In this document: piece by piece, positions 1 through 51,953 of the stretch | Numbering within the stretch: position 1 is the first letter of the stretch | How the letters are laid out: each line of letters starts with the position of its first letter | Made by a program: the position numbers and the translations under genes | The notes under the pieces: model-generated | The model's input: the letters and a program-made list of their open reading frames with translations, nothing else | What the model was told of the DNA's origin: nothing | Databases searched by the model: none | DNA from: Perkinsus olseni | Lineage: Eukaryota | Direction of reading: 5' to 3' | NCBI GenBank assembly: GCA_013115125.1 | Contig: JABANN010000218.1 | Location: 1 to 51,953, forward strand | DNA: 51,953 nucleotides

Positions 1-625
1 CCTCAAACTCTAAAAATTGTAGAAGTTACCTCACTGACATGTTTCGCAACCTTTAGATTGCTCGTACTGTAGGTGGTGCATTGTTAAAGATGAACCTGCA
101 GTTATGCTGACTACTACAATCGAAAAGGCTGGTTCAGCATAAACATGGTGATGCTCTGCGACATCGACGGATGCTTGCCGTATCTTTGATTGCCGCTGGA
201 CTGGAGCGACGCACGAATCATCACTGATGATTCATCAGTGTTATCTGTTGGATGTGGCTCAGTAGAGAACTACTGTTGTTGTGGTATGAAAGCAATTGGT
301 GGCTTCGTTGTCTTGGGTATGCTCAACGATCAACAAGATCTCGCCGTTGGTGCAATCAGCATAGCTCGCCATGAAACCTCGCTATGTAGGCGAGGTTCCA
401 ACTGTTTGAAGCGGGACGCCGGAAGTATGTTATACACGATGGCCTGCAATTGCAGAAGTTGTGTTCCTCGTCCCTCTTCTGCGGGTACGTGTATCTACAC
501 CGGTGTTGAGAAATAGTTATGTATGGCCCATCGTCTGCAGTTTTCCGAGAAATTCCTGCAGCCTTTTTTGGAACTAGTGTGGAAATCGGGTACTTTTTAC
601 GACTTTTTCATCAGTCTCCGCTCAG

Positions 626-3603
626 GTATGTTCGTGTCCATTGGAGTGGGCGCGAGAGAGGCCGGTTCATTCCTCTGGATTAGCTTCATACTAGCGGCCC
701 TTGCATGCGGGTAAGCCGACTCGAAAAATGCAATTCATGCATCGCTTCGCTCCGCTCAGAATATCTGGTCTTTGTTACTGTGAGATGAGCTCTCTCGTCC
801 CAGTGGCTGGATCGGCCTACAGCTACGTCTACACCATCTTAGGCGAGCTACCGGCCGCTATTGTTGGCTTCGTGCGCATGCGTGCATACCACTCCTTTGC
901 AAACTCGTCTCAGGTTCTTTGTGTCGACAGCTCTATCTCGGCCGCTGCTGTTGCCAGAGCGTTCGCTGCCTACGTCAACGTTCTGCTTGGTGAAAAATTG
1001 CCGAAAATTTTGTAAGAATTTTTTGGCAAGAGAATGGGAATGATCATGTGGCATCTCGCTCAACTCCTAGTACTTGATAGCGTCAACGCCGGATTCCATC
1101 CTGTAGTTCTTCGAGTCCAATAGTTCGGACTTTTACGTCGTCCGATATCACCTTTTTAGAATTATAGGCGGGATACTTTGTGCTACTTTCACGACTACAA
1201 TGAGTGACTCGGCTCTGATCTGTCTCGGGTCACGACGCCATTATTCACCTCAGTCGCTTCGAAGTAGCCACGGCGGAAAATTACCGGGTCAAATTTTCCT
1301 GTTGGTATCTTATGGGTAAAATGACTTCTTTTCTAATTTCCGCTCGTCCAATTTCTTGTCCGTAGTAGTCCCATACCACCCCTTCACCAAATTTCATCCT
1401 CTATTCCTTAGGGCGAGCGAGATTAACATCAGGTACGACTACGACCTCGGATCTTCCGAGAATCTTTGGTCGATATCTTTGCTTTCCTTCCTGCTCTGCC
1501 TCCTCCTCGGGCTGCTCCTTTATCGCGGGATAAGGCAAACGAGCACGTGAGTGTGGGGAAAATTTTTCCAGAAAAAGCGGAAATTTTTTTATGATTTTTC
1601 AGTTTCAATAATTGGAGTACAATTCTGAATATGGCGGTGATTCTAGTGTTCATAGTTGGAGGTGAGTTCGCGGATGCAGCGCGCGCCCTGATGATCGATT
1701 TGTCAGGTTTCGTGTTCTTCCGTAGTGATATTTGGCATCCTACCACTCCTGAAGGGATCGTTCGCGGCTCTGGTCGAGTCTTTTTTGCGTATCTTGGTTT
1801 TGATGTTATCAACTGCTTGGCTGAGGAGACAACCGAGGTGAAAAAATCAGGAAAATTCAAATTTTCGGGAAATTAACGAAATTTGTCTCGAAGATCTCAA
1901 ATTTTCCAGTCGGTAATAACTCAACTCTAAAAATTTCGATAATTTTCCGGAGAAAGATACGAAAATGACATCTCTGGTTCGATCCTTGGCAGGGTTATTT
2001 CTTCAGGCACGTCGACTGGTCCCGCGGGCAATAATCATCACCATTGTTATTTGCTGTGTGGTGTACGTATTGGTCGCAGGTAGGCGGAGCGAAGCGATTC
2101 ATGTAATCCAATTCTAGCTTTTTAGTCGCTTTCGTCCATTTGGCACCCCTGGCTAGTGTTAGTATGGACGCACCGCTGGCGACAGCTTTTGAAGCGAGAG
2201 GAGCGACAGTCCTAGAGTAAGCAACCCTCTTCGTATCTTCCTTGCTTCGACCTTGGATATTCCATAGTCTATTCTGAACAGCTACCCTCGACAATATTTT
2301 CCGAAATTTTTTCAGATTCGTGGTCTCGCTCGGCGCCGTTGGTAACACGATGACCTCCGTCATGTCGTCCATGATCGTTCAGCCGAGAATCATGCTGAGG
2401 ATGAGCAGTGACGGCCTCCTCCCCGAAGCGGTGAATCGCATCTTATATAGTGAAACGGCTGATCGATTCCATCTTGGTCAGATCGGAAGACTCACGAGTT
2501 CTGGTACTCCTTCCACGGCTCTTATTATAACAATCGTTATGTCATCAGCGCTCGCCCTGGTGATCGATTTTGAAGCTCTCGCAGATATTGTATCTTTCGG
2601 AGCTTTGCTGAGCTTCCTGGCTGTATGCCTATGTACCATGTTAGGTAAAAAATTTCTAAAAAATTTGCCTGAAAATTCTCGGGAAACTTCTCTTTTCTCC
2701 AGGCCGAGTTGTGCCGCCCTCTGTCTATCGTCAGCGGGCAGCCGCCAGTCAACAGCCGCAAGAATACGGAAAACCCGACGCAAACGGAGCGCCCGCGGCG
2801 GCCAAGAGTAGAACGCTCGTAGCCGATCTGCGAGTTCCTTGGATCAACCTAAGATTCTCGTGCAAGCGCTCAGCTCCGACCACATTACCCCAGAGAGATA
2901 CTCCTCATGGTTCTTTTCTTCGAGGTGAGATTTTTTTCCCAATTTTCCCCGACTTTTCCTTTTTTTCAGGTTGCAACATTAGTTTTCGGTGCGCTATTTT
3001 TGCACGATCTTGTGAGTATCTTTTTTTACCTCCCTTTGTTAATCATTTGTCTCTTCGCCGGGATCGCCACTTCCCGCGTGGTCCGCACATATTTCAAGTA
3101 AGACGAATTTTATCAAACCCGACGACTCGAATGATAACAGTTACACTGATCTCGGCGATGGTAATGAGGACCCTCTGACCAAACCTTTCCGAGTGCCGGG
3201 AGCCCCAGAAGTCCCTCTAGCTGGGATGTTCATCAACACGTAAAGCCAGCGTGATAAGAGATTTATTATCGCCCTCGAACGATGGCTCAGGTACATGATT
3301 TCGGGCCTGCCATTCGCGGCCGTTCTCCGAGGATTGGCAGTGATGCTCGTCGCCATCACATTTTATTTTGCGTATTCAATTAGAAATTCGAACTTAGCGG
3401 CATCGGGAGAAACAGCGGTGCAAAAGATGTAAGCCGGGAGAATCGAACCGGGTGCCTCTCTCTTGACAGCCGCAACCTCTACCACTGTGCTACTCGAGAT
3501 GTTTCTCCATTGTAGGGACGGGAAGATAGCCGGACGATATGTGAACTTCGAGAATGACGACGACTCCACCAGCCTTGATGGAGACACCGAAGATGTGATT
3601 TAA
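626..3603 (+). CDS. APC-superfamily cationic amino acid transporter (CAT-like), multi-exon; N-terminal exon(s) not identified
   Basis: Spliced exons read GMFVSIGVGAREAGSFLWISFILAALACG (626-710), ISGLCYCEMSSLVPVAGSAYSYVYTILGELPAAIVGF, GRVFFAYLGFDVINCLAEETTE|ARRLVPRAII, SSMIVQPRIMLRMSSDGLLP, LADIVSFGALLSF and PFRVPGAPEVPLAG, all typical CAT motifs. GT-AG introns include 711-759, 1838-2006 and 3429-3515. The last exon ends DTEDVI-TAA at 3603. Confidence 0.88.
3429..3515 (-). other. 87-nt intron of the + strand CAT gene containing an antisense tRNA-Asp-like pseudo-tRNA
   Basis: The reverse complement reads TAGCACAGTGGTAGAGG-TTGCGG-CTGTCAA-GAGAG-AGGCA-CCCGGTTCGATTCTCCCGG: A-box, GTC anticodon loop and B-box at tRNA spacing, with poorly paired stems. 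Confidence 0.72.
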
Positions 3604-3955
3604 AGTCATGACCAGTTTCTTGTGAGTAACTTCTTCGTTGCGTTCGAGTGGACACCCCTCTCGAGAGGGAAAATCTGCGTAGTGCGCCGTATCCACTCTC
3701 ACACATCGGGGTCATTTCTTTGACGCACCGCTCCGCTGAGCTTCTCAAAGATAGGAAGCTTGCAAATTGGCGCAAACGTGATCAAAACTTGCAATCTCGC
3801 TCCGACTTGCATTTCCTCAACTGATGGCTACCCACTATAACAACACAACACTATGCTTCACTATAGAATTTTTCAGCCGATCTACGATAAGAATTTCAGC
3901 GAGGGTAGTCAACCAAAAATAGTATACAGGTAAAAGTAGGACAGAAATATAATCA

Positions 3956-6252
3956 TTAATCGGCCCATGCAGGAGCCATCAAAAGCAAAGCGCCAGGGAG
4001 CAGATCGGCACGCAACGGGCTTGCCGAATCCATCAGCTCGCCATCGATGCCGAACTCAGCGTATCTTCTATCAGGATGAGACGCATCTCGTTTAATAGTG
4101 GGTTCAAAAACAACAGAAGTAACTCGCTCGGTCGTCACTCGAGGATCTTCCAAGTGCTTGTTGTCCGTCACCTTCGCTACGATTTGGGTGAATCTGCAAA
4201 GAGGCGTATCTTGAGGTCAACAAATGTACCATCTTACGTAAATCGATCAACTGCTGGTATTATAACCAGCTCCATGTAGCCGCTTGCTAAATGAGCGTTT
4301 TGCATCCAAACGGTTCGGTCTTCGGTATTTCGCACGGCCACGTTCGTCAGCGACAACAAAGATACTCCCTTCTGATCATCAACTTCAACCCATCCCTCTT
4401 CGCCCGCCTTCACGATTGGTGACGGATCAAGCATCTTGTGACCATCAGATTTTTCCAAATATTTTGTAGTAATTTTATGCAACACACTGCAGGCCATGCA
4501 AGAGGTCCCGCAAGGCCCCACATCTTGCAACCACCGAAGCATCTTCGATTCCGCCGTCGGCAGCGGCTCGCTCGTCTCAGGCGAGGAGGACTCGGCCGTT
4601 AATTCAGAAACGACCGGGCCAACTAGATTACTAATTTCGGGCGCGCTGGTGGTCTTATGGCAGCCGAGTGAAGGAGCCGCAAGACGACGGTCTATCTTAC
4701 TCCGTAAATACCTGAAAAATACCCCTGCCAGGGATCGAACCCACGACCTTCCGCTTACCGGCATTTCATCCCAGTGTATGCCAAACTAAATCCTCCTTTT
4801 CCATGTCCAACGTCGCTCGGATCTCCCCCTCCTCGGAACACCGTCTGCGCACCCGCAAAGATATATCTCGTGGGGCCCAAAAATCTTTTATTTTCCGACC
4901 GGACATTAACCTCGGCGATAAAACCATAATTAAGTCCGCACAACGCCAAAGTAACCTGTGGTCCCTCAGGCAAGTATCTTGTTATTTTCATGACATCCAC
5001 AGGTCTCATCCAGCCATTAACAATAGCCGTCGCCGCTGTCAGGGGCTGCCTCATTCCGCCACTGGCCGCCAAAGAGTTGTGGCTTCCCGCTGGGAGTTGA
5101 CCAATTCCGAGAATCGCAAAAGCCTCGGACGCATCCGGTCGTTCGGCCATGCCGTTCACGAGTTCATAGACCAAACCATCGCCGCCAACTGCTGCAATCG
5201 CTCCTATTTTTTCCAAATCGATCGACCGAGCGATTTCACCCGCGTGGCCAGGATGGTCAGTCTGCACGACTGAGTACTTCCGATGGGCTCTGTCCAGCAT
5301 AGGTTGAAGAATTTCCCGGAACATCTTTTTTGCGCGTTTCCGACCGCCGATCGGGTTGATGACGACCAGCAGCTCTTTCTCGCGACCGTACTGGGGTGTC
5401 GTCCAGTCTGTTAAAATCTCCTCCCACTTGGCGACACCCGCAACAAAGGGAACTCGGAAAGTGAACCTGAATGAAAAGATATCTTTTGACTCTGCGATCT
5501 CCTAGGTCGACCTCAAGATATCTTACTCTCTCAACTCTCTTTTGAATGGGTCCTTGTGTTCTGTATAGCGACTCTTGAATGGATTCCGATGCTTACCCCG
5601 CAACTTCATAGAAGTAAAGATACGAATCGTCGTATCCCCTTCGACGTCGTAAGCATAAATATCTTCTGGGCGCCACTCGATCAGCAGCTCCCCGTACAAA
5701 TCATCGACGCGGATTCTGATGAAAATACCATAAAATCGCCGGACATCCTCCACGTACAACCGAAAATGACCCACTTATGCCGAACTTTATTTTACAAAAC
5801 TTAAGAACTTTCACGAACTAACATTTTCCGAAGAGTAAGTCCCTCGATCGAGGCTGTTTAAAAAGAAAAAAAATCCGTCACCAATTCCAAATTTCTGCAG
5901 TCCTCAATCGCGACCAGGAAGTGTTCGGATTCTGTATCTTGCATGCTTCAACCTCAAGATACTACCTCTTGCCAAAAGTAACATGGGCCGGCACATTCTT
6001 CCATCCCGGCTTGCCATGCTCCGTAAAAATACCAATATCGCTGGCAGCTGGTAACGACGACGACTCGCCATTATTTGTCGAATTAGCCAAATTAGTCGAA
6101 AGTTTTTCTCGCGCGCCCGGAGCCGAGTTGGGTTGACTTATCGTCGTCGCGGGCGATGCTGAACCGTGTGGAAGAATCTTCGGCTGCGAACCCGGCGGGG
6201 CTGACTCGATGCTCGCTTCATGTGGTACCTCCGTCGTAACAGGAACGGTCAT
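3956..6252 (-). CDS. Sphingosine/ceramide kinase-like protein (DAGKc family), multi-exon
   Basis: Motifs LLVVINPIGGRKRA, VGGDGLVYELVNG, LPAGSHNSLA, FLGPTRY and GIDGEL. Probable ATG at 6252 (MTVPVTTEV), stop at 3956-3958. Introns include 4712-4758. Confidence 0.88.
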
Positions 6253-6348
6253 AAATACAAAAGATAAGAGAACTGCAACGACAATCTTGCAATCTTGCAT
6301 TTCCTCAACGCTACACTGCAAATCGGCAGAGACCAGAGGATAAATGCT

Positions 6349-8990
<2,642 letters not shown>

Positions 8991-9082
8991 TGATTAAAAA
9001 CAACGAGTAAAATGGGCGGAAAATTCCGATCCCACGCTTAAACCAAAAACGTTCCAAATGAGGACGTAAAATATTTTGTAAA

Positions 9083-10840
9083 TCATTTCTCGCTGAATTT
9101 TGACTGAATTTTCTTGTCAAGTTTGCTTCGCTCCGCCTTCATCACTCCCCTCCGTCGTCGTTGCCGCTGCCGCACGCTCCTCTCGAGCGTTATGAAGGTC
9201 ATCAACAAGACCATCCATATCCCACTGATGCTCAGTCTGAGAAAAATGGACCTCGACTTGACCTCTTTTGTATCTTGCACGCATGAAGATAAGATACTCC
9301 CATCATTACTGCATCCCAGTAATCCATAATATTAACACTTCGATCGATCGCCTTCAACAACCAGAACTCGTACGGAGGAACCTACGAGAAATTTTCGTGC
9401 GCCACAAATTTTTTTTCAGATTTTTTCCGGAAAAAACTCACCGTCGTCGGCAAATCTTTAGCTGTCGTATCCGGCGGCATGGTCGACGGAATGGCAATAT
9501 CGTGCTCTCTTATGAGATAACTATAATCGATCGCCGGGGCGGGCGCTACTGTCGTTGCCACATCCGGGACCACAGCCCCTGAGCCGAACCGTGCGGCGCC
9601 TACCAAAGTCGAGCCTGAGAAGAGTAGAACGCGCGCATCGTCGAAGACCCGATCGATCCCACAATCGTTTCATTTTGACGTGATAGTAATTCGTTTCGAA
9701 ATGGCCAAATACGACGTTGAAGATATATTTTGGAAGATACCAATTGCTCATGAGAAAACGACGCATGAAGAGTCAATGGCTTCACCAAAAAGGAACTAGT
9801 CCCTCTTACCATGATTCACTCGAAGTTTCTCGGGTTACTCATAAAAATAGAACGAAAAAACAATGGGAGGGGATGCTCAATGGACTGCATTTCAGGAGTC
9901 CTCCTAGGATTGAATTTAACGTGTGAAAGACGATCCTGGGAGGGCTGTTGAACAGCCTGAATGTATACCAAAAAAGATACCAATCTCACGCGCTGCAAGA
10001 ACAATCACTAACTCTAGGATCACCAAGACTACCTAGCATCTTCGGGAGGGTTATAACTACGATACCAAAAAAATGAAGACTTATCGTGATATATTACAAT
10101 AACTACGATACCAAAAAAACTGTAGACAACGAAGATACCGAGATCACGATACATGAATTCGTCGATAGAAGTTCTATCATAGAACCCGTCGCACTACATT
10201 CAGCCGAGGACATGATCGGTTGGGTGATGTCAGGCCCGCCCATTGGAGTGGCGGGTGGCCGAGCTGAACCGATGCCTGGCAGGTTGGGCAGGGGGGGAAG
10301 CAAGGATGGGAACGGAGGTATCTAAGGTTACACTCATGCACAAGACGGAAAAAAAGATATCATCACGAAAACTGCAGCATGGCAGACCAAGCGTCCACCG
10401 AAGAATACCAATTTTGCTTATTATAAGAATTAACGGAAAGACAAATCTCTTCCCCGAATAAAAAATCTAACCAAATACCAGAATAGTAGTATCCAAGATC
10501 CATTTGCAAAAAAATCCGCGAGAACAAAATATTCGCGAGCGTAGATTTCGAGAGAATCTTAGGTTGAAGCGTGTCCCCCGCGGAAAGGCTATCGGTCCAG
10601 TACTACCTCGCTGTCGAGCATCCTAGGTCGAACCTTGATAGACATGACAAAATGGATGAAAGAAGCACACTGCAACGGCTCCGAGTGAGAATTCCGACAG
10701 ATAAGAAGACACCACACACAGGGATCGAACCCACGACCTTCTCATAATCGTCCACGCATACTAAGCGTTCGAGCTACATATTACCACGACTAGGAGGGTT
10801 CAGGACGCCGGTGAGGGTCACTAAGGAAGCTAGACTACAA
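9083..10840 (-). CDS. Hypothetical multi-exon protein with Pro/Thr-rich segments and a C-terminal TM helix followed by a basic tail; boundaries uncertain
   Basis: Exon-like segments LPPLPNLPGIGSARPPATPMGG (10103-10303), VVPDVATTVAPAP..DLPTT|gtgag (9442-9606) and LSISGIWMVLLMTFITLERSVRQRQRRRR (about 9150-9240), separated by AT-rich intron-like DNA. No recognised family. Confidence 0.45.
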
Positions 10841-11393
10841 CTCGAAAATGCTGATGATTGGAACGTGGGGCATCGGGAGAAACCATCTTCCGCTGGAAAG
10901 ATACCGCAACTTCACCGCACACAATGTTAAGATTCGTCCTGAGAAATTTTCCCAAATTATAGTCGTCGATGAACACTCGCGGGGATTACTGTCGACGGAC
11001 ACCCAGCTAGCCCGCCCGCCAAGATCTTCAAAATACTTCCGGCGAGTCGCCAAAACACACAATGAAGCTGTCTCCCAGAACGCTCAGGAGTCCCCTCACG
11101 GTTACTCAATTCCCGGGGGCGACGTTGAAGAAAGGCGGACTGGAGAGGAGGATCTAAAACTCAGAAAGAATGCATCCGAAAAAGAGAGTTCAATTTGGTT
11201 TGAAGGAAAATAAAAGCAGTTAACAGTAATAATTATCCAAGCACTAATAACTGCTCCCGAAGTACAAACGCAACAACTACCGAAATTGAAAAAAATCTGC
11301 CACCGATGACTTCTCTCAAACGGTGACCAGATTCTCGCAGCCGGTTCGAAACCGTGCCTCAGAAATTGCGAAGGGGAAAAGTAATGAAGGGCG

Positions 11394-13831
11394 TCAATGT
11401 ACCGCGGCGCGACCTTGGACCAAGCCTTGGATCGCGTAGAAAGTGCCGACGATAACAATACCTAGGACGACCGCTAGGGCTGTATAAGTTAGGTAGAGGC
11501 GGTATCCCCTTGGTTGCTGAATGCGAAGGTAAAACCAGAGGGGGAATATGTAGATTGAACCTGAGCGGAGCGAAGCTAGATTTTCAAATACCGGGTTGTT
11601 TGCTTTGAACTTACATGCTGTGAGAAGAATCCCACCTACGGCTTGGAAGTAGGCGAGCTGACTTCTAGCGACCACTGCCAACAGTGCGATGATGCTTATC
11701 ATCACACAACGCCATATAATCCTCCAGACAGTGCTTCCAGCGAAAGCGGCAGTTGTAGAGAATTTATGCTGAAAAAAATACCTCTGCCGGGAATAGAACC
11801 TCGGCCTTTCGGAGTACGGACGGGTGCTCGACCGCTACGCCAAACGAGGACTCACCAGCAGATGAGATATCTGCGTCTCGCTGCTAACCATCACCGGAAC
11901 CATGAGGACAGGGACGAATGCGAGCATCCTCACCAGAATGAAGGCACACGCTGTGTATATGAGCCACTTCGGGAGGACCCCCGCAGGAGCAACTAAAAAA
12001 TGACAAAACCGAGGATCGAACCTGCGACCGATTAAGCCATCTTCAATCTCGCCAATTCAAACTCCTGCTTCGCTCCGCCCACTTACGAGAGAAGTTTTCT
12101 ATGTAAACTTGCTCACAAGGGCCGTCACATAAAAGTATCCCCGCGGTTCCCAACACGTAAACGTAGAGTATCGAAATTATCAAACAGATGCACATCCACA
12201 TTGTGATACGGCTAGAGGGCGTGTCTGAAAAGGAATCTTTTCTGTGCGCACCAGCGAGGTCGTCGACGTACTCTTGACACAACCGTAGAAGGGCGGTAGG
12301 GATGGCGCCGCGCCAGAATTCCAAATGGACAGCGCGACTGCTGTGAAGAAATGCAAAACAGGCGGATCAGCAAGCTGCAGGTCATTCTCGACCTTTTTAA
12401 GGTCGGAAGATTCGACCAAAGTACCTGCGGCTACCTGAGTTGGGAAAGTTGTGGTATGGAAATGTGCACGCATGCGCACGACACTTACCAACATTCCCAA
12501 ACCACCAAGACCTGCGACTACGGCGGTCACTGCCAACACGCCATTGATCTCTTTCATAAAAGGACAAATGATTATTAACAAGGATAAAAAGGAAAATATG
12601 ATTATCCACCATTCAACTGAGCAAAGGAAAGATATTCTTCGCTGTGCGCAAAGATACGCCTACCGGATATAGAATCAAACAGAATATGCGTAGTGATGCC
12701 CATGGCCGCCTCAACGCCAATGACCGACATAAGATACTCCAGAAAGATGACCTAAGAATCAGGAAAAAAACTTCGCTCCGCTAAACTTTATTTTCCGCCA
12801 AGACCAACAAAAGATTCGCTACTAATCTCACAAGCTTCGTCTTACTGCCGAACCTAGGCTGCCGATCGCATTTGAATTTCGTGGCGCAGTGACGCTGCGC
12901 GAGATGGCCAACTTACCGCCGATGCAAACCTCCTCCCAAGGCGACCACCACAAAATTCGGCAAGAAAAGTGTACTCGCGTTCGAACGGTGGGACGCCTTG
13001 TTCTTCAGCAAACTGACAAACCTACAGCGGAGCGGGGCAATAATTCTTTCGCAACTTTCACTCATACCTACTTTTTCGTTACGCAAAGCCGCGCTGACCA
13101 TTCTGATACAAATGAATACCGAAACAGCGGTGAGCGCTTGAATCGGGATCGCCAGCAAGCCAGCGGTGGTGAACATGAACGGTACCGAGAGGCCGATGGT
13201 TGTTAGTGCATTCAAGCACGTGAGAACGAAGGACCTGACCCGGACCAGCAAGCAGTTACTCGACACGATCACAACAACGCTCCGCCACGTACTATACAAT
13301 TTGCAAAGTTTTTCGCTTGGAGGAGTCTTTTCATAAAGTCCAAGGAATCATTGGTTCTATGACGGAGTTTGCAGACCGTCATGATCACCATCATGAGGTG
13401 TCCTGTGAACATGTGTCGACATCTGCATCAGTATAGGTGCATAAATTGGAAAGAATCAACATCAAAAATAAACAAGAAATTACGATGGGCCACCCTTACC
13501 ATCTACTCTTGATGGATATTCCCTCTACGATGAGGCGCTCACGAAGAAGAACAAACATGAATGAACGATCAGTATCTAGTAGGTCACTACTGCACATTAC
13601 AAGTTAAAAGATACTACATGTACGCCATGAGTAGAGCTAGGCAGAACCCATGCCACCCCAACACTACCTCAAAGATATGCCGCTTTCCATTCTCTTACAT
13701 ACCGCACCATTCCCAACTCCCTTGCCTGACGTTGGCAGCTGGGCCTGGGTGGTGGTGGAGGGGTCCGTCGAGGCCTCGGTGGGGATGGTCGTAGCCACTG
13801 AGATCTCCGATGCTGAGTAGCAGTCAGTCAT
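11394..13831 (-). CDS. AAAP (Aa_trans) family amino-acid transporter, copy A (divergent)
   Basis: Exons MTDCYSAS..GNGAVCKRMESGISLR, SFVLTCLNALTTIGLSVPFMFTTAGLLAIP, EYTFLAEFCGGRLGG, HFFTAVALSIWNSGAAPSLPPFY and GSIYIFPLWFYL..QGRAAVH*. Multiple TM segments; same exon layout as copies B-E. The family call rests on the N-terminal G-L-S-x-P-F-x-F-x-x-A-G signature. Confidence 0.8.
11769..11855 (-). other. 87-nt spliceosomal intron filled by a degenerate tRNA-like sequence (A-box, B-box, T7)
   Basis: GTGAG-TCCTCGTTTGGCGTAGCGGTCGAGCACCCGTCCGTACTCCGAAAGGCCGAGGTTCTATTCCCGGCAGAGGTA-TTTTTTTCAG. The flanking exons join in frame (HLL|HKFST). Confidence 0.75.
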
Positions 13832-15495
13832 GGCAGGAGAGGGTGATAGTGATGCCGCCTTTGCGAGGCTCACCAAACGCCTAAAATATCATACGCTCTG
13901 AATTTGCCATGGATCGACCTTAGATATTTCTCGTAACGGTCATGATGATGACAGTTCCCAAGAGGCCCAAGCCCGCCACGAAGAGACGCCGATTCGCAGG
14001 TCACCGCGTCGACACGAGACGGCGTCTCGAAACGGGGAAGATTTTGTCTCAGTCGAAGTCGACCTAAGATTCGCTTTGGTGTATCTTTTCAAGGCCCTGG
14101 CTCAACTCAACTCCACAGTAATTGGCCAACAGATCGATAATCGAGAGGATCGACACGTGAGGCAAAGCCCCGACGAATAATTGCCAAGAAGTTGCTGGGG
14201 CGAAATTAATCAACAGCTGAACCCGATGGGAATGGACCCCACCCGGACTCAGCTGAGCTCTCAGGAATCTTCCACAACCACCACAACCTGAGGGGAAGAG
14301 TCTCGACTCTGGAAAAAGATTAATGGGGCATTCGGTCAGCCTGCGCGGTCACCGCGGTTAACGTGAGCCAAGGAACGACGAGTGCGCAAGATTAGTATCT
14401 TCGCCCGACGTATCCGACGGTTTCAACGTATCCGTAACAGCCTCGCAGAGGCTGAATTTCTATCACTGCTACTGTACTGTTACAACGTTGGTTCGTACCG
14501 TTGCTACGTATTGTGGTTGTGGATCGTACGTACTAGCTCTGGTCTGCTGTGTCTCTGCTACGACTAGTGCACGTGAGTAGCTATAGATAGCTATAGAAGT
14601 ATTGGTATTAACGACTGTGATGTTGGGTTCATAGATGGACGTGAACTCTCTCTCTATTGAGGATTCAGGCGTTGCCAGCAGCGGTCACTTCCCCACCTTC
14701 GCTCCTCCTCTACGCGGGGTCGACGTCTATTCTGCGTTTTTCCTGCAAGGCTCACCCCGCGACCGCGCAAGCCAATTCTTTCCTGACGAAAATACTATCG
14801 ATTCGAAGAGACCCGGTAACGCAATCAGCAGAGCGACAAGTAATAGAATGATACGGTCCCGCTGCAGGAACCGCCAGGAGGACTCTAGCCGTTTCATGGA
14901 CGGCGGTTTCATTCGCAGGAGGGTGCACTCCACGTCTCCACTTTTGAACCAAACGTTTTTGGTGGTGTAAAAATATTCGAATTCGTGACAAACTCCGGGG
15001 GGGGGGTTCGACGAGGTGCCGATTAGAGACAGAGAGAAACAAGCATCTCGTTTACCCCTACACGACGAGGCTAGCTGCACGCATGCACCAATTCTCAGAA
15101 TTGAATTCTGTTTCTGGCCAGCTTCAACCTCGGATGTGGTATGTCAGGTAGTGAGCTGACTCACATGCGTTCAGTGAGGGATCTTACGTACTCGATCAGA
15201 GAAAGTAGGTCCCCGTCACTAAGCCTTCTCGAACAAGAAGCCACGATTCCCCTCCCCCCCCCACTCTTGGGTGCTGGTAATTGGAAACAAACGACCAATT
15301 TGACAGGATTTTGCGATGGAACGCCCGCATATGAGAAAATCCTGCAAAGTCCTGCCCGATCTCAGAGGAATCTTGGAGGAGGGTTAAAGCAGACGTCCCC
15401 TACCATTTATATACATTAGTAGTTGATTTGAGGCGACGCAAGTCCTTCAATCAATTATGTTCGGCCCTCATGCAGTATCTACACCTTTTCCTGAG

Positions 15496-15811
15496 CAGGG
15501 TGGCCCAGAGGGGAAGAATGCTATTCTTTCTTACCGGGAATTCCGGAAATTCCCGGGAAGAAAGAATGCTCAATATTCCCTGGAAGAATAGTTGAGATTC
15601 TTCCCGGGTATTTGGGTGCTTCATTCTAATGGTTTGACTTGAGGGAGCATCGAGTACGGGTGGATATGCGCGCGCGAAAAAAATTTGGGGGCTCGTTTCA
15701 ATGGGGAAGAATGCATTCTTTCGCTATATTCCCGGCTATATTCCCGGGAATTCCCGGGAATTCCCGGGAATGGGAAGAGTGATCCATTCTTCCCACTTTT
15801 GGGCCACCCTG
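15496..15811. mobile_element. Non-autonomous hAT-like MITE (316 bp)
   Basis: Perfect 12-bp TIRs CAGGGTGGCCCA/TGGGCCACCCTG with an imperfect extension to GGAAGAATG. Exact 8-bp TSD TTCCTGAG at 15488-15495 and 15812-15819. Subterminal TTCCCGGGAA repeats. An 8-bp TSD with CAG termini is typical of hAT elements. Confidence 0.9.
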
Positions 15812-17136
15812 TTCCTGAGCAAATGGAAAGTTTTTACGTGTGATTTAAACTATTTTAAAACAAAATTCGGTTTCCCATACTCTTTTAAATCAAATGGAAA
15901 AATATTTTATTAGCTCGGGAAAAGGTGTAGATGCTCGCAGGGGCTTGATGTAGTGCCGGGAAGGCACAACTTTCTGTTTTCCCGCCTCTGTTCTAGTATG
16001 AGGCCTACCATTGGATATTCACTGTAGAAAACCGGCAGCAGCTGAAGCAAGGTCTGAGGACTGGCGGCTGGGACGATGACCGAGAGGATAGAGGAAGACA
16101 CAGAAGAAAACGTGCGGAACCTTAAAAGCAGGAAGACGTGATGATTAGTCCATGTATTGCTCGTTATCAAGGAACGTTTCAATCTGAAAAACACTTTGGC
16201 ACCGAACATGCTCTGGACGAAACGGTCATGGAGGAATTGCGGTACTCTCGAAATTGTCTTCAAGGACATCTCAAGGTAAGTTGGCAAAGGGGCTTGGATG
16301 GTGTTCGGCGAATACCATCCAAGCCCGAGTTAGTAACAGCGAATACTATTCGCTGTTACTAAAAACTTGTTAGACACTCTGACTTAGTGTCCAACTCTCA
16401 AGACTCACAGTCCCTGTGTCCTAACAGATGGACGCTGACTAGAGTATGGTGCGTCACAGTCTGTGGATCTGTCCTCAGCGACCACCGCCTTGTGGTTCGA
16501 TTTGGATGGCAGCTGCCCTTGTGTTAAAAGCTGTTGTGAACAGCATGTAACATACGGACCATGCCAGTGCTGCTGTGGGCGATAAACCCACTTCAACCTC
16601 GCAGCTCAAGTTACCTCGGCCGGCCGGCAATATCTATCCATCGGGTAGATGGATAGATGTTACATCTGTCTTGGCTTTCATCGGCGCGCTGTCAAACTTG
16701 GATCGGCACTTGTCAATGTTGCTCGTGGATTGTCATACTTGATTGTGATACTGTCATTCCTGCATGTAATAGTTTTGCCCTTGCCTTGGTGTAAACAAAT
16801 TCGACATGTGTCAAAGTTTGACACATGTCATGCAAGTTTGACAGTCAAACTTGCGTGTTCATTCAATGAACACGCAAGTTCATTGAATGACAATAAACTT
16901 CATTGACAAACTTGCTTGTCACATTGTCATTCTTGCCTGGTCACTTGCACGGGAAATGGTGAAGTTTCGCAACACAACAACACAGTAAACGCAGAAAGCT
17001 TCCTTCGAGAAGGTAAAATACCAAAGCGACGTCTGAGACTGCCACTCGTAGGGAAGCGCGTCCTGTCGTTTCAAGCGAGCGGACACATGAGGAGGGGATG
17101 ATGATGAAATGATGAATGAGCCTGAAAAGTCTGCTT

Positions 17137-20043
17137 CTACAATCTCTCTGTCGAAGCACCGGGTGAGCCCGATATGATGCCCATGATGGAGGTGTATGTG
17201 CCCACAACTACGAAAGCGGCTATTAAGACCCCGGACACATAGACAGCCCACAACTTGATACCAACTGGACGCATCACATAAGCATAGAACCATAATGGGC
17301 ATATGTATAATGAACCTAAGAGGATGACGGTATGACCGACCAGGAGCTCGAAGGATCGGTCTGGTCCGATCAGCTCCCTGCCTGGGAGTGACTCACATGA
17401 GGTCAACAGAACCGACGCGATCGCTTGGGAGTAGGCGAGCTCTTCCTTGACTAGAATCGCCCCTAGGGCAGCAACAGTCAGTAATAGACATCTGACAGCG
17501 AGCCTCCAACCCTTCAGTCTGCTCAACTTCGACGTGATCTTTGTACAGCTCTGAGAAGCAAAAACGAGGGAGAGAAAAGCAGCGGATATTCAGAATATCA
17601 TATTCTCATACCAGAAGACGTCCAACCACGGTCTCGCAGGCGACCATCAGCGGCACCATGACGATTGGCAGTATAGCGAACATTCTTAGAAGTATGAAGG
17701 CATACATGCAATAGACCAACCATTGGGGTAGAGCAGCCGGATGGAAGCCTGACGAGTGACGGCGTGCTGAACCCTCAGACGGTTAACTACCCTTACCAGC
17801 GAGGCTCGCCGGATAAAAGTCTTCACATACTCCATCACAGATCTGCATCCCAGCCAAACCAATAATGTATACATACACCACCGACAGGGTTAAACAGATG
17901 ATAATAGTCAAAGTTATACGACGATCGGTAGAACCTGAAAACGCCGGGCCATCCTCGAAGGGTCACTGTTAACGACGATTAAGCAGGCACCAACAAATAT
18001 TGAACAAGTGTTCCCCTCGAGAGTGCGCGACGGCCTAACTACCTCTTATTGCGCCGAGATAGGGCGGTAAGGAGGGAACGTCGGCCGAGGTCCACATAGA
18101 CAGACTGAACGCTGTGACCAAATTGATTAATAGAGGCTCACGGGCCGTGAGGTTCTCAATCAGATGTGAATCGGGTAGGATAACGAAGGCAGATCCAACC
18201 TGAGCGAATTGAAAGTTGAATTCGAATTCCGGTTCGAACTCACAACTAAGGAAGTACGCGCTCCTTCCAGTCCCCAATCACGGGTGGTTTTTTGTGAGTA
18301 CATGTATACGAGACTTGCAACTCACCCAAGCTGCCATACTCCCAAGTATGCCGACAACAGCGAGTACACCCATGACGGCTGATATCTCCCTCAGCCACGG
18401 TACCAGGATCATTATCAGCGTTATTGCCGAGAAGATAATAATCCAAACATCAGCTGAGATAGAACAGCTCATCGTTGGATTTCTGTCTCGCCTAACACTA
18501 GTGGTGCTTACCACTTATGGCTGGCGCGATGAGGGCGGCGCACAATCCTATCGCACCGAGGTTTGTGATCAGACCAGAGAAGTATTCGAGCAGTATCAGC
18601 TGACAGAGATGAATGGTGCAAGTTCCAAAGCGATTCCGAGATCGTTTCTGAGGAATCGATTCTTTGAAGTTCCACATAGCCGTTGAAATACGATTTCGTC
18701 GAAATCGGGTATGAACGACTCGAAGTCACTTCGAGGGACGGAGGCGATTCCGAAAGCAATTCTGCAAACGACTCCGACCGGCGTTCAGTAAACAAGAATC
18801 CGAAAAAAAGGATCCTCAAAACTTCGCCAGGAGGAAGAGTGGAATACTCGACAAGAGACTGCGCTATGGTTGGCTTGATAAAACACCGCCTACGTCGAGT
18901 AAGTTATCCAACTGAGGGCGAATTCCATGAAACGCTGGCTTGCAAAATGTCTGCCTCGAGGATCGGCATGCTGCCATAACAACGGCGCGCTTCGTCAACT
19001 AAACTTCCACTGCACGCCCACAGGTTGTGGGCCACAGCCCGGTACTCGATTGACAAGTCTTGAGCTCATTCTGAAACCTCGGCCAAACGAACGAAACAAC
19101 CAGCAGGCATCCAGTGAGGCCTGAAGGCTGATACGTCAGCCCCATTCTCATCTCTTGCACTCCAGCAAGGGCTACTTTCAATTCCGTGGCGCGCTTTGAA
19201 GCGCGCCACAAATGCTCAGAACCGCCCCAACTTGGGGTCCCCAAGCCATTCTGATGTCAGTGGTTCTAGAATCGTGCTCACCAACATTCCGAAGGTTTTC
19301 AGGACGAATCAGAAATCGGCAAATCAGGGATCGGAAATCAGTTTGAAATCTGAATTTCCAAAATGTTCTTTCGAACGACGCGGAAGAATCGTTAAAGAAC
19401 AACCTGTGGCTCGTCTCGAGTCGAGACTCTCGACAGGTTGTCGAGCTCGCGATCGCCGATCAAAAGAGCGGCGAACAAGTCCGCGGCTCCGCCAAACGCT
19501 GTATCGCGTAATGAAATAGGAATACAGTTGGCCCTCCTCGTTTCCTACCAGGGTTATTGCACCTCGGCCAAAATTCCCTGCGCAGAATTCGCCCAGAAAT
19601 GTGTACTCCCTCTCGAAGGACGGCACGCCTCTCTCTTCAGCATACTGCTTTACCTGAAGTGACAACAAAAGCTAAAAGGCTCGTAAAAGAGCCGATGAAG
19701 ACCGTGGACGATCACCTTCTCATTGTTTAATGTGGCTCTGATCATCTGAATGCAAATAAACGCGAAAGACGCAGCCAACGCTTGGATGATGAAAGAAAAC
19801 CAACCGGCGGTAGTGAACATGAATGGTATGGAGAGGGCTTGGGAAATAAGAGAGTTGCAACAAGTGGCGAAGAAAGTCCTGAAAGGCGAGAATGATGTCA
19901 AGTCCGAGAACTCGATGGCGGGTAGCTCACCTGAGGCTGATGCCTCTCTCCATCCGCTCACATACCGCTCCATTACCATTATTCACATCGAGGCCCGATG
20001 ATGAGTCGCTATCAACATACACCTTGACTGAGGGGGCCGCCAT
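17137..20043 (-). CDS. AAAP amino-acid transporter, copy B
   Basis: Runs from ATG 20043 (MAAPSVKVY..GISLR) through TFFATCCNSLISQALSIPFMFTTAGW and FEREYTFLGEFCAGNFGRG to IISGSPGASTERL*. Long intron 18600-19548. No lesion noticed. Confidence 0.8.
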
Positions 20044-20949
20044 TGACGAGCTCGCTGACAAACTGTGTGAAATCGGCTCTCTCAGCTCGAACTTCCGCTG
20101 GTTAACGAGGGAGAGCCAAAATGAAGGAAACACTGGTCACCATTCTACGCACTAACATTGGTTCAGTCTCCGGGGTTCGAACGACGAACAGCCGTTGAAC
20201 CGTTCAACTTGAACGGCTACCGTTCAATGGCCGTGTGAGCCGGTCACAGGTATTAATGAGACCGTCGCTGCGAAAAAGTAGTGAGTGCGCCGAAGCGAAG
20301 TCGTAGACATGTTCACGAGAAGCGGGCCGCTGAAGAGCTCACCGTAGAACTGGTGCAACTGCCGTGAGGTCCTTCTGAATGTCCCGAGGAGATTCTCCTT
20401 CTGCCAAAATGCTTGCGCACGCGTGCTGCTTCCAACACGGCCGTCGCGTCACGCCCCCGACACGTGCTCCTTCGTGCTCGCCCAACATCAGCCTTGTTGC
20501 TGGAATTGCAAATTTCAGGACTCCTCCGTCTGGAAATCTGCCTGAGTCGGGCAGATTCCGGCGCACAGGATTCCCAGTGTCAGATGAGGCCCCTCCATGG
20601 AAGAATCCTGGATGAGAGTTCACTTCCCCTTGGGGTTACAGAACGGCGCATGAAAGTTTTCTTTCCGCCCATTCGATGCAGGCTGACTCCGTAGTGGTAC
20701 GGCGTCTTGCAGTCAAAAGTCGCAGTCAACAGACTCCGGTGCCAGTTCTCTGATAGCCCTGATCGGAGCAGACGAATGAATGTGAAGTTGGTATGCGTCA
20801 TAGCTGCCTTCGGTGAATGTCGGCACTGCCGACTCGGCAGTATCGACCATATGCGGGTGTTCGGCAGACTGTTATTGGCGATGGCAGTGTTCACGTCTCC
20901 GAGGAAGACTCAATGTCGAATTACTCGACTCGCCACTCACGATGGATGA

Positions 20950-21720
20950 GAATCTGTAGCTTCTCCGCTGTTCCTCGTAGGCAAAACAAGGCAGATAGCT
21001 ATAATCCTCTTTCGAGAAGTTTCTTTCTCGAGGCCCTCCATCCGGGAGCGCGGTGGGTGCTGCGCACAACACCGGGTGTTGAATACCCTGACAGTGTGAC
21101 CCTGTCAGAAACGTTTCCTTATCGGAGCCCAATACACTTTTCAAGAATATACTGAAACTTCCAGCCTGAAAGCCGTGTTGAAGAATGAGTATTAGTCGTG
21201 CTGTATAGACATTCGCATTGGTGACGCGAAGAGTCACTGTGACTCAGTCACATTGGATCGTTATGTTGCTGAGCCGATTCTGTCTTCACCTTTGTTGTAC
21301 CAGATGATACGTGCTATGCGCGCCGAGTTGATCGATTGCATATAGCGTTTTCGATCCTTGATAGAAGTTGCGGGCTCCTTCCAGATTGCCCTGTCGTGTG
21401 CTGTCCAGGGACGGGCGAGCTACGTAACAAGCCGCTCGGTCGGGCTATGACCCCTACGCACCGTTTCCGTTGCGGCCTAGCTGCCTCCCCGGAGTGTGGC
21501 TGCGGTGCCCCGATTGGGGGTTTCCGCCATTATCTGCAGTCGTGTCCGTTCTTGACACCTGCGCGGAAGAGGGTGGCCGGGGGATACCCTCCCATCTGTA
21601 CAAGATCGTGACGGACCTGAAGCGCCGAAAGGCCTTCAACCGTCTTATGAAGGCTATCATGGGGCATCTGGACGTCACTGCTGCTGCACAGCAAGACGTC
21701 CCACCGGATTAGCAATGGAG
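20950..21720 (+). mobile_element. Degenerate 3' remnant of a non-LTR retrotransposon ORF2
   Basis: HRFRCGLAASPECGCGAPIGGFRHYLQSCPFLTPARKR (ORF 21336-21611) matches the C-terminal C-x-C-x8-H-x4-C knuckle of LINE ORF2 proteins. Frame-shifted continuation LYKIVTDLKRRKAF. No intact RT seen. Confidence 0.6.
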
Positions 21721-23884
21721 CCAGCCACACTGAAGGTGCGGTGGCAGTCCGTAATCCGTGTAGTTAACCATCCGGCGCTGTTCTCTAATGGCGGCGGCAA
21801 CTCGGAGGAAGGAAGACAGCAGCTGAAGAAGACCGCAGCAGCTGGCGACGGAAGAGTTTTTGAAGTACACTATTGTGTAAAATTGGCGTGACAGCCGGTG
21901 ACCTTTGTGCTGAGAGACGTGGCGATCAGCCAATCAGGAGTGAAGACCAATCAGGCTCAGCACAATCGAAGTGAAGTTGTTCTATGTAAGCATGATAGCT
22001 ACTAAGATATCAGGAATCGCTCACTACTATGTTGTGCGTCCATATACGTTAGTTCAAATTCGTATGATTCGAAACAAAATCAATCGAGGTCAACTCGTTG
22101 GGCCAGATTACTCGGCTATGACGCCCAGCGCACGGGGGGACAGTGTCTTTGTGTTAGAGCTACTGGGTGGTTCGGTTGAGCGAGTGGAACGTGTTCGCAT
22201 CGAGTATAGTTTAATTTTTATCTTCTAAAGAGCCTCCCGCCCACCCTGGCGATGTGGTGCGGCTGCCTCCCTATTGTTGAGAGGCGGCCCCGTTACATTG
22301 GCCGAGGACCCGGCGCTCCTTGCGCGGTTCTCTGGCCCATGCCCCAACGCCGGGGAGGAAGGGAGCCGTGTAAACTCGTATGATTCCAAACTCTACCTTT
22401 GCGCTTCGGAAAAGTATCACTGTAAAATGAAGTATTAGACATTACGCAGGAGAGGTTATACGAATGGGATAAACCTTGAACAATACAATAATAACGATCA
22501 TCTCACAGCAAATACATTATCGCTCAATTATGTACCCAAACGACAATGATTAATTTGTGAGAGTGAATCTTAGCCACACTGAAGGGACAGCAATAATTGT
22601 GTATTACACAATACATACACAATGACATTGTGACAATGTGTATGTATGTAATTATCTTCATCACGATAATAGTATTGGTTGTCTCTTCGTTGTCACTCAC
22701 TGTTCTTACTCACTTTCTCTTAGTCCAGTAGCTATAACCTTCCACGGCAGGCCGGGGTGGGCCTGGTTTTACCGGAATGGAGTGTTCCCGGCTTGACCAG
22801 GCCGTTCACTAGAGACAGCAGGAAGCTCGCCACCCTTGCTGTGACATAGAAGTTAGGCTCTTAATACTTCTTAGTTATTCATACATTAAAATTAGTCTCA
22901 ATAGCAACTACTAGCTTCACGCTAGAGCAATACACAAAGGGCGCTAAGATATCGTTGACCTGCACCCGCCGCAGAGACAGATCGAACACAATATGTATTC
23001 GATTAAAATAACGATAAGGAGAGGCGGATCACTACAGAAAAGGGATCGAATTTGGGGCCTGAATACTCTTCGGCGAATAGTCATGTCCCGTTCATGACTT
23101 CGACACTGGTGTTAGTCAATGCGAAACATGCTGGCATTTCGGGAAAGCGTAGGGATGCCTTCAGGCGTTCACGTGGCCCTCCAGTCGTCACGGCACATTG
23201 TGCATTGTGAGATCGTCAAGATCCTCGAGTCACCGGATGACTGTCAGCCGAGTTTCTTAACTCTCACGTCACCGAAACCAGCGATCTCAGACGGGGAAAA
23301 CGGAACTCTCCGGAAGAGACTCCTCCAATGGCTCAGCCAATGACGGGACGCTAGTATGATGAAGCTAGGGAGCACAGTGTGTTCGATGCACAGTTCAATT
23401 GCGTCATGTAGGTAGTACAGCTCTATTCTGCCCGTCGCTAGCGTCTGGTGGGTGACCGCTGACAGCAGTACAGTGTGACCGGGAGAAATTCTCCCGTAGA
23501 ATAACTAGCAGCTGTAGATGCAAATTGCAAAAGTTTTACAGTGAAACCATCTGCACCGACTCGTAATCAGTACGACGTACTGCGCTGGGAGCTCAGTGGT
23601 TTCCTCGTAGTGGGTTCAACCCAGTTAACCGTCTTCATACCGCTACTGTAGCTTAGACAGGGGAGCCCACCTGCGACATGCAATCCAGATTATCTCACCC
23701 AGTCTCGCAACACAACACCACAATAGTGGCAGAGGGCTTCCTTCGAGATGGTGAAATACTAAGGCGACGTCCGAGACTGCCGTTCGTGAGAAACAAGTCC
23801 CGTCGTTTCGAACGACAGAACGATGAGGACTAGGAGGGGGAAGAGATGGCGATAAAATGATAAATGAGTTCAAAAAGTCTGCTT

Positions 23885-26839
23885 CTACAACCTCTCAGTG
23901 AAAGCGCCGGGTGGGCCCGATATGATGCCCATGATCGACGTGTATGTGCCCACAACTACGAATGCGGCCACTAAGACCCCGGACACATAGACAGCCCACA
24001 ACTTGATACCAGCTGGACGCATCACATAAGCATAGAACCATAATGGGCATATGTATAATAAACCTGAGGATGACGTTATCGACAAGACCGGCCAGGAACT
24101 CGGAAGATCCTTTCACTTCGATGTGATCACTCACATGACGTTAACAGAACCGAAGCAATTGCTTGAGAGTAGGCGAGCTCTTCCTTGACCAGAATCGCCC
24201 CTAGGGCAGCAACAACCAGTAATAGACATCTGACTGTCAGATGTCTATTACTGGTTGTTGGTTACTGGTTGTCAGATTCTGACAGCGAGCCTCCAACCCT
24301 TCAGTCTGCTCAACTTCGACGTTCTCCTGGTTGAAGTCTGAGAAACACCGCGGGCTGCTTCAAAAACGGGGGAGACGATACAGATGCTTCCAATGACACA
24401 AATGGACGACAGCAGGGGTTTGATGAACGCGCGGGAGAAGAGCAGCGGTGTGACCATATTCTCCAGGAGAATTTCTCCTACCAGAATACGTCCAACCACC
24501 GTCTCACAGGCAACCATTAGCGGCACCATGGCAATTGGTAATATAGCGAACATTCTCAGAAGCATGAAGGCATACATGCAATAGACCAACCATGGAGGTA
24601 GAGCAGCCGGAGGGAAGCCTGACGAGTGACGGCGTGCTAAACCCTTAGACGGTTTACTTCCCTTACCAGCGAGGCTCGCCGGATAAAAGTCTTTACATAC
24701 TCCATCACAGATTTGCATCCCAGCCAAACCAATAATGTATACATACACCACCGACAGGGACCCTGTCACAGGGTTAAACAGATGATAATAGTCAAAGTTA
24801 TACGACGATCGGTGGAACCTGAACACAACGGGCCATCCTCGAAGGGTCACTGTTAACGACGACCGACAAATAGGCACCAACAAATATTGAACAAGCGTTG
24901 CCCTCGAGAGTGTGCGACGGCCTAACTACCTCTTATTGCGCCGAGATAGGGCGGTAAGGAGGGCATGTTGGTCGAGGTCCACGTCGCGAGGCTAAACGCC
25001 GTGACTAAGTTCATGAAAAGAGGCTCACGGGCCGTGAGGTTTTCAATCAGATGTGAATCGGGTAGGATAACGAAGGAAGATCCAACCTGAGCCACGGTGA
25101 AATCAGATCAGGTTTGAATTCACAACTTGGGAAGTGCGCACACCTTCTCTTTACTAGTCACGGGTCGTTCTGGTTACGAGTATATGAGAGTCTCATAATG
25201 AGACTTGCGACTCACCCAAGCTGTCATACTCCCGAGTATGCCGACAACAGCGAGTACACCCATGACGGCTGAAATCTCCCTCAGCCACGGTACCAGGATC
25301 ATGATCAGCGTTATTGCCGAGAAAATTATAATCCAAACATCAGCTGAAAAAGAACAACTCATCGTTGGATTTCTGATGAGTTTTGTCGCCGACAGACTGT
25401 CGGGCTCACTGCTCATACGACCCTCGACAGGCTGCGAGAGTCTCAGAGTTATTGAACCGGCAGCACTTGACACGACTAAATGCTTACCACTTATGGCTGG
25501 CGCGATGAGGGCGGCGCACAATCCTATTGCACTGAGGTTCGTGATCAGAGCAGAAAAGTATTCGAGAAGTATCAGCTGACAGAGATGAAGTCGTTCAACG
25601 AACTGTTCGTGATAAACATGTGCCATATCGATTCCGGGCCAAAATTTCCGGCGTTGTTTCCAAGAATCGATTCCGTCAATCCATTCAAACACGGTCTTGA
25701 GAATGGGAAGGCTCCTCTGAAAGCGGTTCTAAAGACAATTCTGACCCGCGTTCAATAAAAACGAACTCGAACAAAAGACCAGAATAGAAGAACACGTCCA
25801 AACTAGAAGGTAGTTGGGTCGATTCGGTCCGAACGAACCACGGTGTACGTGAACTCGGGTGTAAGTCATGCTAGCGCATGGGTGTAAGACGCTGGCTTGC
25901 AAAATAATGTATGCCTCGACCTTCGGACCTGTCTCAAATTGACGGCGCGCCTCGCCAACTAAACTACCACTACACGCCTATTGCCCGATACTCAGCTTTC
26001 ATTCACAAGTCTCACGCCCCTCTGTCCAAAGACTTCGAGACCTGGGCGAGGAAACCGAAGGCTATCTGAACAATTTCGGCCGCCGCCGGGCCGCGCTTCT
26101 CTAAGTGGTTCGAGGATCTTTACTAGAAACGGTTCCTTGAACAGAATTGGCCTGATTCATTTGACGAATCAGTTGTGAATGTCAGAATCATGTTTTTAAA
26201 CGAGCCAGAAAACTCAGTTTGTTGAGCTCGCGTTCGCCGATGATCGGCGGCCGATCGAAAAAACGGTGAATGAGTCCGCGTTTCCGCCAAGCGCTGTTTC
26301 GCATAATGGGATAGGAACACGGTTTGCCCTTCTCGTCTCCTACCAGGGTTATCGCGCCTCTGCCAAAATTCCCTGCACAGAATTCGCCCAGAAATGTGTA
26401 CTCCCTCTCAAAGGCTGGCACGCCTCTCTCTTCGGCGTATCGCTTCACCTACGGTTAGATTGGAGCCATCTCATACTGATTGCAGAAAAGCCGACGGGCA
26501 TCGAAGGACTTACTTTCTCATTCCTGAGAGTTGCTCGGAGCATCTGAATGCAAATAAAAGTGAGGGAGGCAGCCAACGCTTGGATGACGAAAGAGAACCA
26601 ACCGGCGGTAGTGAACATAAATGGCATGGAGAGGGCTTGGGAAATAAGAGCGTTGCAGCAAGTGGCGAAGAAAATCCTGAGAGGCGAGAATGATGTCAAG
26701 CCTGATAACTCGATGGCCCAGCTCACCTGAGGCTGATGCCTCTCTCCATCTCCTCACATACCGCTCCATTACTATTATTCACATCGAGGCCCGATGATAC
26801 GCCAGTATTGTCATACACCTTGTCCAAGGGGGCCGACAT
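23885..26839 (-). pseudogene. AAAP transporter copy C, frameshifted
   Basis: Collinear with copy B but carries two exonic insertions: 14 nt (24760-24773) and 49 nt (24235-24283, with a stop at 24272). Neither can be removed as a frame-restoring GT-AG intron. Confidence 0.82.
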
Positions 26840-28624
26840 CAGGAAACTCACTGAGCCGCAGCGAGGAAACCCATAGACGCTGAGGTTGGGAGAGGCATAC
26901 GCGAAACCAGAACCCGCGAGAGGGGACACTAGGTGTGCGACACCTCCTTGAGACCGGATTCGCGAATGCAGACCCGGGAGTAGCTAGGGTAAGGAGATCA
27001 CGTGAAGACCATGAAGCTCCAAAACCCCGAGCCACTCCGGGTCCCCCAACGTCAAGGGAATGGGAGGGATGGGAAAGAGCTATAACACTTCGTTGCACAT
27101 CCACCAACACCTCCATATACAGTATTACTCCACGACTAGCTCACGAGCCAGTCACCGGGTGCCACAGCCCGCACAAACTTTCGCGCTCGCCCGAGCCGCA
27201 CACACAAGCGTGATCCTAATCACTTGGAACCACAGCTAGAGGTTTCCCCCACAAGAAATCGTTCCGCATTTCTCTACGATGGAAATTGCGGTTCAATTCT
27301 CAACACAAGAATTTGCAAAGAAGCCCGATGGTTCACACAGAACAGATGTACCATGCTGAGGTGTAAACAGGCAACAGTTATCTAAGATGCAATATCATGT
27401 CCGGGGTACCAGCTGATCGTCACGTTGGCCGACGGCGGAAGCATTGTCAAGCGGCTTGACTCAAGCCTACCGGGTCACCGGATGGGCACAAAAGCCTCAA
27501 CTCTCTAGACGCGCGCGTGCTAATCTCGGCTAGCCTGTCACGCCACAGTCGAGTTGTTATGCCGACTAACTTTGCTTCATCGGCGTAAAACTCGCGCGAT
27601 CTCGCCTCGCAGTGGGCTTGCGTGCGGAAGCCCACGGGTCACGCAGTGACGCAGTAGGGACCTCACTGCATCACTGCGCCTCACTGTGAGGCGCCTACGT
27701 GTTCATGTCGCCAGTCCCTATGAACCTGGCTATGTCGAGCAGCTTGGATGCTCGGCTGGGCGGTTTTCAAACCCAGCCCGTCCCTCCCTGGGTCTAGGGG
27801 TCAGCCTTTGTGGCTCTTCATCCTCTGGGATGGTCACGCCCCTCTGTCTGTGGAGCTTGCTTGCTTGCGTCGCTTTCCCCTGTCTGGTTCGCGAGTTAGC
27901 GAGATCGTAACCGCAGTTTCACCGCTTGTGACGCTGACAGCGTCACGCTGTCGAGTACAGGCCGGAATCGGGACAGCGCTGCACAATTGCGGGACGAGTG
28001 CTCCAGGCTAAGCTCCGCTAGATCGATTACGTCTTCTAATCAGACGAAGCTGTCTGTCTAAGTTCTCTGACGTGGTTTGTTGACGTATCGTATAGCTCCG
28101 GTGGAACGTGTCGCCTTGGGCCTAGCCAATCTATACGTTTGGTTGTCTCCGAGTTGCAGTACATCTTTGGGTCGGGTTCATCGCGTAAGACCCGCCACGC
28201 TCCTGCGTGGTGAAGGGCGAAACTCGCGTCGGTTGAGTTTTCATCCAAGCGTTGACGTGGTCCTTATGGATAACCCACAAAGTCGGTACCTCACACTCCT
28301 AATGTCATGATCATTGGGCCGTTGGTGGTTGCGCTATCATCAAGGGTCGGGATGACCGTTTAGAACTTTTTCAAATTGAAAATTTCAACGTACTGTGGCA
28401 ACGCAACAATGGATAATCCATTATGGATTGAACGTAGAAAGCATCCTTCACGATCATCAAAGGCGAGGCGGCATCGAGACTGCTGGTGGCGCTCAGCCAC
28501 TCGCGAGAAAACAGCCGAGAAGGATATGATGAAGCGGATCAGCCAATGAAATTCATGAAAAAGCCGGGAATATATAAAGGAGGTGACAGCCATATCAAAG
28601 CAAGCTTCTACTGACAGCGTCGGG

Positions 28625-30679
28625 CTAGCCCGATACGATGCCCGTGATGGAGGTGTATGTGCCCACAACTACAAATGCGGCCACTAAGACCCCGGACACA
28701 TAGACAGCCCACAACTTGATACCAGCTGGACGCATCACATAAGTATAGAACCATAATGGGCATAGGTATAATGAACCTGAGGTGATGACGGTATGACCGG
28801 CCAGGAGCTCGGGGGATCGGTCTCATCTGATCAGCTCACTGGCTGGGAGTGACTCACATGAAGTCAACAGAACTGACGCAATCGCTTGGGAGTAGGCGAG
28901 CTTCTTCTTCGCCAGAGCTGCTCCTAGTGCAGCCGCAACGACGAGTAGACATCTAACGGCGAGTCTCCAACCCTTCATTCTGCTTATCTTCGACGTTATC
29001 CTAGTTGAAGTCTGAGAGCATCACAAGGAGTGGCCCACAGCTCCTGCGCGAAACAAGAGACACACGAACGGGTCGCTGGCAGTGCCAGTCTGGCACCTCG
29101 AACGGGTCCTACCAAAAGGCGTCCGACCACGGTCTCGCAGGCAACCATCAGCGGCACCATTATGATCGGCAATACGGCAAACATTCTCAGGAGAATGAAG
29201 GCATACATGCAATAGACCAACCATGGAGGTAGAGCAGCCGGAGGGAAGCCTGACGAGTGACGGCGTGCTAAACCCTTAGACGGTTTACTTCCCTTACCAG
29301 CGAGGCTCGCCGGATAAAAGTCTTTACATACTCCATCACAGATTTGCATCCCAGCCAAACCAATAATGTATACATACACCACCGACAGGGTTAAACAGAT
29401 GATAATAGTCAAAGTTATACGACGATCGGTGGAACCTGAGCACGCAGGGTCTTCTTCGGGGGGCTCCACTCTTTGAGAAGGCAGCCGTTATCTCGTCGGA
29501 CTCAGAAAAGACTATGAACGACCCAGCTCTGCTAGACGCCCCATTACCCTTGACGGTGCCGAGGTAAGGCGGCAGGGTCGGCACGTCAGCCGAGGTCCAC
29601 ATCGACAGGCTGAACGCTGTGACTAGATTTACAAAAAGAGGCTCACGGGCCGTCAGATTGTCAATCAAATGTGAGTCGGGTAGGATAGCGGAAGCAGATC
29701 CAACCTGAGCTAACTTCACCTCAACGAACTGCAAATCAAAGTAGACTGAAACTCACCCAAGTTGCCATACTCCCGAGTATTCCGACAACAGCGAGAACAC
29801 CCATGACGGCTGATATCTCCCTCAGCCACGGTACCAGGATCATGACCAGCGTTATTGCCGAGAAAATTATAATCCAAACATCAGCTGAAAAAGAACAACT
29901 CATCGTCACCAATTAGTGTCGGTGTTGAGCGATGCTCACCACTGACTGCTGGTGCGATGAGGGCGGCGCATATCCCAATCGCACTGAGGTTCGTGACCAG
30001 GATGAGAAAGTAGTCAAAGAGTATTAACTGAGAGGGATACAAAACCCGTTGCTTGGCCTCCCTAGTACTCAGCCGCGAACTCATGTAATACTTTGTAGTA
30101 CTCATGTAACCGCGTGCAACGACCAGAAAGCTGGTGAATGACCACCGCGGACAAATCGACGTGGAACGCCCCGCGCTCCCTACCAGGGTTATCGCGCCTC
30201 GGCCAAAATCCCCTCCACAGAATTCGCCCAGAAATGTGTACTCCCTCTCGAAAGACGGCACGCCTCTCTCTTCGGCGTATTGCTTCACCTGGGGTGACAC
30301 CGGAGGTCTTGCATACAGGATCGCAGGGAAAGCGACGAGGGGATCACCTTCTCATTATTAAGGGTGGCTCTGATCATCTGAATGCCAATGAATGCGAAGG
30401 ACGCAGCCAACGCCTGCGTGACGAACGACACCCAGCCAGCGGTAGTGAACATAAACGGTACGGAGAGGGCTTGAGAAATAAAGGTGTTACAGCAAGTAGC
30501 GAAAAAGGTCCTGAAAAGTATTCAGGAATTCAGCATGTGCCCTTAGATCGACCACATCCAGCTCACCTGAGGCTAATGCCTCTCTCCATCTCCTCACATA
30601 CCGCTCCGCTGCCATTATTTACATCGACGCGCGACGACGAGTCGGTATCGTCATACACCTTGACTGAGGGGGCCCTCAT
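28625..30679 (-). CDS. AAAP transporter copy D (compact introns; stop 9 codons earlier than B/C/E)
   Basis: ATG 30679 (MRAPSVKVY..GISLR) and the same exon series as copy B. Ends GIVSG-TAG (28625-28627). Confidence 0.75.
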
Positions 30680-31604
30680 AGAAAAATCCCGCCGACTAAC
30701 CGTTGAGAGAGAGGTATGCATTCCCGAACTCGAAGGTGCATAAAAAGAGGTTAGATTGAACACAGGAACATCAAATCAACACAGAACAGGATATCTGTGG
30801 TGGATCCAGCCATTGAGGGTCCCTAACCGACGCTGCTACAGTAGCCCTCACGAAGAGTGGCAATCAACACTGCGCGGCAGCGCCCAGCAGGGATTCGTCG
30901 AAGCTCAATGTAGTGGTGGTACATTCGCATCAGATGATACAGCTTAGACGTCCTAGCACACCCTGGATAACCAAATGGCTGAAAACGGTGCCATGACACT
31001 CATTGCAACGTTACTGATCGTCAGGTAACACCGATGCTACTCGGACTGAGGCCAAACTGCCCACTGCCGGTACCGCTTCGCTGATAGATAATGCCTGTCA
31101 TGATGAGAGCTTCATCTCTCGGATGAGCGTGCCGATCCCACGGGACAGCACGCGATGTGCGCCCCGGATTCTGCCAGTTACGTAGTATTTTGGATTTCTG
31201 TCATCTGTTCGGAACACATTCGTCATAAAGTAGCTATTAACGTCAAGCTGAGGTTGAGATTCTGCGGGACGACACGTCGGACGTCTACCTTCGATTCAGT
31301 TGTAGTGACAGACTCACCATCTGAGTTTAAATGATGCGCAGCGCAAAACTCGCCGTGCTGTCGTCAGTGATTCACCTTTCACCGTTTCTTGTGATGTCGG
31401 ACTGCCGTTAATCAGATGTCATCCATCGAGACGGCGTCCCCGCACAGTTTATCAGAACGAACTATGGACCATGAACTCCTTCCGTGTGTCAAGTGACACT
31501 ATCGGTCCGATACCACCCGAACGCGTCACGTTCAACGCGAGCAACGTACACTCGAACTGTCCGGCGAGAGCATCGCAACGAGGCTCCACCGCGGTTACAG
31601 GTCA

Positions 31605-32418
31605 TTACGATTGGGTCGGCTCAGCCTTCTCGGCTGTCTTCATACGATTTGCCTTGCCCTCACGGTCGCTGTGAGGTCCCTTCCCACACCGGAGCCTGGT
31701 AACCTCCGCGCGAGGCATGTTCACGCGTACGTAGTCGTACGTGTGCTCACCGCAACGTACTGTTACGCTCCGTCTATGTTTATGCGTGCAGAGTAGTCTG
31801 GGCAATAGCTCTTTCATAAGATCCATCTCACAAGCTCCCTTTGGCCTTGTGTTCCACGTACGAGTAAAAAGAATACAACACGTACACCACGACCACGCTA
31901 GCGCACACATCAAACCATTGTGGGATCTCTACGGGAGCCTAGCCATCGGAACTGCGAGAAATTGCGCGAGTACTTATGTGACAAAGATGAAGAGACATCT
32001 CGACGTCTGACGAGAGACGAGAGACGTCGACCTATCTGGCAATAAAAGGTACGGAGCAAAAATTCGTGTTCGGTGTACTCACCGTCGGTATCATCACAAT
32101 CAGCCACACTAGTAAATATAGTACCGAGGTCATTATCATCAAAGGATACACCGGCCGTCATCAATATATTGTGGAACGGTATGTCACTGTCAGTTCCAAG
32201 TGAAATGTCACAGTTTCTAGTAGAAACTTTCCACCATTCCATATGGCGAAAACAGTGACCCCCGACGAAGAATTGGCAGCTGAGCGATAACGATGATCGC
32301 TATCAGGATCATCCCAGAACACAAGAATACGTCTATTATAGAAAATCTCATCCACGGTTCGAGGCGCGATGGAGGCCTGAAAATGTCGCAGCGGCATTGC
32401 CGCTCGGAACGAGTTCAC
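31605..32418 (-). other. Possible hypothetical gene or pseudogene between copies D and E
   Basis: Three overlapping minus-strand ORFs with protein-like composition (32161-32418, 31910-32242, 31605-31913). No recognised domain. Confidence 0.3.
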
Positions 32419-32484
32419 CGAAGAAGGAATACAATGGCTAAAAATAGAGGCGAAGCCTACTGGGCTCTTCCACTGATCAAATAT

Positions 32485-35400
32485 TCACAATCTCTCTGTC
32501 GAAGCACCGGGTGAGCCCGATATGATGCCCATGATCGAGGTGTATGTGCCCACAACTACGAAAGCTGCCACTAAGACCCCGGACACATAGACAGCCCACA
32601 ACTTGATACCAACTGGACGCATCACATAAGCATAGAACCATAATGGGCATAGGTATAATGAACCTGAAAGAATGACGGTATGACCGAGCAGGAACTCGGG
32701 GGATCGGGGCCAATTAGATGTGCTCACTCACATGAAGTTAAGAGAGTCGAGGCAATCGCCTGGAAGTATGCCAGCTCTCGTTTAACGAGAATCGCTCCTA
32801 GAGCAGCCACAACCATGAGTAAACATCTAACAGCGAGCCTCCAACCCTTCAGACTGCTCAATTTCGACGTTACTCTTGTACAACTCTGAAAGCATCACAG
32901 ACTGCACACGAATGAAGAAAGTTAAACGGTCGATGACACGAATGGACGACAGCAGTCTGCCTTCCCGGGCTATCACCCGGGGTTTGTCGAAAACACGGGC
33001 GAAGGCCAGCCGACGAGGCGTCATTTTCCTACCAGAAGACGTCCAACCACGGTCTCGCAAGCAACCATCAGCGGCACCGTTAAGATAGGTAGGAGGACGA
33101 ACATTCTCAGAAGTATGAAAGCGTACATGCAATAGACCGACCACGGGGGTAGAGCAGCCGGAGGGAAGCCTGACGAGTGACGAGCTGAATCCTCAGACGG
33201 TTTACTACCCTTACGGTAAGGGTCTTACCAGCGAGGCTCGCCGGATAAAAGTCTTTACATACTCCATCACAGATTTGCATCCCAGCCAAACCAATAATGT
33301 ATCCATACACCACCGACAGGGTTAGACAGATGATGATAGTCAAAGTTATCCGACGATCGGTAGAACCTGAAAACGCAGGGTTTTCTTCGAAGACTCCTCT
33401 GGGAAGTGCCAATCTGATGATGAGCGTGCCCTAGGACCTCACCCACTCACGATTTGACCCTTCAATACCTCTGATAGCACTAAGGTAAGGCAGCAAGGTA
33501 GGCACGTCCGACGAGGTCCAAATTGACAGGCTGAAAGCCGTCACTAAGTTGAGGACTAGAGGTTCACGGGGAGGCAGATTCTCGACCAGGTGTGAATCGG
33601 GTAGAATGACAAAAGCCGATCCAACCTGAGTCAGCTGAAGATCATGAATCGCTGATACGAACGGATTGACCGACAGGATACGTTTCAAGACCAGCGGCCC
33701 TAGCCGGCAACGCCACTTCTTCTCACAGAGACGAAGACATTTCGGCTGGACAGTGACGGGAACAATCAACCATTGTTCCCCTGTTCCCGCTTCCCGGCAA
33801 GAATCCCGGGGATTTCCGGGGAAGAAGCCGTCACGTTTCAAATTCCGAAGTGCGGAAGGACGGACCGAGGACCAAAACACGGTTCAGCTCGAAAAGATGC
33901 GCCCGTGACGGGCGGCCCGTCGATACACACTCCACTCGATTTAAGCGTGAGTTCTAAAAATGTCGGAGAAGCATCCGCATTGGTGCGATCCGTGGTCTAC
34001 TACTAAAAGTTGTGAAGCCTTCCACTTCGCACGATTCCCTGAAAATGGTTTCCAGGGACGATTATTGTTCAACAATCACAACTATTCTTTCTTCTCATCC
34101 AGTAACAATTCCCTGCAGCACAGGGCCTCATGTAATATGGCAATTGTGGCCCACAAATTGTGGCCCACAGTGGGTCGTCCGCTGTAGAGCTGACTTCACA
34201 ATTTGTGGGGTCAGCTTAACAGTGACTGCTGAGGGATGGCTCGTTGACTGAGCAAGGATGCAGCAGTAACGTCTTGCGGGGGTCGTCACGGCGCTCGACT
34301 GAAGGGAGTGGGCTGCGGGGGAAGAGAAAAGAAGAGAGAAGAATGTTCACACTCAAGTCACCATGGAAACCCATATATAACTATACCAGTCAGGAGCCTA
34401 TTAGGCGGATAGAATTGCCATAGCCTAGTCGAGGATGATATCATCACATTAGCGAGTTGTTGTTGTTGAGCACCTCTTTCTATTCGACAGTAAGTCGTTC
34501 TGGGGCATGTGCAGGGAAAGCGTAAGACACCCAGTGATGGAGAAGGTTGTTGAATAGTGGAAGTAAATGGGAACCTGAGCTGAGGAGGCTGCGCCTAGAC
34601 TCAGCTGCCTTGATTAGCAGTGCTAATCATGGAGCATCCTGATGAAACCAGAGGACTTCGCTGATCGGAAACATGTCGGTCACGGAGTTCTTCGCGCGCC
34701 TACGCTCAACGATCACGCGCAAAAATACATTTCCCAACTCACCCCGCCTGCTCTGATCAGACTTTTCATAATTCGTCTTGGTTTCATCCTCAGCACCTTC
34801 GCTGTCCTCGGCATTCTGACAACGCCTGGTGAGGCGTCCATATTTAAGAGGTTGTTGGGCATGCTCAAGCCGAATGGATCGGACAGGCCCTATAGCTACA
34901 CCCAAGTAGCGAGGAACCCCGAAATGGCGAGTTCACAAGACTCGAGCGACTCGGATGACGACGAGAGGTATCCCAGGAGTCCACATGGACCGAGCGAATT
35001 CAAAGACGTCGATGATGTTTCTGAGAACCCGCCAGTCGGGAATGGTGGTAGCGGCTCTAAGCGCCCGGAAACCTTGATTGATCTGGAAAGTAACGAACGG
35101 GCTTGTGAGGATTCAGTCACTGAATTTCAGTGAGACGGTATCCACTCCCGTTCACAGTCGTCTCCATTCGTGCTTCATCTCTACCTACATGATATCATCT
35201 GGTAGTGAGAGAAGCTCAAGTCATTCTGCTCAGGTAGCGAGGAAGCCGATCAGTCCCCAAGCAGGGGTAAGAGATCGTCTTTGAGAGTGAAAGCTCATAA
35301 CGGGATGGGTGAAGGCAATTAGCCCCCGTTTTTTGAATAGTGAGAAGGCGAGCTTCAGCAGGACGGTTAGTCTACATGATGTTACATGTAGCACTTGCTG

Positions 35401-37864
35401 TGAGGATTTATGATCGTTGGGTTCAAAGTTGAAACTTGGCTTGGATAGTCAAAGAGGAGCCCTCTCAGAGATGAGTGAATCTCGCGATGCGAAAGAATGC
35501 AATTTGAGAGAGAATCACCCACTACGATCGACTCGGCTTCAGCTGGGTTGAGTTAACTGTGATCCGAAAGTTGAAGCTGTTTACGCCTTCGATACTTCTA
35601 GGGTGATAACCCTTACTTGAGGGCCAGTGAGGTTACACTTACTTCTGGAGCCGAGCGGTGCGGCTCCACGCTTGCGTACAAGCAGGAATCCTAACTTCCT
35701 TGCCTGGGAGTGCTGCCTTTGAACGAATCCCCCTTATGGCCTAGACTAGGCCGCCTAGTCTATTATGCTCAGTAGCTTGTGGGTGGACTCCCAAGAAGGA
35801 GTTTCGATTCTTATGAGCCGATTTGCTCTGCTGCCAGTTCACCTCAGGCTGAGGTGAACTGGCAGTAGAATAATCCGGCTGTCGAAGTTAAACATTCTGG
35901 CACTAGTTGAGGAGCTAGAACAGGCAATTCTGATCTACTGTATGTGCTGGAACATATACTCTGGGCGGGACTTGAACCCGCAGCCTTTGGATTAGAAGTC
36001 CAACGCTCTATCCGATTGAGTCACCAGAGCCGAAATCAGTCGCGACATACAGTGCTGGCCGGTGGTGAGCGTCTCTTCGAATGTTAGAGGGCATATAGTG
36101 GGCTTACTCGAGTTGCTCGAGTCAACCGCTGCTCCTCGATGGACTATGTTGCAGAGGACAGGGCTGGTATACACGCATTATGCGGGGCACTGAATGAGTT
36201 TTAAGGAGTCGTTCGAAGAATGTGGTGCACGCATGAGGAAGGAGAAGCGTCGAGATTCGCATTTCTCGTTGTATTCTCGCACCTTGGGGGCTAATTTCTG
36301 ACGTAGTAACACAGGAAATCTAAATCTAACCGATAGACGGCCACTCCAGTACGGCGAGGAAACCACATCCTAAGCTGTTCACCAGTGGGTAGCCGCTACG
36401 TATCGCTTGGCGTTGCTCTGCTGCTCAGCCAAGCATCCACGGACCAGCCGTTGGATCACAAACTATAGCCTGTTGAATCCTCTAACTCGCGGCGCTTGGG
36501 TCCGACCAACGTGGTTTCCCGTTGGGGGAAGTGTTGTGTACAGACTGCTCTGCACAGCACTCGTGCCGGATCATCCGGCAAGCTTCTCATCCTCTTCATC
36601 ATGAGGAGGGATGGGCCGTGGAACCTCTGACTCACGTGCCTCTGTTGAGGACACCAGGCAGGGGAACAACGCCGGCCCGTCTGCCATTGCACCGGAGTGC
36701 TGAGCGTGCGAACACGCATACACCCATACACACTACCGAGATCCAAGGGCTCAGCAAGTGCTGGATCGTTGGGAGGTGCTTTCACTGAGCCTGGATATCG
36801 GCAGACGCTCTACTCTTCCCCCCTCACGGATAAAACCTTACAGGGAGTGGCGGGAGGGCCAAAAAACTCAAGGAGTCTTCCTCTCCGGGATTAGTGCGCT
36901 CTATAGCACTAATGATGCTAATGCTCATGCTAGTGCTGATGTTCATGCATTAGTCCGGATGCTGATGCTATACGAAGAGACAAGCAGGGACTCACCCAAG
37001 CTGCCATACTCCCAAGTATGCCGACAACAGCGAGCACACCCATGACGGCTGATATCTCCCTCAGCCACGGTACCAGGATCATGATCAGCGATATTGCCGA
37101 GAAAATAATAATCCAAACATCAGCTGAAGAAGAACAACTCACTGTAACCCATTGAGTAGCTGCATTTAGGTGTGGAGCAATGCTCACCACTGACTGCTGG
37201 TGCGATGAGGGCTGCGCATATCCCAATCGCGCCGAGGTCTGTGATCAGTCCTGTAAAGTATTCGAAAAGTATCAGCTGAGAAGACGGCCAAGTGCCCCAC
37301 AGTGCTCGTCAACCAGAACGGAACGTCATTGACACCAGCCTCTTCGGCGAGTAGTGATCGCGGGTGATTACCAGGGTGATGGCGCCTCTGCCAAAATTCC
37401 CGCCACAAAACTCGCCAAGGAACGTGAGCTCCCTTTCGAAGCAGGGCACTCCTTTCTCATCGCCGAATTGTTTCACCTGACGAAACAAGCTGTCAAATAG
37501 CCCCGGCTGGGTCACAAAAAAAGATGCGGGGCTCTCACCTTCTCATTATTCAGGGCAGTCCTGAGCATTTGGATACAAATGAAAGCAAAGTATGCAGCCA
37601 ACGCTTGCGTGATAAATGACGCCCAACCCGCGGTAGTAAACATGAATGGTATAGAGAAGCCTTCAGAGATGAGAGTGTTACAACAGGTAACAGAGAAAGC
37701 CCTGAGAAGAATAACTGAAGTCAATAACATTGAGCACAGGCATCTCACCTGAGGCTGATTCCCCGATCCATCCGTTCACACACTGCCCCGGTACCGTTAT
37801 TTGCAGCCATGGCTGATGCTGACTCGTCAGTGTCGTCACTCACTTTCGCTGAGGGGGCCTCCAT
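32485..37864 (-). CDS. AAAP transporter copy E, with a 3.36-kb intron/insertion at 33635-36995
   Basis: 5' exons 37864-36996 (MEAPSAKV..GISLR to GSMAAW|gtgag) and 3' exons 33634-32485 (cag|LTQVGSAFVILP to STERL*) are complementary, non-overlapping halves joined at a splice junction conserved in the paralogs. Confidence 0.7.
35957..36030 (-). tRNA. tRNA-Arg(UCU), intronless, with a G10A D-stem mismatch
   Basis: GCTCTGGTGACTCAATCGGATAGAGCGTTGGACTTCTAATCCAAAGGCTGCGGGTTCAAGTCCCGCCCAGAGTA folds as a cloverleaf with anticodon TCT. Confidence 0.9.
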
Positions 37865-40347
37865 GGTTGAAAGAAAATCGCCCTAGCTCTCAATTCCAGA
37901 GACTCTCTGCTCATTCTGAATGAGCAGTGCTCATTGAGCACACGCCCGAGAGAGCTAACCAGGCCGAGCTCTGCCCACATCAACTACACACAGAGTCTTC
38001 GGTAGGCGATACGACCATGCAGCCGTGTCCAAACAGACTAACTTTGTCAATGGATGAGAATCGCGAGAAAATAAAGGCACTTGATTTAATCAACGGGATT
38101 GACGAAGGTGCTCTGGAACACAGGAAACTCCTCATGTATGGAGAGTAGCAGGAGCCACCGTATCTCAACTGAGACTGCCACTCCCTCGTTGCGGGTACAA
38201 AGCTGATATGAACAAATCAGAGCGCCACGTTCTCATTCTAGCCGCGTGGTGAATTCTGCGTCTCAAAGCCGAGACCATCAGCCTGCCGCGCTACTAACTC
38301 ACCAGATAGAATAACACGTAGCGGAATGAAGGTCCTGTAGTCGGTGCGAACCTGGTTAGACCAATCAGGTTGATGATGATACGACCCACTCGGAACTTCA
38401 AATCCTCATTGAGCCGCGGGATTCCCGAGTCGGGATCGAATTCACAGAGCCTCGGACAGTGTTTTACATGCAATGATTGCAGTGCAATCTGCCCGATTCA
38501 CTCTCAGAGCTGCGAAAGAACAACACCACAGAGGAACCGTGCAATAAGCTATCGAATATGAAATGTCCGTCTTTGAAAGACACGATACATCCAGCAGGCT
38601 CGGAGTCGTGACGCCAGGTTCACGCGAGAACCGGCCTCTCCGGGCACAGGCACACATTGTGTGCCACACAAGACTCGTGTGACCTATGATAAGCTCGATA
38701 TCAGACACGTCATTCTCACGTGGAGAGCTCTCTCTTGTGCCACAAGTGGTGTTCGTACTGATTTACCAGCGAGTATGCTTGGACTCAAGGCAATGCCAAA
38801 AATCACGCAATGCAATCATTCTGCATATGTCCGTCGAGACACTTCTTCGGCAAAGTCGTTCCTGTAACAGGAATCCTGTTGCATTTCTCGTCGGATGCTA
38901 TTCCACAGCCAGTCGATGAATGTCTCGGTGTAGCTCTAGACGAAGCGGAAATATACCCAACACGGCTGCGGAAATTATCGCCCCAGTGAGCGCCTGCCGT
39001 TGCCGACTATTGGGACCTAGCGCAGGCCGATTACTCTGTAGCCCCAGGCTTGTCCGAAGGCGCTAAGGTCACTGGGAGACAGTATGGCCATCTGACCATG
39101 ACGGGTGGTTATTGTGACCGGTGATTGCGAGTGGTGATTGCTAACGGTTATGGCGCGGGTCTTGTACGGAACACTGGGCCTTCAATGGGGCTGCCACCCG
39201 TCGAAGGTTAAACCCGACGGCACACTTTCTTATCCTTCCAAATCGAACCCCGCCAGTAGTGTCCCTCCACATCTTCGCACCGGCTGATGCAATAAGGCCA
39301 ACATCAATGAGCAACCTCCTTGTACGCTCGTAGCAACCACGCCCTCATGAACTCAGCTTGCTTGCGCAGAACAAGTCGTGCTCATGATATACCGCACAGC
39401 CCAGCGTTGAGCATGATCACAAACAGTACGATTTTCCATCCAGAGCATACTTGAGCTTCAAGTCTTGAAGCCCGCTGCCCCGTGACGTCGGTGCTCGAAA
39501 TGCCGTAGCAGCCATAATGTGAATTAGAAAGGACAGCATCATCAATAGAGTTACTCTACTGGAGTGCGTACAAAGGGTGATATGATGTTGGTACAATCAT
39601 CCTTCAAGTGGGGTGAATATCGGTAACTCCTTCGCAGCGTCGAGAAGGCTCATCCAACAGAAATCCTGCTACAAGATCTGGCAAACCTCTATCGTAGGAT
39701 TTTGCGATCAAGATCAGAAAAAGAATCAAATGAGAATTAGAATTCGTTGAAATGAAAATTAGATACAGTAGTGTATTTCCGACTAAAATTTGCATACGAA
39801 TTTACTGCTCGGCGGCAATACGGGAAATAACCTACGCATGTTTGTGCTCAACGCTCGCCGAACGCCGCCCCATAAACTACCCTTCGGGTCTTGCCATCAT
39901 CGGCGACACTTCCCAAATACACTCTGAGTGACCTGCTTCGGTTGATGGAGGGCTGGCGATCGGTCAATGCTCAATCACTGAGCCTCAACGACAACGAAAG
40001 TGTCCTCGGCAGTTCGGCTTCGGCACTCTGCTGCAAGCGCGACTTCAATTTGGCGCAGGTTACCTGCATGTCTCGCAGATAATTCCGGCTGCCTAAGAAA
40101 ACAGCTGCCCCCCCAGTCAAGACGATATCGACCTCTGTCACTAATTGGAGAACTGCAAACTCGAACGTATCTTTAAGGAAGTCAAACAAATGTTAAGTTA
40201 GAGATCAACATTCAAGTGAAATTCTAGTCTGCAGCAATGGTCCACTAGATATCCTACCTAGTATTACGACCTCATAATAGTAGTCCCCACCGGGGATAGA
40301 ACCCAGGTCGTTCGTAAGACAGTCATGAACGTTTCTTCCTACAGTAT

Positions 40348-43222
40348 TCAGACATCAGCCCAAATTTGAATGATACTGAAGACTGTGCCGAGGATAGCAG
40401 CTGCTGAGGCAACGATAATACCAACATAAAGACCGGCGACAACAGCGGAGCTGCCAGTCCTCATAACAAGGAGGTAAAACCCGAGCGGCACGACGAAAAC
40501 AAGAGCTGAGAAGAAACGACCATCTCACGCCCGCATGAACCCGTGCCAAGCCCCACCTATAGTGATCGCACATCCAGTGACAGCATAGAGTTGAGGCAGG
40601 TGATTTTGAAGGGCGACAGCCAAGCCACATACAACAACAGTGACCAGCCCCCGCCACAATACACGCAACTTAACCGACGCGGTTCGAACCTGATCATCGC
40701 TGAGCTTCACTTTGAAGAACCCATGCAGTAGCGGAGCTTCTACGGCCGATAATGAACCATCACAGCGAAATATGAGGACCACAATGTCGAGTGTGATTAC
40801 CATCAACACTCATGGCCGCATTCAACTGCGAGCAACGGCCCTTACAGGATAGACACCAGCAGGGGCACCTCGAATACCGCAATTCCCATTTCTGATTGCG
40901 AGTTTACACACCAATCATCCGCTGAGTCTGAGCGAAGATATTCCGAAGCGCGCCGGAATACTGCGATGGCCCGTATGAAAGAAGAATGGCAGCAGCATCA
41001 GAACTACTAAATCCCCACGATCGATACTGGTTCAAGCGGCAAGATGCGTGAGGTTCCTGAGATCCCCGTGTATTACCACAGTGGCCTCCGTCACGGCCAT
41101 CAACGGCGTCATTAACACAGGGATGGCCACGAGACCGTAGGCTATGTACACCAGATAGACGAGCACGAATGCTCCATAAGGTATTACTGAGAATAGAACC
41201 CACGACCATGCGAATGACAACCGAATGGCTTAACGATCCAGCCAAACCCACTCACCAGTTTGGTCACTCTCGAGTAGCGTCAGATAATTGGGCGGACATG
41301 CACTATCTCCACAGAGATGCATCCCCAACACTCCAACAACGCTCATATACAAAAATGAGCATCCAAGCGCCGCAGCCAGGCATCTCTCGAAATATCTTCG
41401 CCGTCCACTGTACCCCACTGCCACGCTCTTCTCCATCGTCTGACTGTCCTCTGTTGCCGCAGACGCAACCGTATCGGCCGGTGACGATGGTCGAACAGGG
41501 GATCCACCCTTCACGGACGGTCCTGAGGGTTTATCATTTCAAGATTTCCAACGGCGCCTGCGCCATTAATTCTATTCGCGGAGATGTAGGGACATAATTC
41601 CTCGAACAATTCTGCTATTGTGACGATCGCTCTACAGCGTAGCCTGAAGCTAGGACAAGGTGTTCTTGTATAGCTGGAACAGAGCTCACAAGAAATTGAG
41701 GATTAACTACAGGGCATGCCTCGCGCGAGGACTCTCCCAAGATTTGACTTACCAGAAACGACGCCCACATACGCCGGCAACGAGAAGGCGTTCGAAAAGG
41801 AGAAGACGACAACTCCGAGAAGAACGAAGAAATCGCCAACCCCTCCAGCGGGCGAATAGAATGGGATCATCGGTAAGCTAGATTGATCGTCCTCCGTCAA
41901 TCGAGCGATCGAGGCTATAATCTGACAAAAAGAAAGATACGCCCAGCACCACTTCCCGAATGGCTCCTACCAGTCCGATCAACCCGACCGTCAGGGCCAC
42001 TGGCGTAACGATCGCGCACACGCGTGTGATGTGCTCGTAGATCGGCACCACCGAGAGGGCGAAGGAAAGCACGGCAAATACCAGAACGCAGTAACCATCT
42101 GAAAGACGAATCTAGGACAGAATTTTTCGGGGAAATTATTACTAGCGATTCGAAAAAGTAACGATCCTGCCTCAGCCAGGGCAACCATGTTGGCAATTAA
42201 CGTTAATAAAAACTGTATACTGATCATCTGAAGAGAGGAGAAACCCGAGAATTCACCTCGACCTTCTCCGCCTCGCTTCAACTCGGATAAGGAAGGTAAC
42301 CGTCGATGAGCGTAAAATGAGCCCAACAACAACGACAACTGCGAGGCTCGTCATTCACCCCAGCAGTTGGCGGAAACAGCGCAAACAGCCCGGCCGGATC
42401 AACTACTGTTGATCGGCCGCAGTGAATCACGAGAACGGCCGAATTACGGCGATAATAACGACTTCCCCAAATGAATTTACACCACGGATAGGGTTCCTAG
42501 CCAACGAAGCCAGTCGATGAGAACTAGATTCTACAGAACGTAGTCCATAACAATTCACATGCAAATCGGCCAATCACTGGTGGAGTTCACACGACCCTCC
42601 TACAACTTTATACGCGAAAAAAAGCAAGGCCGGAGAGTATTTCAGCACGGGCCTGCCAACCCAATCACCGGTGTGATGAACACCCTCCCCCCAACCCACT
42701 TACCGTAGTGATTACGGAACGACCTTTCAAGCCGAAGAGCATCTCGGCGATAAAACCATATTCACGGTTCAAAACTTCAACACCTCTAAGCCTGGCATAT
42801 GACGTGACCTGAGCTAATTAATTGCCCTGCCCCGGGATCAAACCTGCGCCCTATTTACTACCGCTTCAGACTGCACTAAGTGAGCTTGCAGCCACACCGC
42901 TCCGCCAACTAGGCCGGTGATGAGCGACGCGATGATTAGGCTGAACCATCCCACTCGGGAGAATGCGTACGGGCTTGCGAGGTTGGTTGATATCAGTGCA
43001 TTCACACACACCAACATGAACGACCTGCGAAGGAATCTCAGGTTGAAGCTGGCATCAAACAAAAACGAACCGCTTCCGCATCCTCCAGCCCTCATCAGTC
43101 TCTTCAGCCACTGCGATTTCTTCGACCTCGGGCGCAGTCGAAAGATTCTCCTGGACGCCGATAATCTCGTTCGAACTCAGCGAAAATCTAATCTTCTTGT
43201 GGAGCCTGTCCACGATAGATGC
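40348..43222 (-). CDS. Divergent AAAP-family amino-acid transporter, copy F; 5' end unresolved (further exons may lie up to about 43950)
   Basis: Exons SFMLVCVNALISTNLASPYAFSRVGWFSLII, VLNREYGFIAEMLFG (about 42730-42785), MISIQFLLTLIANMVALAEAG, LVAIPVLMTPLMAVTE, LRVLWRGLV..LPQLYAVTG and ALVFVVPLGFY..QIWADV-TGA (40348-40350). Confidence 0.75.
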
Positions 43223-43995
43223 CTGAAAATAATATTACAACGGAAAACCGGAAATAATGGTAAAATTTCTATTTTTTTCGGTTTTTTCCTGCATTATGAA
43301 TTTCGTATAATCTTCCGGTGAATTTTCTGATTACTATTTGGGCGCAATTTCTGAATAATTTCCGGGTGTATTTTCAGAACAATTTTCGTATGATTTCGAG
43401 GGACGTTTTGCACCAATGACAATCTGCCCGAATCTTAGTTTTACTTTTTTCAACCAGACTGGGTTCGACCTACTTCGTGTCACGCAAGGAGCGAGAAAAG
43501 ATACGATTGAATCATAACCTTGTTGTACTCGATGAAGGTCGAAGCGTGCAACTTGCAGAAAAATAGATACTTTCCCAGAATTTTAGCACGGAATTCTGGT
43601 ATGTATCAACCGACGAAGGAAGAGTTGATTTCAAGTCGGGATTCTCACGAAGGCGAAGATATTCTCGTCGAACAAGGAGCTACAGTAGCCGGAAAAAACT
43701 GATGAAAAAACCGTAAAATGCAGTATTACCTTCTCGGGGCCTTCTTCCGGCTGGGAATCGGGAGTGGGTTGTATAGTGGGGATTAGAAATAGGTAGCAGA
43801 CTTGAAGATTCGACGACCCGAAGTGCTGCTTTTGATTTAGCGCACGCCGTGGTGATCGATTTATCCTCGGACCTCTGCGTATCTTATGCCTACGGATACC
43901 AGATAAGTCGCGAACTCGTCGTGAGTGCTGTATCCTTTTGTCATGCTGGGAAGATACGGAATAGGTCGGGTCGCTGAGCAGTGTTCGAGCTCGCT

Positions 43996-44775
43996 ATGTC
44001 TTTTCATCGTGCGTTCGCAAGAGTTGTCTGCAACTACAACAAGAGCATCGAAGGCTCCGTGCCATGGTAGTTCGGGGCGTATCTTAGGTTGAAGCATGGC
44101 AATCACAGGTACCAAGTGAAGCGGGAGAAGTCGCCATTCCAACAAGTGTGGGACGAAGTCTTCACGCCCGTCTGGTTCAAGCTCGTTAAGGGCCCGTAAG
44201 TCTCCCCCACCTTAGAGAGCCGCCGGTTGAGCATACACAGGGGAATGCCTTCAAGTGATGTTGACTATTTCCAACCTATTAGGAATACTAATTGCGATGG
44301 ATAGGATTACCTACACCCAGCCTTCCTCCCGCCGGGGACGATGAAACCGCACAAACCGGGCTGGTCAGGTACGAGCGTTGGGAATATAACGCCCTGGTTG
44401 CTCGCTACAGAGGGATGGGCATTATGGCCGATGATGCTATGAATGATAAGGTATCCGGTTCGATCCCTGGCGACGGCATTTTATCCATTTCAGGATATGA
44501 TCGTCGAACGAGCGCTGGACATCATCCCCGAGGATATCCGTATCCAAAGGTACAGACGGATGATGCGAGGTAAGGTCGACCTCTAGGCGTATCTTTCGAC
44601 CGTTTCATTACCCTCAGGCGCGGTTCTGGCTGGTAGAAAGCTTCATCTTCCGCTAGAGCTACAGAACTACGACCCGATGGTGCCCTACATGGCGCCCTAC
44701 ATCGAAGAGGCCAAATTCCAGATGCAGGAGGAACAGGAGCTGCTGGCCTTTCATCCCTGGGACCGACGACTGTAA
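43996..44775 (+). CDS. QCR7: Cytochrome bc1 complex 14-kDa subunit (QCR7/UQCRB), alveolate type
   Basis: Exons 43996-44066, 44109-44195, 44369-44450, 44494-44569 and 44618-44775 join in frame: ..RYRGMGIMADDAMNDK|DMIVERALDIIPEDIRIQRYRRMMR|GAVLAGRKLHLPLELQNYDPMVPYMAPYIEEAKFQMQEEQELLAFHPWDRRL. It may continue via a further intron at 44772. Confidence 0.85.
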
Positions 44776-45380
44776 GTCGAGCACCTGGGGGAAATTTGGT
44801 ATCTTGTTGTTTTTTAATGAGCGAGGTTTGAAATGAGTTTATAATTTTAGAGTATGAGTATGTAGTAAAGTATAATGCGCGGATCTCGATGGCCGCGTCT
44901 TCCGCTGGTTGAAATATTCATATTTGCGGGCGGCCACTTTACTGTCAGTAGTTCCGAGGACGCTGTTCGCGGATCTGTAGGAATTCTGAACGTACCGGGA
45001 CGCAATATGAACTTAATTGGTTAACTGCCATTATAGTACTTTAAAGGGGCGCCAAGGGACGCGTCAGCTCGGTAAACAGTGCTACGTAGTAGACTTCAGC
45101 GGTCAAAGCCACCGATTCAGCTGAGCTGTCTACCAAGCATCGTCAGCTTCTACTGACGTTACTATGCGCTGTTTGGCAATTATCGAGGATCGCTTTTGAG
45201 CGATCATTCCCGGGTATTTAGCGTTCTCGTCAGTAGCGACTGCCGAGTCATGAGATCGCTGCTTTGACGATGCAGAAAAGCAGAAGCATTTTGCTTTTCA
45301 AGATGCATCATCATTTGTTTGCTTTCTATTTTCCCTTTTTTCAATCAGTTTGGATTCGCTTCATCCTCCGTCCTCCACAG

Positions 45381-47362
45381 ATACACCGCAGGCGTGTCCG
45401 GTTTTGGCGAGACTTCGATGCACTCGACCTTCTTCACTATGTAGCCGCTCGATGGCTGATGAAGTATTGGTACATTCGGCGCTCAGTGCGTCGATCATCA
45501 TCATGGTTTACGATGAGGGAAAATATTTTTTATTTGACCTCGGGTCGATTTTAGTGGTCAATTTGTATTCTGTGGTGTTTCGCTCCGCTAGATTCTCCTG
45601 ATTTTCATGAGCGGATTTGTCGAAGAAGAAACAGACGACCCAGCAGGCTTCGTTGCGGCTGCGAGGCGACGTGCTTCGAAGCAGCGGCGAAGTCACGACG
45701 ATATCACGACCGAGGATCGAGCCTACGATCTCTCCAGGAAAGATGTGCCCGTTGTCCGAGAGCCCGCTGATGAGCACCTGGAGGTAGTGTTGACTGACTT
45801 GTTGGTAATAGACGGTCTGACGGCCCAGGCTTTGGCGAGGCTGCGGGCCTCGCATGCTCCGGTGATATCTCCTGATCGAGAACGGCAACCAGTGACGCAT
45901 GCGAAGGAACAACCCGGCGTTGATGAAGCGGATAGAAAGCGGTTGTCCCCTGTTGTTGTGGAGGGCCTGAGTTCCGCAGGTGGGCTAGCTAGGAGAAGAT
46001 GCATTGGTGGCAATGCTTTTAGATGGTGCGACGAAGGAGGGTGACACTGGCCACGTTGAGGACAGCGGGAGTAGAGTAAATCGTCGGGTGATAGAAGTCA
46101 AGCCAGTGACCTATGCTGAGTAGTGACGGGCTGGCGTGGAAGAATACCGAATTTTGATGATAATGTTTGATTCGCAAGGAGAGCTAGATGGCTGCTAGTC
46201 GCTCTCCCGTTTTACTTGGAGCATCTACCCCTCAGCTCACGTTCGCTCAGTTTTGGTGGGTCCTTGCTGCGCGGGGCAACGAACATAATGATTCATTCGG
46301 TGCCCACGGTAGTCGGTGTTGGTTTTCGCTCCGTCTCACTACGTTGTCCCAAGGGCGATGTAAAGGCCTCTCAAAGGTTGCAAGGTCATCAATACTGGCA
46401 TCTCCTGGTAGGGGCGCAAAAAGCTTCCTCATGGTAGCTGGTAATCATCGAAGTCCCATGCCGACTGAGAATTCCGGACATACTGCACATTTTTATAGCG
46501 TCAAAAGGTTCGAGCGACCATTATCGAATAGTTAATGGTATTCAACAATTTGTCGGGTACCCTTTAGATCAACCTTCGCTGTGCGTTAGATACGTTGCTG
46601 TCTGCGAGCCACATGTGGGATGGCGAAGGTTCGGAGGTCTCGGTAGGGGACGCCTGGAGGAGGACGATGAGCTAATAAGGAAGCTGGCGCAACAGGCCAA
46701 GTTACCGCTTATCCGCGTACTTTGTGTTCGCCCTGATGTTGGTCGCAGGTGAAGCACTTCAGCCGACAGCTACGCCGAATCAATGCGGAGAAGCAAGCCC
46801 GAGAGAAGAGCAGGCCTCGGGAGGATGATCGGGTGATATCGTTATCAGAGGGAAGATTTGAATCAGTTGTTCTCAGCTTTCCATCGATGCTAGATCTCGA
46901 GGGCTGGAGTTTCACCGTCGTCAAAGAGAAGGGCATAAGATGAATAGGGAGGCTCGGAGCCGTCGAACGCGGAAGTCGAACTCGAAGCGGCTCGGTGGAG
47001 TTTCGGTGATGGTCGCGTGATGGGGGTAGTTGATTTGGTCAGGTCCGAAGGAAGATCAGGAGGCAGCCGAGCGGGCTAGGTTGGAAGAGATGTTGCGACA
47101 GCATGATTGTCTTCGTGCTAAAGTGGATGCATTTCGACGCTGGCTCCATCTTGGTTGCGCCTTCAATGGTAATCGAGAGATCCGCGTCCGCCACTTCGGT
47201 CGAGGAGATGAGTGGGCAACCGCCTTGAGCTGTGAGTTTGCAGTGCAGATGTTTGAAAACAGTGTGTATTCCCAGAACGCCGCTTTACGGCGGGAGTATC
47301 GCCAACACTGGCTTTATTGGGCCCCTCGTAATTTTTCTCGTGCGATTTTCATGGCTGTTTAG
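45381..47362 (+). CDS. Hypothetical multi-exon gene(s); model unresolved
   Basis: Exon-like ORFs after CAG/TAG acceptors (45381, 45592), plus 45607-46044, 46749-46943 and 47030-47362. The last two are partly duplicated at 48722-49068. Confidence 0.35.
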
Positions 47363-47569
47363 TGGAGCCAGAAGTAGTCTCGGATGACTCAGTGAATGAT
47401 CGAAAGTTGGACCTCATTCGAGCGAGGCTCCGTTCCGGAGGGCACGGGCGCAGGCCAATATTGGCTGTAGCAAAGGCGCCGCACGAAGCTGCGCCATTCC
47501 AATCGATTTCCCCTCGGGCGGATTAGCTCGGCCTTGCATTCCCTTCACAGTAGCTGCTCGCGGACCCTC

Positions 47570-48186
47570 ATGCTGACTCGCCGGCCTGGCCAACTCCTCT
47601 GCGTGGTAGCTGCGCTCATACCATAAACAGTCTTCTGTCTGACAAGTCAGAAGCAGAAAAGCTCTGAGAAGGCCCTTGACCCAACCAAGCTCGAGTACCG
47701 CTTGGCTCACCCATCCGACGTTCTGCTGGACACGAAGGTGGACGAGGATGCGGCTGTTTTTGTTGCATACGACACCAAGGCGAAGGTGCGTGGCCTCCAG
47801 GCGAAGGACCTGTCGTCTAGGGAGTAACAGCGACTAGGTGGGGATGCTGTGATAGAGAATTATGCCAAGATGATGATGAGTAGCCTTAATAGGAGTGGTA
47901 GGAATTTCTATGGCGAAGGAAAAGTACGCACACACGCAAAACTACTGAACTCTTTCTGGAGCTTCTGTGGCATAGGTTGCGACTCTCACTCCAACCCTAG
48001 AGGACTCAGATGGACTTAGTCGACTGGAATGTCTGGTAGGCCGTGGTTGGATCTGTCGAATTCGGTCTCGTGAAGCCGGGATCTTATGAAACTCACGAGA
48101 CGGTGTACTTACCATGGGTAGAGGTGGAAGGAGGGCAGAGGAACCAAGACGTGGTGGTAGAAGTGCTCAAGCATCTGTTGGAATAT
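47570..48186 (+). pseudogene. Signal-peptide GNAT-fold-like protein, copy 1 (premature stop)
   Basis: ATG 47570 with an in-frame TAA at codon 19 (47624-47626). Downstream LEYRLAHPSD..AVFVAYDTKAK|AVVGSVEFG..ETVYLPWVEVEGGQRNQDVVVEVLKHLLEY. Confidence 0.6.
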
Positions 48187-49266
48187 GTAAGTGCCGATTG
48201 GTGCCCTTCAACCAGCTGGATGGTCCATCAGGAGGGTTCATAGAAGTTTTTTGACTGCTCTATGTGATACGAATTCAACATCTTCTGGTCATTAGGTTGT
48301 AGTATAACCATTATTTCCAGCACCAGATTTTTAATGATGAGTGAATGCTATTCCATGCAACTGGTGAAATCAGTTTAGTGCTCTCTTCGGTCATAGTAGG
48401 ACTGCTAGGTGGAGATGAAGAAGTGTACTACTTTATTCGTGTTGAAGAAGTAGAATAGTGAGGGTACTCGGATTCCCCCCCCCGGCGGCGTTGATTCTGA
48501 TTTCCCCGCCCTAGTCGTGAGGAGGGTCGCCTCAGCTCCGTCCCCGTGAGAGGGAGTACTGATGATCAGATCAAGCGCGTTAGACCCCAAGTTGTTTTTG
48601 CCTGGACCCGAGAATACTGGGGCCCCAAGGACGACTTCGCCGACACGGTTTGCATGACGGTCGGGTTCGAGAGAATGGGAGGTGAGCGCTGCGTAGTAGA
48701 GACGTGCTGCAGTTGCCGGCTTGATCGGGTGATATCGTTATCTCAGAGGGAAGATTTGAATCAGATGTTCTCAGCTTTCCATCGATGCTAGATCTCGAGG
48801 GCTGGAGTTTCACCGTCGTCAAAGAGAGCGGCATATGATGAATGGGGAGGCTCGGAGCCGTCGAACGCGGAAGTCGAACTCGGAACGGCCAGGTGGAGCC
48901 TCTCTGGGAGTCGCGTGATGGTGGCAGTAGTTGATCTGGTCAGGTCTGAAGGAGGATGAGCAGGCGGCCGAGCGGGCTAGGTTGGAGGAGATGTCACAGC
49001 GGTATGATCGTCTTCGTGCTGCAGTGGATACATTTCGCCGGTGGCTCCATCTTGGTTGCGCCTTCAATCATTGGGGGTCCGCTTCGGCTGGGTCACTACG
49101 AGCTGCTACTTACCATCAGCGATCAGTGATTGATCGAGCATTCAATAGAATCTCGTTCGGGCGGCGCTTCGTCCCGCCGCCGCACGAAGCCGCGCCATTC
49201 CAATCGATTTGCCCTCGAGCGGCTCACCTCGGCCTCGTTTTCCTCCGTAGTAGCTGCCCAACCCTC

Positions 49267-49663
49267 ATGCTCTCTCGTCGTTCTGGTCACCTCCTCTGTG
49301 TGGTCTCGGCACTGATACTATCGACGGTGTCCTGCCTGACCAGTCACAAGCAGAAGACCCTCGACCCGTCCAAGCTCGAGTACCGCTTGGCGAAGCCTAC
49401 CGACGTCCTGCCGAGTGACAAGCTAGAAGAAAAAGCGGCTGTTTTTGTGGCATACGACACCACGGCACAGGTGAGCAGGAAGGGTCACCGGACTGGATCG
49501 ACCTGTCTTGTTGCGGGCCGTGGTTGGATCTGTCGAGTTCGGTGTCCTGAAAGAGGCAGTCTATGAGAATCAAGAGACGGTGTTCTTGCCGTGGTTGGAA
49601 ATGATAAGAGGCTGGGCCAACCAGGATGTCGCCGTGGAGATGCTCAAGCATCTGCTAGAATAT
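49267..49663 (+). CDS. Signal-peptide GNAT-fold-like protein, copy 2 (3' exons unresolved; intron-1 acceptor reads CGG)
   Basis: MLSRRSGHLLCVVSALILSTVSC (signal-peptide-like), then LEYRLAKPTD..VFVAYDTTAQ|AVVGSVEFG..TVFLPWLEMIRGWANQDVAVEMLKHLLEY, which resembles GNAT strands b1-b4 and helix 3. Confidence 0.5.
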
Positions 49664-50089
49664 GTGAGTCCCGATTTTTGCGGACAGTCCGTCGAAAAGC
49701 ATATTTGATCAAGATAGAGGGCGTACTACGAGAGAGTTTTTCGAAAGCACCACAGTGGCATGGGTGATTTTGGGTAGAATTTTAAAAATCAGTTTCCTAC
49801 GAAACCTACGAAAGTTCGACAGTTCAAAATGAGACATGATCAGATCGACATCATAAGGTCCGGGAATGAGCGAGATTCCTCTCACTTCGCCGGAGCGCTC
49901 TCGCTATGCAATTTCACGCTCATTATCTCTCCAAAGGACTAGACGTGCTATTGCTTCGAAGCTTTCGCGGGCTACTCATCAGCTAGGAGGAAAATCAGGA
50001 GTACCGTGAGACTATGGGTAGTACGCTGAAAGGTGGCTGGACTGATGAGCATGGTAGCTCACAAGATGTCCTACACGTCTCCACAATAT

Positions 50090-50163
50090 TACTCTGGGCG
50101 GGACTTGAACCCGCAACCTTTGGATTAGAAGTCCAACGCTCTATCCGATTGAGCCACCAGAGC
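50090..50163 (-). tRNA. tRNA-Arg(UCU), intronless
   Basis: GCTCTGGTGGCTCAATCGGATAGAGCGTTGGACTTCTAATCCAAAGGTTGCGGGTTCAAGTCCCGCCCAGAGTA forms a full cloverleaf with anticodon TCT and differs from the 35957 copy at 2 positions. Confidence 0.95.
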
Positions 50164-51515
50164 TGTGAGAGTTGCAGGGAGCAGCTGCAGGGGCTGCCCG
50201 GCATTGATGATAGCAGGTGGTTCACTGAACGTCCATTACTGATCGCTCTTTCTGACTATTTGTAGACAGGCTATGTCCTGATTTTCACCAATGTCCTGCA
50301 TCCCATCTACTTCAATACTCTTGGTATTCATCCTACTATTCATCCTCTAGCCCCCCTCTCGCTACTATTGCCATAGTTTTCAGCGGGTACTTGTGTCTTT
50401 CGCTCGCCTGCGGCCGAAGACTTGTCATTTTTGATCGTGAGAGGACGAGATCGTCAACAGAGCATGCTACAGCAGCGCCGGACTTCAGGACTTCGCGTTT
50501 TGCAGCAAATCGTGTTGTGCGGTAAATGACTTCCTTTCCACCGGTCAGCTGTTGATAGTAACCGTGACTGAAGTTGCTCAACAGTGGCCAACGGCAATTC
50601 AGTATCCTGAAACGATACCACGGGGCTGAGCTAGACGTGGATGATGATTCGATGTCTGGAGGAGCTCTGGGAGCAATCATGCTTTTATTAGAACGGCCGA
50701 GTGAAGTACGTACAGACAGTGGTTTTTGGTGGGTGAATACGAAGAACGAGCGATAGTCGTAAAGGTTCAAAGAGACCGATGAGAGGCGAGGACGAAAATG
50801 AGCGACACCCTACGAAGTACGAAGCTGTTCTTCAGAGGTCGATCGATACCGCACGACGAAGTGGTGCAAGATTCCCTGAAGATTTCAGTGGAAGCATGAC
50901 TTGTTGACATTGAGTGAATATGCAGGCAGGATGGACACCGAACACAGGGACGGTCACGCACGAGAGACTCAGGGGGCGTTCAATGAATGCGGTGACCCGA
51001 TAGAATAGAATCGATGCTGACTTTCTGGTTTAACCAGCAGTACCACCAACAACCACCACCGGAGCGTTTCACATCCCAAACGGAAGAAGATTGGCTATTC
51101 TGCTAGCTCGCCACTCTACTGCCAATAAGACGGCGTTGTTTCCACCAAATCCAGTTGCCAAATGTTGCAACCACCAGTGCTTCTCTAGCGTCACTGTTGT
51201 GTTGATGAGATTGTCCCTTCTAATTGCATAGCACTGATACATCACTGTCACTTGACTTGTGTGCCATTGCGCGCTAGTGTCCCCCCGTCTTTAGTGTTTC
51301 AACTGCTACTATCGTGTTGTACTTCGATGGAAGCTAGCGCGTCCTGGGTAGCATCATTCGAAGTTGATCCATGTCAGACTTGAATGATTCTCGTTAACGC
51401 GTCTCGTGTTGACTTAGTTATCATTTTCTTTCCTAAACGATGGTAATAGCTTTCAACATCGTCATCTCTTTCATTCTTTACTTGTTTGTCACAGAGAAGT
51501 CTATTTTAACGGCAG

Positions 51516-51953
51516 GAGCTGTCCAGCTCATCTACAACAACACCGAGGCCCAGGTCATGTACAGTGACTGCGACCCTCATGCTACTTTGCTACTTACCAC
51601 AACCTCTGGCTATGATAATGATGATGAATACGGCATGGATGGGGGGTATTCGTATCGTGCTTTTCCAACTAATTCATCGTCGCAAACTGATAGTGCGATG
51701 AATCGCTCTGCTGATGGTAGGCGGTCGTTGTTGGAGGATGAATCAGTAACTACCACCACCGCTGGTAGTACTACGACGACGAAGGCTTCTACTACCACAA
51801 CCGCTGGTAGTACTACGACCACCGCTGGTAGTTCTACGACGACGAAGGCTTCTACTACCACAACCGCTGGTAGTACTACGACCACCGCTGGTAGTTCTAC
51901 GACGACGAAGGCTTCTACTACCACAACCGCTGGTAGTTCTACGACCACCGCTG
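51516..51953 (+). CDS. Partial Thr/Ser-rich mucin-like protein exon running off the window
   Basis: Open frame after a CAG acceptor: AVQLIYNNTEAQVMYSDCDPH..GRRSLLEDESV, then (TTTTAGS/TTTTKAS)n. Confidence 0.65.
51749..51953 (+). repeat. Coding minisatellite: 21-bp subunits in a 63-bp higher-order unit
   Basis: accgctggtagt(a/t)ctacgacgacgaaggcttctactaccacaaccgctggtagtactacgacc is repeated about 3 times up to the window end. Confidence 0.95.

What the first reader, a model, noticed from the sequence alone, without database searches (positions are those of the whole stretch)
614..45591. GCGGAGCGAAG motif at splice sites with donor/acceptor polarity, like split terminal inverted repeats
The identical 18-mer GTAGGCGGAGCGAAGCGA starts introns in two unrelated genes (2080-2097 +, 8317-8334 -). 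The identical 16-mer GCTTCGCTCCGCTCAG ends introns in two unrelated genes (744-759 +, 11561-11576 -), with variants at 614-625 and 45579-45591. Other copies at 7688, 9126 and 12068 (donor side) and 7942 (acceptor side) follow the polarity; 12771 is an exception. Donor and acceptor forms are reverse complements capped by GTAG and TCAG, the layout of TIR-bearing introner elements. No intron in this window has both ends, so an oriented DNA-binding or splicing element is equally possible.
Basis: partly seen in the sequence, partly recalled or inferred. Interest (0 to 1): 0.72.

Follow-up and report, generated by a model that had tools for sequence, protein, structure and literature searches.

The report
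Repeated motif capping Perkinsus intron ends
A 12-letter DNA word recurs at the very ends of short introns in four neighbouring genes of the mollusc parasite Perkinsus; it is most likely the conserved tip of a small repeated element written into old introns, not a maker of new introns.

Summary
GCGGAGCGAAG occurs 9 times, all within 745-12781, against 0.03 expected. Protein matches place the window in Perkinsus, P. olseni or a very close relative. Eight of the 9 copies lie in GT-AG introns supported by RNA contigs or by protein-guided models. The ninth (9126) lies in the last codons of an exon, not on a donor side. The introner reading fails every test I could run. Three motif-bearing introns of the transporter gene were compared with a paralog about 30% identical: two share position and phase and one shares an approximate position, so they are old. 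No 4-nt or longer direct repeat flanks any motif intron. No intron holds a second arm above the level of control introns. Similarity rarely extends past 12-18 nt. The motif is the commonest of several short repeats that fill local introns: 14.7% of intron bases lie in recurring 13-mers, against 1.2% of exon bases. Best reading (0.42): the conserved end of a small dispersed repeat written into existing introns. No genome was available, so genome-wide tests remain open.

The parts
744..759 (+). Acceptor-form 16-mer GCTTCGCTCCGCTCAG ending intron 711-759 (49 nt) of the plus-strand amino-acid permease gene. The core lies 4 nt from the 3' splice site.
   Evidence: Searches give the position. One search shows that removing 711-759 restores one open permease-like frame. 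One search gives Pfam AA_permease on a downstream exon. No RNA joint was shown for this intron.
2080..2097 (+). Donor-form 18-mer GTAGGCGGAGCGAAGCGA starting intron 2080-2125 (46 nt) of the same permease gene.
   Evidence: Contigs of two runs (X7, X8) follow the window to 2100 and then diverge, so another allele or paralog has a different intron interior.
7688..7698 (-). Core in donor orientation inside kinase intron 7586-7731 (146 nt), 33 nt after the 5' splice site.
   Evidence: This intron starts with a different repeat, GTAATTTCGTGGCGCAGTGACGC.
7942..7952 (+). Core in acceptor orientation relative to the minus-strand kinase gene, in intron 7930-7986 (57 nt), 12 nt before the 3' splice site.
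8317..8334 (-). Donor-form 18-mer starting kinase intron 8044-8334 (291 nt). It is identical to 2080-2097.
   Evidence: The exon ends ...SWGQRA and the next exon starts VMMLDVAKG, as in the P. olseni protein P0002.
9126..9136 (-). Exonic copy that encodes part of ...EGGAKQT-stop at the end of a small minus-strand ORF, 136 nt upstream of the kinase start codon.
   Evidence: An RNA contig covers 9065-9236 without a joint. One search gives the translation across the two RNA-supported introns.
11561..11576 (-). Acceptor-form 16-mer ending intron 11561-11614 (54 nt) of the minus-strand amino-acid transporter gene. It is identical to 744-759.
   Evidence: RNA joint 11558/11613 (cut +2) is seen in 4 of 4 runs laid. 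The intron sits at the same codon and phase as in paralog 17316-17396.
12068..12078 (-). Core in donor orientation, 8 nt after the 5' splice site of intron 11993-12086 (94 nt). The same intron carries a tRNA T-arm-like GGTTCGATCC and a T-run.
   Evidence: RNA joint; distances. A paralog intron has the same phase within one codon (17749-17796).
12771..12781 (-). The exception: donor orientation 19 nt before the 3' splice site of intron 12752-12916 (165 nt), followed directly by T7.
   Evidence: RNA joint.
13026..13037 (+). Variant (GCGGAGCGGGG, 2 mismatches) in acceptor orientation, 4 nt from the 3' end of intron 13022-13071 (50 nt). The next ~20 nt resemble the 7688 copy.
   Evidence: The 7688 x 13027 extension scores 12, above the maximum of 11 in 2000 shuffles.
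614..623 (+). Short variant TCTCCGCTCAG ending at a 3' splice junction of the permease gene.
   Evidence: An RNA contig of run X10 matches from 624 onward and has 201 unlike letters before it.
45578..45591 (+). One-mismatch variant TTTCGCTCCGCTAG, 16 nt upstream of the annotated start codon of an N-acetyltransferase-domain gene. It may be a 5'UTR or trans-splice acceptor; this is unverified.
   Evidence: P. olseni proteins P0006 and P0007 begin at 45607. No RNA was laid on this region.

Best explanation
GGCGGAGCGAAGC, which reads as three GCGRA pentamers, is the conserved terminal core of a small dispersed repeat living in the short spliceosomal introns of this Perkinsus genome. It is the most frequent of several such intron modules in the window.

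How it most likely works:
- Copies exist in both DNA orientations, which points to spread at the DNA level.
- The end of the unit abuts the exon. [quoted passage not shown]
- In the other orientation it reads core-complement+TCAG and serves as the pyrimidine tract plus the 3' splice site.
- The unit has been written into pre-existing introns, whose interiors turn over while their positions stay fixed. It did not create those introns.

Shown: the repeat, its intron location, its offsets and polarity, and old positions for two motif introns (a third only approximately).

Inferred: that it is or was mobile, how it spreads (transposition followed by deletion back to the ~45-60 nt intron size, or repair-mediated copying primed at the splice-site consensus), and that it is used as the splice signal rather than merely tolerated.
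For: - 9 copies against 0.03 expected. It is the top non-simple 12-mer, with 8 copies.
- 8 of 9 copies lie in introns. The 26 catalogued introns total 2775 nt.
- 4 copies lie exactly 4 nt from a splice site (P = 0.004) and 6 of 8 lie within 12 nt (P = 0.02).
- The identical 18-mer and 16-mer both include the splice dinucleotides.
- Both orientations occur within single genes.
- Introns are a mosaic of short repeats: 408 of 2775 intron bases (14.7%) lie in 13-mers that recur 50 nt or more away, against 57 of 4758 exon bases (1.2%) and 0.5% in shuffles.
- Other modules behave the same way: a 23-mer starts two consecutive kinase introns (7500, 7731), and tRNA 3'-half-like units fill or cap introns in sense (4712-4758) and antisense (6604-6656) orientation.
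- Old positions: same codon and phase at residue 396, same phase within one codon at residue 299, in a paralog about 30% identical.
- Extended family likeness exists for some pairs (7688 x 13027; 745 x 2084 at 83% over 30 nt).
- Contigs of two runs (X7, X8) keep the exon and the first 21 intron bases and then differ, which indicates structural variation beside the motif.
Against: - No discrete element boundaries, no TSD and no second arm were found.
- Beyond 12-18 nt most copies share nothing above chance. That also fits a selected binding motif.
- A simple composition filter explains the polarity only weakly. Control introns average 0.39 purine at -16..-5, but some reach 0.58-0.67, against 0.75 for the motif.
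- All 9 exact copies lie in the first 13 kb. The tandem transporter paralogs at 17-38 kb have none, so the local density need not reflect the genome.
- Writing a 16-mer into a 54-nt intron at a fixed position needs an equal loss of old sequence. That step is assumed, not seen.
- Only one 52-kb window was available.
Confidence: 0.42

Rival explanations
1. It is a true TIR-bearing introner. A roughly 50-90 nt element of the form GTAG-core...core-complement-TCAG inserted into exons and created these introns, and one arm then decayed in each copy, perhaps because a 12-16 bp terminal hairpin would hide both splice sites.
For: - At family level the donor and acceptor forms are perfect 12-nt complements capped by GT.. 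and ..AG.
- Typical intron length here (44-60 nt) equals two arms plus a short loop.
- Relatives have such elements: Amoebophrya (PMC7789003, passages and section 10) and Symbiodinium/Polarella (bioRxiv 10.1101/2020.10.14.339549, passages).
Against: - The two motif introns whose position and phase could be checked are old, and a third sits at about the same position as in the paralog.
- 0 of 8 motif introns has a boundary direct repeat of 4 nt or more.
- Second-arm scores are 4 in all 6 end-capped introns, within the 3-7 range of the 17 introns with no motif or variant.
- One copy is exonic.
Confidence: 0.15
2. It is a functional RNA-level element. Complementary copies in different introns of one pre-mRNA pair with each other and steer splicing (exon skipping or back-splicing), or the word is an intronic splicing enhancer read by a protein.
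For: - Each of three genes holds an inverted pair: 745/2084, 7688/7942 and 11565/12068, with 26-30 nt at 81-83% complementarity.
- The core is exactly conserved while the flanks are not.
- The core lies close to splice sites.
Against: - The geometry is inconsistent. Two pairs bracket exons from outside, the back-splice layout, while the pairs 12068/11565 and 8320/7942 bracket them donor-to-acceptor, the skipping layout.
- A protein-read RNA signal would not work as its reverse complement.
- The word is absent from the introns of the paralog array.
- None of the 15 joints shown (of 40) is a skipping or back-splice joint for these pairs. The other 25 were not visible.
Confidence: 0.15
3. It is a DNA-level binding site cluster for a sequence-specific protein (transcription, chromatin boundary or recombination) marking a roughly 13-kb domain. 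Introns are simply where non-coding space exists.
For: - Both orientations occur, the 12-mer core is exact, and there is strong regional clustering: 9 copies in 13 kb and 0 in the next 39 kb.
- One copy lies 136 nt upstream of the kinase start codon.
Against: - A binding site does not predict the same 4-nt offset from splice sites in 4 copies, or copying of the splice dinucleotides with it.
- No binding protein or matching motif is known. Text searches for the word returned only unrelated primer strings.
Confidence: 0.1
4. It is a fragment of a tRNA-derived (Pol III-type) repeat, such as an extended acceptor-stem or A-box-like end, travelling with the tRNA-half-like modules seen in the same introns.
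For: - Intron 11993-12086 holds the core, then a D-arm-like stretch and a T-arm GGTTCGATCC, then T-runs.
- Low-threshold ARAGORN folds 12002-12073 as tRNA-like with GCGAAGC as the 5' acceptor strand.
- Several copies are followed by T-runs (listing).
Against: - At that ARAGORN threshold 241 'genes' are called in 52 kb, so the fold is not evidence.
- Rfam finds no tRNA match in 1-15 kb even at E = 10.
- Only 1 of 9 copies is next to a T-arm.
Confidence: 0.08

Closest known systems
Introners / introner-like elements of dinoflagellates (Symbiodinium, Polarella; bioRxiv 10.1101/2020.10.14.339549, passages read)
   Same: Repeated sequence shared by introns of unrelated genes, ending exactly at splice sites. 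Some classes work in both orientations. The host lineage is sister to dinoflagellates.
   Different: Those elements span the whole intron, carry inverted repeats within one intron, have 4- or 8-nt TSDs of which one copy supplies a splice site, and mark recent gains. Here only one end is shared, there is no TSD, and the positions that could be checked are old.
Amoebophrya introner elements with IR and DR motifs (PMC7789003, passages and section 10 read)
   Same: 8-20 nt complementary motifs associated with intron ends in a parasitic myzozoan relative.
   Different: There both arms lie in the same intron, 3-5 nt direct repeats overlap the boundaries, and the splice sites are non-canonical. Here the introns are GT-AG with one arm each.
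MITEs (miniature inverted-repeat transposable elements), from general knowledge recalled rather than tested by a call
   Same: Short, non-coding, present in both orientations, with a conserved terminus and a variable interior, often found in introns.
   Different: No paired TIRs, no TSD and no defined unit length were found. The conserved part is only 12-18 nt.
Antisense Alu exonisation in primates (recalled)
   Same: A repeat whose one strand supplies a pyrimidine tract plus AG, so that orientation decides which splice signal it can mimic.
   Different: Alu elements are 300-nt retroposons that create exons inside long introns. Here a 12-18 nt unit forms the actual ends of minimal introns.

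Membership tests
Introner (intron-creating transposon) | Similarity between introns of unrelated genes that begins and ends near both splice boundaries | tested here: not met
   Similarity covers one boundary only. Opposite-end scores are 4, against 3-7 in the 17 introns with no motif or variant. Extension scores are mostly at shuffle level.
Introner (intron-creating transposon) | Target-site duplication, with one copy providing a splice site | tested here: not met
   0 of 8 motif introns has a direct repeat of 4 nt or more at either boundary model. The maximum is 3, the same as in the other 18 catalogued introns.
Introner (intron-creating transposon) | Recent, lineage-specific intron positions (presence/absence) | tested here: not met
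   The introns at residues 396 and 299 of the transporter are shared in phase with a paralog about 30% identical. A third, at residue 127, appears shared, but its phase was not checked. The other 5 motif introns could not be tested because no relatives' DNA was available.
Introner (intron-creating transposon) | Many near-identical copies genome-wide | not testable with these tools
   No genome is held. The metagenome scan returned 33 loci, each with a single match of the searched 18-mer; one of them holds a second copy of the 11-mer core, and none resembles Perkinsus.
Amoebophrya-type introner element | Inverted repeat between the 5' and 3' ends of the same intron, plus 3-5 nt direct repeats over the boundaries and non-canonical splice sites | tested here: not met
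   All 26 catalogued introns are GT-AG, and no intron has both arms. Direct repeats are 3 nt or less, as in controls.
MITE | Paired TIRs flanked by a TSD and delimiting a unit of defined length | tested here: not met
   The forward-then-reverse pairs on the plus strand (7942/8320 and 11565/12068) enclose coding exons rather than a discrete element.
tRNA-derived SINE | tRNA-like head with A and B boxes contiguous with the repeat | tested here: inconclusive
   A T-arm lies next to the motif in 1 of 9 copies. Rfam gives no tRNA match at E = 10 or below in 1-15 kb. The only ARAGORN support is at a threshold that genes in the window.
Spliced-leader RNA intron relic | Identity with the intron part of Perkinsus SL RNA | tested here: not met
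   P. marinus SL introns start GTAGATATCAGG... or GTAAATATCAG... (primers in Table 1 of PMC3101222, section 6 read). These differ from the motif after GTAG. A P. olseni SL RNA was not seen.

The most novel reading that the evidence does not exclude
This could be an undescribed kind of intron parasite in Perkinsozoa: a miniature cassette that carries a working splice site at its tip and overwrites the 5' or 3' end of introns that already exist. Intron positions would stay ancient while intron ends are repeatedly re-seeded from a family whose two tip types are reverse complements. That would be introner-like spread without intron gain, and it would leave exactly the 'split TIR' picture seen here.
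Probability: 0.2. Interest if true: 0.8.

Novelty: new variant of a known kind. Interest (0 to 1): 0.5.

Why it matters
Introners are currently the main explanation for bursts of intron gain. They are abundant in dinoflagellates and Amoebophrya, the relatives of Perkinsus.

This locus shows repeat-derived intron ends at intron positions that are old. If that holds genome-wide, shared intron sequence cannot by itself be read as evidence of intron gain. It would also mean that short introns can have their splice-site regions replaced by mobile or copied sequence.

The finding gives a concrete, countable signature for Perkinsus genomes: a fixed 4-nt offset and strand polarity. In the library searched I found no paper that links Perkinsus with introners beyond two passing mentions. 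The species lists in the supplements of the large introner surveys (PMC9860276 and PMC12130899, seen only as search listings) could not be opened and may bear on this.

Tried and rejected
- Whole genome: none is held.
- Metagenome scan with the 18-mer: 33 loci with one match each, GC 0.34-0.71. One locus holds a second copy of the 11-mer core. None looks like Perkinsus, so these are chance hits.
- Viral contigs: 1 hit for the 18-mer and 40 for the 16-mer, which I judge to be about chance level. Not followed up.
- Remnant second arms that I thought I saw by eye in introns 711-759, 2080-2125, 11561-11614 and 11993-12086 score no better than controls, so I dropped them.
- A 'TAG' direct repeat around a 31-nt unit in intron 2080-2125 was noted by eye only, has no parallel in the other copies, and was dropped.
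- Within-gene co-evolution of paired arms: only 745 x 2084 stands out, with score 9 at the 99th percentile of shuffles.
- tRNA reading of the motif itself: not significant.
- SL-RNA intron origin: rejected against P. marinus primer sequences (PMC3101222).
- Dada transposons, which target tRNA genes in P. marinus and have GCGAAN-type TSDs in other hosts (PMC3706591, passages read): a lead only, with no test possible.
- RNA duplex energies between whole introns were dominated by intron length and were uninformative.
- Protein search with the last exon of the small ORF holding copy 9126 found nothing, so there was no presence/absence test.
- Literature search for the word itself returned 8 papers with unrelated primer strings.
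- Read laying showed only 15 of 40 joints. The permease joints and any skipped or circular forms were not visible.
- My first script enumerating splice pairs for intron 2080-2125 printed nothing because its test window ran into a stop codon, and a repeat enumeration also printed nothing because of a length condition. I therefore claim only that the frame is open after removal, not that this intron solution is unique.

Full report
**What the sequence is.** The window is eukaryotic nuclear DNA of about 50% GC with many short GT-AG introns. A 235-residue exon translation is 97% identical to 'sphinganine kinase lcb4 [Perkinsus olseni]'. An 802-residue P. olseni model maps exon by exon, mostly at 90-100% identity. 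A third gene matches P. olseni proteins at only 88%. The source is therefore P. olseni or a very close relative or haplotype. No whole genome is held.

**The observation.** GCGGAGCGAAG occurs 9 times, all between 745 and 12781, against 0.03 expected; the largest count in 100 shuffles was 1.
- Eight of the 9 copies continue with C, and GCGGAGCGAAGC is the most frequent non-simple 12-mer of the window.
- Six copies are preceded by G.
- The word reads as GCGGA-GCGAA-GCNNN, a 5-nt period that also shows up as offset matches.
- One-mismatch copies lie at 14697, which reads as coding sequence just after a start codon, and at 45578.

**Gene models.** RNA contigs from four coded runs gave 14 minus-strand introns among the 15 joints shown; 25 further joints were not shown.
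- These include 11561-11614, 11993-12086, 12752-12916 and 13022-13071 in an amino-acid transporter gene (451-residue open frame).
- A GT-AG search guided by protein P0002 gave 10 introns in a protein kinase gene running 8990 to 6543.
- In the plus-strand permease gene (Pfam AA_permease), removing 711-759 and 2080-2125 restores single open permease-like frames.
- Together this makes a catalogue of 26 introns totalling 2775 nt.

**Where the copies sit.**
- Forward form 4 nt after the 5' splice site: 2084 and 8320, the identical 18-mer GTAGGCGGAGCGAAGCGA.
- Forward form 8 nt after the 5' splice site: 12068.
- Forward form 33 nt after the 5' splice site: 7688.
- Reverse form 4 nt before the 3' splice site: 745 and 11565, the identical 16-mer GCTTCGCTCCGCTCAG.
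- Reverse form 12 nt before the 3' splice site: 7942.
- Forward form 19 nt before a 3' splice site: 12771, the exception.
- In an exon: 9126, covered by an RNA contig, where it encodes the last residues before the stop of a small ORF.

With uniform placement inside each intron, at least 4 copies within 4 nt of an end has P = 0.004, and at least 6 within 12 nt has P = 0.02. All 6 end-proximal copies have the expected polarity, which gives 0.016 by my arithmetic.

The variant CCCCGCTCCGCTGTAG ends intron 13022-13071. TCTCCGCTCAG ends at a junction at 623. The 45578 variant lies 16 nt upstream of an annotated start codon, and its use as an acceptor is unverified.

**Tests of the introner idea.**
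1. Age. The transporter has tandem paralogs at about 17-38 kb that lack the word. In paralog 1, about 30% identical in protein, the intron matching 11561-11614 splits the same Cys codon in phase 1 (17316-17396, 81 nt). The one matching 11993-12086 has the same phase within one codon (17749-17796, 48 nt). The 12752-12916 position also looks shared, though its phase was not checked. These motif introns are therefore old, yet they carry 16-mers identical to those of unrelated genes.
2. Target-site duplication. No motif intron has a boundary direct repeat of 4 nt or more, the same as controls.
3. Second arm. The opposite end of each capped intron scores 4 against the expected arm. The 17 introns with no motif or variant score 3-7.
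4. Extent of similarity. For the 30 nt inward of the core, only 7688 x 13027 (score 12) exceeds the shuffle maximum of 11. 745 x 2084 scores 9, the 99th percentile.

The defining features of dinoflagellate introners (whole-intron similarity, inverted repeats ending at the 3' splice site, and 4- or 8-nt TSDs; bioRxiv 10.1101/2020.10.14.339549, passages) are not met. Nor are those of Amoebophrya elements (both arms in one intron, 3-5 nt direct repeats and non-canonical sites; PMC7789003).

**Context: the introns here are built from short repeats.**
- 13-mers that recur 50 nt or more away cover 408 of 2775 intron bases (14.7%), 57 of 4758 exon bases (1.2%) and 0.5% of shuffled sequence.
- GTAATTTCGTGGCGCAGTGACGC starts two consecutive kinase introns, at 7731 and 7500, and recurs in antisense at 12875-12896.
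- tRNA 3'-half-like units align to the window's own tRNA-Arg from the anticodon loop onward. They fill intron 4712-4758 and cap 1976-2006, 8537-8713 and 11769-11855 in sense orientation, with their T-run directly before CAG. One unit in antisense supplies the start of intron 6604-6656.
- GTATCTT...AAGATAC palindromes are frequent. AAGATAC occurs 43 times: 35 before 14.4 kb, none from 14.4 to 40.1 kb, and 8 from 40.1 to 44.8 kb.

The motif is thus the commonest member of a wider phenomenon in which the outer end of a module abuts the exon.

**Signs of turnover.** Contigs of two runs (X7, X8) follow the window through the exon and the first 21 bases of intron 2080-2125 and then continue with different sequence. 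That sequence resembles the stretch downstream of the 7688 copy. This implies another allele or paralog with a different interior beside the same motif.

**Interpretation.** Both orientations within single genes argue for DNA-level copying rather than a protein-read RNA signal. Fixed 4-nt offsets that include GT and AG argue that the splice dinucleotides travel with the unit. Old positions argue against intron creation.

I therefore favour a small repeat whose conserved tip has been written into existing introns and serves as the donor extension or as the pyrimidine tract plus CAG. How it spreads is inferred: either insertion followed by deletion back to the minimal intron size, or repair synthesis primed at the shared splice-site consensus.

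A simple composition filter explains the polarity only partly. Control 3' regions average 0.39 purine but range up to 0.67, against 0.75 for the motif.

The rivals are a decayed true introner, an RNA-pairing or enhancer element, a DNA-binding site cluster, and a tRNA-derived fragment. They are listed with their evidence in the Rival explanations section, and none is excluded.

**Limits.**
- Only one window was available.
- Eight of 26 intron models rest on RNA for the transporter. Ten rest on a predicted protein that probably retains an intron stretch at 7398-7447.
- The permease introns rest on frame restoration only.
- External scans gave only chance hits.
- No paper in the searched library describes this motif or Perkinsus introners. 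Supplements were closed.

Noticed in passing
window 4712-4758, 1976-2006, 8675-8713, 11769-11855, 11993-12029 (sense); 6604-6656 (antisense); 10705-10748, 6475-6521: tRNA 3'-half-like units (variable loop, T-arm GGTTCGATCC, acceptor strand, T-run) form or cap spliceosomal introns. One 47-nt intron is almost entirely such a unit, with the T-run directly before CAG. An antisense copy supplies a GTAATAAATA donor.
   Followed up: partly
window 7478-7500, 7709-7731, 12875-12896; variants near 7308, 7966, 9399: The 23-mer GTAATTTCGTGGCGCAGTGACGC starts two consecutive kinase introns and recurs in antisense in a transporter intron. RNA contigs of several runs break at its edges, so it is repeated elsewhere in the genome.
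   Followed up: partly
window 1-14400 and 40100-44800 versus 14400-40100: AAGATAC/GTATCTT, often as ~30-nt palindromes near intron starts, occurs 43 times: 35 before 14.4 kb, none in the 26 kb holding the tandem transporter paralogs, and 8 in 40.1-44.8 kb.
   Followed up: partly
window ~17100-20100, 23900-26900, 28600-30700, 32500-33700, 36900-37800: A tandem array of amino-acid transporter paralogs, mostly about 65-94% alike in DNA and about 30% in protein to the gene at 11.3-13.9 kb. They share intron positions with that gene but none of the repeat modules.
   Followed up: partly
window 3876-8990 (minus strand): The public P. olseni model P0002 fuses the protein kinase gene and the sphingosine-kinase-like gene, whereas RNA contigs cover 3876-6274 as a separate ~2 kb transcript. 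The same model also appears to translate an intron stretch (residues [16 protein letters not shown], about 7398-7447).
   Followed up: partly
window 2100 and 2451: Contigs of two runs leave the window sequence at these two points, suggesting a second allele or paralog of the permease gene that differs across 2101-2450.
   Followed up: no
window 9230-9313 (minus strand): A weak C/D-box snoRNA-like match (snoU30, 21 bits, E = 6.5) spans intron 9237-9309. It is not significant.
   Followed up: no
window 8078-8105 and 51749-51953: An (ATCG)7 microsatellite lies inside the 291-nt kinase intron. A 63-nt tandem repeat (3.3 copies, 97% matches) runs off the end of the window.
   Followed up: no
window 46845-47030 versus 48743-48928, and 48039-48204 versus 49516-49681: Local duplication of parts of the N-acetyltransferase-domain gene. 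P. olseni proteins map to both copies at different identities.
   Followed up: no
window 35957-36030 and 50090-50163 (minus strand): Two tRNA-Arg(TCT) genes that are nearly identical.
   Followed up: no

What the first reader, a model, noticed from the sequence alone, without database searches (positions are those of the whole stretch)
1976..44493. Family of tRNA-derived (Pol III B-box) elements in small spliceosomal introns of unrelated genes
Seen in sequence: about 11 elements with consensus (AAGGTC)nnnGGTTCGATCCCTGGCAGGGGTA(TTTTT), i.e. a tRNA variable loop, T-arm, acceptor 3' strand and T-run. Positions: 1976-2006 (CAT intron, ending at the AG), 3429-3498 (antisense), 4712-4758, 6484-6521, 6610-6648 (antisense), 8682-8713, 10711-10784, 11769-11855, 11993-12030, 40284-40310 (3' flank of copy F) and 44451-44493 (QCR7 intron 3). 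4729-4751 and 10719-10741 are identical over 23 nt. The B-box is kept while most stems are broken, and both orientations occur. In sense copies the Pol III-like T-run often doubles as the polypyrimidine tract before AG. Established: GGTTCRANNC is the TFIIIC-binding B-box, and extra-TFIIIC sites and tRNA-derived SINEs exist elsewhere. Inference: either an intron-resident mini-SINE family or selected intronic TFIIIC/Pol III sites at about one per 1.3 kb in the left gene cluster. I know of no description of this in this lineage.
Basis: partly seen in the sequence, partly recalled or inferred. Interest (0 to 1): 0.88.

Follow-up and report, generated by a model that had tools for sequence, protein, structure and literature searches.

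The report
tRNA-like repeats filling small Perkinsus introns
A family of short, decayed tRNA-like repeats sits inside the tiny introns of several unrelated genes of the clam parasite Perkinsus olseni, almost always pointing the same way as the gene, and in several cases its T-rich tail serves as the end signal of the intron.

Summary
All 11 listed sites carry the motif and I found a twelfth (42809-42861). GGTTCGATCCC with up to 1 mismatch occurs 9 times against 1.2 expected (0 of 100 shuffles). A profile finds 11 robust copies, and none of 20 shuffles gave a hit.

The window is Perkinsus olseni. Eight copies lie in introns supported by RNA contigs, P. olseni protein models or a solved QCR7 chain. 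Two more abut a likely splice donor. Two lie in 3' flanks, not introns. Nine of the 10 intronic copies are sense to the host gene. In 4 to 5, the T-run plus AG is the acceptor.

They are not tRNA genes: the Rfam tRNA model misses them and the stems are broken. Two element introns occupy positions shared with a paralog whose introns lack the element, so those introns predate it.

Best reading (0.55): a decayed tRNA-derived, SINE-like or pseudogene family lodged in old introns and co-opted as splice signal. An introner-like spread, selected TFIIIC sites and decayed intron-hosted tRNA genes remain open. No genome was available, so nothing was tested genome-wide.

The parts
1966..2006 (+). E1: element 3' half (B-box GGTTCGATCC, acceptor-like strand, T-rich tail, CAG) at the 3' end of the 169-nt intron 1838-2006 of the amino-acid permease (CAT) gene. 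Sense orientation.
   Evidence: E 1.7e-6. Intron from ORF joining; P. olseni model P0012 starts at 2004; upstream exon matches Pfam AA_permease_2 below its cutoff (E 1.1e-4, 21.8 bits against 27).
4712..4758 (-). E2: the whole 47-nt intron of the sphingosine-kinase gene is the element (GTAAG, variable loop, T-arm, acceptor-like strand, A, T5, CAG). Sense orientation.
   Evidence: RNA contigs of three runs (X11, X15, X19) skip 4709-4755, which equals 4712-4758 given the GTA ambiguity. The spliced ORF stays open. P0001 is continuous across the junction. Profile E 2e-9.
6476..6541 (-). E3: a longer copy with a D-loop-like GTGGTAGTGGG and a T-arm, starting directly after the donor GTGAGT that follows kinase exon 6602-6540. 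Sense orientation. The 3' end of this intron is unresolved.
   Evidence: E 3.3e-8. The exon end comes from P0002. The spliced-leader acceptor of the next mRNA is at 6274-6273.
6604..6656 (-). E4: a whole 53-nt kinase intron that is the reverse complement of an element lying on the + strand at 6610-6656. This is the only antisense intronic copy. The donor GTAATAAATACC is the complement of the element's 3' end.
   Evidence: P0002 junction DAPDAAV|ALMKKCW; coordinates; profile E 4.2e-7 on the + strand.
8675..8713 (-). E5: element at the 5' end of the 177-nt kinase intron 8537-8713. Sense orientation. It has its own A, T5 and AG, which are not used as the acceptor in the gene model.
   Evidence: P0002 junction RELTV|MLTL; profile E 4.3e-8.
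10704..10784 (-). E6: a longer copy (TAGCTC..., AAGGTCGTGGGTTCGATCCC). It starts at a GTAAT that follows the end of an RNA contig at 10785, downstream of the stop codon of the Aa_trans gene. On the same strand as that transcript.
   Evidence: E 8e-6. Contig record 3 of X1 ends at 10785, which is a contig end and not a demonstrated splice. ARAGORN at 90% threshold calls 10710-10799.
11769..11855 (-). E7: a whole 87-nt, phase-0 intron made of GTGAGT, a 71-nt tRNA-like body (A-box-like TGGCGTAGCGG, B-box-like GGTTCTATTCC), T7 and CAG. Sense orientation.
   Evidence: P0008 (100% identical P. olseni protein) and P0009 (P. marinus) are continuous across SHLL|HKFS. Spliced ORF. Same position and phase as paralog intron 17551-17611. 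Profile E 2.4e-7.
11993..12086 (-). E8: a 94-nt, phase-1 intron made of GTAAGTGG, the GCGGAGCGAAGC motif, 42 nt, then the T-arm GGTTCGATCC, acceptor-like strand, A, T6 and AG. Sense orientation.
   Evidence: P0008 and P0009 are continuous across ENFS|LAPAG. An RNA contig piece ends at 12087 while the record continues. Same position and phase as paralog intron 17749-17796. Profile E 3.2e-6.
40273..40313 (-). E9: a copy about 40 nt downstream of the stop codon of the last tandem Aa_trans paralog. It is in the 3' flank or UTR, on the same strand as that gene, and has no T-run.
   Evidence: E 1.6e-6.
42809..42861 (-). B-box variant GGTTTGATCC. Sense orientation.
   Evidence: P0011 and P0010 carry the junction QSEA|VTSY; the P0011 alignment to the window is. 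GT..AG confirmed. Profile E 2.6e-6.
44451..44493 (+). E11: a whole 43-nt intron of the QCR7 (complex III 14-kDa subunit) gene. Sense orientation.
   Evidence: PDB chain 9fq7_3I residues 53-79 match the exon ending at 44450, and residues 80-99 match the exon starting at 44494 with 20 of 20 identical. Profile E 5.9e-8.
3429..3498 (-). E12: a tRNA-pseudogene-like piece (TAGCACAGTGGTAGAGG ... GGTTCGATTC ... TCTTTT) in the convergent 3' zone. It begins at the CAT stop codon, antisense to CAT, and lies about 460 nt downstream of the sphingosine-kinase stop on that gene's strand. Not intronic, and only weakly similar to the main family.
   Evidence: Profile E 0.86.

Best explanation
These are decayed copies of a tRNA-derived short interspersed element, either a mini-SINE or a retroposed or duplicated tRNA pseudogene. 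The element has a Pol III-type B-box and, directly after the acceptor-like strand, an oligo-T terminator.

In the gene-dense genome of Perkinsus olseni the copies survive where they are harmless. That means in pre-existing small spliceosomal introns (10 of 12 copies) and in 3' flanks (2 of 12).

They are kept almost only in the sense orientation. In that orientation the element's A, T-run and (C)AG lie where an intron needs its polypyrimidine tract and acceptor. In at least four introns that tail is the acceptor region in use.

Introns here are held near a minimal length of 43 to 94 nt. The element remnant therefore now makes up most or all of several introns.

Shown: the family, its locations, its orientation, splicing of the host introns, and that two host introns predate the element.

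Inferred: the tRNA origin, the mode of spread (retroposition), and the cause of the sense bias. That cause could be selection for a usable pyrimidine tract. It could also be priming of an oligo-U-tailed Pol III transcript on the A-rich strand opposite intronic T-runs.
For: 1. The family is real. There are 11 profile hits with E from 2e-9 to 8e-6 and 0 of 20 shuffles give a hit. Motif enrichment is shown.

2. It is tRNA-like over about 40 nt: AAGGTC, a T-stem, TTCGATC, a T-stem, a 7-nt acceptor-like strand, A and a T-run. The longest copies add A-box-like D-arm sequence. Lowered-threshold ARAGORN anchors pseudo-tRNA calls on 9 profile-hit sites: 8 of the 12 elements plus the dropped 45701 hit.

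3. The copies resemble each other far more than they resemble the two real tRNA-Arg genes, which score only E 1.5 to 4.4 against the profile.

4. The copies share the 3' end and differ in 5' extent, from about 30 to about 80 nt. This is the pattern expected of 5'-truncated or 5'-eroded copies.

5. The T-run is intrinsic to the element. It is present in E5 and E4, where it is not next to the acceptor in use.

6. Host introns are real: RNA contigs for E2, a PDB chain for E11, and P. olseni protein models for E4, E5, E7, E8 and E10.

7. Element introns E7 and E8 have the same position and phase as introns of paralog copy A, whose introns lack the element. The element therefore entered old introns.

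8. Orientation follows the gene strand across three strand switches. Nine of 10 intronic copies are sense (one-sided P 0.011). Eleven of 12 copies lie on the strand of the nearest co-oriented gene (P 0.003).

9. In E1, E2, E7 and E8 the acceptor AG lies 19 to 21 nt after the B-box.

10. Perkinsus is already known for amplified tRNA genes: more than 500 copies of five types in P. marinus (PMC3706591, sections 10 and 13 read).

11. Other short repeat families sit in the same introns, so intron-resident repeats are general here.
Against: 1. The Rfam tRNA covariance model finds none of the copies. This holds for the whole window at E up to 10 and for a 1.45-kb slice holding three of them. Folds are no better than shuffles, with z from -1.4 to +1.4. 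'tRNA-derived' therefore rests on local sequence likeness only.

2. I saw no target-site duplications, no poly-A tail and no partner LINE. Retroposition is not shown.

3. In E7 and E8 a full-length element fills the intron from the donor hexamer to the AG. Random deletion of the old intron sequence does not easily explain this.

4. In long introns the elements or their A-box-like modules still abut the donor (E5 in 177 nt; the GCGGAGCGAAGC module in 291 nt). A passive-passenger model does not predict this.

5. The 5' parts of the longest copies differ (TAGCTC..., TAGCACAGTGG..., TGGCGTAGCGG...). They may come from several tRNA species rather than one master.

6. Everything rests on one 52-kb window. 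Nine of the 12 copies lie in 12 kb.
Confidence: 0.55

Rival explanations
1. Introner-like unit. The repeated unit is a complete intron made of a donor, a tRNA-like body, a T-run and CAG. It spreads as such, creating new introns or overwriting resident ones, for example by reverse splicing into exon junctions followed by reverse transcription and gene conversion.
For: - Six small introns are homologous from just after the GT to the AG: E2, E4, E7, E8, E10 and E11.
- E5 carries its own T5 and AG although that AG is not used.
- E3 and E7 both start directly after GTGAGT.
- A-box-like modules follow the donor directly in the introns starting at 2080, 8334, 12086, 7500 and 7731.
- There is a strong sense bias.
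- Introners are known in the related dinoflagellates and in Amoebophrya (PMC7789003, passages; review PMC11282704, passages).
Against: - The two introns that could be tested (E7, E8) sit at positions and phases shared with a divergent paralog lacking the element. They are therefore not new intron positions.
- One whole-intron copy is antisense (E4), which reverse splicing cannot produce.
- Two copies lie outside introns (E9, E12).
- No TIR or TSD was seen.
- Donor sequences differ between copies (GTAAG, GTAGT, GTATC, GTGAGT).
- Donor hexamers are common to all introns, so sharing them is weak evidence of homology.
Confidence: 0.15
2. Decayed intron-hosted tRNA genes. Perkinsus amplifies real tRNA genes, many of them inside introns and co-oriented with the host gene. 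These elements are the pseudogene remains of several tRNA species after birth-and-death turnover, and not a mobile SINE family.
For: - P. marinus has hundreds of copies of a few tRNA genes (PMC3706591).
- The 5' parts of the longest copies look like D-arms of different tRNA types.
- E12 keeps both boxes in tRNA spacing.
- The parts that are kept are those conserved among all tRNAs.
Against: - The copies share family-specific features that the two real tRNA genes of the window lack. These include a T-run directly after the discriminator and a YAGGGGY acceptor strand.
- The copies score far better against each other than the real tRNAs score against them.
- None is an intact tRNA gene.
Confidence: 0.15
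3. Selected intronic B-box sites. The elements persist because TFIIIC, with or without Pol III, binds the B-box. They would act as chromatin boundaries, roadblocks or small-RNA units.
For: - Seven of 11 copies keep an exact GGTTCRANNC, although the stems are broken.
- The CpG inside TTCGATC is kept in 7 of the 11 profile copies, and in E12.
- Density is about one per 1.3 kb in the left 12 kb.
Against: - Nine copies were found through the B-box, so its conservation is partly ascertainment.
- Flank columns (AAGGTC, YGG, A and T-run) are conserved too.
- The roughly 23-kb tandem array has none inside genes.
- Most copies lack an A-box.
Confidence: 0.1

Closest known systems
tRNA-derived SINEs and tRNA retro-pseudogenes (general class, named from my own knowledge)
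   Same: Short multi-copy dispersed elements with a tRNA-like internal Pol III B-box. The copies are decayed and differ at the 5' end. They survive mainly in introns and flanks of genes.
   Different: - The recognisable part is only the 3' half of a tRNA, about 30 to 80 nt, ending in an oligo-T run instead of a poly-A or LINE-like tail.
- No tRNA-unrelated body, TSD or LINE partner was seen.
- The orientation bias is sense.
- Copies make up entire 43 to 94-nt introns.
Alu exonisation, where an antisense Alu poly-T tract supplies a polypyrimidine tract and 3' splice site (recalled, no call)
   Same: A homopolymer tail of a Pol III-derived repeat is used by the spliceosome as a pyrimidine tract followed by AG.
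   Different: Here the T-run is on the element's own sense strand, as a terminator-like tail. It serves the normal acceptor of a constitutive small intron and does not create a new exon.
Introner elements of Micromonas, Aureococcus, dinoflagellates and Amoebophrya (PMC11282704 and PMC7789003, passages read)
   Same: Many introns in unrelated genes share one sequence from near the donor to the acceptor, and the element ends coincide with splice sites.
   Different: - Known introners are mostly DNA transposons with TIR and TSD, or with inverted and direct repeats. They create new intron positions.
- Here the body is tRNA-like and no TIR or TSD was seen.
- The two testable introns are at ancestral positions.
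Extra-TFIIIC (ETC) sites and chromosome-organising clamps of yeasts (recalled, no call)
   Same: B-box consensus without a functional tRNA gene.
   Different: ETC sites are defined by TFIIIC occupancy, which cannot be tested here. They are mostly intergenic and few in number, and are not a decaying repeat family inside introns.
Amplified tRNA genes of Perkinsus marinus targeted by Dada transposons (PMC3706591, sections 10 and 13 read)
   Same: Same genus. Unusual multiplication of tRNA-type sequences, including 349 tRNA-Leu, 116 tRNA-Gly and 46 tRNA-Ile(ATT) copies.
   Different: Those are near-intact genes, more than 95% identical to their consensus. The paper does not describe intronic tRNA-like remnants. 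No Dada sequence was looked for or seen in this window.

Membership tests
tRNA-derived SINE / tRNA pseudogene | Internal Pol III B-box (GGTTCRANNC) in a T-arm context | tested here: met
   Exact in 7 of the 11 profile copies and in E12. The other 4 have 1 to 3 changes. The motif occurs 17 times against 3.9 expected.
tRNA-derived SINE / tRNA pseudogene | A-box (TRGCNNAGTGG) about 30 to 60 nt upstream of the B-box | tested here: inconclusive
   Present in recognisable form only in E7 (TGGCGTAGCGG), E12 (TAGCACAGTGG), E6 (TAGCTC...) and as a variant in E8. Absent from the short copies.
tRNA-derived SINE / tRNA pseudogene | Global tRNA likeness (cloverleaf, covariance model) | tested here: not met
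   The Rfam tRNA model finds only the 2 tRNA-Arg genes in the whole window and nothing in 10650-12100 at E up to 10. Fold z-scores range from -1.4 to +1.4 in 10 of 10 copies. Only lowered-threshold ARAGORN calls them, among many false calls.
tRNA-derived SINE / tRNA pseudogene | Retroposition marks: target-site duplications, an A-rich or defined 3' tail, 5' truncation | tested here: inconclusive
   - A common 3' end with an oligo-T run directly after the discriminator is clear in 6 of the 12 copies (E1, E2, E5, E7, E8, E11), with weaker T-rich tails in E4 and E12.
- The 5' extent is variable.
- No TSD was seen by inspecting the flanks.
- There is no poly-A.
tRNA-derived SINE / tRNA pseudogene | High copy number dispersed over the genome | not testable with these tools
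   No genome is held. Within the window there are 12 copies in 52 kb. A metagenome scan gave only relatives at 35% identity.
Introner elements | Whole introns of unrelated genes share one sequence, and element ends coincide with splice sites | tested here: met
   Six whole-intron copies: E2, E4, E7, E8, E10 and E11.
Introner elements | Element introns are at new, lineage-specific positions (intron gain) | tested here: not met
   E7 and E8 share position and phase with introns of paralog copy A that lack the element. The other introns could not be tested.
Introner elements | Transposon termini (TIR, TSD or IR/DR at the splice sites) | tested here: inconclusive
   None seen by eye in the flanks printed. 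No systematic search was made.
ETC / TFIIIC-only sites | TFIIIC occupancy without Pol III transcription | not testable with these tools
   Needs ChIP or CUT&Tag.
ETC / TFIIIC-only sites | B-box conserved beyond neutral expectation | tested here: inconclusive
   B-box columns are 60 to 90% conserved, but so are AAGGTC, YGG, the A and the T-run. Nine copies were ascertained through the B-box.
Functional tRNA genes | Intact cloverleaf above the detection thresholds | tested here: not met
   ARAGORN at default settings and the Rfam gathering threshold find only 35957-36030 and 50090-50163.

The most novel reading that the evidence does not exclude
Perkinsus carries a tRNA-like intron family in which the mobile unit is the intron itself: a donor, a tRNA-like body with A- and B-box modules, an oligo-T run and CAG. 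The unit spreads in the sense orientation into existing intron positions. It could do so in two ways:
- oligo-U-tailed Pol III transcripts prime reverse transcription on the A-rich strand opposite intronic pyrimidine tracts;
- excised introns reverse-splice into exon junctions and are copied back.

Either way, the sequences of old small introns are progressively overwritten by tRNA-derived modules that supply their own splice signals.
Probability: 0.15. Interest if true: 0.8.

Novelty: new variant of a known kind. Interest (0 to 1): 0.5.

Why it matters
The family would be a compact natural example of a Pol III-type repeat supplying splice signals to very small introns. It would also give a handle on how intron sequence turns over while intron position stays fixed.

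The sense bias, the fixed 19 to 21-nt spacing from B-box to acceptor, and full-length copies filling ancestral introns can all be tested across the public Perkinsus assemblies and their divergent haplotypes. If the intron-replacement or pyrimidine-tract-targeting reading held, it would add a new route to the introner debate, in a lineage sister to dinoflagellates where introners are rampant.

On the practical side, these repeats and the other intron-end modules could mislead gene prediction in Perkinsus. Lowered-threshold ARAGORN already places pseudo-tRNA calls on the elements, one of them spanning an exon-intron boundary.

Tried and rejected
- Whole-genome search. No genome is held for this window, so no genome-wide enrichment test was possible.
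- Protein Atlas search. It confirmed the DAGK family but gave no taxon.
- Metagenome scan with the sphingosine-kinase exon. It returned only two loci at 35% identity, which are not Perkinsus and were not used.
- Rfam at permissive thresholds. It gave no tRNA hit on any element, so the parent tRNA isotype could not be assigned. My guesses (Ile-like for E6, class II-like D-arm for E7, initiator-like D-arm for GCGGAGCGAAGC) come from recalled tRNA sequences and remain leads only.
- ARAGORN at lowered thresholds. It profile-hit sites (8 elements plus the dropped 45701 hit), but makes 45 calls at 80% and 241 at 70%, so the isotypes are meaningless.
- RNA folding of 10 copies. No significant structure, so I rejected a structured-RNA function.
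- Branch-point reading of the B-box. I saw no yUnAy-type match in TTCGATC or downstream by inspecting the intron sequences printed, whereas other introns of the window show TNA motifs. I rejected this as a main explanation, by eye only.
- Alignment of the GCGGAGCGAAGC copies with the long element copies. MAFFT places the motif over the A-box region of E7, but downstream similarity is absent except in 8321 and 12069. I did not merge the families.
- Profile hit 45701-45731 (E 1.4e-3). It lies antisense in what I read as a coding exon and was dropped as probable chance. The hit at 41189-41207 (E 0.75), which I read as coding, was also dropped.
- Read laying printed only 15 of 59 joints. Direct RNA junctions for E1, E4, E5, E7, E8 and E10 were therefore not seen, and the call cannot be repeated.
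- Pfam on single QCR7 exons gave nothing. The label was then confirmed through PDB.
- Literature. The searches were 'Perkinsus + introns + tRNA', 'Perkinsus + SINE', 'introner + Perkinsus', 'tRNA-derived + intron gain + SINE', 'Perkinsus + genome assembly + transposable elements + introns', and 'Perkinsus olseni + polyploidy...'. None turned up a description of this family. The P. olseni genome paper I recall is not in the library, and supplements are closed. Repbase entries or supplementary repeat tables could already list such an element.

Full report
**Organism and setting**

A single exon (4758-5462, minus strand) is 97% identical to a Perkinsus olseni 'sphinganine kinase lcb4'. An exon of the neighbouring transporter gene is 100% identical to a P. 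olseni protein and 80% identical to a P. marinus protein. The window is therefore P. olseni or something very close to it.

GC content is about 0.46 to 0.54. The only bona fide tRNA genes are two tRNA-Arg(TCT) copies at 35957-36030 and 50090-50163.

Yes.
- GGTTCGATCCC with up to 1 mismatch occurs 9 times against 1.21 expected, and 0 of 100 shuffles reach 9.
- The B-box consensus GGTTCRANNC occurs 17 times against 3.92 expected, again 0 of 100 shuffles. Eight hits are in the elements, two in the real tRNAs, and seven elsewhere, which is about the chance level.
- A profile of the copies run with nhmmer finds 11 hits with E from 2e-9 to 8e-6. None of 20 block shuffles gives any hit below E 0.01.
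- The two real tRNA-Arg genes score only E 1.5 to 4.4 against this profile. The copies are therefore a family and not just 'anything with a T-arm'.

An ungapped column count over 12 copies shows that conservation is not confined to the B-box. It also covers the AAGGTC in front, the YGG after it, the A at the discriminator position and the T-run.

All 11 listed sites are confirmed, and 42809-42861 is an additional copy. A thirteenth hit (45701-45731, E 1.4e-3) lies antisense inside what I read as a plus-strand coding exon. I dropped it as probable chance.

**Where the copies lie**

RNA contigs of four coded runs were laid on window 1-20000. Only 15 of 59 joints were printed.

| Copy | Location | Evidence |
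|---|---|---|
| E2 | whole 47-nt intron 4712-4758, sphingosine kinase | RNA contigs of three runs (X11, X15, X19) skip 4709-4755, which equals 4712-4758 because of a GTA repeat. The spliced frame stays open. P0001 is continuous across the site. |
| E11 | whole 43-nt intron 44451-44493, QCR7 | PDB chain 9fq7_3I, a 'ubiquinol-cytochrome c reductase complex 14kD subunit', matches the exon ending at 44450 with residues 53-79. It matches the exon starting at 44494 with residues 80-99, 20 of 20 identical. |
| E7, E8 | whole introns 11769-11855 (87 nt) and 11993-12086 (94 nt), Aa_trans gene | P0008 and the P. marinus protein P0009 run without a break across SHLL\|HKFS and ENFS\|LAPAG. An RNA contig piece ends at 12087 while the record continues. 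|
| E10 | whole 53-nt intron 42809-42861, second Aa_trans gene | P0011 and P0010 carry QSEA\|VTSY. |
| E5 | 5' end of the 177-nt kinase intron 8537-8713 | P0002 junction RELTV\|MLTL. |
| E4 | whole 53-nt kinase intron 6604-6656, antisense | P0002 junction DAPDAAV\|ALMKKCW. |
| E3 | starts directly after donor GTGAGT at 6541 | P0002 exon end. The acceptor of this intron is unresolved. |
| E1 | 3' end of the 169-nt CAT intron 1838-2006 | ORF joining; P0012 starts at the acceptor. |
| E6 | 10704-10784 | Begins at a GTAAT where an RNA contig ends (10785). This is a contig end and not a demonstrated splice. |
| E9 | 3' flank of the last tandem Aa_trans paralog |. |
| E12 | 3429-3498, starts at the CAT stop codon in the convergent 3' zone |. 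Not intronic. |

For E3, the next mRNA is spliced-leader trans-spliced at AG 6274-6273. The loose end TGAGCCAAGA is the complement of the end of PmaSL1, as printed in PMC3101222.

Tally: 12 copies, of which 10 are in or at introns and 2 are in flanks. Eight of the intron assignments have independent support. Two (E3, E6) are partial.

**Orientation and position**

Nine of the 10 intronic copies are sense to the host gene (one-sided binomial P 0.011). Eleven of 12 copies lie on the strand of the nearest co-oriented gene (P 0.003). The orientation follows the gene strand through three switches: CAT on plus, the left cluster on minus, the 42.8-kb gene on minus, QCR7 on plus.

In E1, E2, E7 and E8 the acceptor AG lies 19 to 21 nt after the B-box, and the element's A plus T5-7 is the pyrimidine tract. 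In E10 and E11 the distance is 25 to 26 nt.

The T-run belongs to the element and not to the host intron. E5 has A, T5 and AG although that AG is not the acceptor in the gene model. The antisense E4 has the tail at the donor end.

The 'intron enrichment' is less telling. Ten of 12 copies gives P about 5e-4 against a rough intron share of 0.33 that I estimated by hand from three gene models. It gives P about 0.15 if introns are about 65% of the non-coding DNA. Exclusion from exons is enough to explain it.

**They are not tRNA genes or structured RNAs**

The Rfam tRNA model does not report any copy. This holds for the whole window at E up to 10 and for a 1.45-kb slice containing E6, E7 and E8. 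RNA folds of 10 copies have z-scores from -1.4 to +1.4.

ARAGORN calls them only when its thresholds are lowered, together with dozens of false calls. 'tRNA-derived' thus rests on local likeness over about 40 nt, plus D-arm or A-box-like sequence in the longest copies. Those are TGGCGTAGCGG in E7, TAGCACAGTGG in E12 and TAGCTC in E6.

**Did the elements create the introns?**

For the two cases I could test, no. The Aa_trans gene holding E7 and E8 is a divergent paralog of the tandem array at about 17 to 40 kb. I built both proteins from RNA-supported and model-supported exons and marked the intron positions.
- The E8 intron (phase 1, after ...ENFS) matches intron 17749-17796 of copy A (48 nt, phase 1, after ...ASLA).
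- The E7 intron (phase 0, after ...SHLL) matches intron 17551-17611 (61 nt, phase 0, after ...GRLL).

Two further introns are shared as well. Copy A's introns give no profile hit. The intron positions are therefore older than the gene duplication, and the element sequence is a later arrival in them.

This argues against a plain introner (intron-gain) reading for these two. It does not explain how a full-length element came to fill the intron from donor hexamer to AG.

**Context: other intron-end repeat modules**

The same introns hold further recurrent motifs.
- GCGGAGCGAAGC has 10 copies. Three follow a donor directly: introns 2080-2125, 8044-8334 and 11993-12086.
- AATTTCGTGGCGCAGTGACGC has 4 copies. 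Two begin at the T of a donor GT (7500, 7731).
- A GTATCTTG...CAAGATAC pair occurs in four RNA-confirmed introns.

The A-box-like pattern GGCGNAGYGR, which covers the first two motifs, occurs 13 times against 1.73 expected, with 0 of 100 shuffles reaching 13. Whether these are 5' halves of the same tRNA-like family is open. MAFFT aligns GCGGAGCGAAGC over the A-box region of E7, but little else aligns.

At the least, P. olseni introns are densely populated by short repeats that tend to abut splice sites.

**Explanation**

The best-supported reading (0.55) is a decayed tRNA-derived interspersed element. It has a B-box, an acceptor-like strand and an immediate oligo-T tail. It has lodged in pre-existing small introns and 3' flanks. 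It is retained almost only in the sense orientation, where its tail doubles as pyrimidine tract and acceptor.

The mode of spread and the cause of the sense bias are inferred. The bias could come from selection for a working acceptor region. It could also come from priming of an oligo-U-tailed Pol III transcript on the A-rich strand opposite intronic T-runs. Sense-strand T5+ runs outnumber A5+ runs 33 to 13 in the minus-gene block.

Rivals:
- An introner-like unit that spreads as a whole intron or overwrites resident introns (0.15).
- Remains of once-functional intron-hosted tRNA genes of several isotypes (0.15). Known tRNA gene amplification in P. marinus fits this (PMC3706591, sections 10 and 13).
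- B-box sites kept by selection for TFIIIC binding (0.10).

**Novelty**

My library searches found no description of this family or of tRNA-like introns in Perkinsus. I also read passages of PMC7789003, PMC11282704, PMC3101222 and PMC3706591.

A repeat table or a Repbase entry could therefore already list it.

I rate it a new variant of a known kind: a tRNA-derived SINE or pseudogene with unusually intimate, sense-biased use as small-intron sequence. Interest is moderate (0.5). It is, however, a clean and testable case for how intron content turns over.

Noticed in passing
window 744-755, 2084-2095, 7687-7698, 7942-7953, 8319-8330, 9125-9136, 11565-11576, 12067-12078 (12-mer); 12771 and 45579 (10-mer): The motif GCGGAGCGAAGC recurs 8 to 10 times on both strands. 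In three introns it follows the donor directly: GTAG| at 2080 and 8334, and GTAAGTGG| at 12086. It fits the A-box-like pattern GGCGNAGYGR, which occurs 13 times against 1.73 expected. It may be a 5' module of the tRNA-like family or a separate intron-end repeat.
   Followed up: partly
window 7308-7319, 7486-7497, 7717-7728 (minus); 12876-12887 (plus): A 21-nt unit, AATTTCGTGGCGCAGTGACGC, is present in 4 copies. In two kinase introns it begins exactly at the T of the donor GT (7500, 7731). RNA contigs of two runs leave the window at 7499 and 7730 into one and the same foreign sequence (table 7), so a further copy exists elsewhere.
   Followed up: partly
introns 4194-4237, 5467-5526, 5716-5965, 9237-9309 (minus): RNA-confirmed introns share (G)TATCTTG... 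and ...CAAGATAC pieces. These form an inverted pair near the intron 5' end and look like a third intron-resident repeat.
   Followed up: no
window 6272-6274 (minus): The sphingosine-kinase mRNA carries the Perkinsus spliced leader. The loose end TGAGCCAAGA after 6274 is the complement of the end of PmaSL1. The P. olseni model P0002 that fuses the kinase and the sphingosine kinase may therefore join two mRNAs of one polycistron.
   Followed up: partly
window 6314 to 12630: All four runs show a joint that skips 6315 bases with non-intron ends (AC..AA) and a shorter side of 23 letters (table 5). It could be a shared repeat or a structural difference. It is unexplained.
   Followed up: no
window 7479 and 12894: The loose-end sequences before 7479 (X11, X15) and behind 12894 (X1) are reverse complements of each other (table 7). 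This hints at an inverted repeat or a rearrangement between strains.
   Followed up: no
window about 17000-40500: Tandem array of Aa_trans-type paralogs, with repeated 12-mers at 17192, 23940, 28653 and 32540 and internal 46-nt duplications. Depth is high in the RNA-type runs at 16.7 to 18.7 kb. No tRNA-like element lies inside the array genes.
   Followed up: partly
window 42824-42918 (minus): ARAGORN at 90% threshold calls a 95-nt 'tRNA-Val' here. Its 3' half is element E10 and its A-box-like GGCGGAGCGG (42897-42906) lies in the coding exon (...GLVGGAVW...). This is probably chance, but it is a tRNA-like span across an exon-intron boundary.
   Followed up: no
window 8044-8334 (minus): The 291-nt kinase intron holds a (GATC)n microsatellite and two further B-box-like remnants, AAGGTCGATCCTAGG and CCTTCGAACC.
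   Followed up: no
window 51755-51944 (plus): Tandem repeat with units containing ACCGCTGGTAGT, spaced 21 and 42 nt apart at the right end of the window.
   Followed up: no
window 2100 and 2451: RNA-type contigs of X1, X15 and X19 leave the window inside two CAT introns into unrelated sequence (table 7). This suggests haplotypes with different intron content at the same positions.
   Followed up: no

Follow-up and report, generated by a model that had tools for sequence, protein, structure and literature searches.

A spliced 47-nt intron of Perkinsus olseni with the layout of a decayed tRNA 3' half

A 47-nt intron in a kinase gene of Perkinsus olseni is removed from the RNA, and from donor to acceptor its letters read as the decayed 3' half of a gene for a Thr-type tRNA, together with the T-run behind it. 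The intron is located in a window of 51,953 nt, the whole stretch of DNA that was analysed, and is apparently a member of an old, loosely knit class of tRNA-Thr-like relics, none of which is a working tRNA.

The 47-nt intron and its tRNA-like layout

The host of the intron is a DAGK_cat/sphingosine-kinase-like gene on the minus strand. Its parts, and the two tRNA genes used as reference, are as follows.

4759..5466, minus strand: upstream exon of the sphingosine-kinase-like gene, with the DAGK_cat domain (PF00781, E=1.1e-25; RNA piece 4756-5464)
4758..4712, minus strand: 47-nt GT..AG intron (RNA contigs, frame join, tRNA register, leave-one-out profile)
4238..4711, minus strand: downstream exon of the same gene (RNA piece 4238-4708; tblastn of P0001 and P0002)
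50090..50163, minus strand: real tRNA-Arg(TCT) gene, register reference (ARAGORN; Rfam 74.6 and 66.7 bits for the two copies)
35957-36030, strand not given: second tRNA-Arg copy (ARAGORN; Rfam)

The intron is the reverse complement of window positions 4712-4758 and has the letters GTAAGCGGAAGGTCGTGGGTTCGATCCCTGGCAGGGGTATTTTTCAG. Its excision, in phase 2, fuses open frames of 247 and 158 codons. In contigs from three runs (X7 and X8, with RNA on record, and X16, for which RNA is guessed) the 47 bases are missing: the pieces map to 4238-4708 and 4756-5464 with no bases in between, and the borders of this gap equal 4712-4758 once a 3-nt 'tac' ambiguity is allowed for. The intron is present in DNA contig X1 record 1, which is continuous across 44-14389. 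The junction GMKCR/YLRSK (slashes mark exon junctions) is also found in P. olseni protein models, and the product of the upstream exon shares 94% identity with 'sphinganine kinase lcb4' of P. olseni. With GT..AG borders, a restored frame, absence from RNA and retention in DNA, this stretch is a normal spliceosomal intron of the U2 type. The sequence-only reading had written the intron correctly, and the splicing it proposed is confirmed by the comparison of RNA and DNA contigs.

Laid in register with the two tRNA-Arg genes, the intron follows a tRNA 3' half base for base: GGT at the anticodon place, AA, 5 nt, AGGTC, a T arm of 5+7+5, a 7-nt acceptor strand, A, a T-run, and CAG. Pairing in the T stem is incomplete, with 4 of 5 pairs, two being G-U. 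A profile built from nine other copies, with the intron itself left out, matches 4759..4715 at E=3.1e-9, and at E=1.2e-8 if the three nearest copies are removed as well; the best value in 20 shuffled windows was 0.12. Identity to the class consensus is 88%, the highest of all copies, making this the least decayed one. There are no bases in the intron beyond the relic, and the donor falls within the region of homology. The equation of the intron with a tRNA 3' half, made earlier from the letters, is upheld by the register and the profile. The register alignment also confirms that the donor GT is the one in an anticodon of the NGT (Thr) type with AA behind it, and the terminator T-run with CAG does form the acceptor.

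Dedicated tRNA models see little of this. The Rfam tRNA model matched no relic at E<=10, either in 106 nt around the 47-nt intron or in the whole window, and ARAGORN with default settings found only the two tRNA-Arg genes in the window. Relaxed ARAGORN (-ps90) calls three relic copies, one of them, at 10710-10799, as Thr(AGT). The tRNA origin is therefore argued from layout and motifs. RNA folding was run on 10 introns; the 47-nt intron shows no excess folding (z=+0.52, 138 of 200 shuffles folding equally well), and a preserved tRNA-like RNA fold was dropped as a candidate.

Related relics in the window

A profile search at E<=0.003 revealed 13 tRNA-like relics in the window; the next matches are the two real tRNAs. 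The 12 others besides the 47-nt intron are listed below.

1838..2006, plus strand: 169-nt intron of an amino-acid-permease-like gene, the last ~45 nt being a tRNA-like 3' half, T-rich run and CAG (profile E=4.1e-7; borders from the by-eye open-frame join AEETTE/ARRLVPRAIII alone)
6481..6524, minus strand: tRNA-like 3' half with GGT + AA in register (profile E=4.5e-10)
6604..6656, minus strand: 53-nt intron, last mapped one of the upstream protein-kinase gene, wholly relic (junction DAAV/ALMKKCW fits P0002; profile E=7.5e-8)
8537..8713, minus strand: 177-nt kinase intron opening with a tRNA-like 3' half (about 8719..8672), A plus T-run at the end of the half (junction KRELT/VMLTLRH fits P0002; profile E=3.5e-8)
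10706..10799, minus strand: degenerate full-length tRNA-Thr(AGT)-like copy (ARAGORN -ps90; profile E=2.7e-7)
11769..11855, minus strand: 87-nt intron of paralog p1, with GTGAGT, nearly full-length tRNA-like sequence, T-run and CAG (donor at the exact end of RNA piece 11856-11992; profile E=2.9e-8)
11993..12086, minus strand: 94-nt intron of p1, ending in a tRNA-like 3' half, T-run and AG (acceptor at the exact start of RNA piece 11856-11992; profile E=4.1e-7)
40284..40317, minus strand: relic inside the last intron (about 40368..40060, roughly 310 nt) of an SLC38-like gene (exon map; profile E=2.5e-4)
41187..41255, minus strand: 69-nt intron of the SLC38-like gene, with GTGAGT followed by nearly full-length tRNA-like sequence (junction fits P0008, DQIVIPYGAF; ARAGORN -ps90 41179-41248)
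42809..42861, minus strand: 53-nt intron of the SLC38-like transporter gene, wholly tRNA-like 3' half (junction SEA/VTSYARL fits P0007 and P0009; profile E=0.003)
44451..44493, plus strand: 43-nt intron of a small gene, wholly tRNA-like 3' half (junction AMNDK/DMIVERALD fits P0010 exactly; profile E=8.5e-9)
45701..45736, minus strand: weak tRNA-like copy (profile E=6.7e-4)

Since the T arm was the feature by which copies were detected, all counts are skewed towards that part. The T-arm motif occurs seven times in the window compared with 0.27 expected, a number reached in none of 100 shuffles, and GTAA-N5-AGGTC three times compared with 0.36 expected, which 2 of 100 shuffles reach. At the anticodon place, NGT (Thr) is present in 7 of 12 in-register copies (about 0.75 expected); together with the Thr(AGT) call, this points to a tRNA-Thr-like class. 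Seven of the 12 copies likewise have an A plus T-rich run directly behind the acceptor strand, a feature that both tRNA-Arg genes lack. Every copy has a T loop resembling a B box, the T-loop region being the best-kept part, while acceptor strands vary from copy to copy and T stems contain mismatches without compensating changes. Several copies are halves with a common start place, and copy 10706..10799 and the 47-nt intron have a 22-nt core in common.

Ten relics are intronic and distributed over six genes, nine in sense and one in antisense orientation. Considering introns with borders set by RNA or protein models, 6 of 22 contain a relic. Four short introns of 43-53 nt are made entirely of relic, and in four introns the T-run directly adjoins the (C)AG acceptor. 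Splice sites are taken from various parts of the copies. Intron 42861..42809, like the 47-nt one, takes its donor from the GGT register; in 44451..44493, whose host gene we take to be cytochrome bc1 subunit-7-like, the variable-loop GT serves as donor; in 41187..41255 the acceptor cuts inside the T stem. Model P0009 continues into the latter intron (GEWVWPDR versus GEWVWLDR in the window).

Identity of the relics to the class consensus ranges from 57 to 88%, with a pairwise mean of 56% and a maximum of 78%. Identity to the unrelated tRNA-Arg is 51%, barely lower than among the relics, and a single mobile family is therefore not shown. By eye, no tail and no shared flanks were seen around the copies, and the only candidate for a target-site duplication was a 4-nt GGTA at the 47-nt intron, with nothing consistent at other copies. 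Two further motifs, GGCGGAGCGAAGC and TTCGTGGCGCAGTGACG, were considered as the 5' part of this tRNA-like unit, but neither fits the 5' half of a tRNA and the sequences around them are unrelated, so they are treated as separate motifs.

From elements at 6521 and 6610 that also begin with GTAA at this place, tRNA 3' halves had been proposed as splice-competent cassettes. Both elements exist as described. The one at 6610 (6607-6654, plus strand) runs antisense to the host gene and even so forms a whole intron of 53 nt, 6656..6604. The one at 6521 comes just after the open frame of the upstream kinase and before the spliced-leader acceptor that belongs to the next gene; no intron is mapped there. 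For the 47-nt relic, which supplies donor, T-run and acceptor, the proposal is apt; the GT-register donor of 42861..42809 and the four whole-relic introns are in line with it. As a general rule it is not supported: the donors of other copies are elsewhere in the relic or outside of it, and one copy resides in the middle of an intron of roughly 310 nt.

Age of the intron positions and origin of the relics

Two relic introns of p1, 11769..11855 and 11993..12086, are at positions common to the four paralogs p2-p5, whose introns are unrelated in sequence; the counterparts of 11993..12086 are GTAAG..AG stretches of 30-44 nt. An introner-style test for gain, in which the site is empty in paralogs, came out negative for both testable p1 introns. 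Relics therefore also occupy older intron sites. An ancient position with unrelated sequence in relatives had been named in the sequence-only reading as speaking against its proposal, and for these two introns exactly this is seen relative to p2-p5. Regarding the 47-nt intron, searching proteins with the frame that stays open through it yielded one relative, P0006, with 70% identity. The open frame of P0006 begins only at MERRL, a few codons beyond the junction, and therefore does not show the intron sequence of the relative. Metagenome contigs scanned with the downstream exon revealed no relative (400 pattern matches, 0 confirmed).

In the best explanation, which we hold with about half of our confidence, a relic of a tRNA-Thr half that was copied repeatedly supplies all splice signals, and at the 47-nt site it slightly more likely than not took over an old intron. 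The donor GTAAG comes from the GT of the NGT anticodon and the two following A's; the T-run that follows the discriminator base serves as pyrimidine tract and the CAG next to it as acceptor. The branch point may be the A of the T loop, which lies 23 nt before the acceptor. The tRNA-Thr-like relics would have spread through transcribed DNA, almost only in sense and mostly into introns, by repeated copying, presumably via RNA, from a conserved source, for example a gene for tRNA-Thr or the transcript of such a gene before processing. Repeated copying from such a source is suggested by the star-like pattern of identities, high to the consensus compared with those between pairs. Take-over of a pre-existing position at the 47-nt site is slightly favoured over a new intron, because both tRNA-like introns that are testable, those of p1, share their positions with p2-p5, and because, indirectly, the start of the P0006 protein's frame at MERRL fits a break there too.

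Alternatively, a half-copy of tRNA-Thr could have been inserted into a coding exon, the intron being born with the insertion thanks to the splice signals it carried. We regard such an introner-type gain as possible, if on balance doubtful. It would readily explain why the whole intron is relic, without older intron sequence at either end, and a donor within the relic homology, in a register used by a second intron, is easier to obtain by exon insertion than by take-over. The four wholly relic introns, the sense bias of 9 to 1, as selection for splicing would give, and the low decay of the 47-nt copy agree with gain. The GGTA direct repeat on both sides of the insert also looks like a trace of insertion, but is expected from the splice-site consensus alone and is lacking at the other whole-relic introns. 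The two old positions in p1 and the apparent break of the P0006 frame at or near the same place argue against gain, as do the age and divergence of the copies and the lack of introner families in Perkinsus in a published screen. A far-reaching version, a Perkinsus 'half-tRNA introner' in which the tRNA-Thr 3' half plus terminator is a complete cassette that created exon introns including the 47-nt one, appears unlikely to us. The donor would then be the GT of the Thr anticodon with A37 and A38, the branch point the T-loop A, and the pyrimidine tract the Pol III terminator; screens would have missed the element because its copies are short and diverged.

The remaining explanations dispense with copying or with descent. 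Real tRNA genes nested in introns and spacers may have died in place without any movement, as the small difference between relic-relic and relic-tRNA-Arg identity, the variable acceptor strands and the two live tRNA genes in the same window would allow. We consider this improbable in view of the common NGT anticodon place, of several halves starting at an identical place, of a T-run right behind the discriminator base that the live tRNA-Arg genes lack, and of 13 relics against two live genes in 52 kb; nor would independent Pol III genes be required to lie in sense in 9 of 10 introns. Still less probable is that function rather than descent preserved the likeness, the relic being kept as a TFIIIC B-box site or as a tRNA-like RNA fold. 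The B box is indeed best kept in all copies while introns here otherwise turn over fast, but the copies were found by that very motif, so that its conservation is partly ascertainment, and neither the folding result nor the uncompensated T-stem mismatches fit a selected structure. That a short, GC-rich intron resembles a tRNA half by accident, for which the silence of Rfam and default ARAGORN might be quoted, is hardly credible given the excess of the T-arm motif, the leave-one-out value of 3e-9 and the full register match with real tRNAs.

Comparison with known elements and implications

The relics resemble the introners of Micromonas, Aureococcus, fungi, Polarella, Symbiodinium and Amoebophrya in that related sequences form introns of unrelated genes (here 10 introns in six genes), often the entire intron, almost always in sense and with their own splice signals. 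They differ in being short (about 40-80 nt) and old, in showing no inverted ends or target duplications, in having two copies at ancient intron positions, and in a source that looks like a Pol III gene and not like a transposon. The high copy identity of introners, indicative of recent activity, is not observed in Perkinsus. In a 2025 screen of 8,716 genomes, supplement file 6 gives '0 0' for every Perkinsus assembly shown (PMC12130899).

With tRNA-derived SINEs the relics have in common a tRNA-like sequence with a B box and many dispersed copies, some without the 5' part. Unlike SINEs, they have no tRNA-unrelated body, no LINE-like or A-rich tail and, by eye, no flanking duplications; they end with acceptor strand, one base and T-run, as a tRNA gene with its terminator does. 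In the sister lineage, the dinoflagellates, introner 'fam3' of Polarella glacialis (1,709 copies) is the only family listed in supplement file 7 that RepeatClassifier labels 'tRNA', and its best protein match is a LINE (L1-Tx1) (PMC12130899); the likeness to the relics lies in this label. Ordinary tRNA pseudogenes and relics are also degenerate cloverleaves or halves, and three copies are called as tRNAs by ARAGORN -ps90, but the Perkinsus relics cluster in introns, with a sense orientation, and serve as splice sites. In literature on Perkinsus introns, introners, repeats and splice sites and on tRNA-derived or SINE introners, no account of Perkinsus introns with tRNA-like sequence was found.

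The source of new spliceosomal introns is an old open question, and the intron-making elements known to us are transposons. Here, a sequence derived from a tRNA gene is shown to function as a full intron, and the relic class fills about a quarter of the introns mapped in the window. These data hint that copies of tRNA genes can act as ready-made introns. In practice, relaxed tRNA scans on Perkinsus genomes would call many false intragenic tRNAs, and introner screens tuned for long, similar copies would overlook classes such as the tRNA-Thr-like relics. Should the copies generate introns, they would add a Pol III gene as a new type of source for introns, and the source would be Thr because only the Thr anticodon plus AA spells GTAA; a 'half-tRNA introner', if true, would be an intron-generating element with a Pol III gene instead of a transposon as its origin, the first of this kind. 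If the copies merely colonise old introns, the content of Perkinsus introns would be replaced while their position is kept.

Splicing of the 47-nt intron and its host gene

The host gene specifies a DAGK_cat domain on the minus strand (PF00781, E=1.1e-25), and its top protein matches are from P. olseni: model P0001, named 'sphinganine kinase lcb4' and 94% identical, and model P0002. Further genes show 93-97% identity to P. olseni proteins, and the window is nuclear DNA from a Perkinsus close to this species. P0002 joins the upstream protein kinase and the host gene into one model, a fusion that is probably a merged annotation.

Contigs from one DNA run (X1) and three RNA runs (X7 and X8, recorded as RNA, and X16, for which this status is a guess) were mapped to positions 1-17000. 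Each RNA run provided one contig of ~2 kb with pieces on 3862/3876-4193, 4238-4708, 4756-5464, 5525-5715, and 5966-6263/6274 and no extra letters between them. Four introns of 250, 60, 47, and 44 nt are present in the gene. The 47-nt intron (reverse complement of 4712-4758, GTAAGCGGAAGGTCGTGGGTTCGATCCCTGGCAGGGGTATTTTTCAG) is real. The three RNA contigs skip 4709-4755, which equals 4712-4758 because 'tac' is present at both ends, without the 47 bases 247 open codons continue in frame into a further 158, and the identical junction is found in P. olseni models (...GMKCR|YLRSK...). The X1 contig is continuous across 44-14389 and retains the 47 bases. At 3434, it is 14 bases shorter than the window, possibly reflecting variation between alleles or strains in a non-coding stretch.

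The X8 contig also carries 10 non-genomic letters immediately upstream of 6274 (-), at the 5' end of the host gene, as in spliced-leader trans-splicing; host-gene mRNA therefore begins at 6273-6274 (-). These letters fit the spliced leader of Perkinsozoa at its 3' end. A leader starting with ACCGTAGCCA and ending with AAG is given in an excerpt of PMC9399869.

Similarity to tRNA 3' halves

The sequence-only reading had described the intron as a tRNA 3' half, and several analyses confirmed this observation. The T-arm motif GGTC-N3-GG-WTCRAWYC occurs seven times in the window versus 0.27 expected, a number reached by none of 100 shuffles. A profile built from ten copies detected 13 places at E<=0.003, followed in rank by two real tRNA-Arg(TCT) genes (E=0.028 and 0.078). 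With the 47-nt intron left out of the profile, 4759..4715 was recovered at E=3.1e-9, and with its three nearest copies also omitted the intron was still found at E=1.2e-8; in this test the lowest E in 20 shuffled windows was 0.12.

Relic copies and tRNA genes in the window
4758..4712 (-), relic as whole intron, 47 nt
42861..42809 (-), relic as whole intron, 53 nt
44451-44493 (+), relic as whole intron, 43 nt
6656..6604 (-), relic as whole intron, antisense, 53 nt
41255..41187 (-), 69-nt intron, GTGAGT plus nearly full-length tRNA-like sequence
8713..8537 (-), 177-nt intron, relic at its 5' end
11855..11769 and 12086..11993 (-), introns of membrane-protein gene p1 with relic; the exon between, 11992..11856, is exactly one RNA piece
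1838-2006 (+), relic-bearing intron, open-frame join only
last intron of the SLC38-like gene, relic copy within, placed by exon map
6524..6481 (-), relic copy immediately beyond the protein-kinase frame
10799..10706 and 45736..45701 (-), further relic copies, profile matches
35957-36030 and 50090-50163 (-), nearly identical tRNA-Arg(TCT) genes, 14 kb apart

When the intron is aligned to the two tRNA-Arg genes, its anticodon place is GGT. AA and five nucleotides of stem strand come next, then AGGTC, a T arm of GTGGG/TTCGATC/CCTGG, and CAGGGGT as acceptor strand, with A, TTTTT, and CAG behind it. The anticodon place reads NGT in seven of 12 register-alignable copies (four GGT; one each of CGT, AGT, and TGT) versus ~0.75 by chance, and ARAGORN with -ps90 called 10710-10799 a tRNA-Thr(AGT), a copy sharing a 22-nt core with the intron. 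These counts, the register layout, and the ARAGORN call bear out the proposed Thr-type anticodon loop.

A working tRNA was considered and rejected. No relic copy matched the Rfam tRNA model at E<=10, default ARAGORN reported the two tRNA-Arg genes alone in the window, the T stems of the relics contain mismatches without compensation, and the intron showed no excess folding (z=+0.52; 138 of 200 shuffles equally folded).

Location of relics and other repeats in introns

Borders of 22 introns were set by RNA contigs or P. olseni protein models: four in the host gene, ten in the upstream protein-kinase gene, five in the SLC38-like transporter gene, and three in a small gene matching the model P0010; one border, 44196-44320, agrees poorly with its model. 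Six of the 22 contain a relic, and four further relic-bearing introns have less direct support. Nine of ten intronic copies are in sense orientation. The T-run directly adjoins a (C)AG acceptor in four introns. In seven of 12 copies, some away from any acceptor, the acceptor strand is followed by an A and a T-rich run. Neither tRNA-Arg gene has this, and both lack a run of four T within ~14 nt past the discriminator base; the T-run therefore belongs to the relic. As shown for the 47 nt, the spliceosome removes a sequence whose donor, T-run, and acceptor are all relic. The T-loop A might serve as its branch point.

Other repeats are also present. The heptamer GTATCTT occurs 43 times versus 5.5 expected (reached by 0 of 100 shuffles), for example at 4206-4221, 5506-5521, 5934-5962, 7823-7850, 9270-9297, and 44589-44595, frequently in a small hairpin GTATCTTG...CAAGATAC or adjoining GAGGTCGAC. 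It is found in three of the four host-gene introns and is absent from 14.4 to 40 kb, a gap common to the tRNA-like relics. The 13-mer GGCGGAGCGAAGC has 15 copies at <=2 mismatches, six of them exact, versus 1.3 expected; its sites include 2083-2095, 7687-7699, 7941-7953, 8319-8331, 9125-9137, and 12067-12079, with unrelated flanks, and several copies immediately follow the donor site of an intron (GTAGGCGGAGCG at 2080 and 8334, GTAAGTGGGCGGAGCG at 12086). The exact 17-mer TTCGTGGCGCAGTGACG occurs at 7479-7495 (-), 7710-7726 (-), and 12878-12894 (+), and two kinase introns start with GTAATTTCGTGGCGCAGTGACGC. At 7302, 7320, 7479, 12874, and 12894, the X1 run is rich in joints, loose ends, and depth spikes, a pattern like that seen where a high-copy repeat starts or stops. 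A 21-nt tandem repeat (family D9) of at least seven copies occupies 51749-51953, reaching the window end.

Origin of the relic-filled introns

Five tandem membrane-protein-gene paralogs, p1 to p5, are located at 11450-12350, 17230-18100, 23970-24980, 28690-29600, and 32570-33520 (-). All have an intron after ...(H/R)LL, which is an 87-nt tRNA-like sequence in p1 and unrelated sequence of ~61 to 146 nt in p2-p5. At the position of the second, 94-nt p1 intron, a GTAAG..AG stretch is present, of 30 nt in p2-p4 and 44 nt in p5. With both places matched in p2-p5, the two testable tRNA-like introns lie at old positions holding unrelated sequence in the paralogs, for these two the outcome that the sequence-only reading had named as refuting its proposal. 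The p2 stretch contains an in-frame TAA: either this intron is exceptionally short or p2 is broken. The proposal that tRNA halves are splice-competent cassettes is supported for the splice signals of the 47-nt intron, whose donor, T-run, and acceptor come from the relic, but not for these two positions.

For the 47-nt intron, a metagenome scan for orthologous DNA detected no relative. In P0006, a relative's protein of 70% identity, the open frame begins at MERRL, a few codons beyond the junction, which suggests, though indirectly, a break there too. Insertion into an exon, to which we give a slightly less than even chance, would be the simpler account of three features: no residual sequence is present beside the relic, the donor lies inside the relic homology, and the 53-nt intron 42861..42809 has its donor in the same GT register. 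We lean, if only slightly, toward the relic having taken over an existing position rather than having created the intron.

Comparisons of the copies in register (40 nt) revealed a mean pairwise identity of 56% (35-78%) versus 51% to the unrelated tRNA-Arg, and 57-88% identity to the class consensus, the 47-nt intron being highest at 88%. Such a star-like pattern is consistent with a conserved source, possibly tRNA-Thr, that was copied repeatedly, and does not show spread of copies from copies; the odd T-stem strand GTGGG common to three copies hints at a sub-lineage. Because of the sense bias, copying may have been RNA-mediated or otherwise tied to transcription.

The nearest known kind are introners. 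In excerpts of an 8,716-genome introner screen from 2025, P. chesapeaki, P. marinus, and the P. olseni assemblies shown there appear as '0 0', and 'tRNA' occurs once in the family table, where RepeatClassifier assigns it to the 1,709-copy family fam3 of Polarella glacialis; SINE, Perkins, and polymerase III are absent from its main text (PMC12130899). Excerpts of a 2024 review on transposon-derived introns do not mention tRNA-derived introns (PMC11282704). Amoebophrya introners are described as carrying inverted repeats, and the sections seen of that paper contain nothing on Perkinsus introns (PMC7789003). Literature searches turned up no paper describing Perkinsus introns that resemble tRNAs. 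Overall, the sequence-only interpretation is partly supported. The intron is a variant on a known theme, that of introns owing their sequence to a repeated element, in this case half of a probable tRNA-Thr gene.

What the first reader, a model, noticed from the sequence alone, without database searches (positions are those of the whole stretch)
11769..11855. An intron that is essentially one whole tRNA-like gene plus terminator
After GTGAG the intron reads a 72-nt tRNA-shaped sequence (A-box TGGCGTAGCGG, B-box GGTTCTATTCC, partial acceptor pairing CCTC/GAGG), followed directly by T7-CAG. Copies B-E have an intron at the same position without this sequence, so the tRNA-like content was gained in copy A or lost in the others rather than creating the intron position.
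Basis: partly seen in the sequence, partly recalled or inferred. Interest (0 to 1): 0.75.

Follow-up and report, generated by a model that had tools for sequence, protein, structure and literature searches.

The report
Decayed tRNA-like repeat inside an intron
This is an ordinary spliced intron of a Perkinsus olseni amino-acid transporter gene, not a working tRNA gene, and its last 50 bases are a worn copy of a short tRNA-like repeat that sits at the end of many small introns nearby.

Summary
The letters are as described, on the minus strand: GTGAGT, an A-box-like and a B-box-like motif, T7, CAG (11855..11769, 87 nt). The splice junction is supported by gene models from another P. olseni assembly and from P. 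marinus, which both skip exactly these 29 codons. All five paralogs have an intron at this position.

It is not a tRNA gene. ARAGORN at default settings and the Rfam tRNA model do not call it, even in a 101-nt search at E<=10. The fold is not a cloverleaf (z -1.4).

The resemblance is still not chance. The last ~50 nt belong to a dispersed family with 14 copies in 52 kb. A profile built without this intron finds it at E=2.4e-5, and 30 shuffled windows gave no hit. Six copies lie in junction-supported introns of four genes, all in sense orientation at the intron's 3' end. Three of these introns (43-53 nt) are little more than the repeat.

Best reading: a decaying tRNA-derived repeat in an old intron, with T-run plus CAG acting as the pyrimidine tract and 3' splice site. 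Whether the unit is a mobile mini-intron, or is related to the spliced-leader RNA, stays open. My literature searches found no description of it.

The parts
11769..11855 (-). The intron of the finding: 87 nt, GTGAGT...T7CAG, phase 0, with an in-frame stop at 11837..11835
   Evidence: Sequence. P0008 and P0009 skip exactly these 29 codons.
11769..11821 (-). Family unit ('T-arm module'): GTACTCCGAAAGGCCGAGGTTCTATTCCCGGCAGAGGTA, then T7 and CAG
   Evidence: An nhmmer profile of 12 other copies, built without this one, hits 11815..11770 at E=2.4e-5 and 20.1 bits. The profile of all 14 copies hits 11821..11769 at 30.9 bits. 30 shuffled windows gave 0 hits at E<1e-3 and a best score of 12.5 bits.
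11790..11800 (-). B-box-like / T-loop-like motif GGTTCTATTCC, one mismatch to GGTTCGANNCC
   Evidence: A divergent DNA run (X18) reads GGTTCGATTCC here (table 3).
11832..11842 (-). A-box-like motif TGGCGTAGCGG, one mismatch to TRGCNNAGTGG, starting 42 nt before the start of the B-box-like motif
   Evidence: This part is not shared with the other family copies.
11769..11778 (-). T7 followed by CAG. It is used as the pyrimidine tract and 3' splice site, and it also looks like a pol III terminator.
   Evidence: Sequence. The exon resumes at 11768.
11856..11992 (-). Upstream exon (...LAPAGVLPKWLIY...SSETQISHLL) of paralog copy A, an Aa_trans-family transporter
   Evidence: Pfam PF01490 on P0008: 28.9 bits against a cut-off of 25.6.
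11615..11768 (-). Downstream exon (HKFSTTAAFAGS...GGILLTAC)
   Evidence: An X7 contig piece ends at 11558, which fits the next intron 11614..11561.
11993..12086 (-). The next intron upstream in the same gene (94 nt, phase 1). It holds another family copy (m12022) at its 3' end and the motif GGCGGAGCGAAGC at its 5' end.
   Evidence: nhmmer hit 12037..11993 at E=2.6e-7. P0008 and P0009 read ...ENFSL|APAGV.... An X8 contig piece ends at 12087. Motif.
4712..4758 (-). Sister copy m4741. The whole 47-nt intron of a diacylglycerol-kinase-domain gene equals one family unit.
   Evidence: Contig pieces of X17 (record 1) and X8 (record 19) join 4708/4756, which equals 4711/4759 after shifting the cut by the 3 letters (GTA) that fit on either side. 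nhmmer E=8.4e-11. Pfam DAGK_cat.
44451..44493 (+). Sister copy p44457. This 43-nt intron starts 6 nt before the B-box-like motif.
   Evidence: P0012 reads ...AMNDK|DMIVERAL.... nhmmer E=7.7e-10.
42809..42861 (-). Sister copy m42844, a 53-nt intron of a second SLC38-like transporter gene
   Evidence: P0011 reads ...LLQSEA|VTSYARLRG.... nhmmer E=1.3e-7.
41187..41255 (-). Sister copy m41200, a 69-nt intron (GTGAGT...GGTTCTATTCTCAG). The 3' splice site lies right after the B-box-like motif.
   Evidence: P0010 and P0011 leave a 23-codon gap here. nhmmer E=2.9e-5; this copy was in the training set.
1964..2006 (+). Sister copy p1976. It ends in TTCTTCAG directly before a coding exon of an AA_permease gene. 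It is probably intronic, but the junction was not verified.
8672..8721 (-). Sister copy m8703, ending in TTTTTAG before an ORF with a weak kinase match. Probably intronic, not verified.
40274..40325 (-). Sister copy m40303. It sits just after the stop codon of the P0010-like model, or in the last intron of the P0011-like model.
10700..10752 (-). Sister copy m10731, just downstream of copy A, where an RNA-type contig piece begins at 10785
3417..3471 (-). Sister copy m3449, between two convergent genes. It has a perfect A-box match (3492..3482) starting 43 nt before the start of its B-box-like motif.
6474..6659 (.). Two copies in inverted orientation (m6504 on the minus strand, p6627 on the plus strand). 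The arms are 39 nt, 74% complementary and 84 nt apart, in an intergenic stretch.
45693..45743 (-). Weak fourteenth copy (m45721) in an unclear context
   Evidence: E=2.6e-4 with a profile that did not contain it.

Best explanation
The 87 nt are a normal GT-AG spliceosomal intron in copy A of five tandem Aa_trans/SLC38-like amino-acid transporter genes of Perkinsus olseni. It is not a functional tRNA gene.

Its last ~50 nt are a decayed copy of a short dispersed repeat. The consensus is roughly GTAA-CG-AAGGTC-GYGGGTTCGATCCCTGGCAGGGGTA, then a T run, then YAG. This looks like the 3' half of a tRNA (variable loop, T arm, 3' acceptor strand), so the family most likely descends from a tRNA or tRNA-like pol III gene.

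In this genome the repeat sits preferentially at the 3' end of short introns, in the sense orientation. There the T run and YAG serve as the pyrimidine tract and 3' splice site.

The intron position is older than the repeat copy, because all five paralogs share it. So the repeat entered or replaced the 3' part of a pre-existing intron in the copy-A lineage, or was lost from the common ancestor of B-E.

Shown: the junctions, family membership, failure of the tRNA tests, and sense/3'-end placement in six junction-supported introns. Inferred: the tRNA ancestry, the splicing role of the T run, and the direction of gain or loss.
For: Junction: P0008 and P0009 skip exactly 29 codons. The intron holds an in-frame TAG.

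Not a tRNA:
- ARAGORN at default settings finds 2 genes, neither here.
- RF00005 scores 74.6 and 66.7 bits on the two true tRNA-Arg genes and gives nothing here at E<=10, even on 101 nt.
- The minimum-energy fold is not a cloverleaf; z is -1.42 and 18 of 200 shuffles fold as well.

Family:
- The window holds 14 copies.
- A profile of 12 other copies finds the focal intron at E=2.4e-5 and 20.1 bits. The true tRNA-Arg genes reach only 12.9 and 10.7 bits.
- 30 shuffled windows gave 0 hits at E<1e-3.
- B-box-like motifs number 26 against 12.4 expected.

Intron placement:
- Six copies lie in junction-supported introns of four genes: 4758..4712 by RNA-type contigs; 11855..11769 and 12086..11993; 41255..41187 and 42861..42809; 44451..44493.
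- All 9 copies that lie inside a gene are in the sense orientation. These are the six above plus p1976, m8703 and m40303. By my arithmetic the one-sided chance is 2^-9.

tRNA ancestry:
- The focal copy and m3449 each have an A-box-like motif starting 42 and 43 nt before the start of the B-box-like motif.
- From rates, I expect about 0.07 such cases in 14 copies.

Age and lack of constraint:
- A divergent DNA run (X18) also has the module. It differs by at least 4 substitutions within it and has a 6-nt insertion in the 5' part (tables 3 and 4).
- T-stem pairing across the copies is 78.7% against 78.2% in shuffles, with no covariation.

Position older than content: all five paralogs have GT at the same exon end, and B-E have unrelated intron sequence there.
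Against: - The family was seeded with a B-box pattern that the focal intron also matches. Part of the 20 bits is therefore that motif, although true tRNAs with the same motif score 7-9 bits lower.
- Copies are only about 60-85% alike. No target-site duplications or tails were seen, so dispersal by transposition is not shown.
- The source gene (a tRNA with a ...CAGGGGT-A 3' end) was not found, because only 52 kb of this genome could be read.
- Three of the nine in-gene placements rest on ORF logic only (p1976, m8703) or on alternative gene models (m40303).
- Direct RNA evidence for the focal junction was not printed. The joint is not among the 15 of 91 joints shown.
Confidence: 0.7

Rival explanations
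1. Mobile mini-intron (introner-like element). The ~47-nt unit, from GTA... through the T-arm-like core to T-run-YAG, is itself a transposing or reverse-splicing intron that has spread through Perkinsus genes. The focal intron acquired a copy whose own 5' site (GTACTC) is not used.
For: - Three junction-supported introns are essentially one unit: 47 nt, 53 nt and 43 nt.
- GTA lies exactly 17 nt before GGTTC in 5 of 14 copies: m4741, m6504, p6627, m42844 and the focal copy.
- The unit occurs in unrelated genes: diacylglycerol kinase, two transporters and the gene of P0012.
- 9 of 9 in-gene copies are in the sense orientation.
Against: - Copies are old and diverged, not near-identical as in described introners.
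- No target-site duplications or terminal repeats were seen.
- 5' splice sites lie at 6, 17, 55 and 64 nt before the B-box-like motif, so the unit is not always coextensive with the intron.
- Five copies lie outside known introns.
- The focal intron position predates the copy.
- No presence/absence polymorphism could be examined.
Confidence: 0.25
2. The module is related to the 3' domain of the dinozoan spliced-leader RNA gene, or to a B-box element attached to it, rather than to a tRNA. In that case it may recruit a trans-splicing or pol III factor.
For: - One of the 8 metagenome loci matching the family's 3' pattern (L002) is a eukaryotic rDNA spacer. It holds a dinoflagellate-type SL RNA gene followed directly by CCTGGGTTCGATTCCCGGTAGGGGTATTTTT.
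- That stretch is 85% identical over 33 nt to the focal intron and 87.5% over 32 nt to m4741.
- Its AGGGGT pairs with the ACCCCU just inside the SL intron's 5' end.
- P. marinus SL RNA is 80-83 nt and ends in a poly-T tract (PMC3101222, passages read).
Against: - The L002 hit was selected by the pattern itself.
- 4 of the 8 loci (L003, L004, L005, L007) are ordinary tRNAs with the same 3' end.
- The window has no SL exon (0 matches at <=3 mismatches).
- The window has no match to the start of the P. marinus SL intron (0 matches).
- I could not see the 3' part of any Perkinsus SL RNA.
Confidence: 0.1
3. An active intronic tRNA-like gene. Pol III would transcribe a ~72-nt RNA from the A and B boxes and terminate at T7, or the spliced intron would be processed into such an RNA.
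For: - The A-box-like and B-box-like motifs each have one mismatch to consensus.
- Their starts are 42 nt apart, as in a tRNA, and T7 follows 11 nt after the end of the B-box-like motif.
- A true tRNA-Arg lies between the two halves of paralog E on the same strand, so intron-hosted tRNA genes may exist here.
Against: - No tRNA call at default thresholds, and no RF00005 match at E<=10.
- Every stem has mismatches: acceptor 4 Watson-Crick pairs plus 1 GU of 7, T stem 3 of 5.
- The fold is not significant.
- The divergent allele differs at 4 positions in and around the T arm.
- There is no covariation across the family.
Confidence: 0.04
4. Pure chance resemblance of an unremarkable intron to tRNA promoter boxes.
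For: - A-box-like motifs occur at chance frequency: 16 against 17.0 expected.
- ARAGORN at the threshold that calls this site gives 27.9 hits per shuffled window.
Against: - The leave-one-out family match is E=2.4e-5, with 0 hits in 30 shuffled windows.
- The adjacent intron and 12 other sites carry the same module.
Confidence: 0.03

Closest known systems
tRNA genes and tRNA pseudogenes (Rfam RF00005)
   Same: It has a T-loop/B-box core GGTTC(G/T)AT(C/T)CC, a variable-loop-like AAGG(T)C before it and an acceptor-like strand after it. An A-box-like motif starts 42 nt before the B-box start, and a T run follows.
   Different: It fails ARAGORN at default settings and the covariance model. All stems are broken. 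There is no covariation across copies. It lies in sense orientation inside an mRNA intron, and its T run doubles as the splice-site pyrimidine tract.
tRNA-derived SINEs
   Same: It is short, dispersed and multi-copy (14 copies in 52 kb), with a tRNA-related sequence carrying pol III box-like motifs.
   Different: No tRNA-unrelated body, no 3' tail and no target-site duplications were seen. Only the 3' half of the tRNA-like part is shared. The strong sense bias inside genes is, as I recall it, the opposite of what is usual for SINEs in introns.
Introners and introner-like elements (Micromonas, fungi, Aureococcus, Symbiodiniaceae/Polarella, Amoebophrya; passages read in PMC11282704 and PMC7789003)
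   Same: Related sequences make up whole short introns in unrelated genes, in the sense orientation, and carry or abut the splice signals. The lineage is a sister group of the dinoflagellates, where introners are known.
   Different: Described introners are mostly DNA-transposon-like, with target-site duplications and terminal inverted repeats, and are often near-identical (PMC11282704 passages). Here the copies are diverged, lack such repeats, carry a tRNA-like core, and are not always coextensive with the intron.
Dinozoan spliced-leader RNA genes (PMC9399869 and PMC3101222, passages read)
   Same: One environmental SL RNA gene (L002) is followed by the same T-arm-like module ending in T5. 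Its donor context G|GTA resembles the GTA start of the unit.
   Different: No SL exon or Perkinsus SL-intron start is present in the window. The link rests on one metagenome contig.

Membership tests
Functional tRNA gene | Detected as a cloverleaf by a tRNA finder at default thresholds | tested here: not met
   ARAGORN at default settings finds 2 genes in the window, both tRNA-Arg(TCT), and none at 11769-11855. This site is called only at -ps80, where 20 shuffles give 27.9 +/- 5.1 hits per window against 45 observed.
Functional tRNA gene | Covariance-model score at or above the Rfam RF00005 gathering score (29 bits) | tested here: not met
   There is no RF00005 match at E<=10 in the 701-nt and 101-nt searches. 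The weakest matches listed there score 8.8-9.3 bits. True tRNAs in the window score 74.6 and 66.7 bits.
Functional tRNA gene | Internal pol III promoter: A box and B box at tRNA spacing, then a T-run terminator | tested here: inconclusive
   Each box has one mismatch to the recalled consensus. Their starts are 42 nt apart and T7 follows. A-box-like motifs are at chance frequency in the window (16 against 17.0), and T7 is also the intron's pyrimidine tract.
Functional tRNA gene | Stems kept by compensatory change among related copies | tested here: not met
   T stem across 15 sequences: 78.7% paired against 78.2% in shuffles; 262 of 500 shuffles do as well.
tRNA-derived SINE | Dispersed multi-copy element with a tRNA-related part | tested here: met
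   14 copies in 51,953 nt at E<=2.6e-4, against 0 in 30 shuffled windows. The profile also finds the true tRNA-Arg genes weakly, at 12.9 and 10.7 bits.
tRNA-derived SINE | tRNA-unrelated body, 3' tail and target-site duplications | tested here: not met
   Alignments A1 and A2 show no shared sequence beyond the T run. No flanking direct repeats were evident on inspection, but this was not searched systematically.
Introner / introner-like element | Related sequence forms whole introns in unrelated genes | tested here: met
   Introns 4758..4712 (47 nt), 42861..42809 (53 nt) and 44451..44493 (43 nt) are essentially one unit each. For the focal intron only the last ~50 of 87 nt are the unit.
Introner / introner-like element | Evidence of recent mobility: near-identical copies, target-site duplications or terminal repeats, or presence/absence between strains or species | tested here: inconclusive
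   Mean column identity is 60%. No target-site duplications were seen. The focal copy is present in both lineages laid. Orthologous DNA of other species could not be fetched.
Spliced-leader RNA (3' domain) | Homology to the species' own SL RNA gene | not testable with these tools
   The window has no SL exon and no P. marinus SL-intron start. Only the environmental contig L002 shows the link.
U2-type GT-AG spliceosomal intron | GT...AG borders, removal restores the conserved reading frame, and the position is shared with homologs | tested here: met
   The borders are GTGAGT...CAG. P0008 and P0009 are colinear across a 29-codon gap. The same position is interrupted in all five paralogs, and copy B's intron is joined across in 3 of 3 RNA-type runs.

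The most novel reading that the evidence does not exclude
Perkinsus carries a so far undescribed family of mini-introns built around a tRNA T-arm-like (possibly spliced-leader-RNA-related) module. The ~47-nt unit brings its own GTA donor, T-run and YAG acceptor. It has spread, in sense orientation, into many genes and into older introns such as this one. That would be an introner-like system of pol III-gene origin rather than DNA-transposon origin.
Probability: 0.25. Interest if true: 0.8.

Novelty: new variant of a known kind. Interest (0 to 1): 0.5.

Why it matters
As a single locus it is ordinary: a decayed repeat in an intron, with no sign of a working tRNA.

The family behind it is more interesting. 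Fourteen copies lie in 52 kb, all in-gene copies are in sense orientation, and several make up entire 43-53-nt introns.

If that pattern holds genome-wide, Perkinsus would offer a case where intron sequence, and perhaps introns themselves, derive from a tRNA-like or SL-RNA-like small-RNA gene. The passages I read describe known introner families as mostly DNA-transposon-like. [quoted passage not shown] So the family bears on how introns are gained and renewed in alveolates.

For annotation, the practical point is that relaxed tRNA scans in this genome will report many false 'tRNAs' inside introns.

Tried and rejected
- Whole genome: none is held for this window.
- Read laying: the joint across the focal intron is not among the 15 of 91 joints printed, so I have no direct read-level junction. 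Tables 3 and 4 give depth 0 for X7, X8 and X17 at 11783-11795 and 11843, while the DNA-type run X18 covers them.
- Rfam at E<=10 on the whole window: none of the 14 copies reaches a listed tRNA match.
- blastn of the 87 nt against the window: only m4741 was significant. The family became visible with a motif scan and a profile.
- Similarity of the 5' halves of the two long copies (focal and m41200): local score 7 against 6.5 +/- 1.3 in shuffles, so rejected.
- T-stem covariation: none.
- Stable fold: z is -1.42 for the 71 nt, -1.41 for the intron, and +0.52 for the 47-nt unit.
- Pfam on 139 ORFs to place the copies in genes gave only AA_permease and a weak kinase hit.
- Viral-contig scans for the SL exon and for the module: 0 and 0 loci.
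- SL exon and the P. marinus SL-intron start in the window: 0 and 0 matches.
- A branch-point role for the B-box-like motif was considered and dropped. In m41200 the motif ends 4 nt before the 3' splice site.
- Literature searches returned no paper describing tRNA-like repeats or introners in Perkinsus introns. I read listings and abstracts, plus passages of PMC7789003, PMC11282704, PMC9860276, PMC9399869 and PMC3101222.
Full report
**Where and what**

The window is a Perkinsus olseni contig. The names come from source labels of matching proteins, and one of them, P0005, sits on a contig of 51,953 nt, the length of the window.

The finding lies on the minus strand. It reads ...CATCTGCTG|GTGAGTCCTCGTTTGGCGTAGCGGTCGAGCACCCGTCCGTACTCCGAAAGGCCGAGGTTCTATTCCCGGCAGAGGTATTTTTTTCAG|CATAAATTC... 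This is 87 nt (11855..11769), phase 0, with an in-frame TAG at 11837..11835.

**The host gene and the junction**

Five tandem paralogs lie on the minus strand. Copy A is the most divergent. Its partial counterpart from another assembly, P0008, matches Pfam Aa_trans at 28.9 bits against a cut-off of 25.6.

- P0008 (P. olseni, another assembly) reads ...SSETQISHLL|HKFSTTAAFAGS...
- P0009 (P. marinus) reads ...SSETQISHLL|NKFSRTAAFAGS...
- tblastn of both onto the window leaves a gap of exactly 29 codons over the 87 nt.

All five paralogs have GT right after the conserved exon end. Copy B's 61-nt intron is joined across by contigs of X7, X8 and X17 (17550->17612). The intron sequences of B-E are unrelated to copy A's and to each other at sight. 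The intron position therefore predates its present content.

I could not see the read-level joint of the focal intron itself. Only 15 of 91 joints were printed.

**Is it a tRNA?**

No.

- ARAGORN at default settings finds only two tRNA-Arg(TCT) genes.
- Rfam RF00005 scores those at 74.6 and 66.7 bits. It gives no match here at E<=10, even when only 101 nt are searched; matches of other families at 8.8-9.3 bits were still listed there.
- ARAGORN calls 11849..11780 only at an 80% threshold, with mismatches in every stem. At that threshold the window has 45 hits against 27.9 +/- 5.1 in 20 dinucleotide shuffles.
- The minimum-energy fold is not a cloverleaf, and z is -1.42.

**But it is not chance**

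A scan for T-loop-like motifs showed about a dozen sites sharing more than the motif.

- An nhmmer profile of 12 of them, with the focal intron left out, finds the focal intron (11815..11770) at E=2.4e-5 and 20.1 bits.
- It also finds one further site, making 14 copies in all.
- The two real tRNA-Arg genes score only 12.9 and 10.7 bits.
- Thirty shuffled windows gave no hit at E<1e-3 and a best score of 12.5 bits. Iterating the search found no more copies.
- B-box-like motifs are enriched (26 against 12.4; 0 of 100 shuffles reach 26). A-box-like motifs are not (16 against 17.0).

The shared part is about 46-53 nt...GTAA-CG-AAGGTC-GYGGGTTCGATCCCTGGCAGGGGTA, usually followed by a T run and YAG. 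This is a picture of a tRNA's variable loop, T arm and 3' acceptor strand.

One copy sits in the very next intron upstream of the same gene (12086..11993).

**Where the copies sit**

Junction-supported introns that carry a copy:

| Intron | Length | Gene | Support |
|---|---|---|---|
| 4758..4712 | 47 nt | diacylglycerol-kinase-domain gene | contig pieces of X17 and X8 |
| 11855..11769 | 87 nt | Aa_trans copy A | |
| 12086..11993 | 94 nt | Aa_trans copy A | |
| 41255..41187 | 69 nt | second SLC38-like gene | colinearity of P0010/P0011 |
| 42861..42809 | 53 nt | second SLC38-like gene | colinearity of P0011 |
| 44451..44493 | 43 nt | gene of P0012 | P0012 reads ...AMNDK\|DMIVERAL... |

- Three of these introns (47, 53 and 43 nt) are hardly more than one unit.
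- Two more copies (p1976, m8703) end in a T run and YAG directly before coding-looking sequence. One (m40303) lies just after a stop codon or in a last intron.
- All nine in-gene copies are in the sense orientation.
- Five copies are intergenic or unclear. These include an inverted pair at 6485-6646.
- Among 20 introns supported without regard to the module, 3 carry it. The 20 are 13 joints plus 4 from contig pieces, and 3 in copy A. The copy-A introns were examined because of the finding.

**How much of the focal intron is the relic?**

The family accounts for the last ~50 nt. The first 38 nt hold the A-box-like TGGCGTAGCGG.

Against a whole-tRNA relic:
- The 5' parts of the two long copies (focal and m41200) are no more alike than shuffles.
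- ARAGORN's relaxed cloverleaves for m42844 and p44457 run into sequence now shown to be coding exon. So such 5' halves can be spurious.

For a whole-tRNA relic:
- The A-box-like motif starts 42 nt before the start of the B-box-like motif.
- m3449 has a perfect A-box match starting 43 nt before its own B-box start.
- From the rates, I expect about 0.07 such cases among 14 copies.

I leave this open. The family is most likely tRNA-derived, and the focal copy may retain part of the 5' half.

**Constraint**

Across 15 sequences the T stem is paired in 78.7% of cells against 78.2% in shuffles, with no covariation.

A divergent DNA-type run (X18; its flanking contigs differ by about 3%) also carries the module. 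It differs at 11783, 11786, 11788 and 11795, and one of these changes restores GGTTCGATTCC. It also has a 6-nt insertion behind 11843 (tables 3 and 4).

So the copy is older than that split and shows no sign of purifying selection on structure.

**Mechanism**

The stretch works as an intron. GTGAGT is the donor, and T7-CAG is the pyrimidine tract and acceptor.

Copies outside introns mostly lack an immediate T run. This suggests the T run is kept, or supplied, by the splicing context rather than kept as a pol III terminator.

How the unit came to sit at intron 3' ends is inferred, not shown. There are three options:
- retroposed or duplicated tRNA-like copies that survive only where they are harmless or useful;
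- a mobile mini-intron;
- a relation to the SL RNA.

**The SL RNA lead**

A metagenome scan with the family's 3' pattern returned 8 loci.

- Four are true tRNAs.
- Three are one unknown AT-rich sequence.
- One (L002) is a eukaryotic rDNA spacer. It holds a dinoflagellate-type SL RNA gene, ACCGTAGCCATTTTGGCTCAAG|GTACCCC...CTTTTTGG, followed at once by CCTGGGTTCGATTCCCGGTAGGGGTATTTTT.

That stretch is 85% identical over 33 nt to the focal intron. In the predicted fold of L002, AGGGGT near the 3' end pairs with ACCCCU just inside the intron's 5' end.

P. marinus SL RNAs are 80-83 nt and end in poly-T (PMC3101222, passages). Their 3' sequence is only in figures. The window has neither an SL exon nor the start of the P. 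marinus SL intron. This is a lead, not a result.

**Literature**

Searches found nothing on tRNA-like repeats or introners in Perkinsus. In the passages I read:
- a review (PMC11282704) says most known introners look like DNA transposons, and it names dinoflagellates but not Perkinsus;
- the main text of PMC9860276 mentions neither Perkinsus, tRNA nor SINE;
- PMC7789003 describes Amoebophrya introners with inverted and direct repeats.

**Verdict**

The interpretation as a whole tRNA-like gene is not supported. The real object is a decayed member of an intron-associated, tRNA-like repeat family, which I did not find described in print.

Noticed in passing
window 11993-12086 (-): The intron directly upstream in the same gene also carries a family copy at its 3' end (...GGTCGCAGGTTCGATCCTCGGTTTTGTCATTTTTTAG). 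So two adjacent introns of copy A hold the module, and the homologous introns of B-E do not.
   Followed up: yes
window 2083-2095 (+), 7687-7699 (-), 7941-7953 (+), 8319-8331 (-), 9125-9137 (-), 12067-12079 (-), and near-matches: A second dispersed motif, GGCGGAGCGAAGC, has 15 hits with <=2 mismatches against 1.3 expected (0 of 100 shuffles reach 15). At 2079 (+), 8336 (-) and 12086 (-) it directly follows a GTA(G/AGTG) donor-like site, so it may mark the 5' end of a repeated intron type.
   Followed up: partly
L002 551-641 (metagenome contig, rDNA spacer): A dinoflagellate-type spliced-leader RNA gene lies between the LSU 3' end and the SSU 5' end. It is followed directly by a T-arm-like module plus T5 that is 85-87% identical to the window's repeat. 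Its AGGGGT pairs with the ACCCCU just inside the SL intron's 5' end.
   Followed up: partly
window 35957-36030 (-) and 50090-50163 (-): There are two true tRNA-Arg(TCT) genes (66.7 and 74.6 bits). The first lies between the 5' part (about 36.7-37.9 kb) and the 3' part (about 32.2-33.9 kb) of paralog E on the same strand. It is therefore either in a 3-kb intron or in a disrupted gene.
   Followed up: no
window 6485-6523 / 6608-6646: Two family copies form an inverted repeat (39-nt arms, 74% complementary, 84 nt apart) in the stretch upstream of the kinase-domain gene.
   Followed up: partly
window 6274: In X17 an RNA contig ends here with the loose letters TGAGCCAAGA. Their reverse complement is the end of the Perkinsus spliced leader (...TCTTGGCTCA...). 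This is likely the trans-splice acceptor of the diacylglycerol-kinase-domain gene.
   Followed up: no
window 6314 -> 12630: A joint skipping 6315 nt (ends AC..AA, shorter side 23 letters) appears in one contig each of X7, X8 and X17. It may be a shared short sequence or an assembly chimera. It remains unexplained.
   Followed up: no
window 51749-51953: A tandem array of 21-nt units (seven overlapping copies of a 79-nt register) runs off the end of the window inside an ORF.
   Followed up: no
window 24275-24925 (-), paralog C: The gene model P0001 from another assembly reads through the intron homologous to the focal one (...GRILVGEILLENMVTPLLF...). So annotations of this intron differ between paralogs and assemblies.
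   Followed up: no
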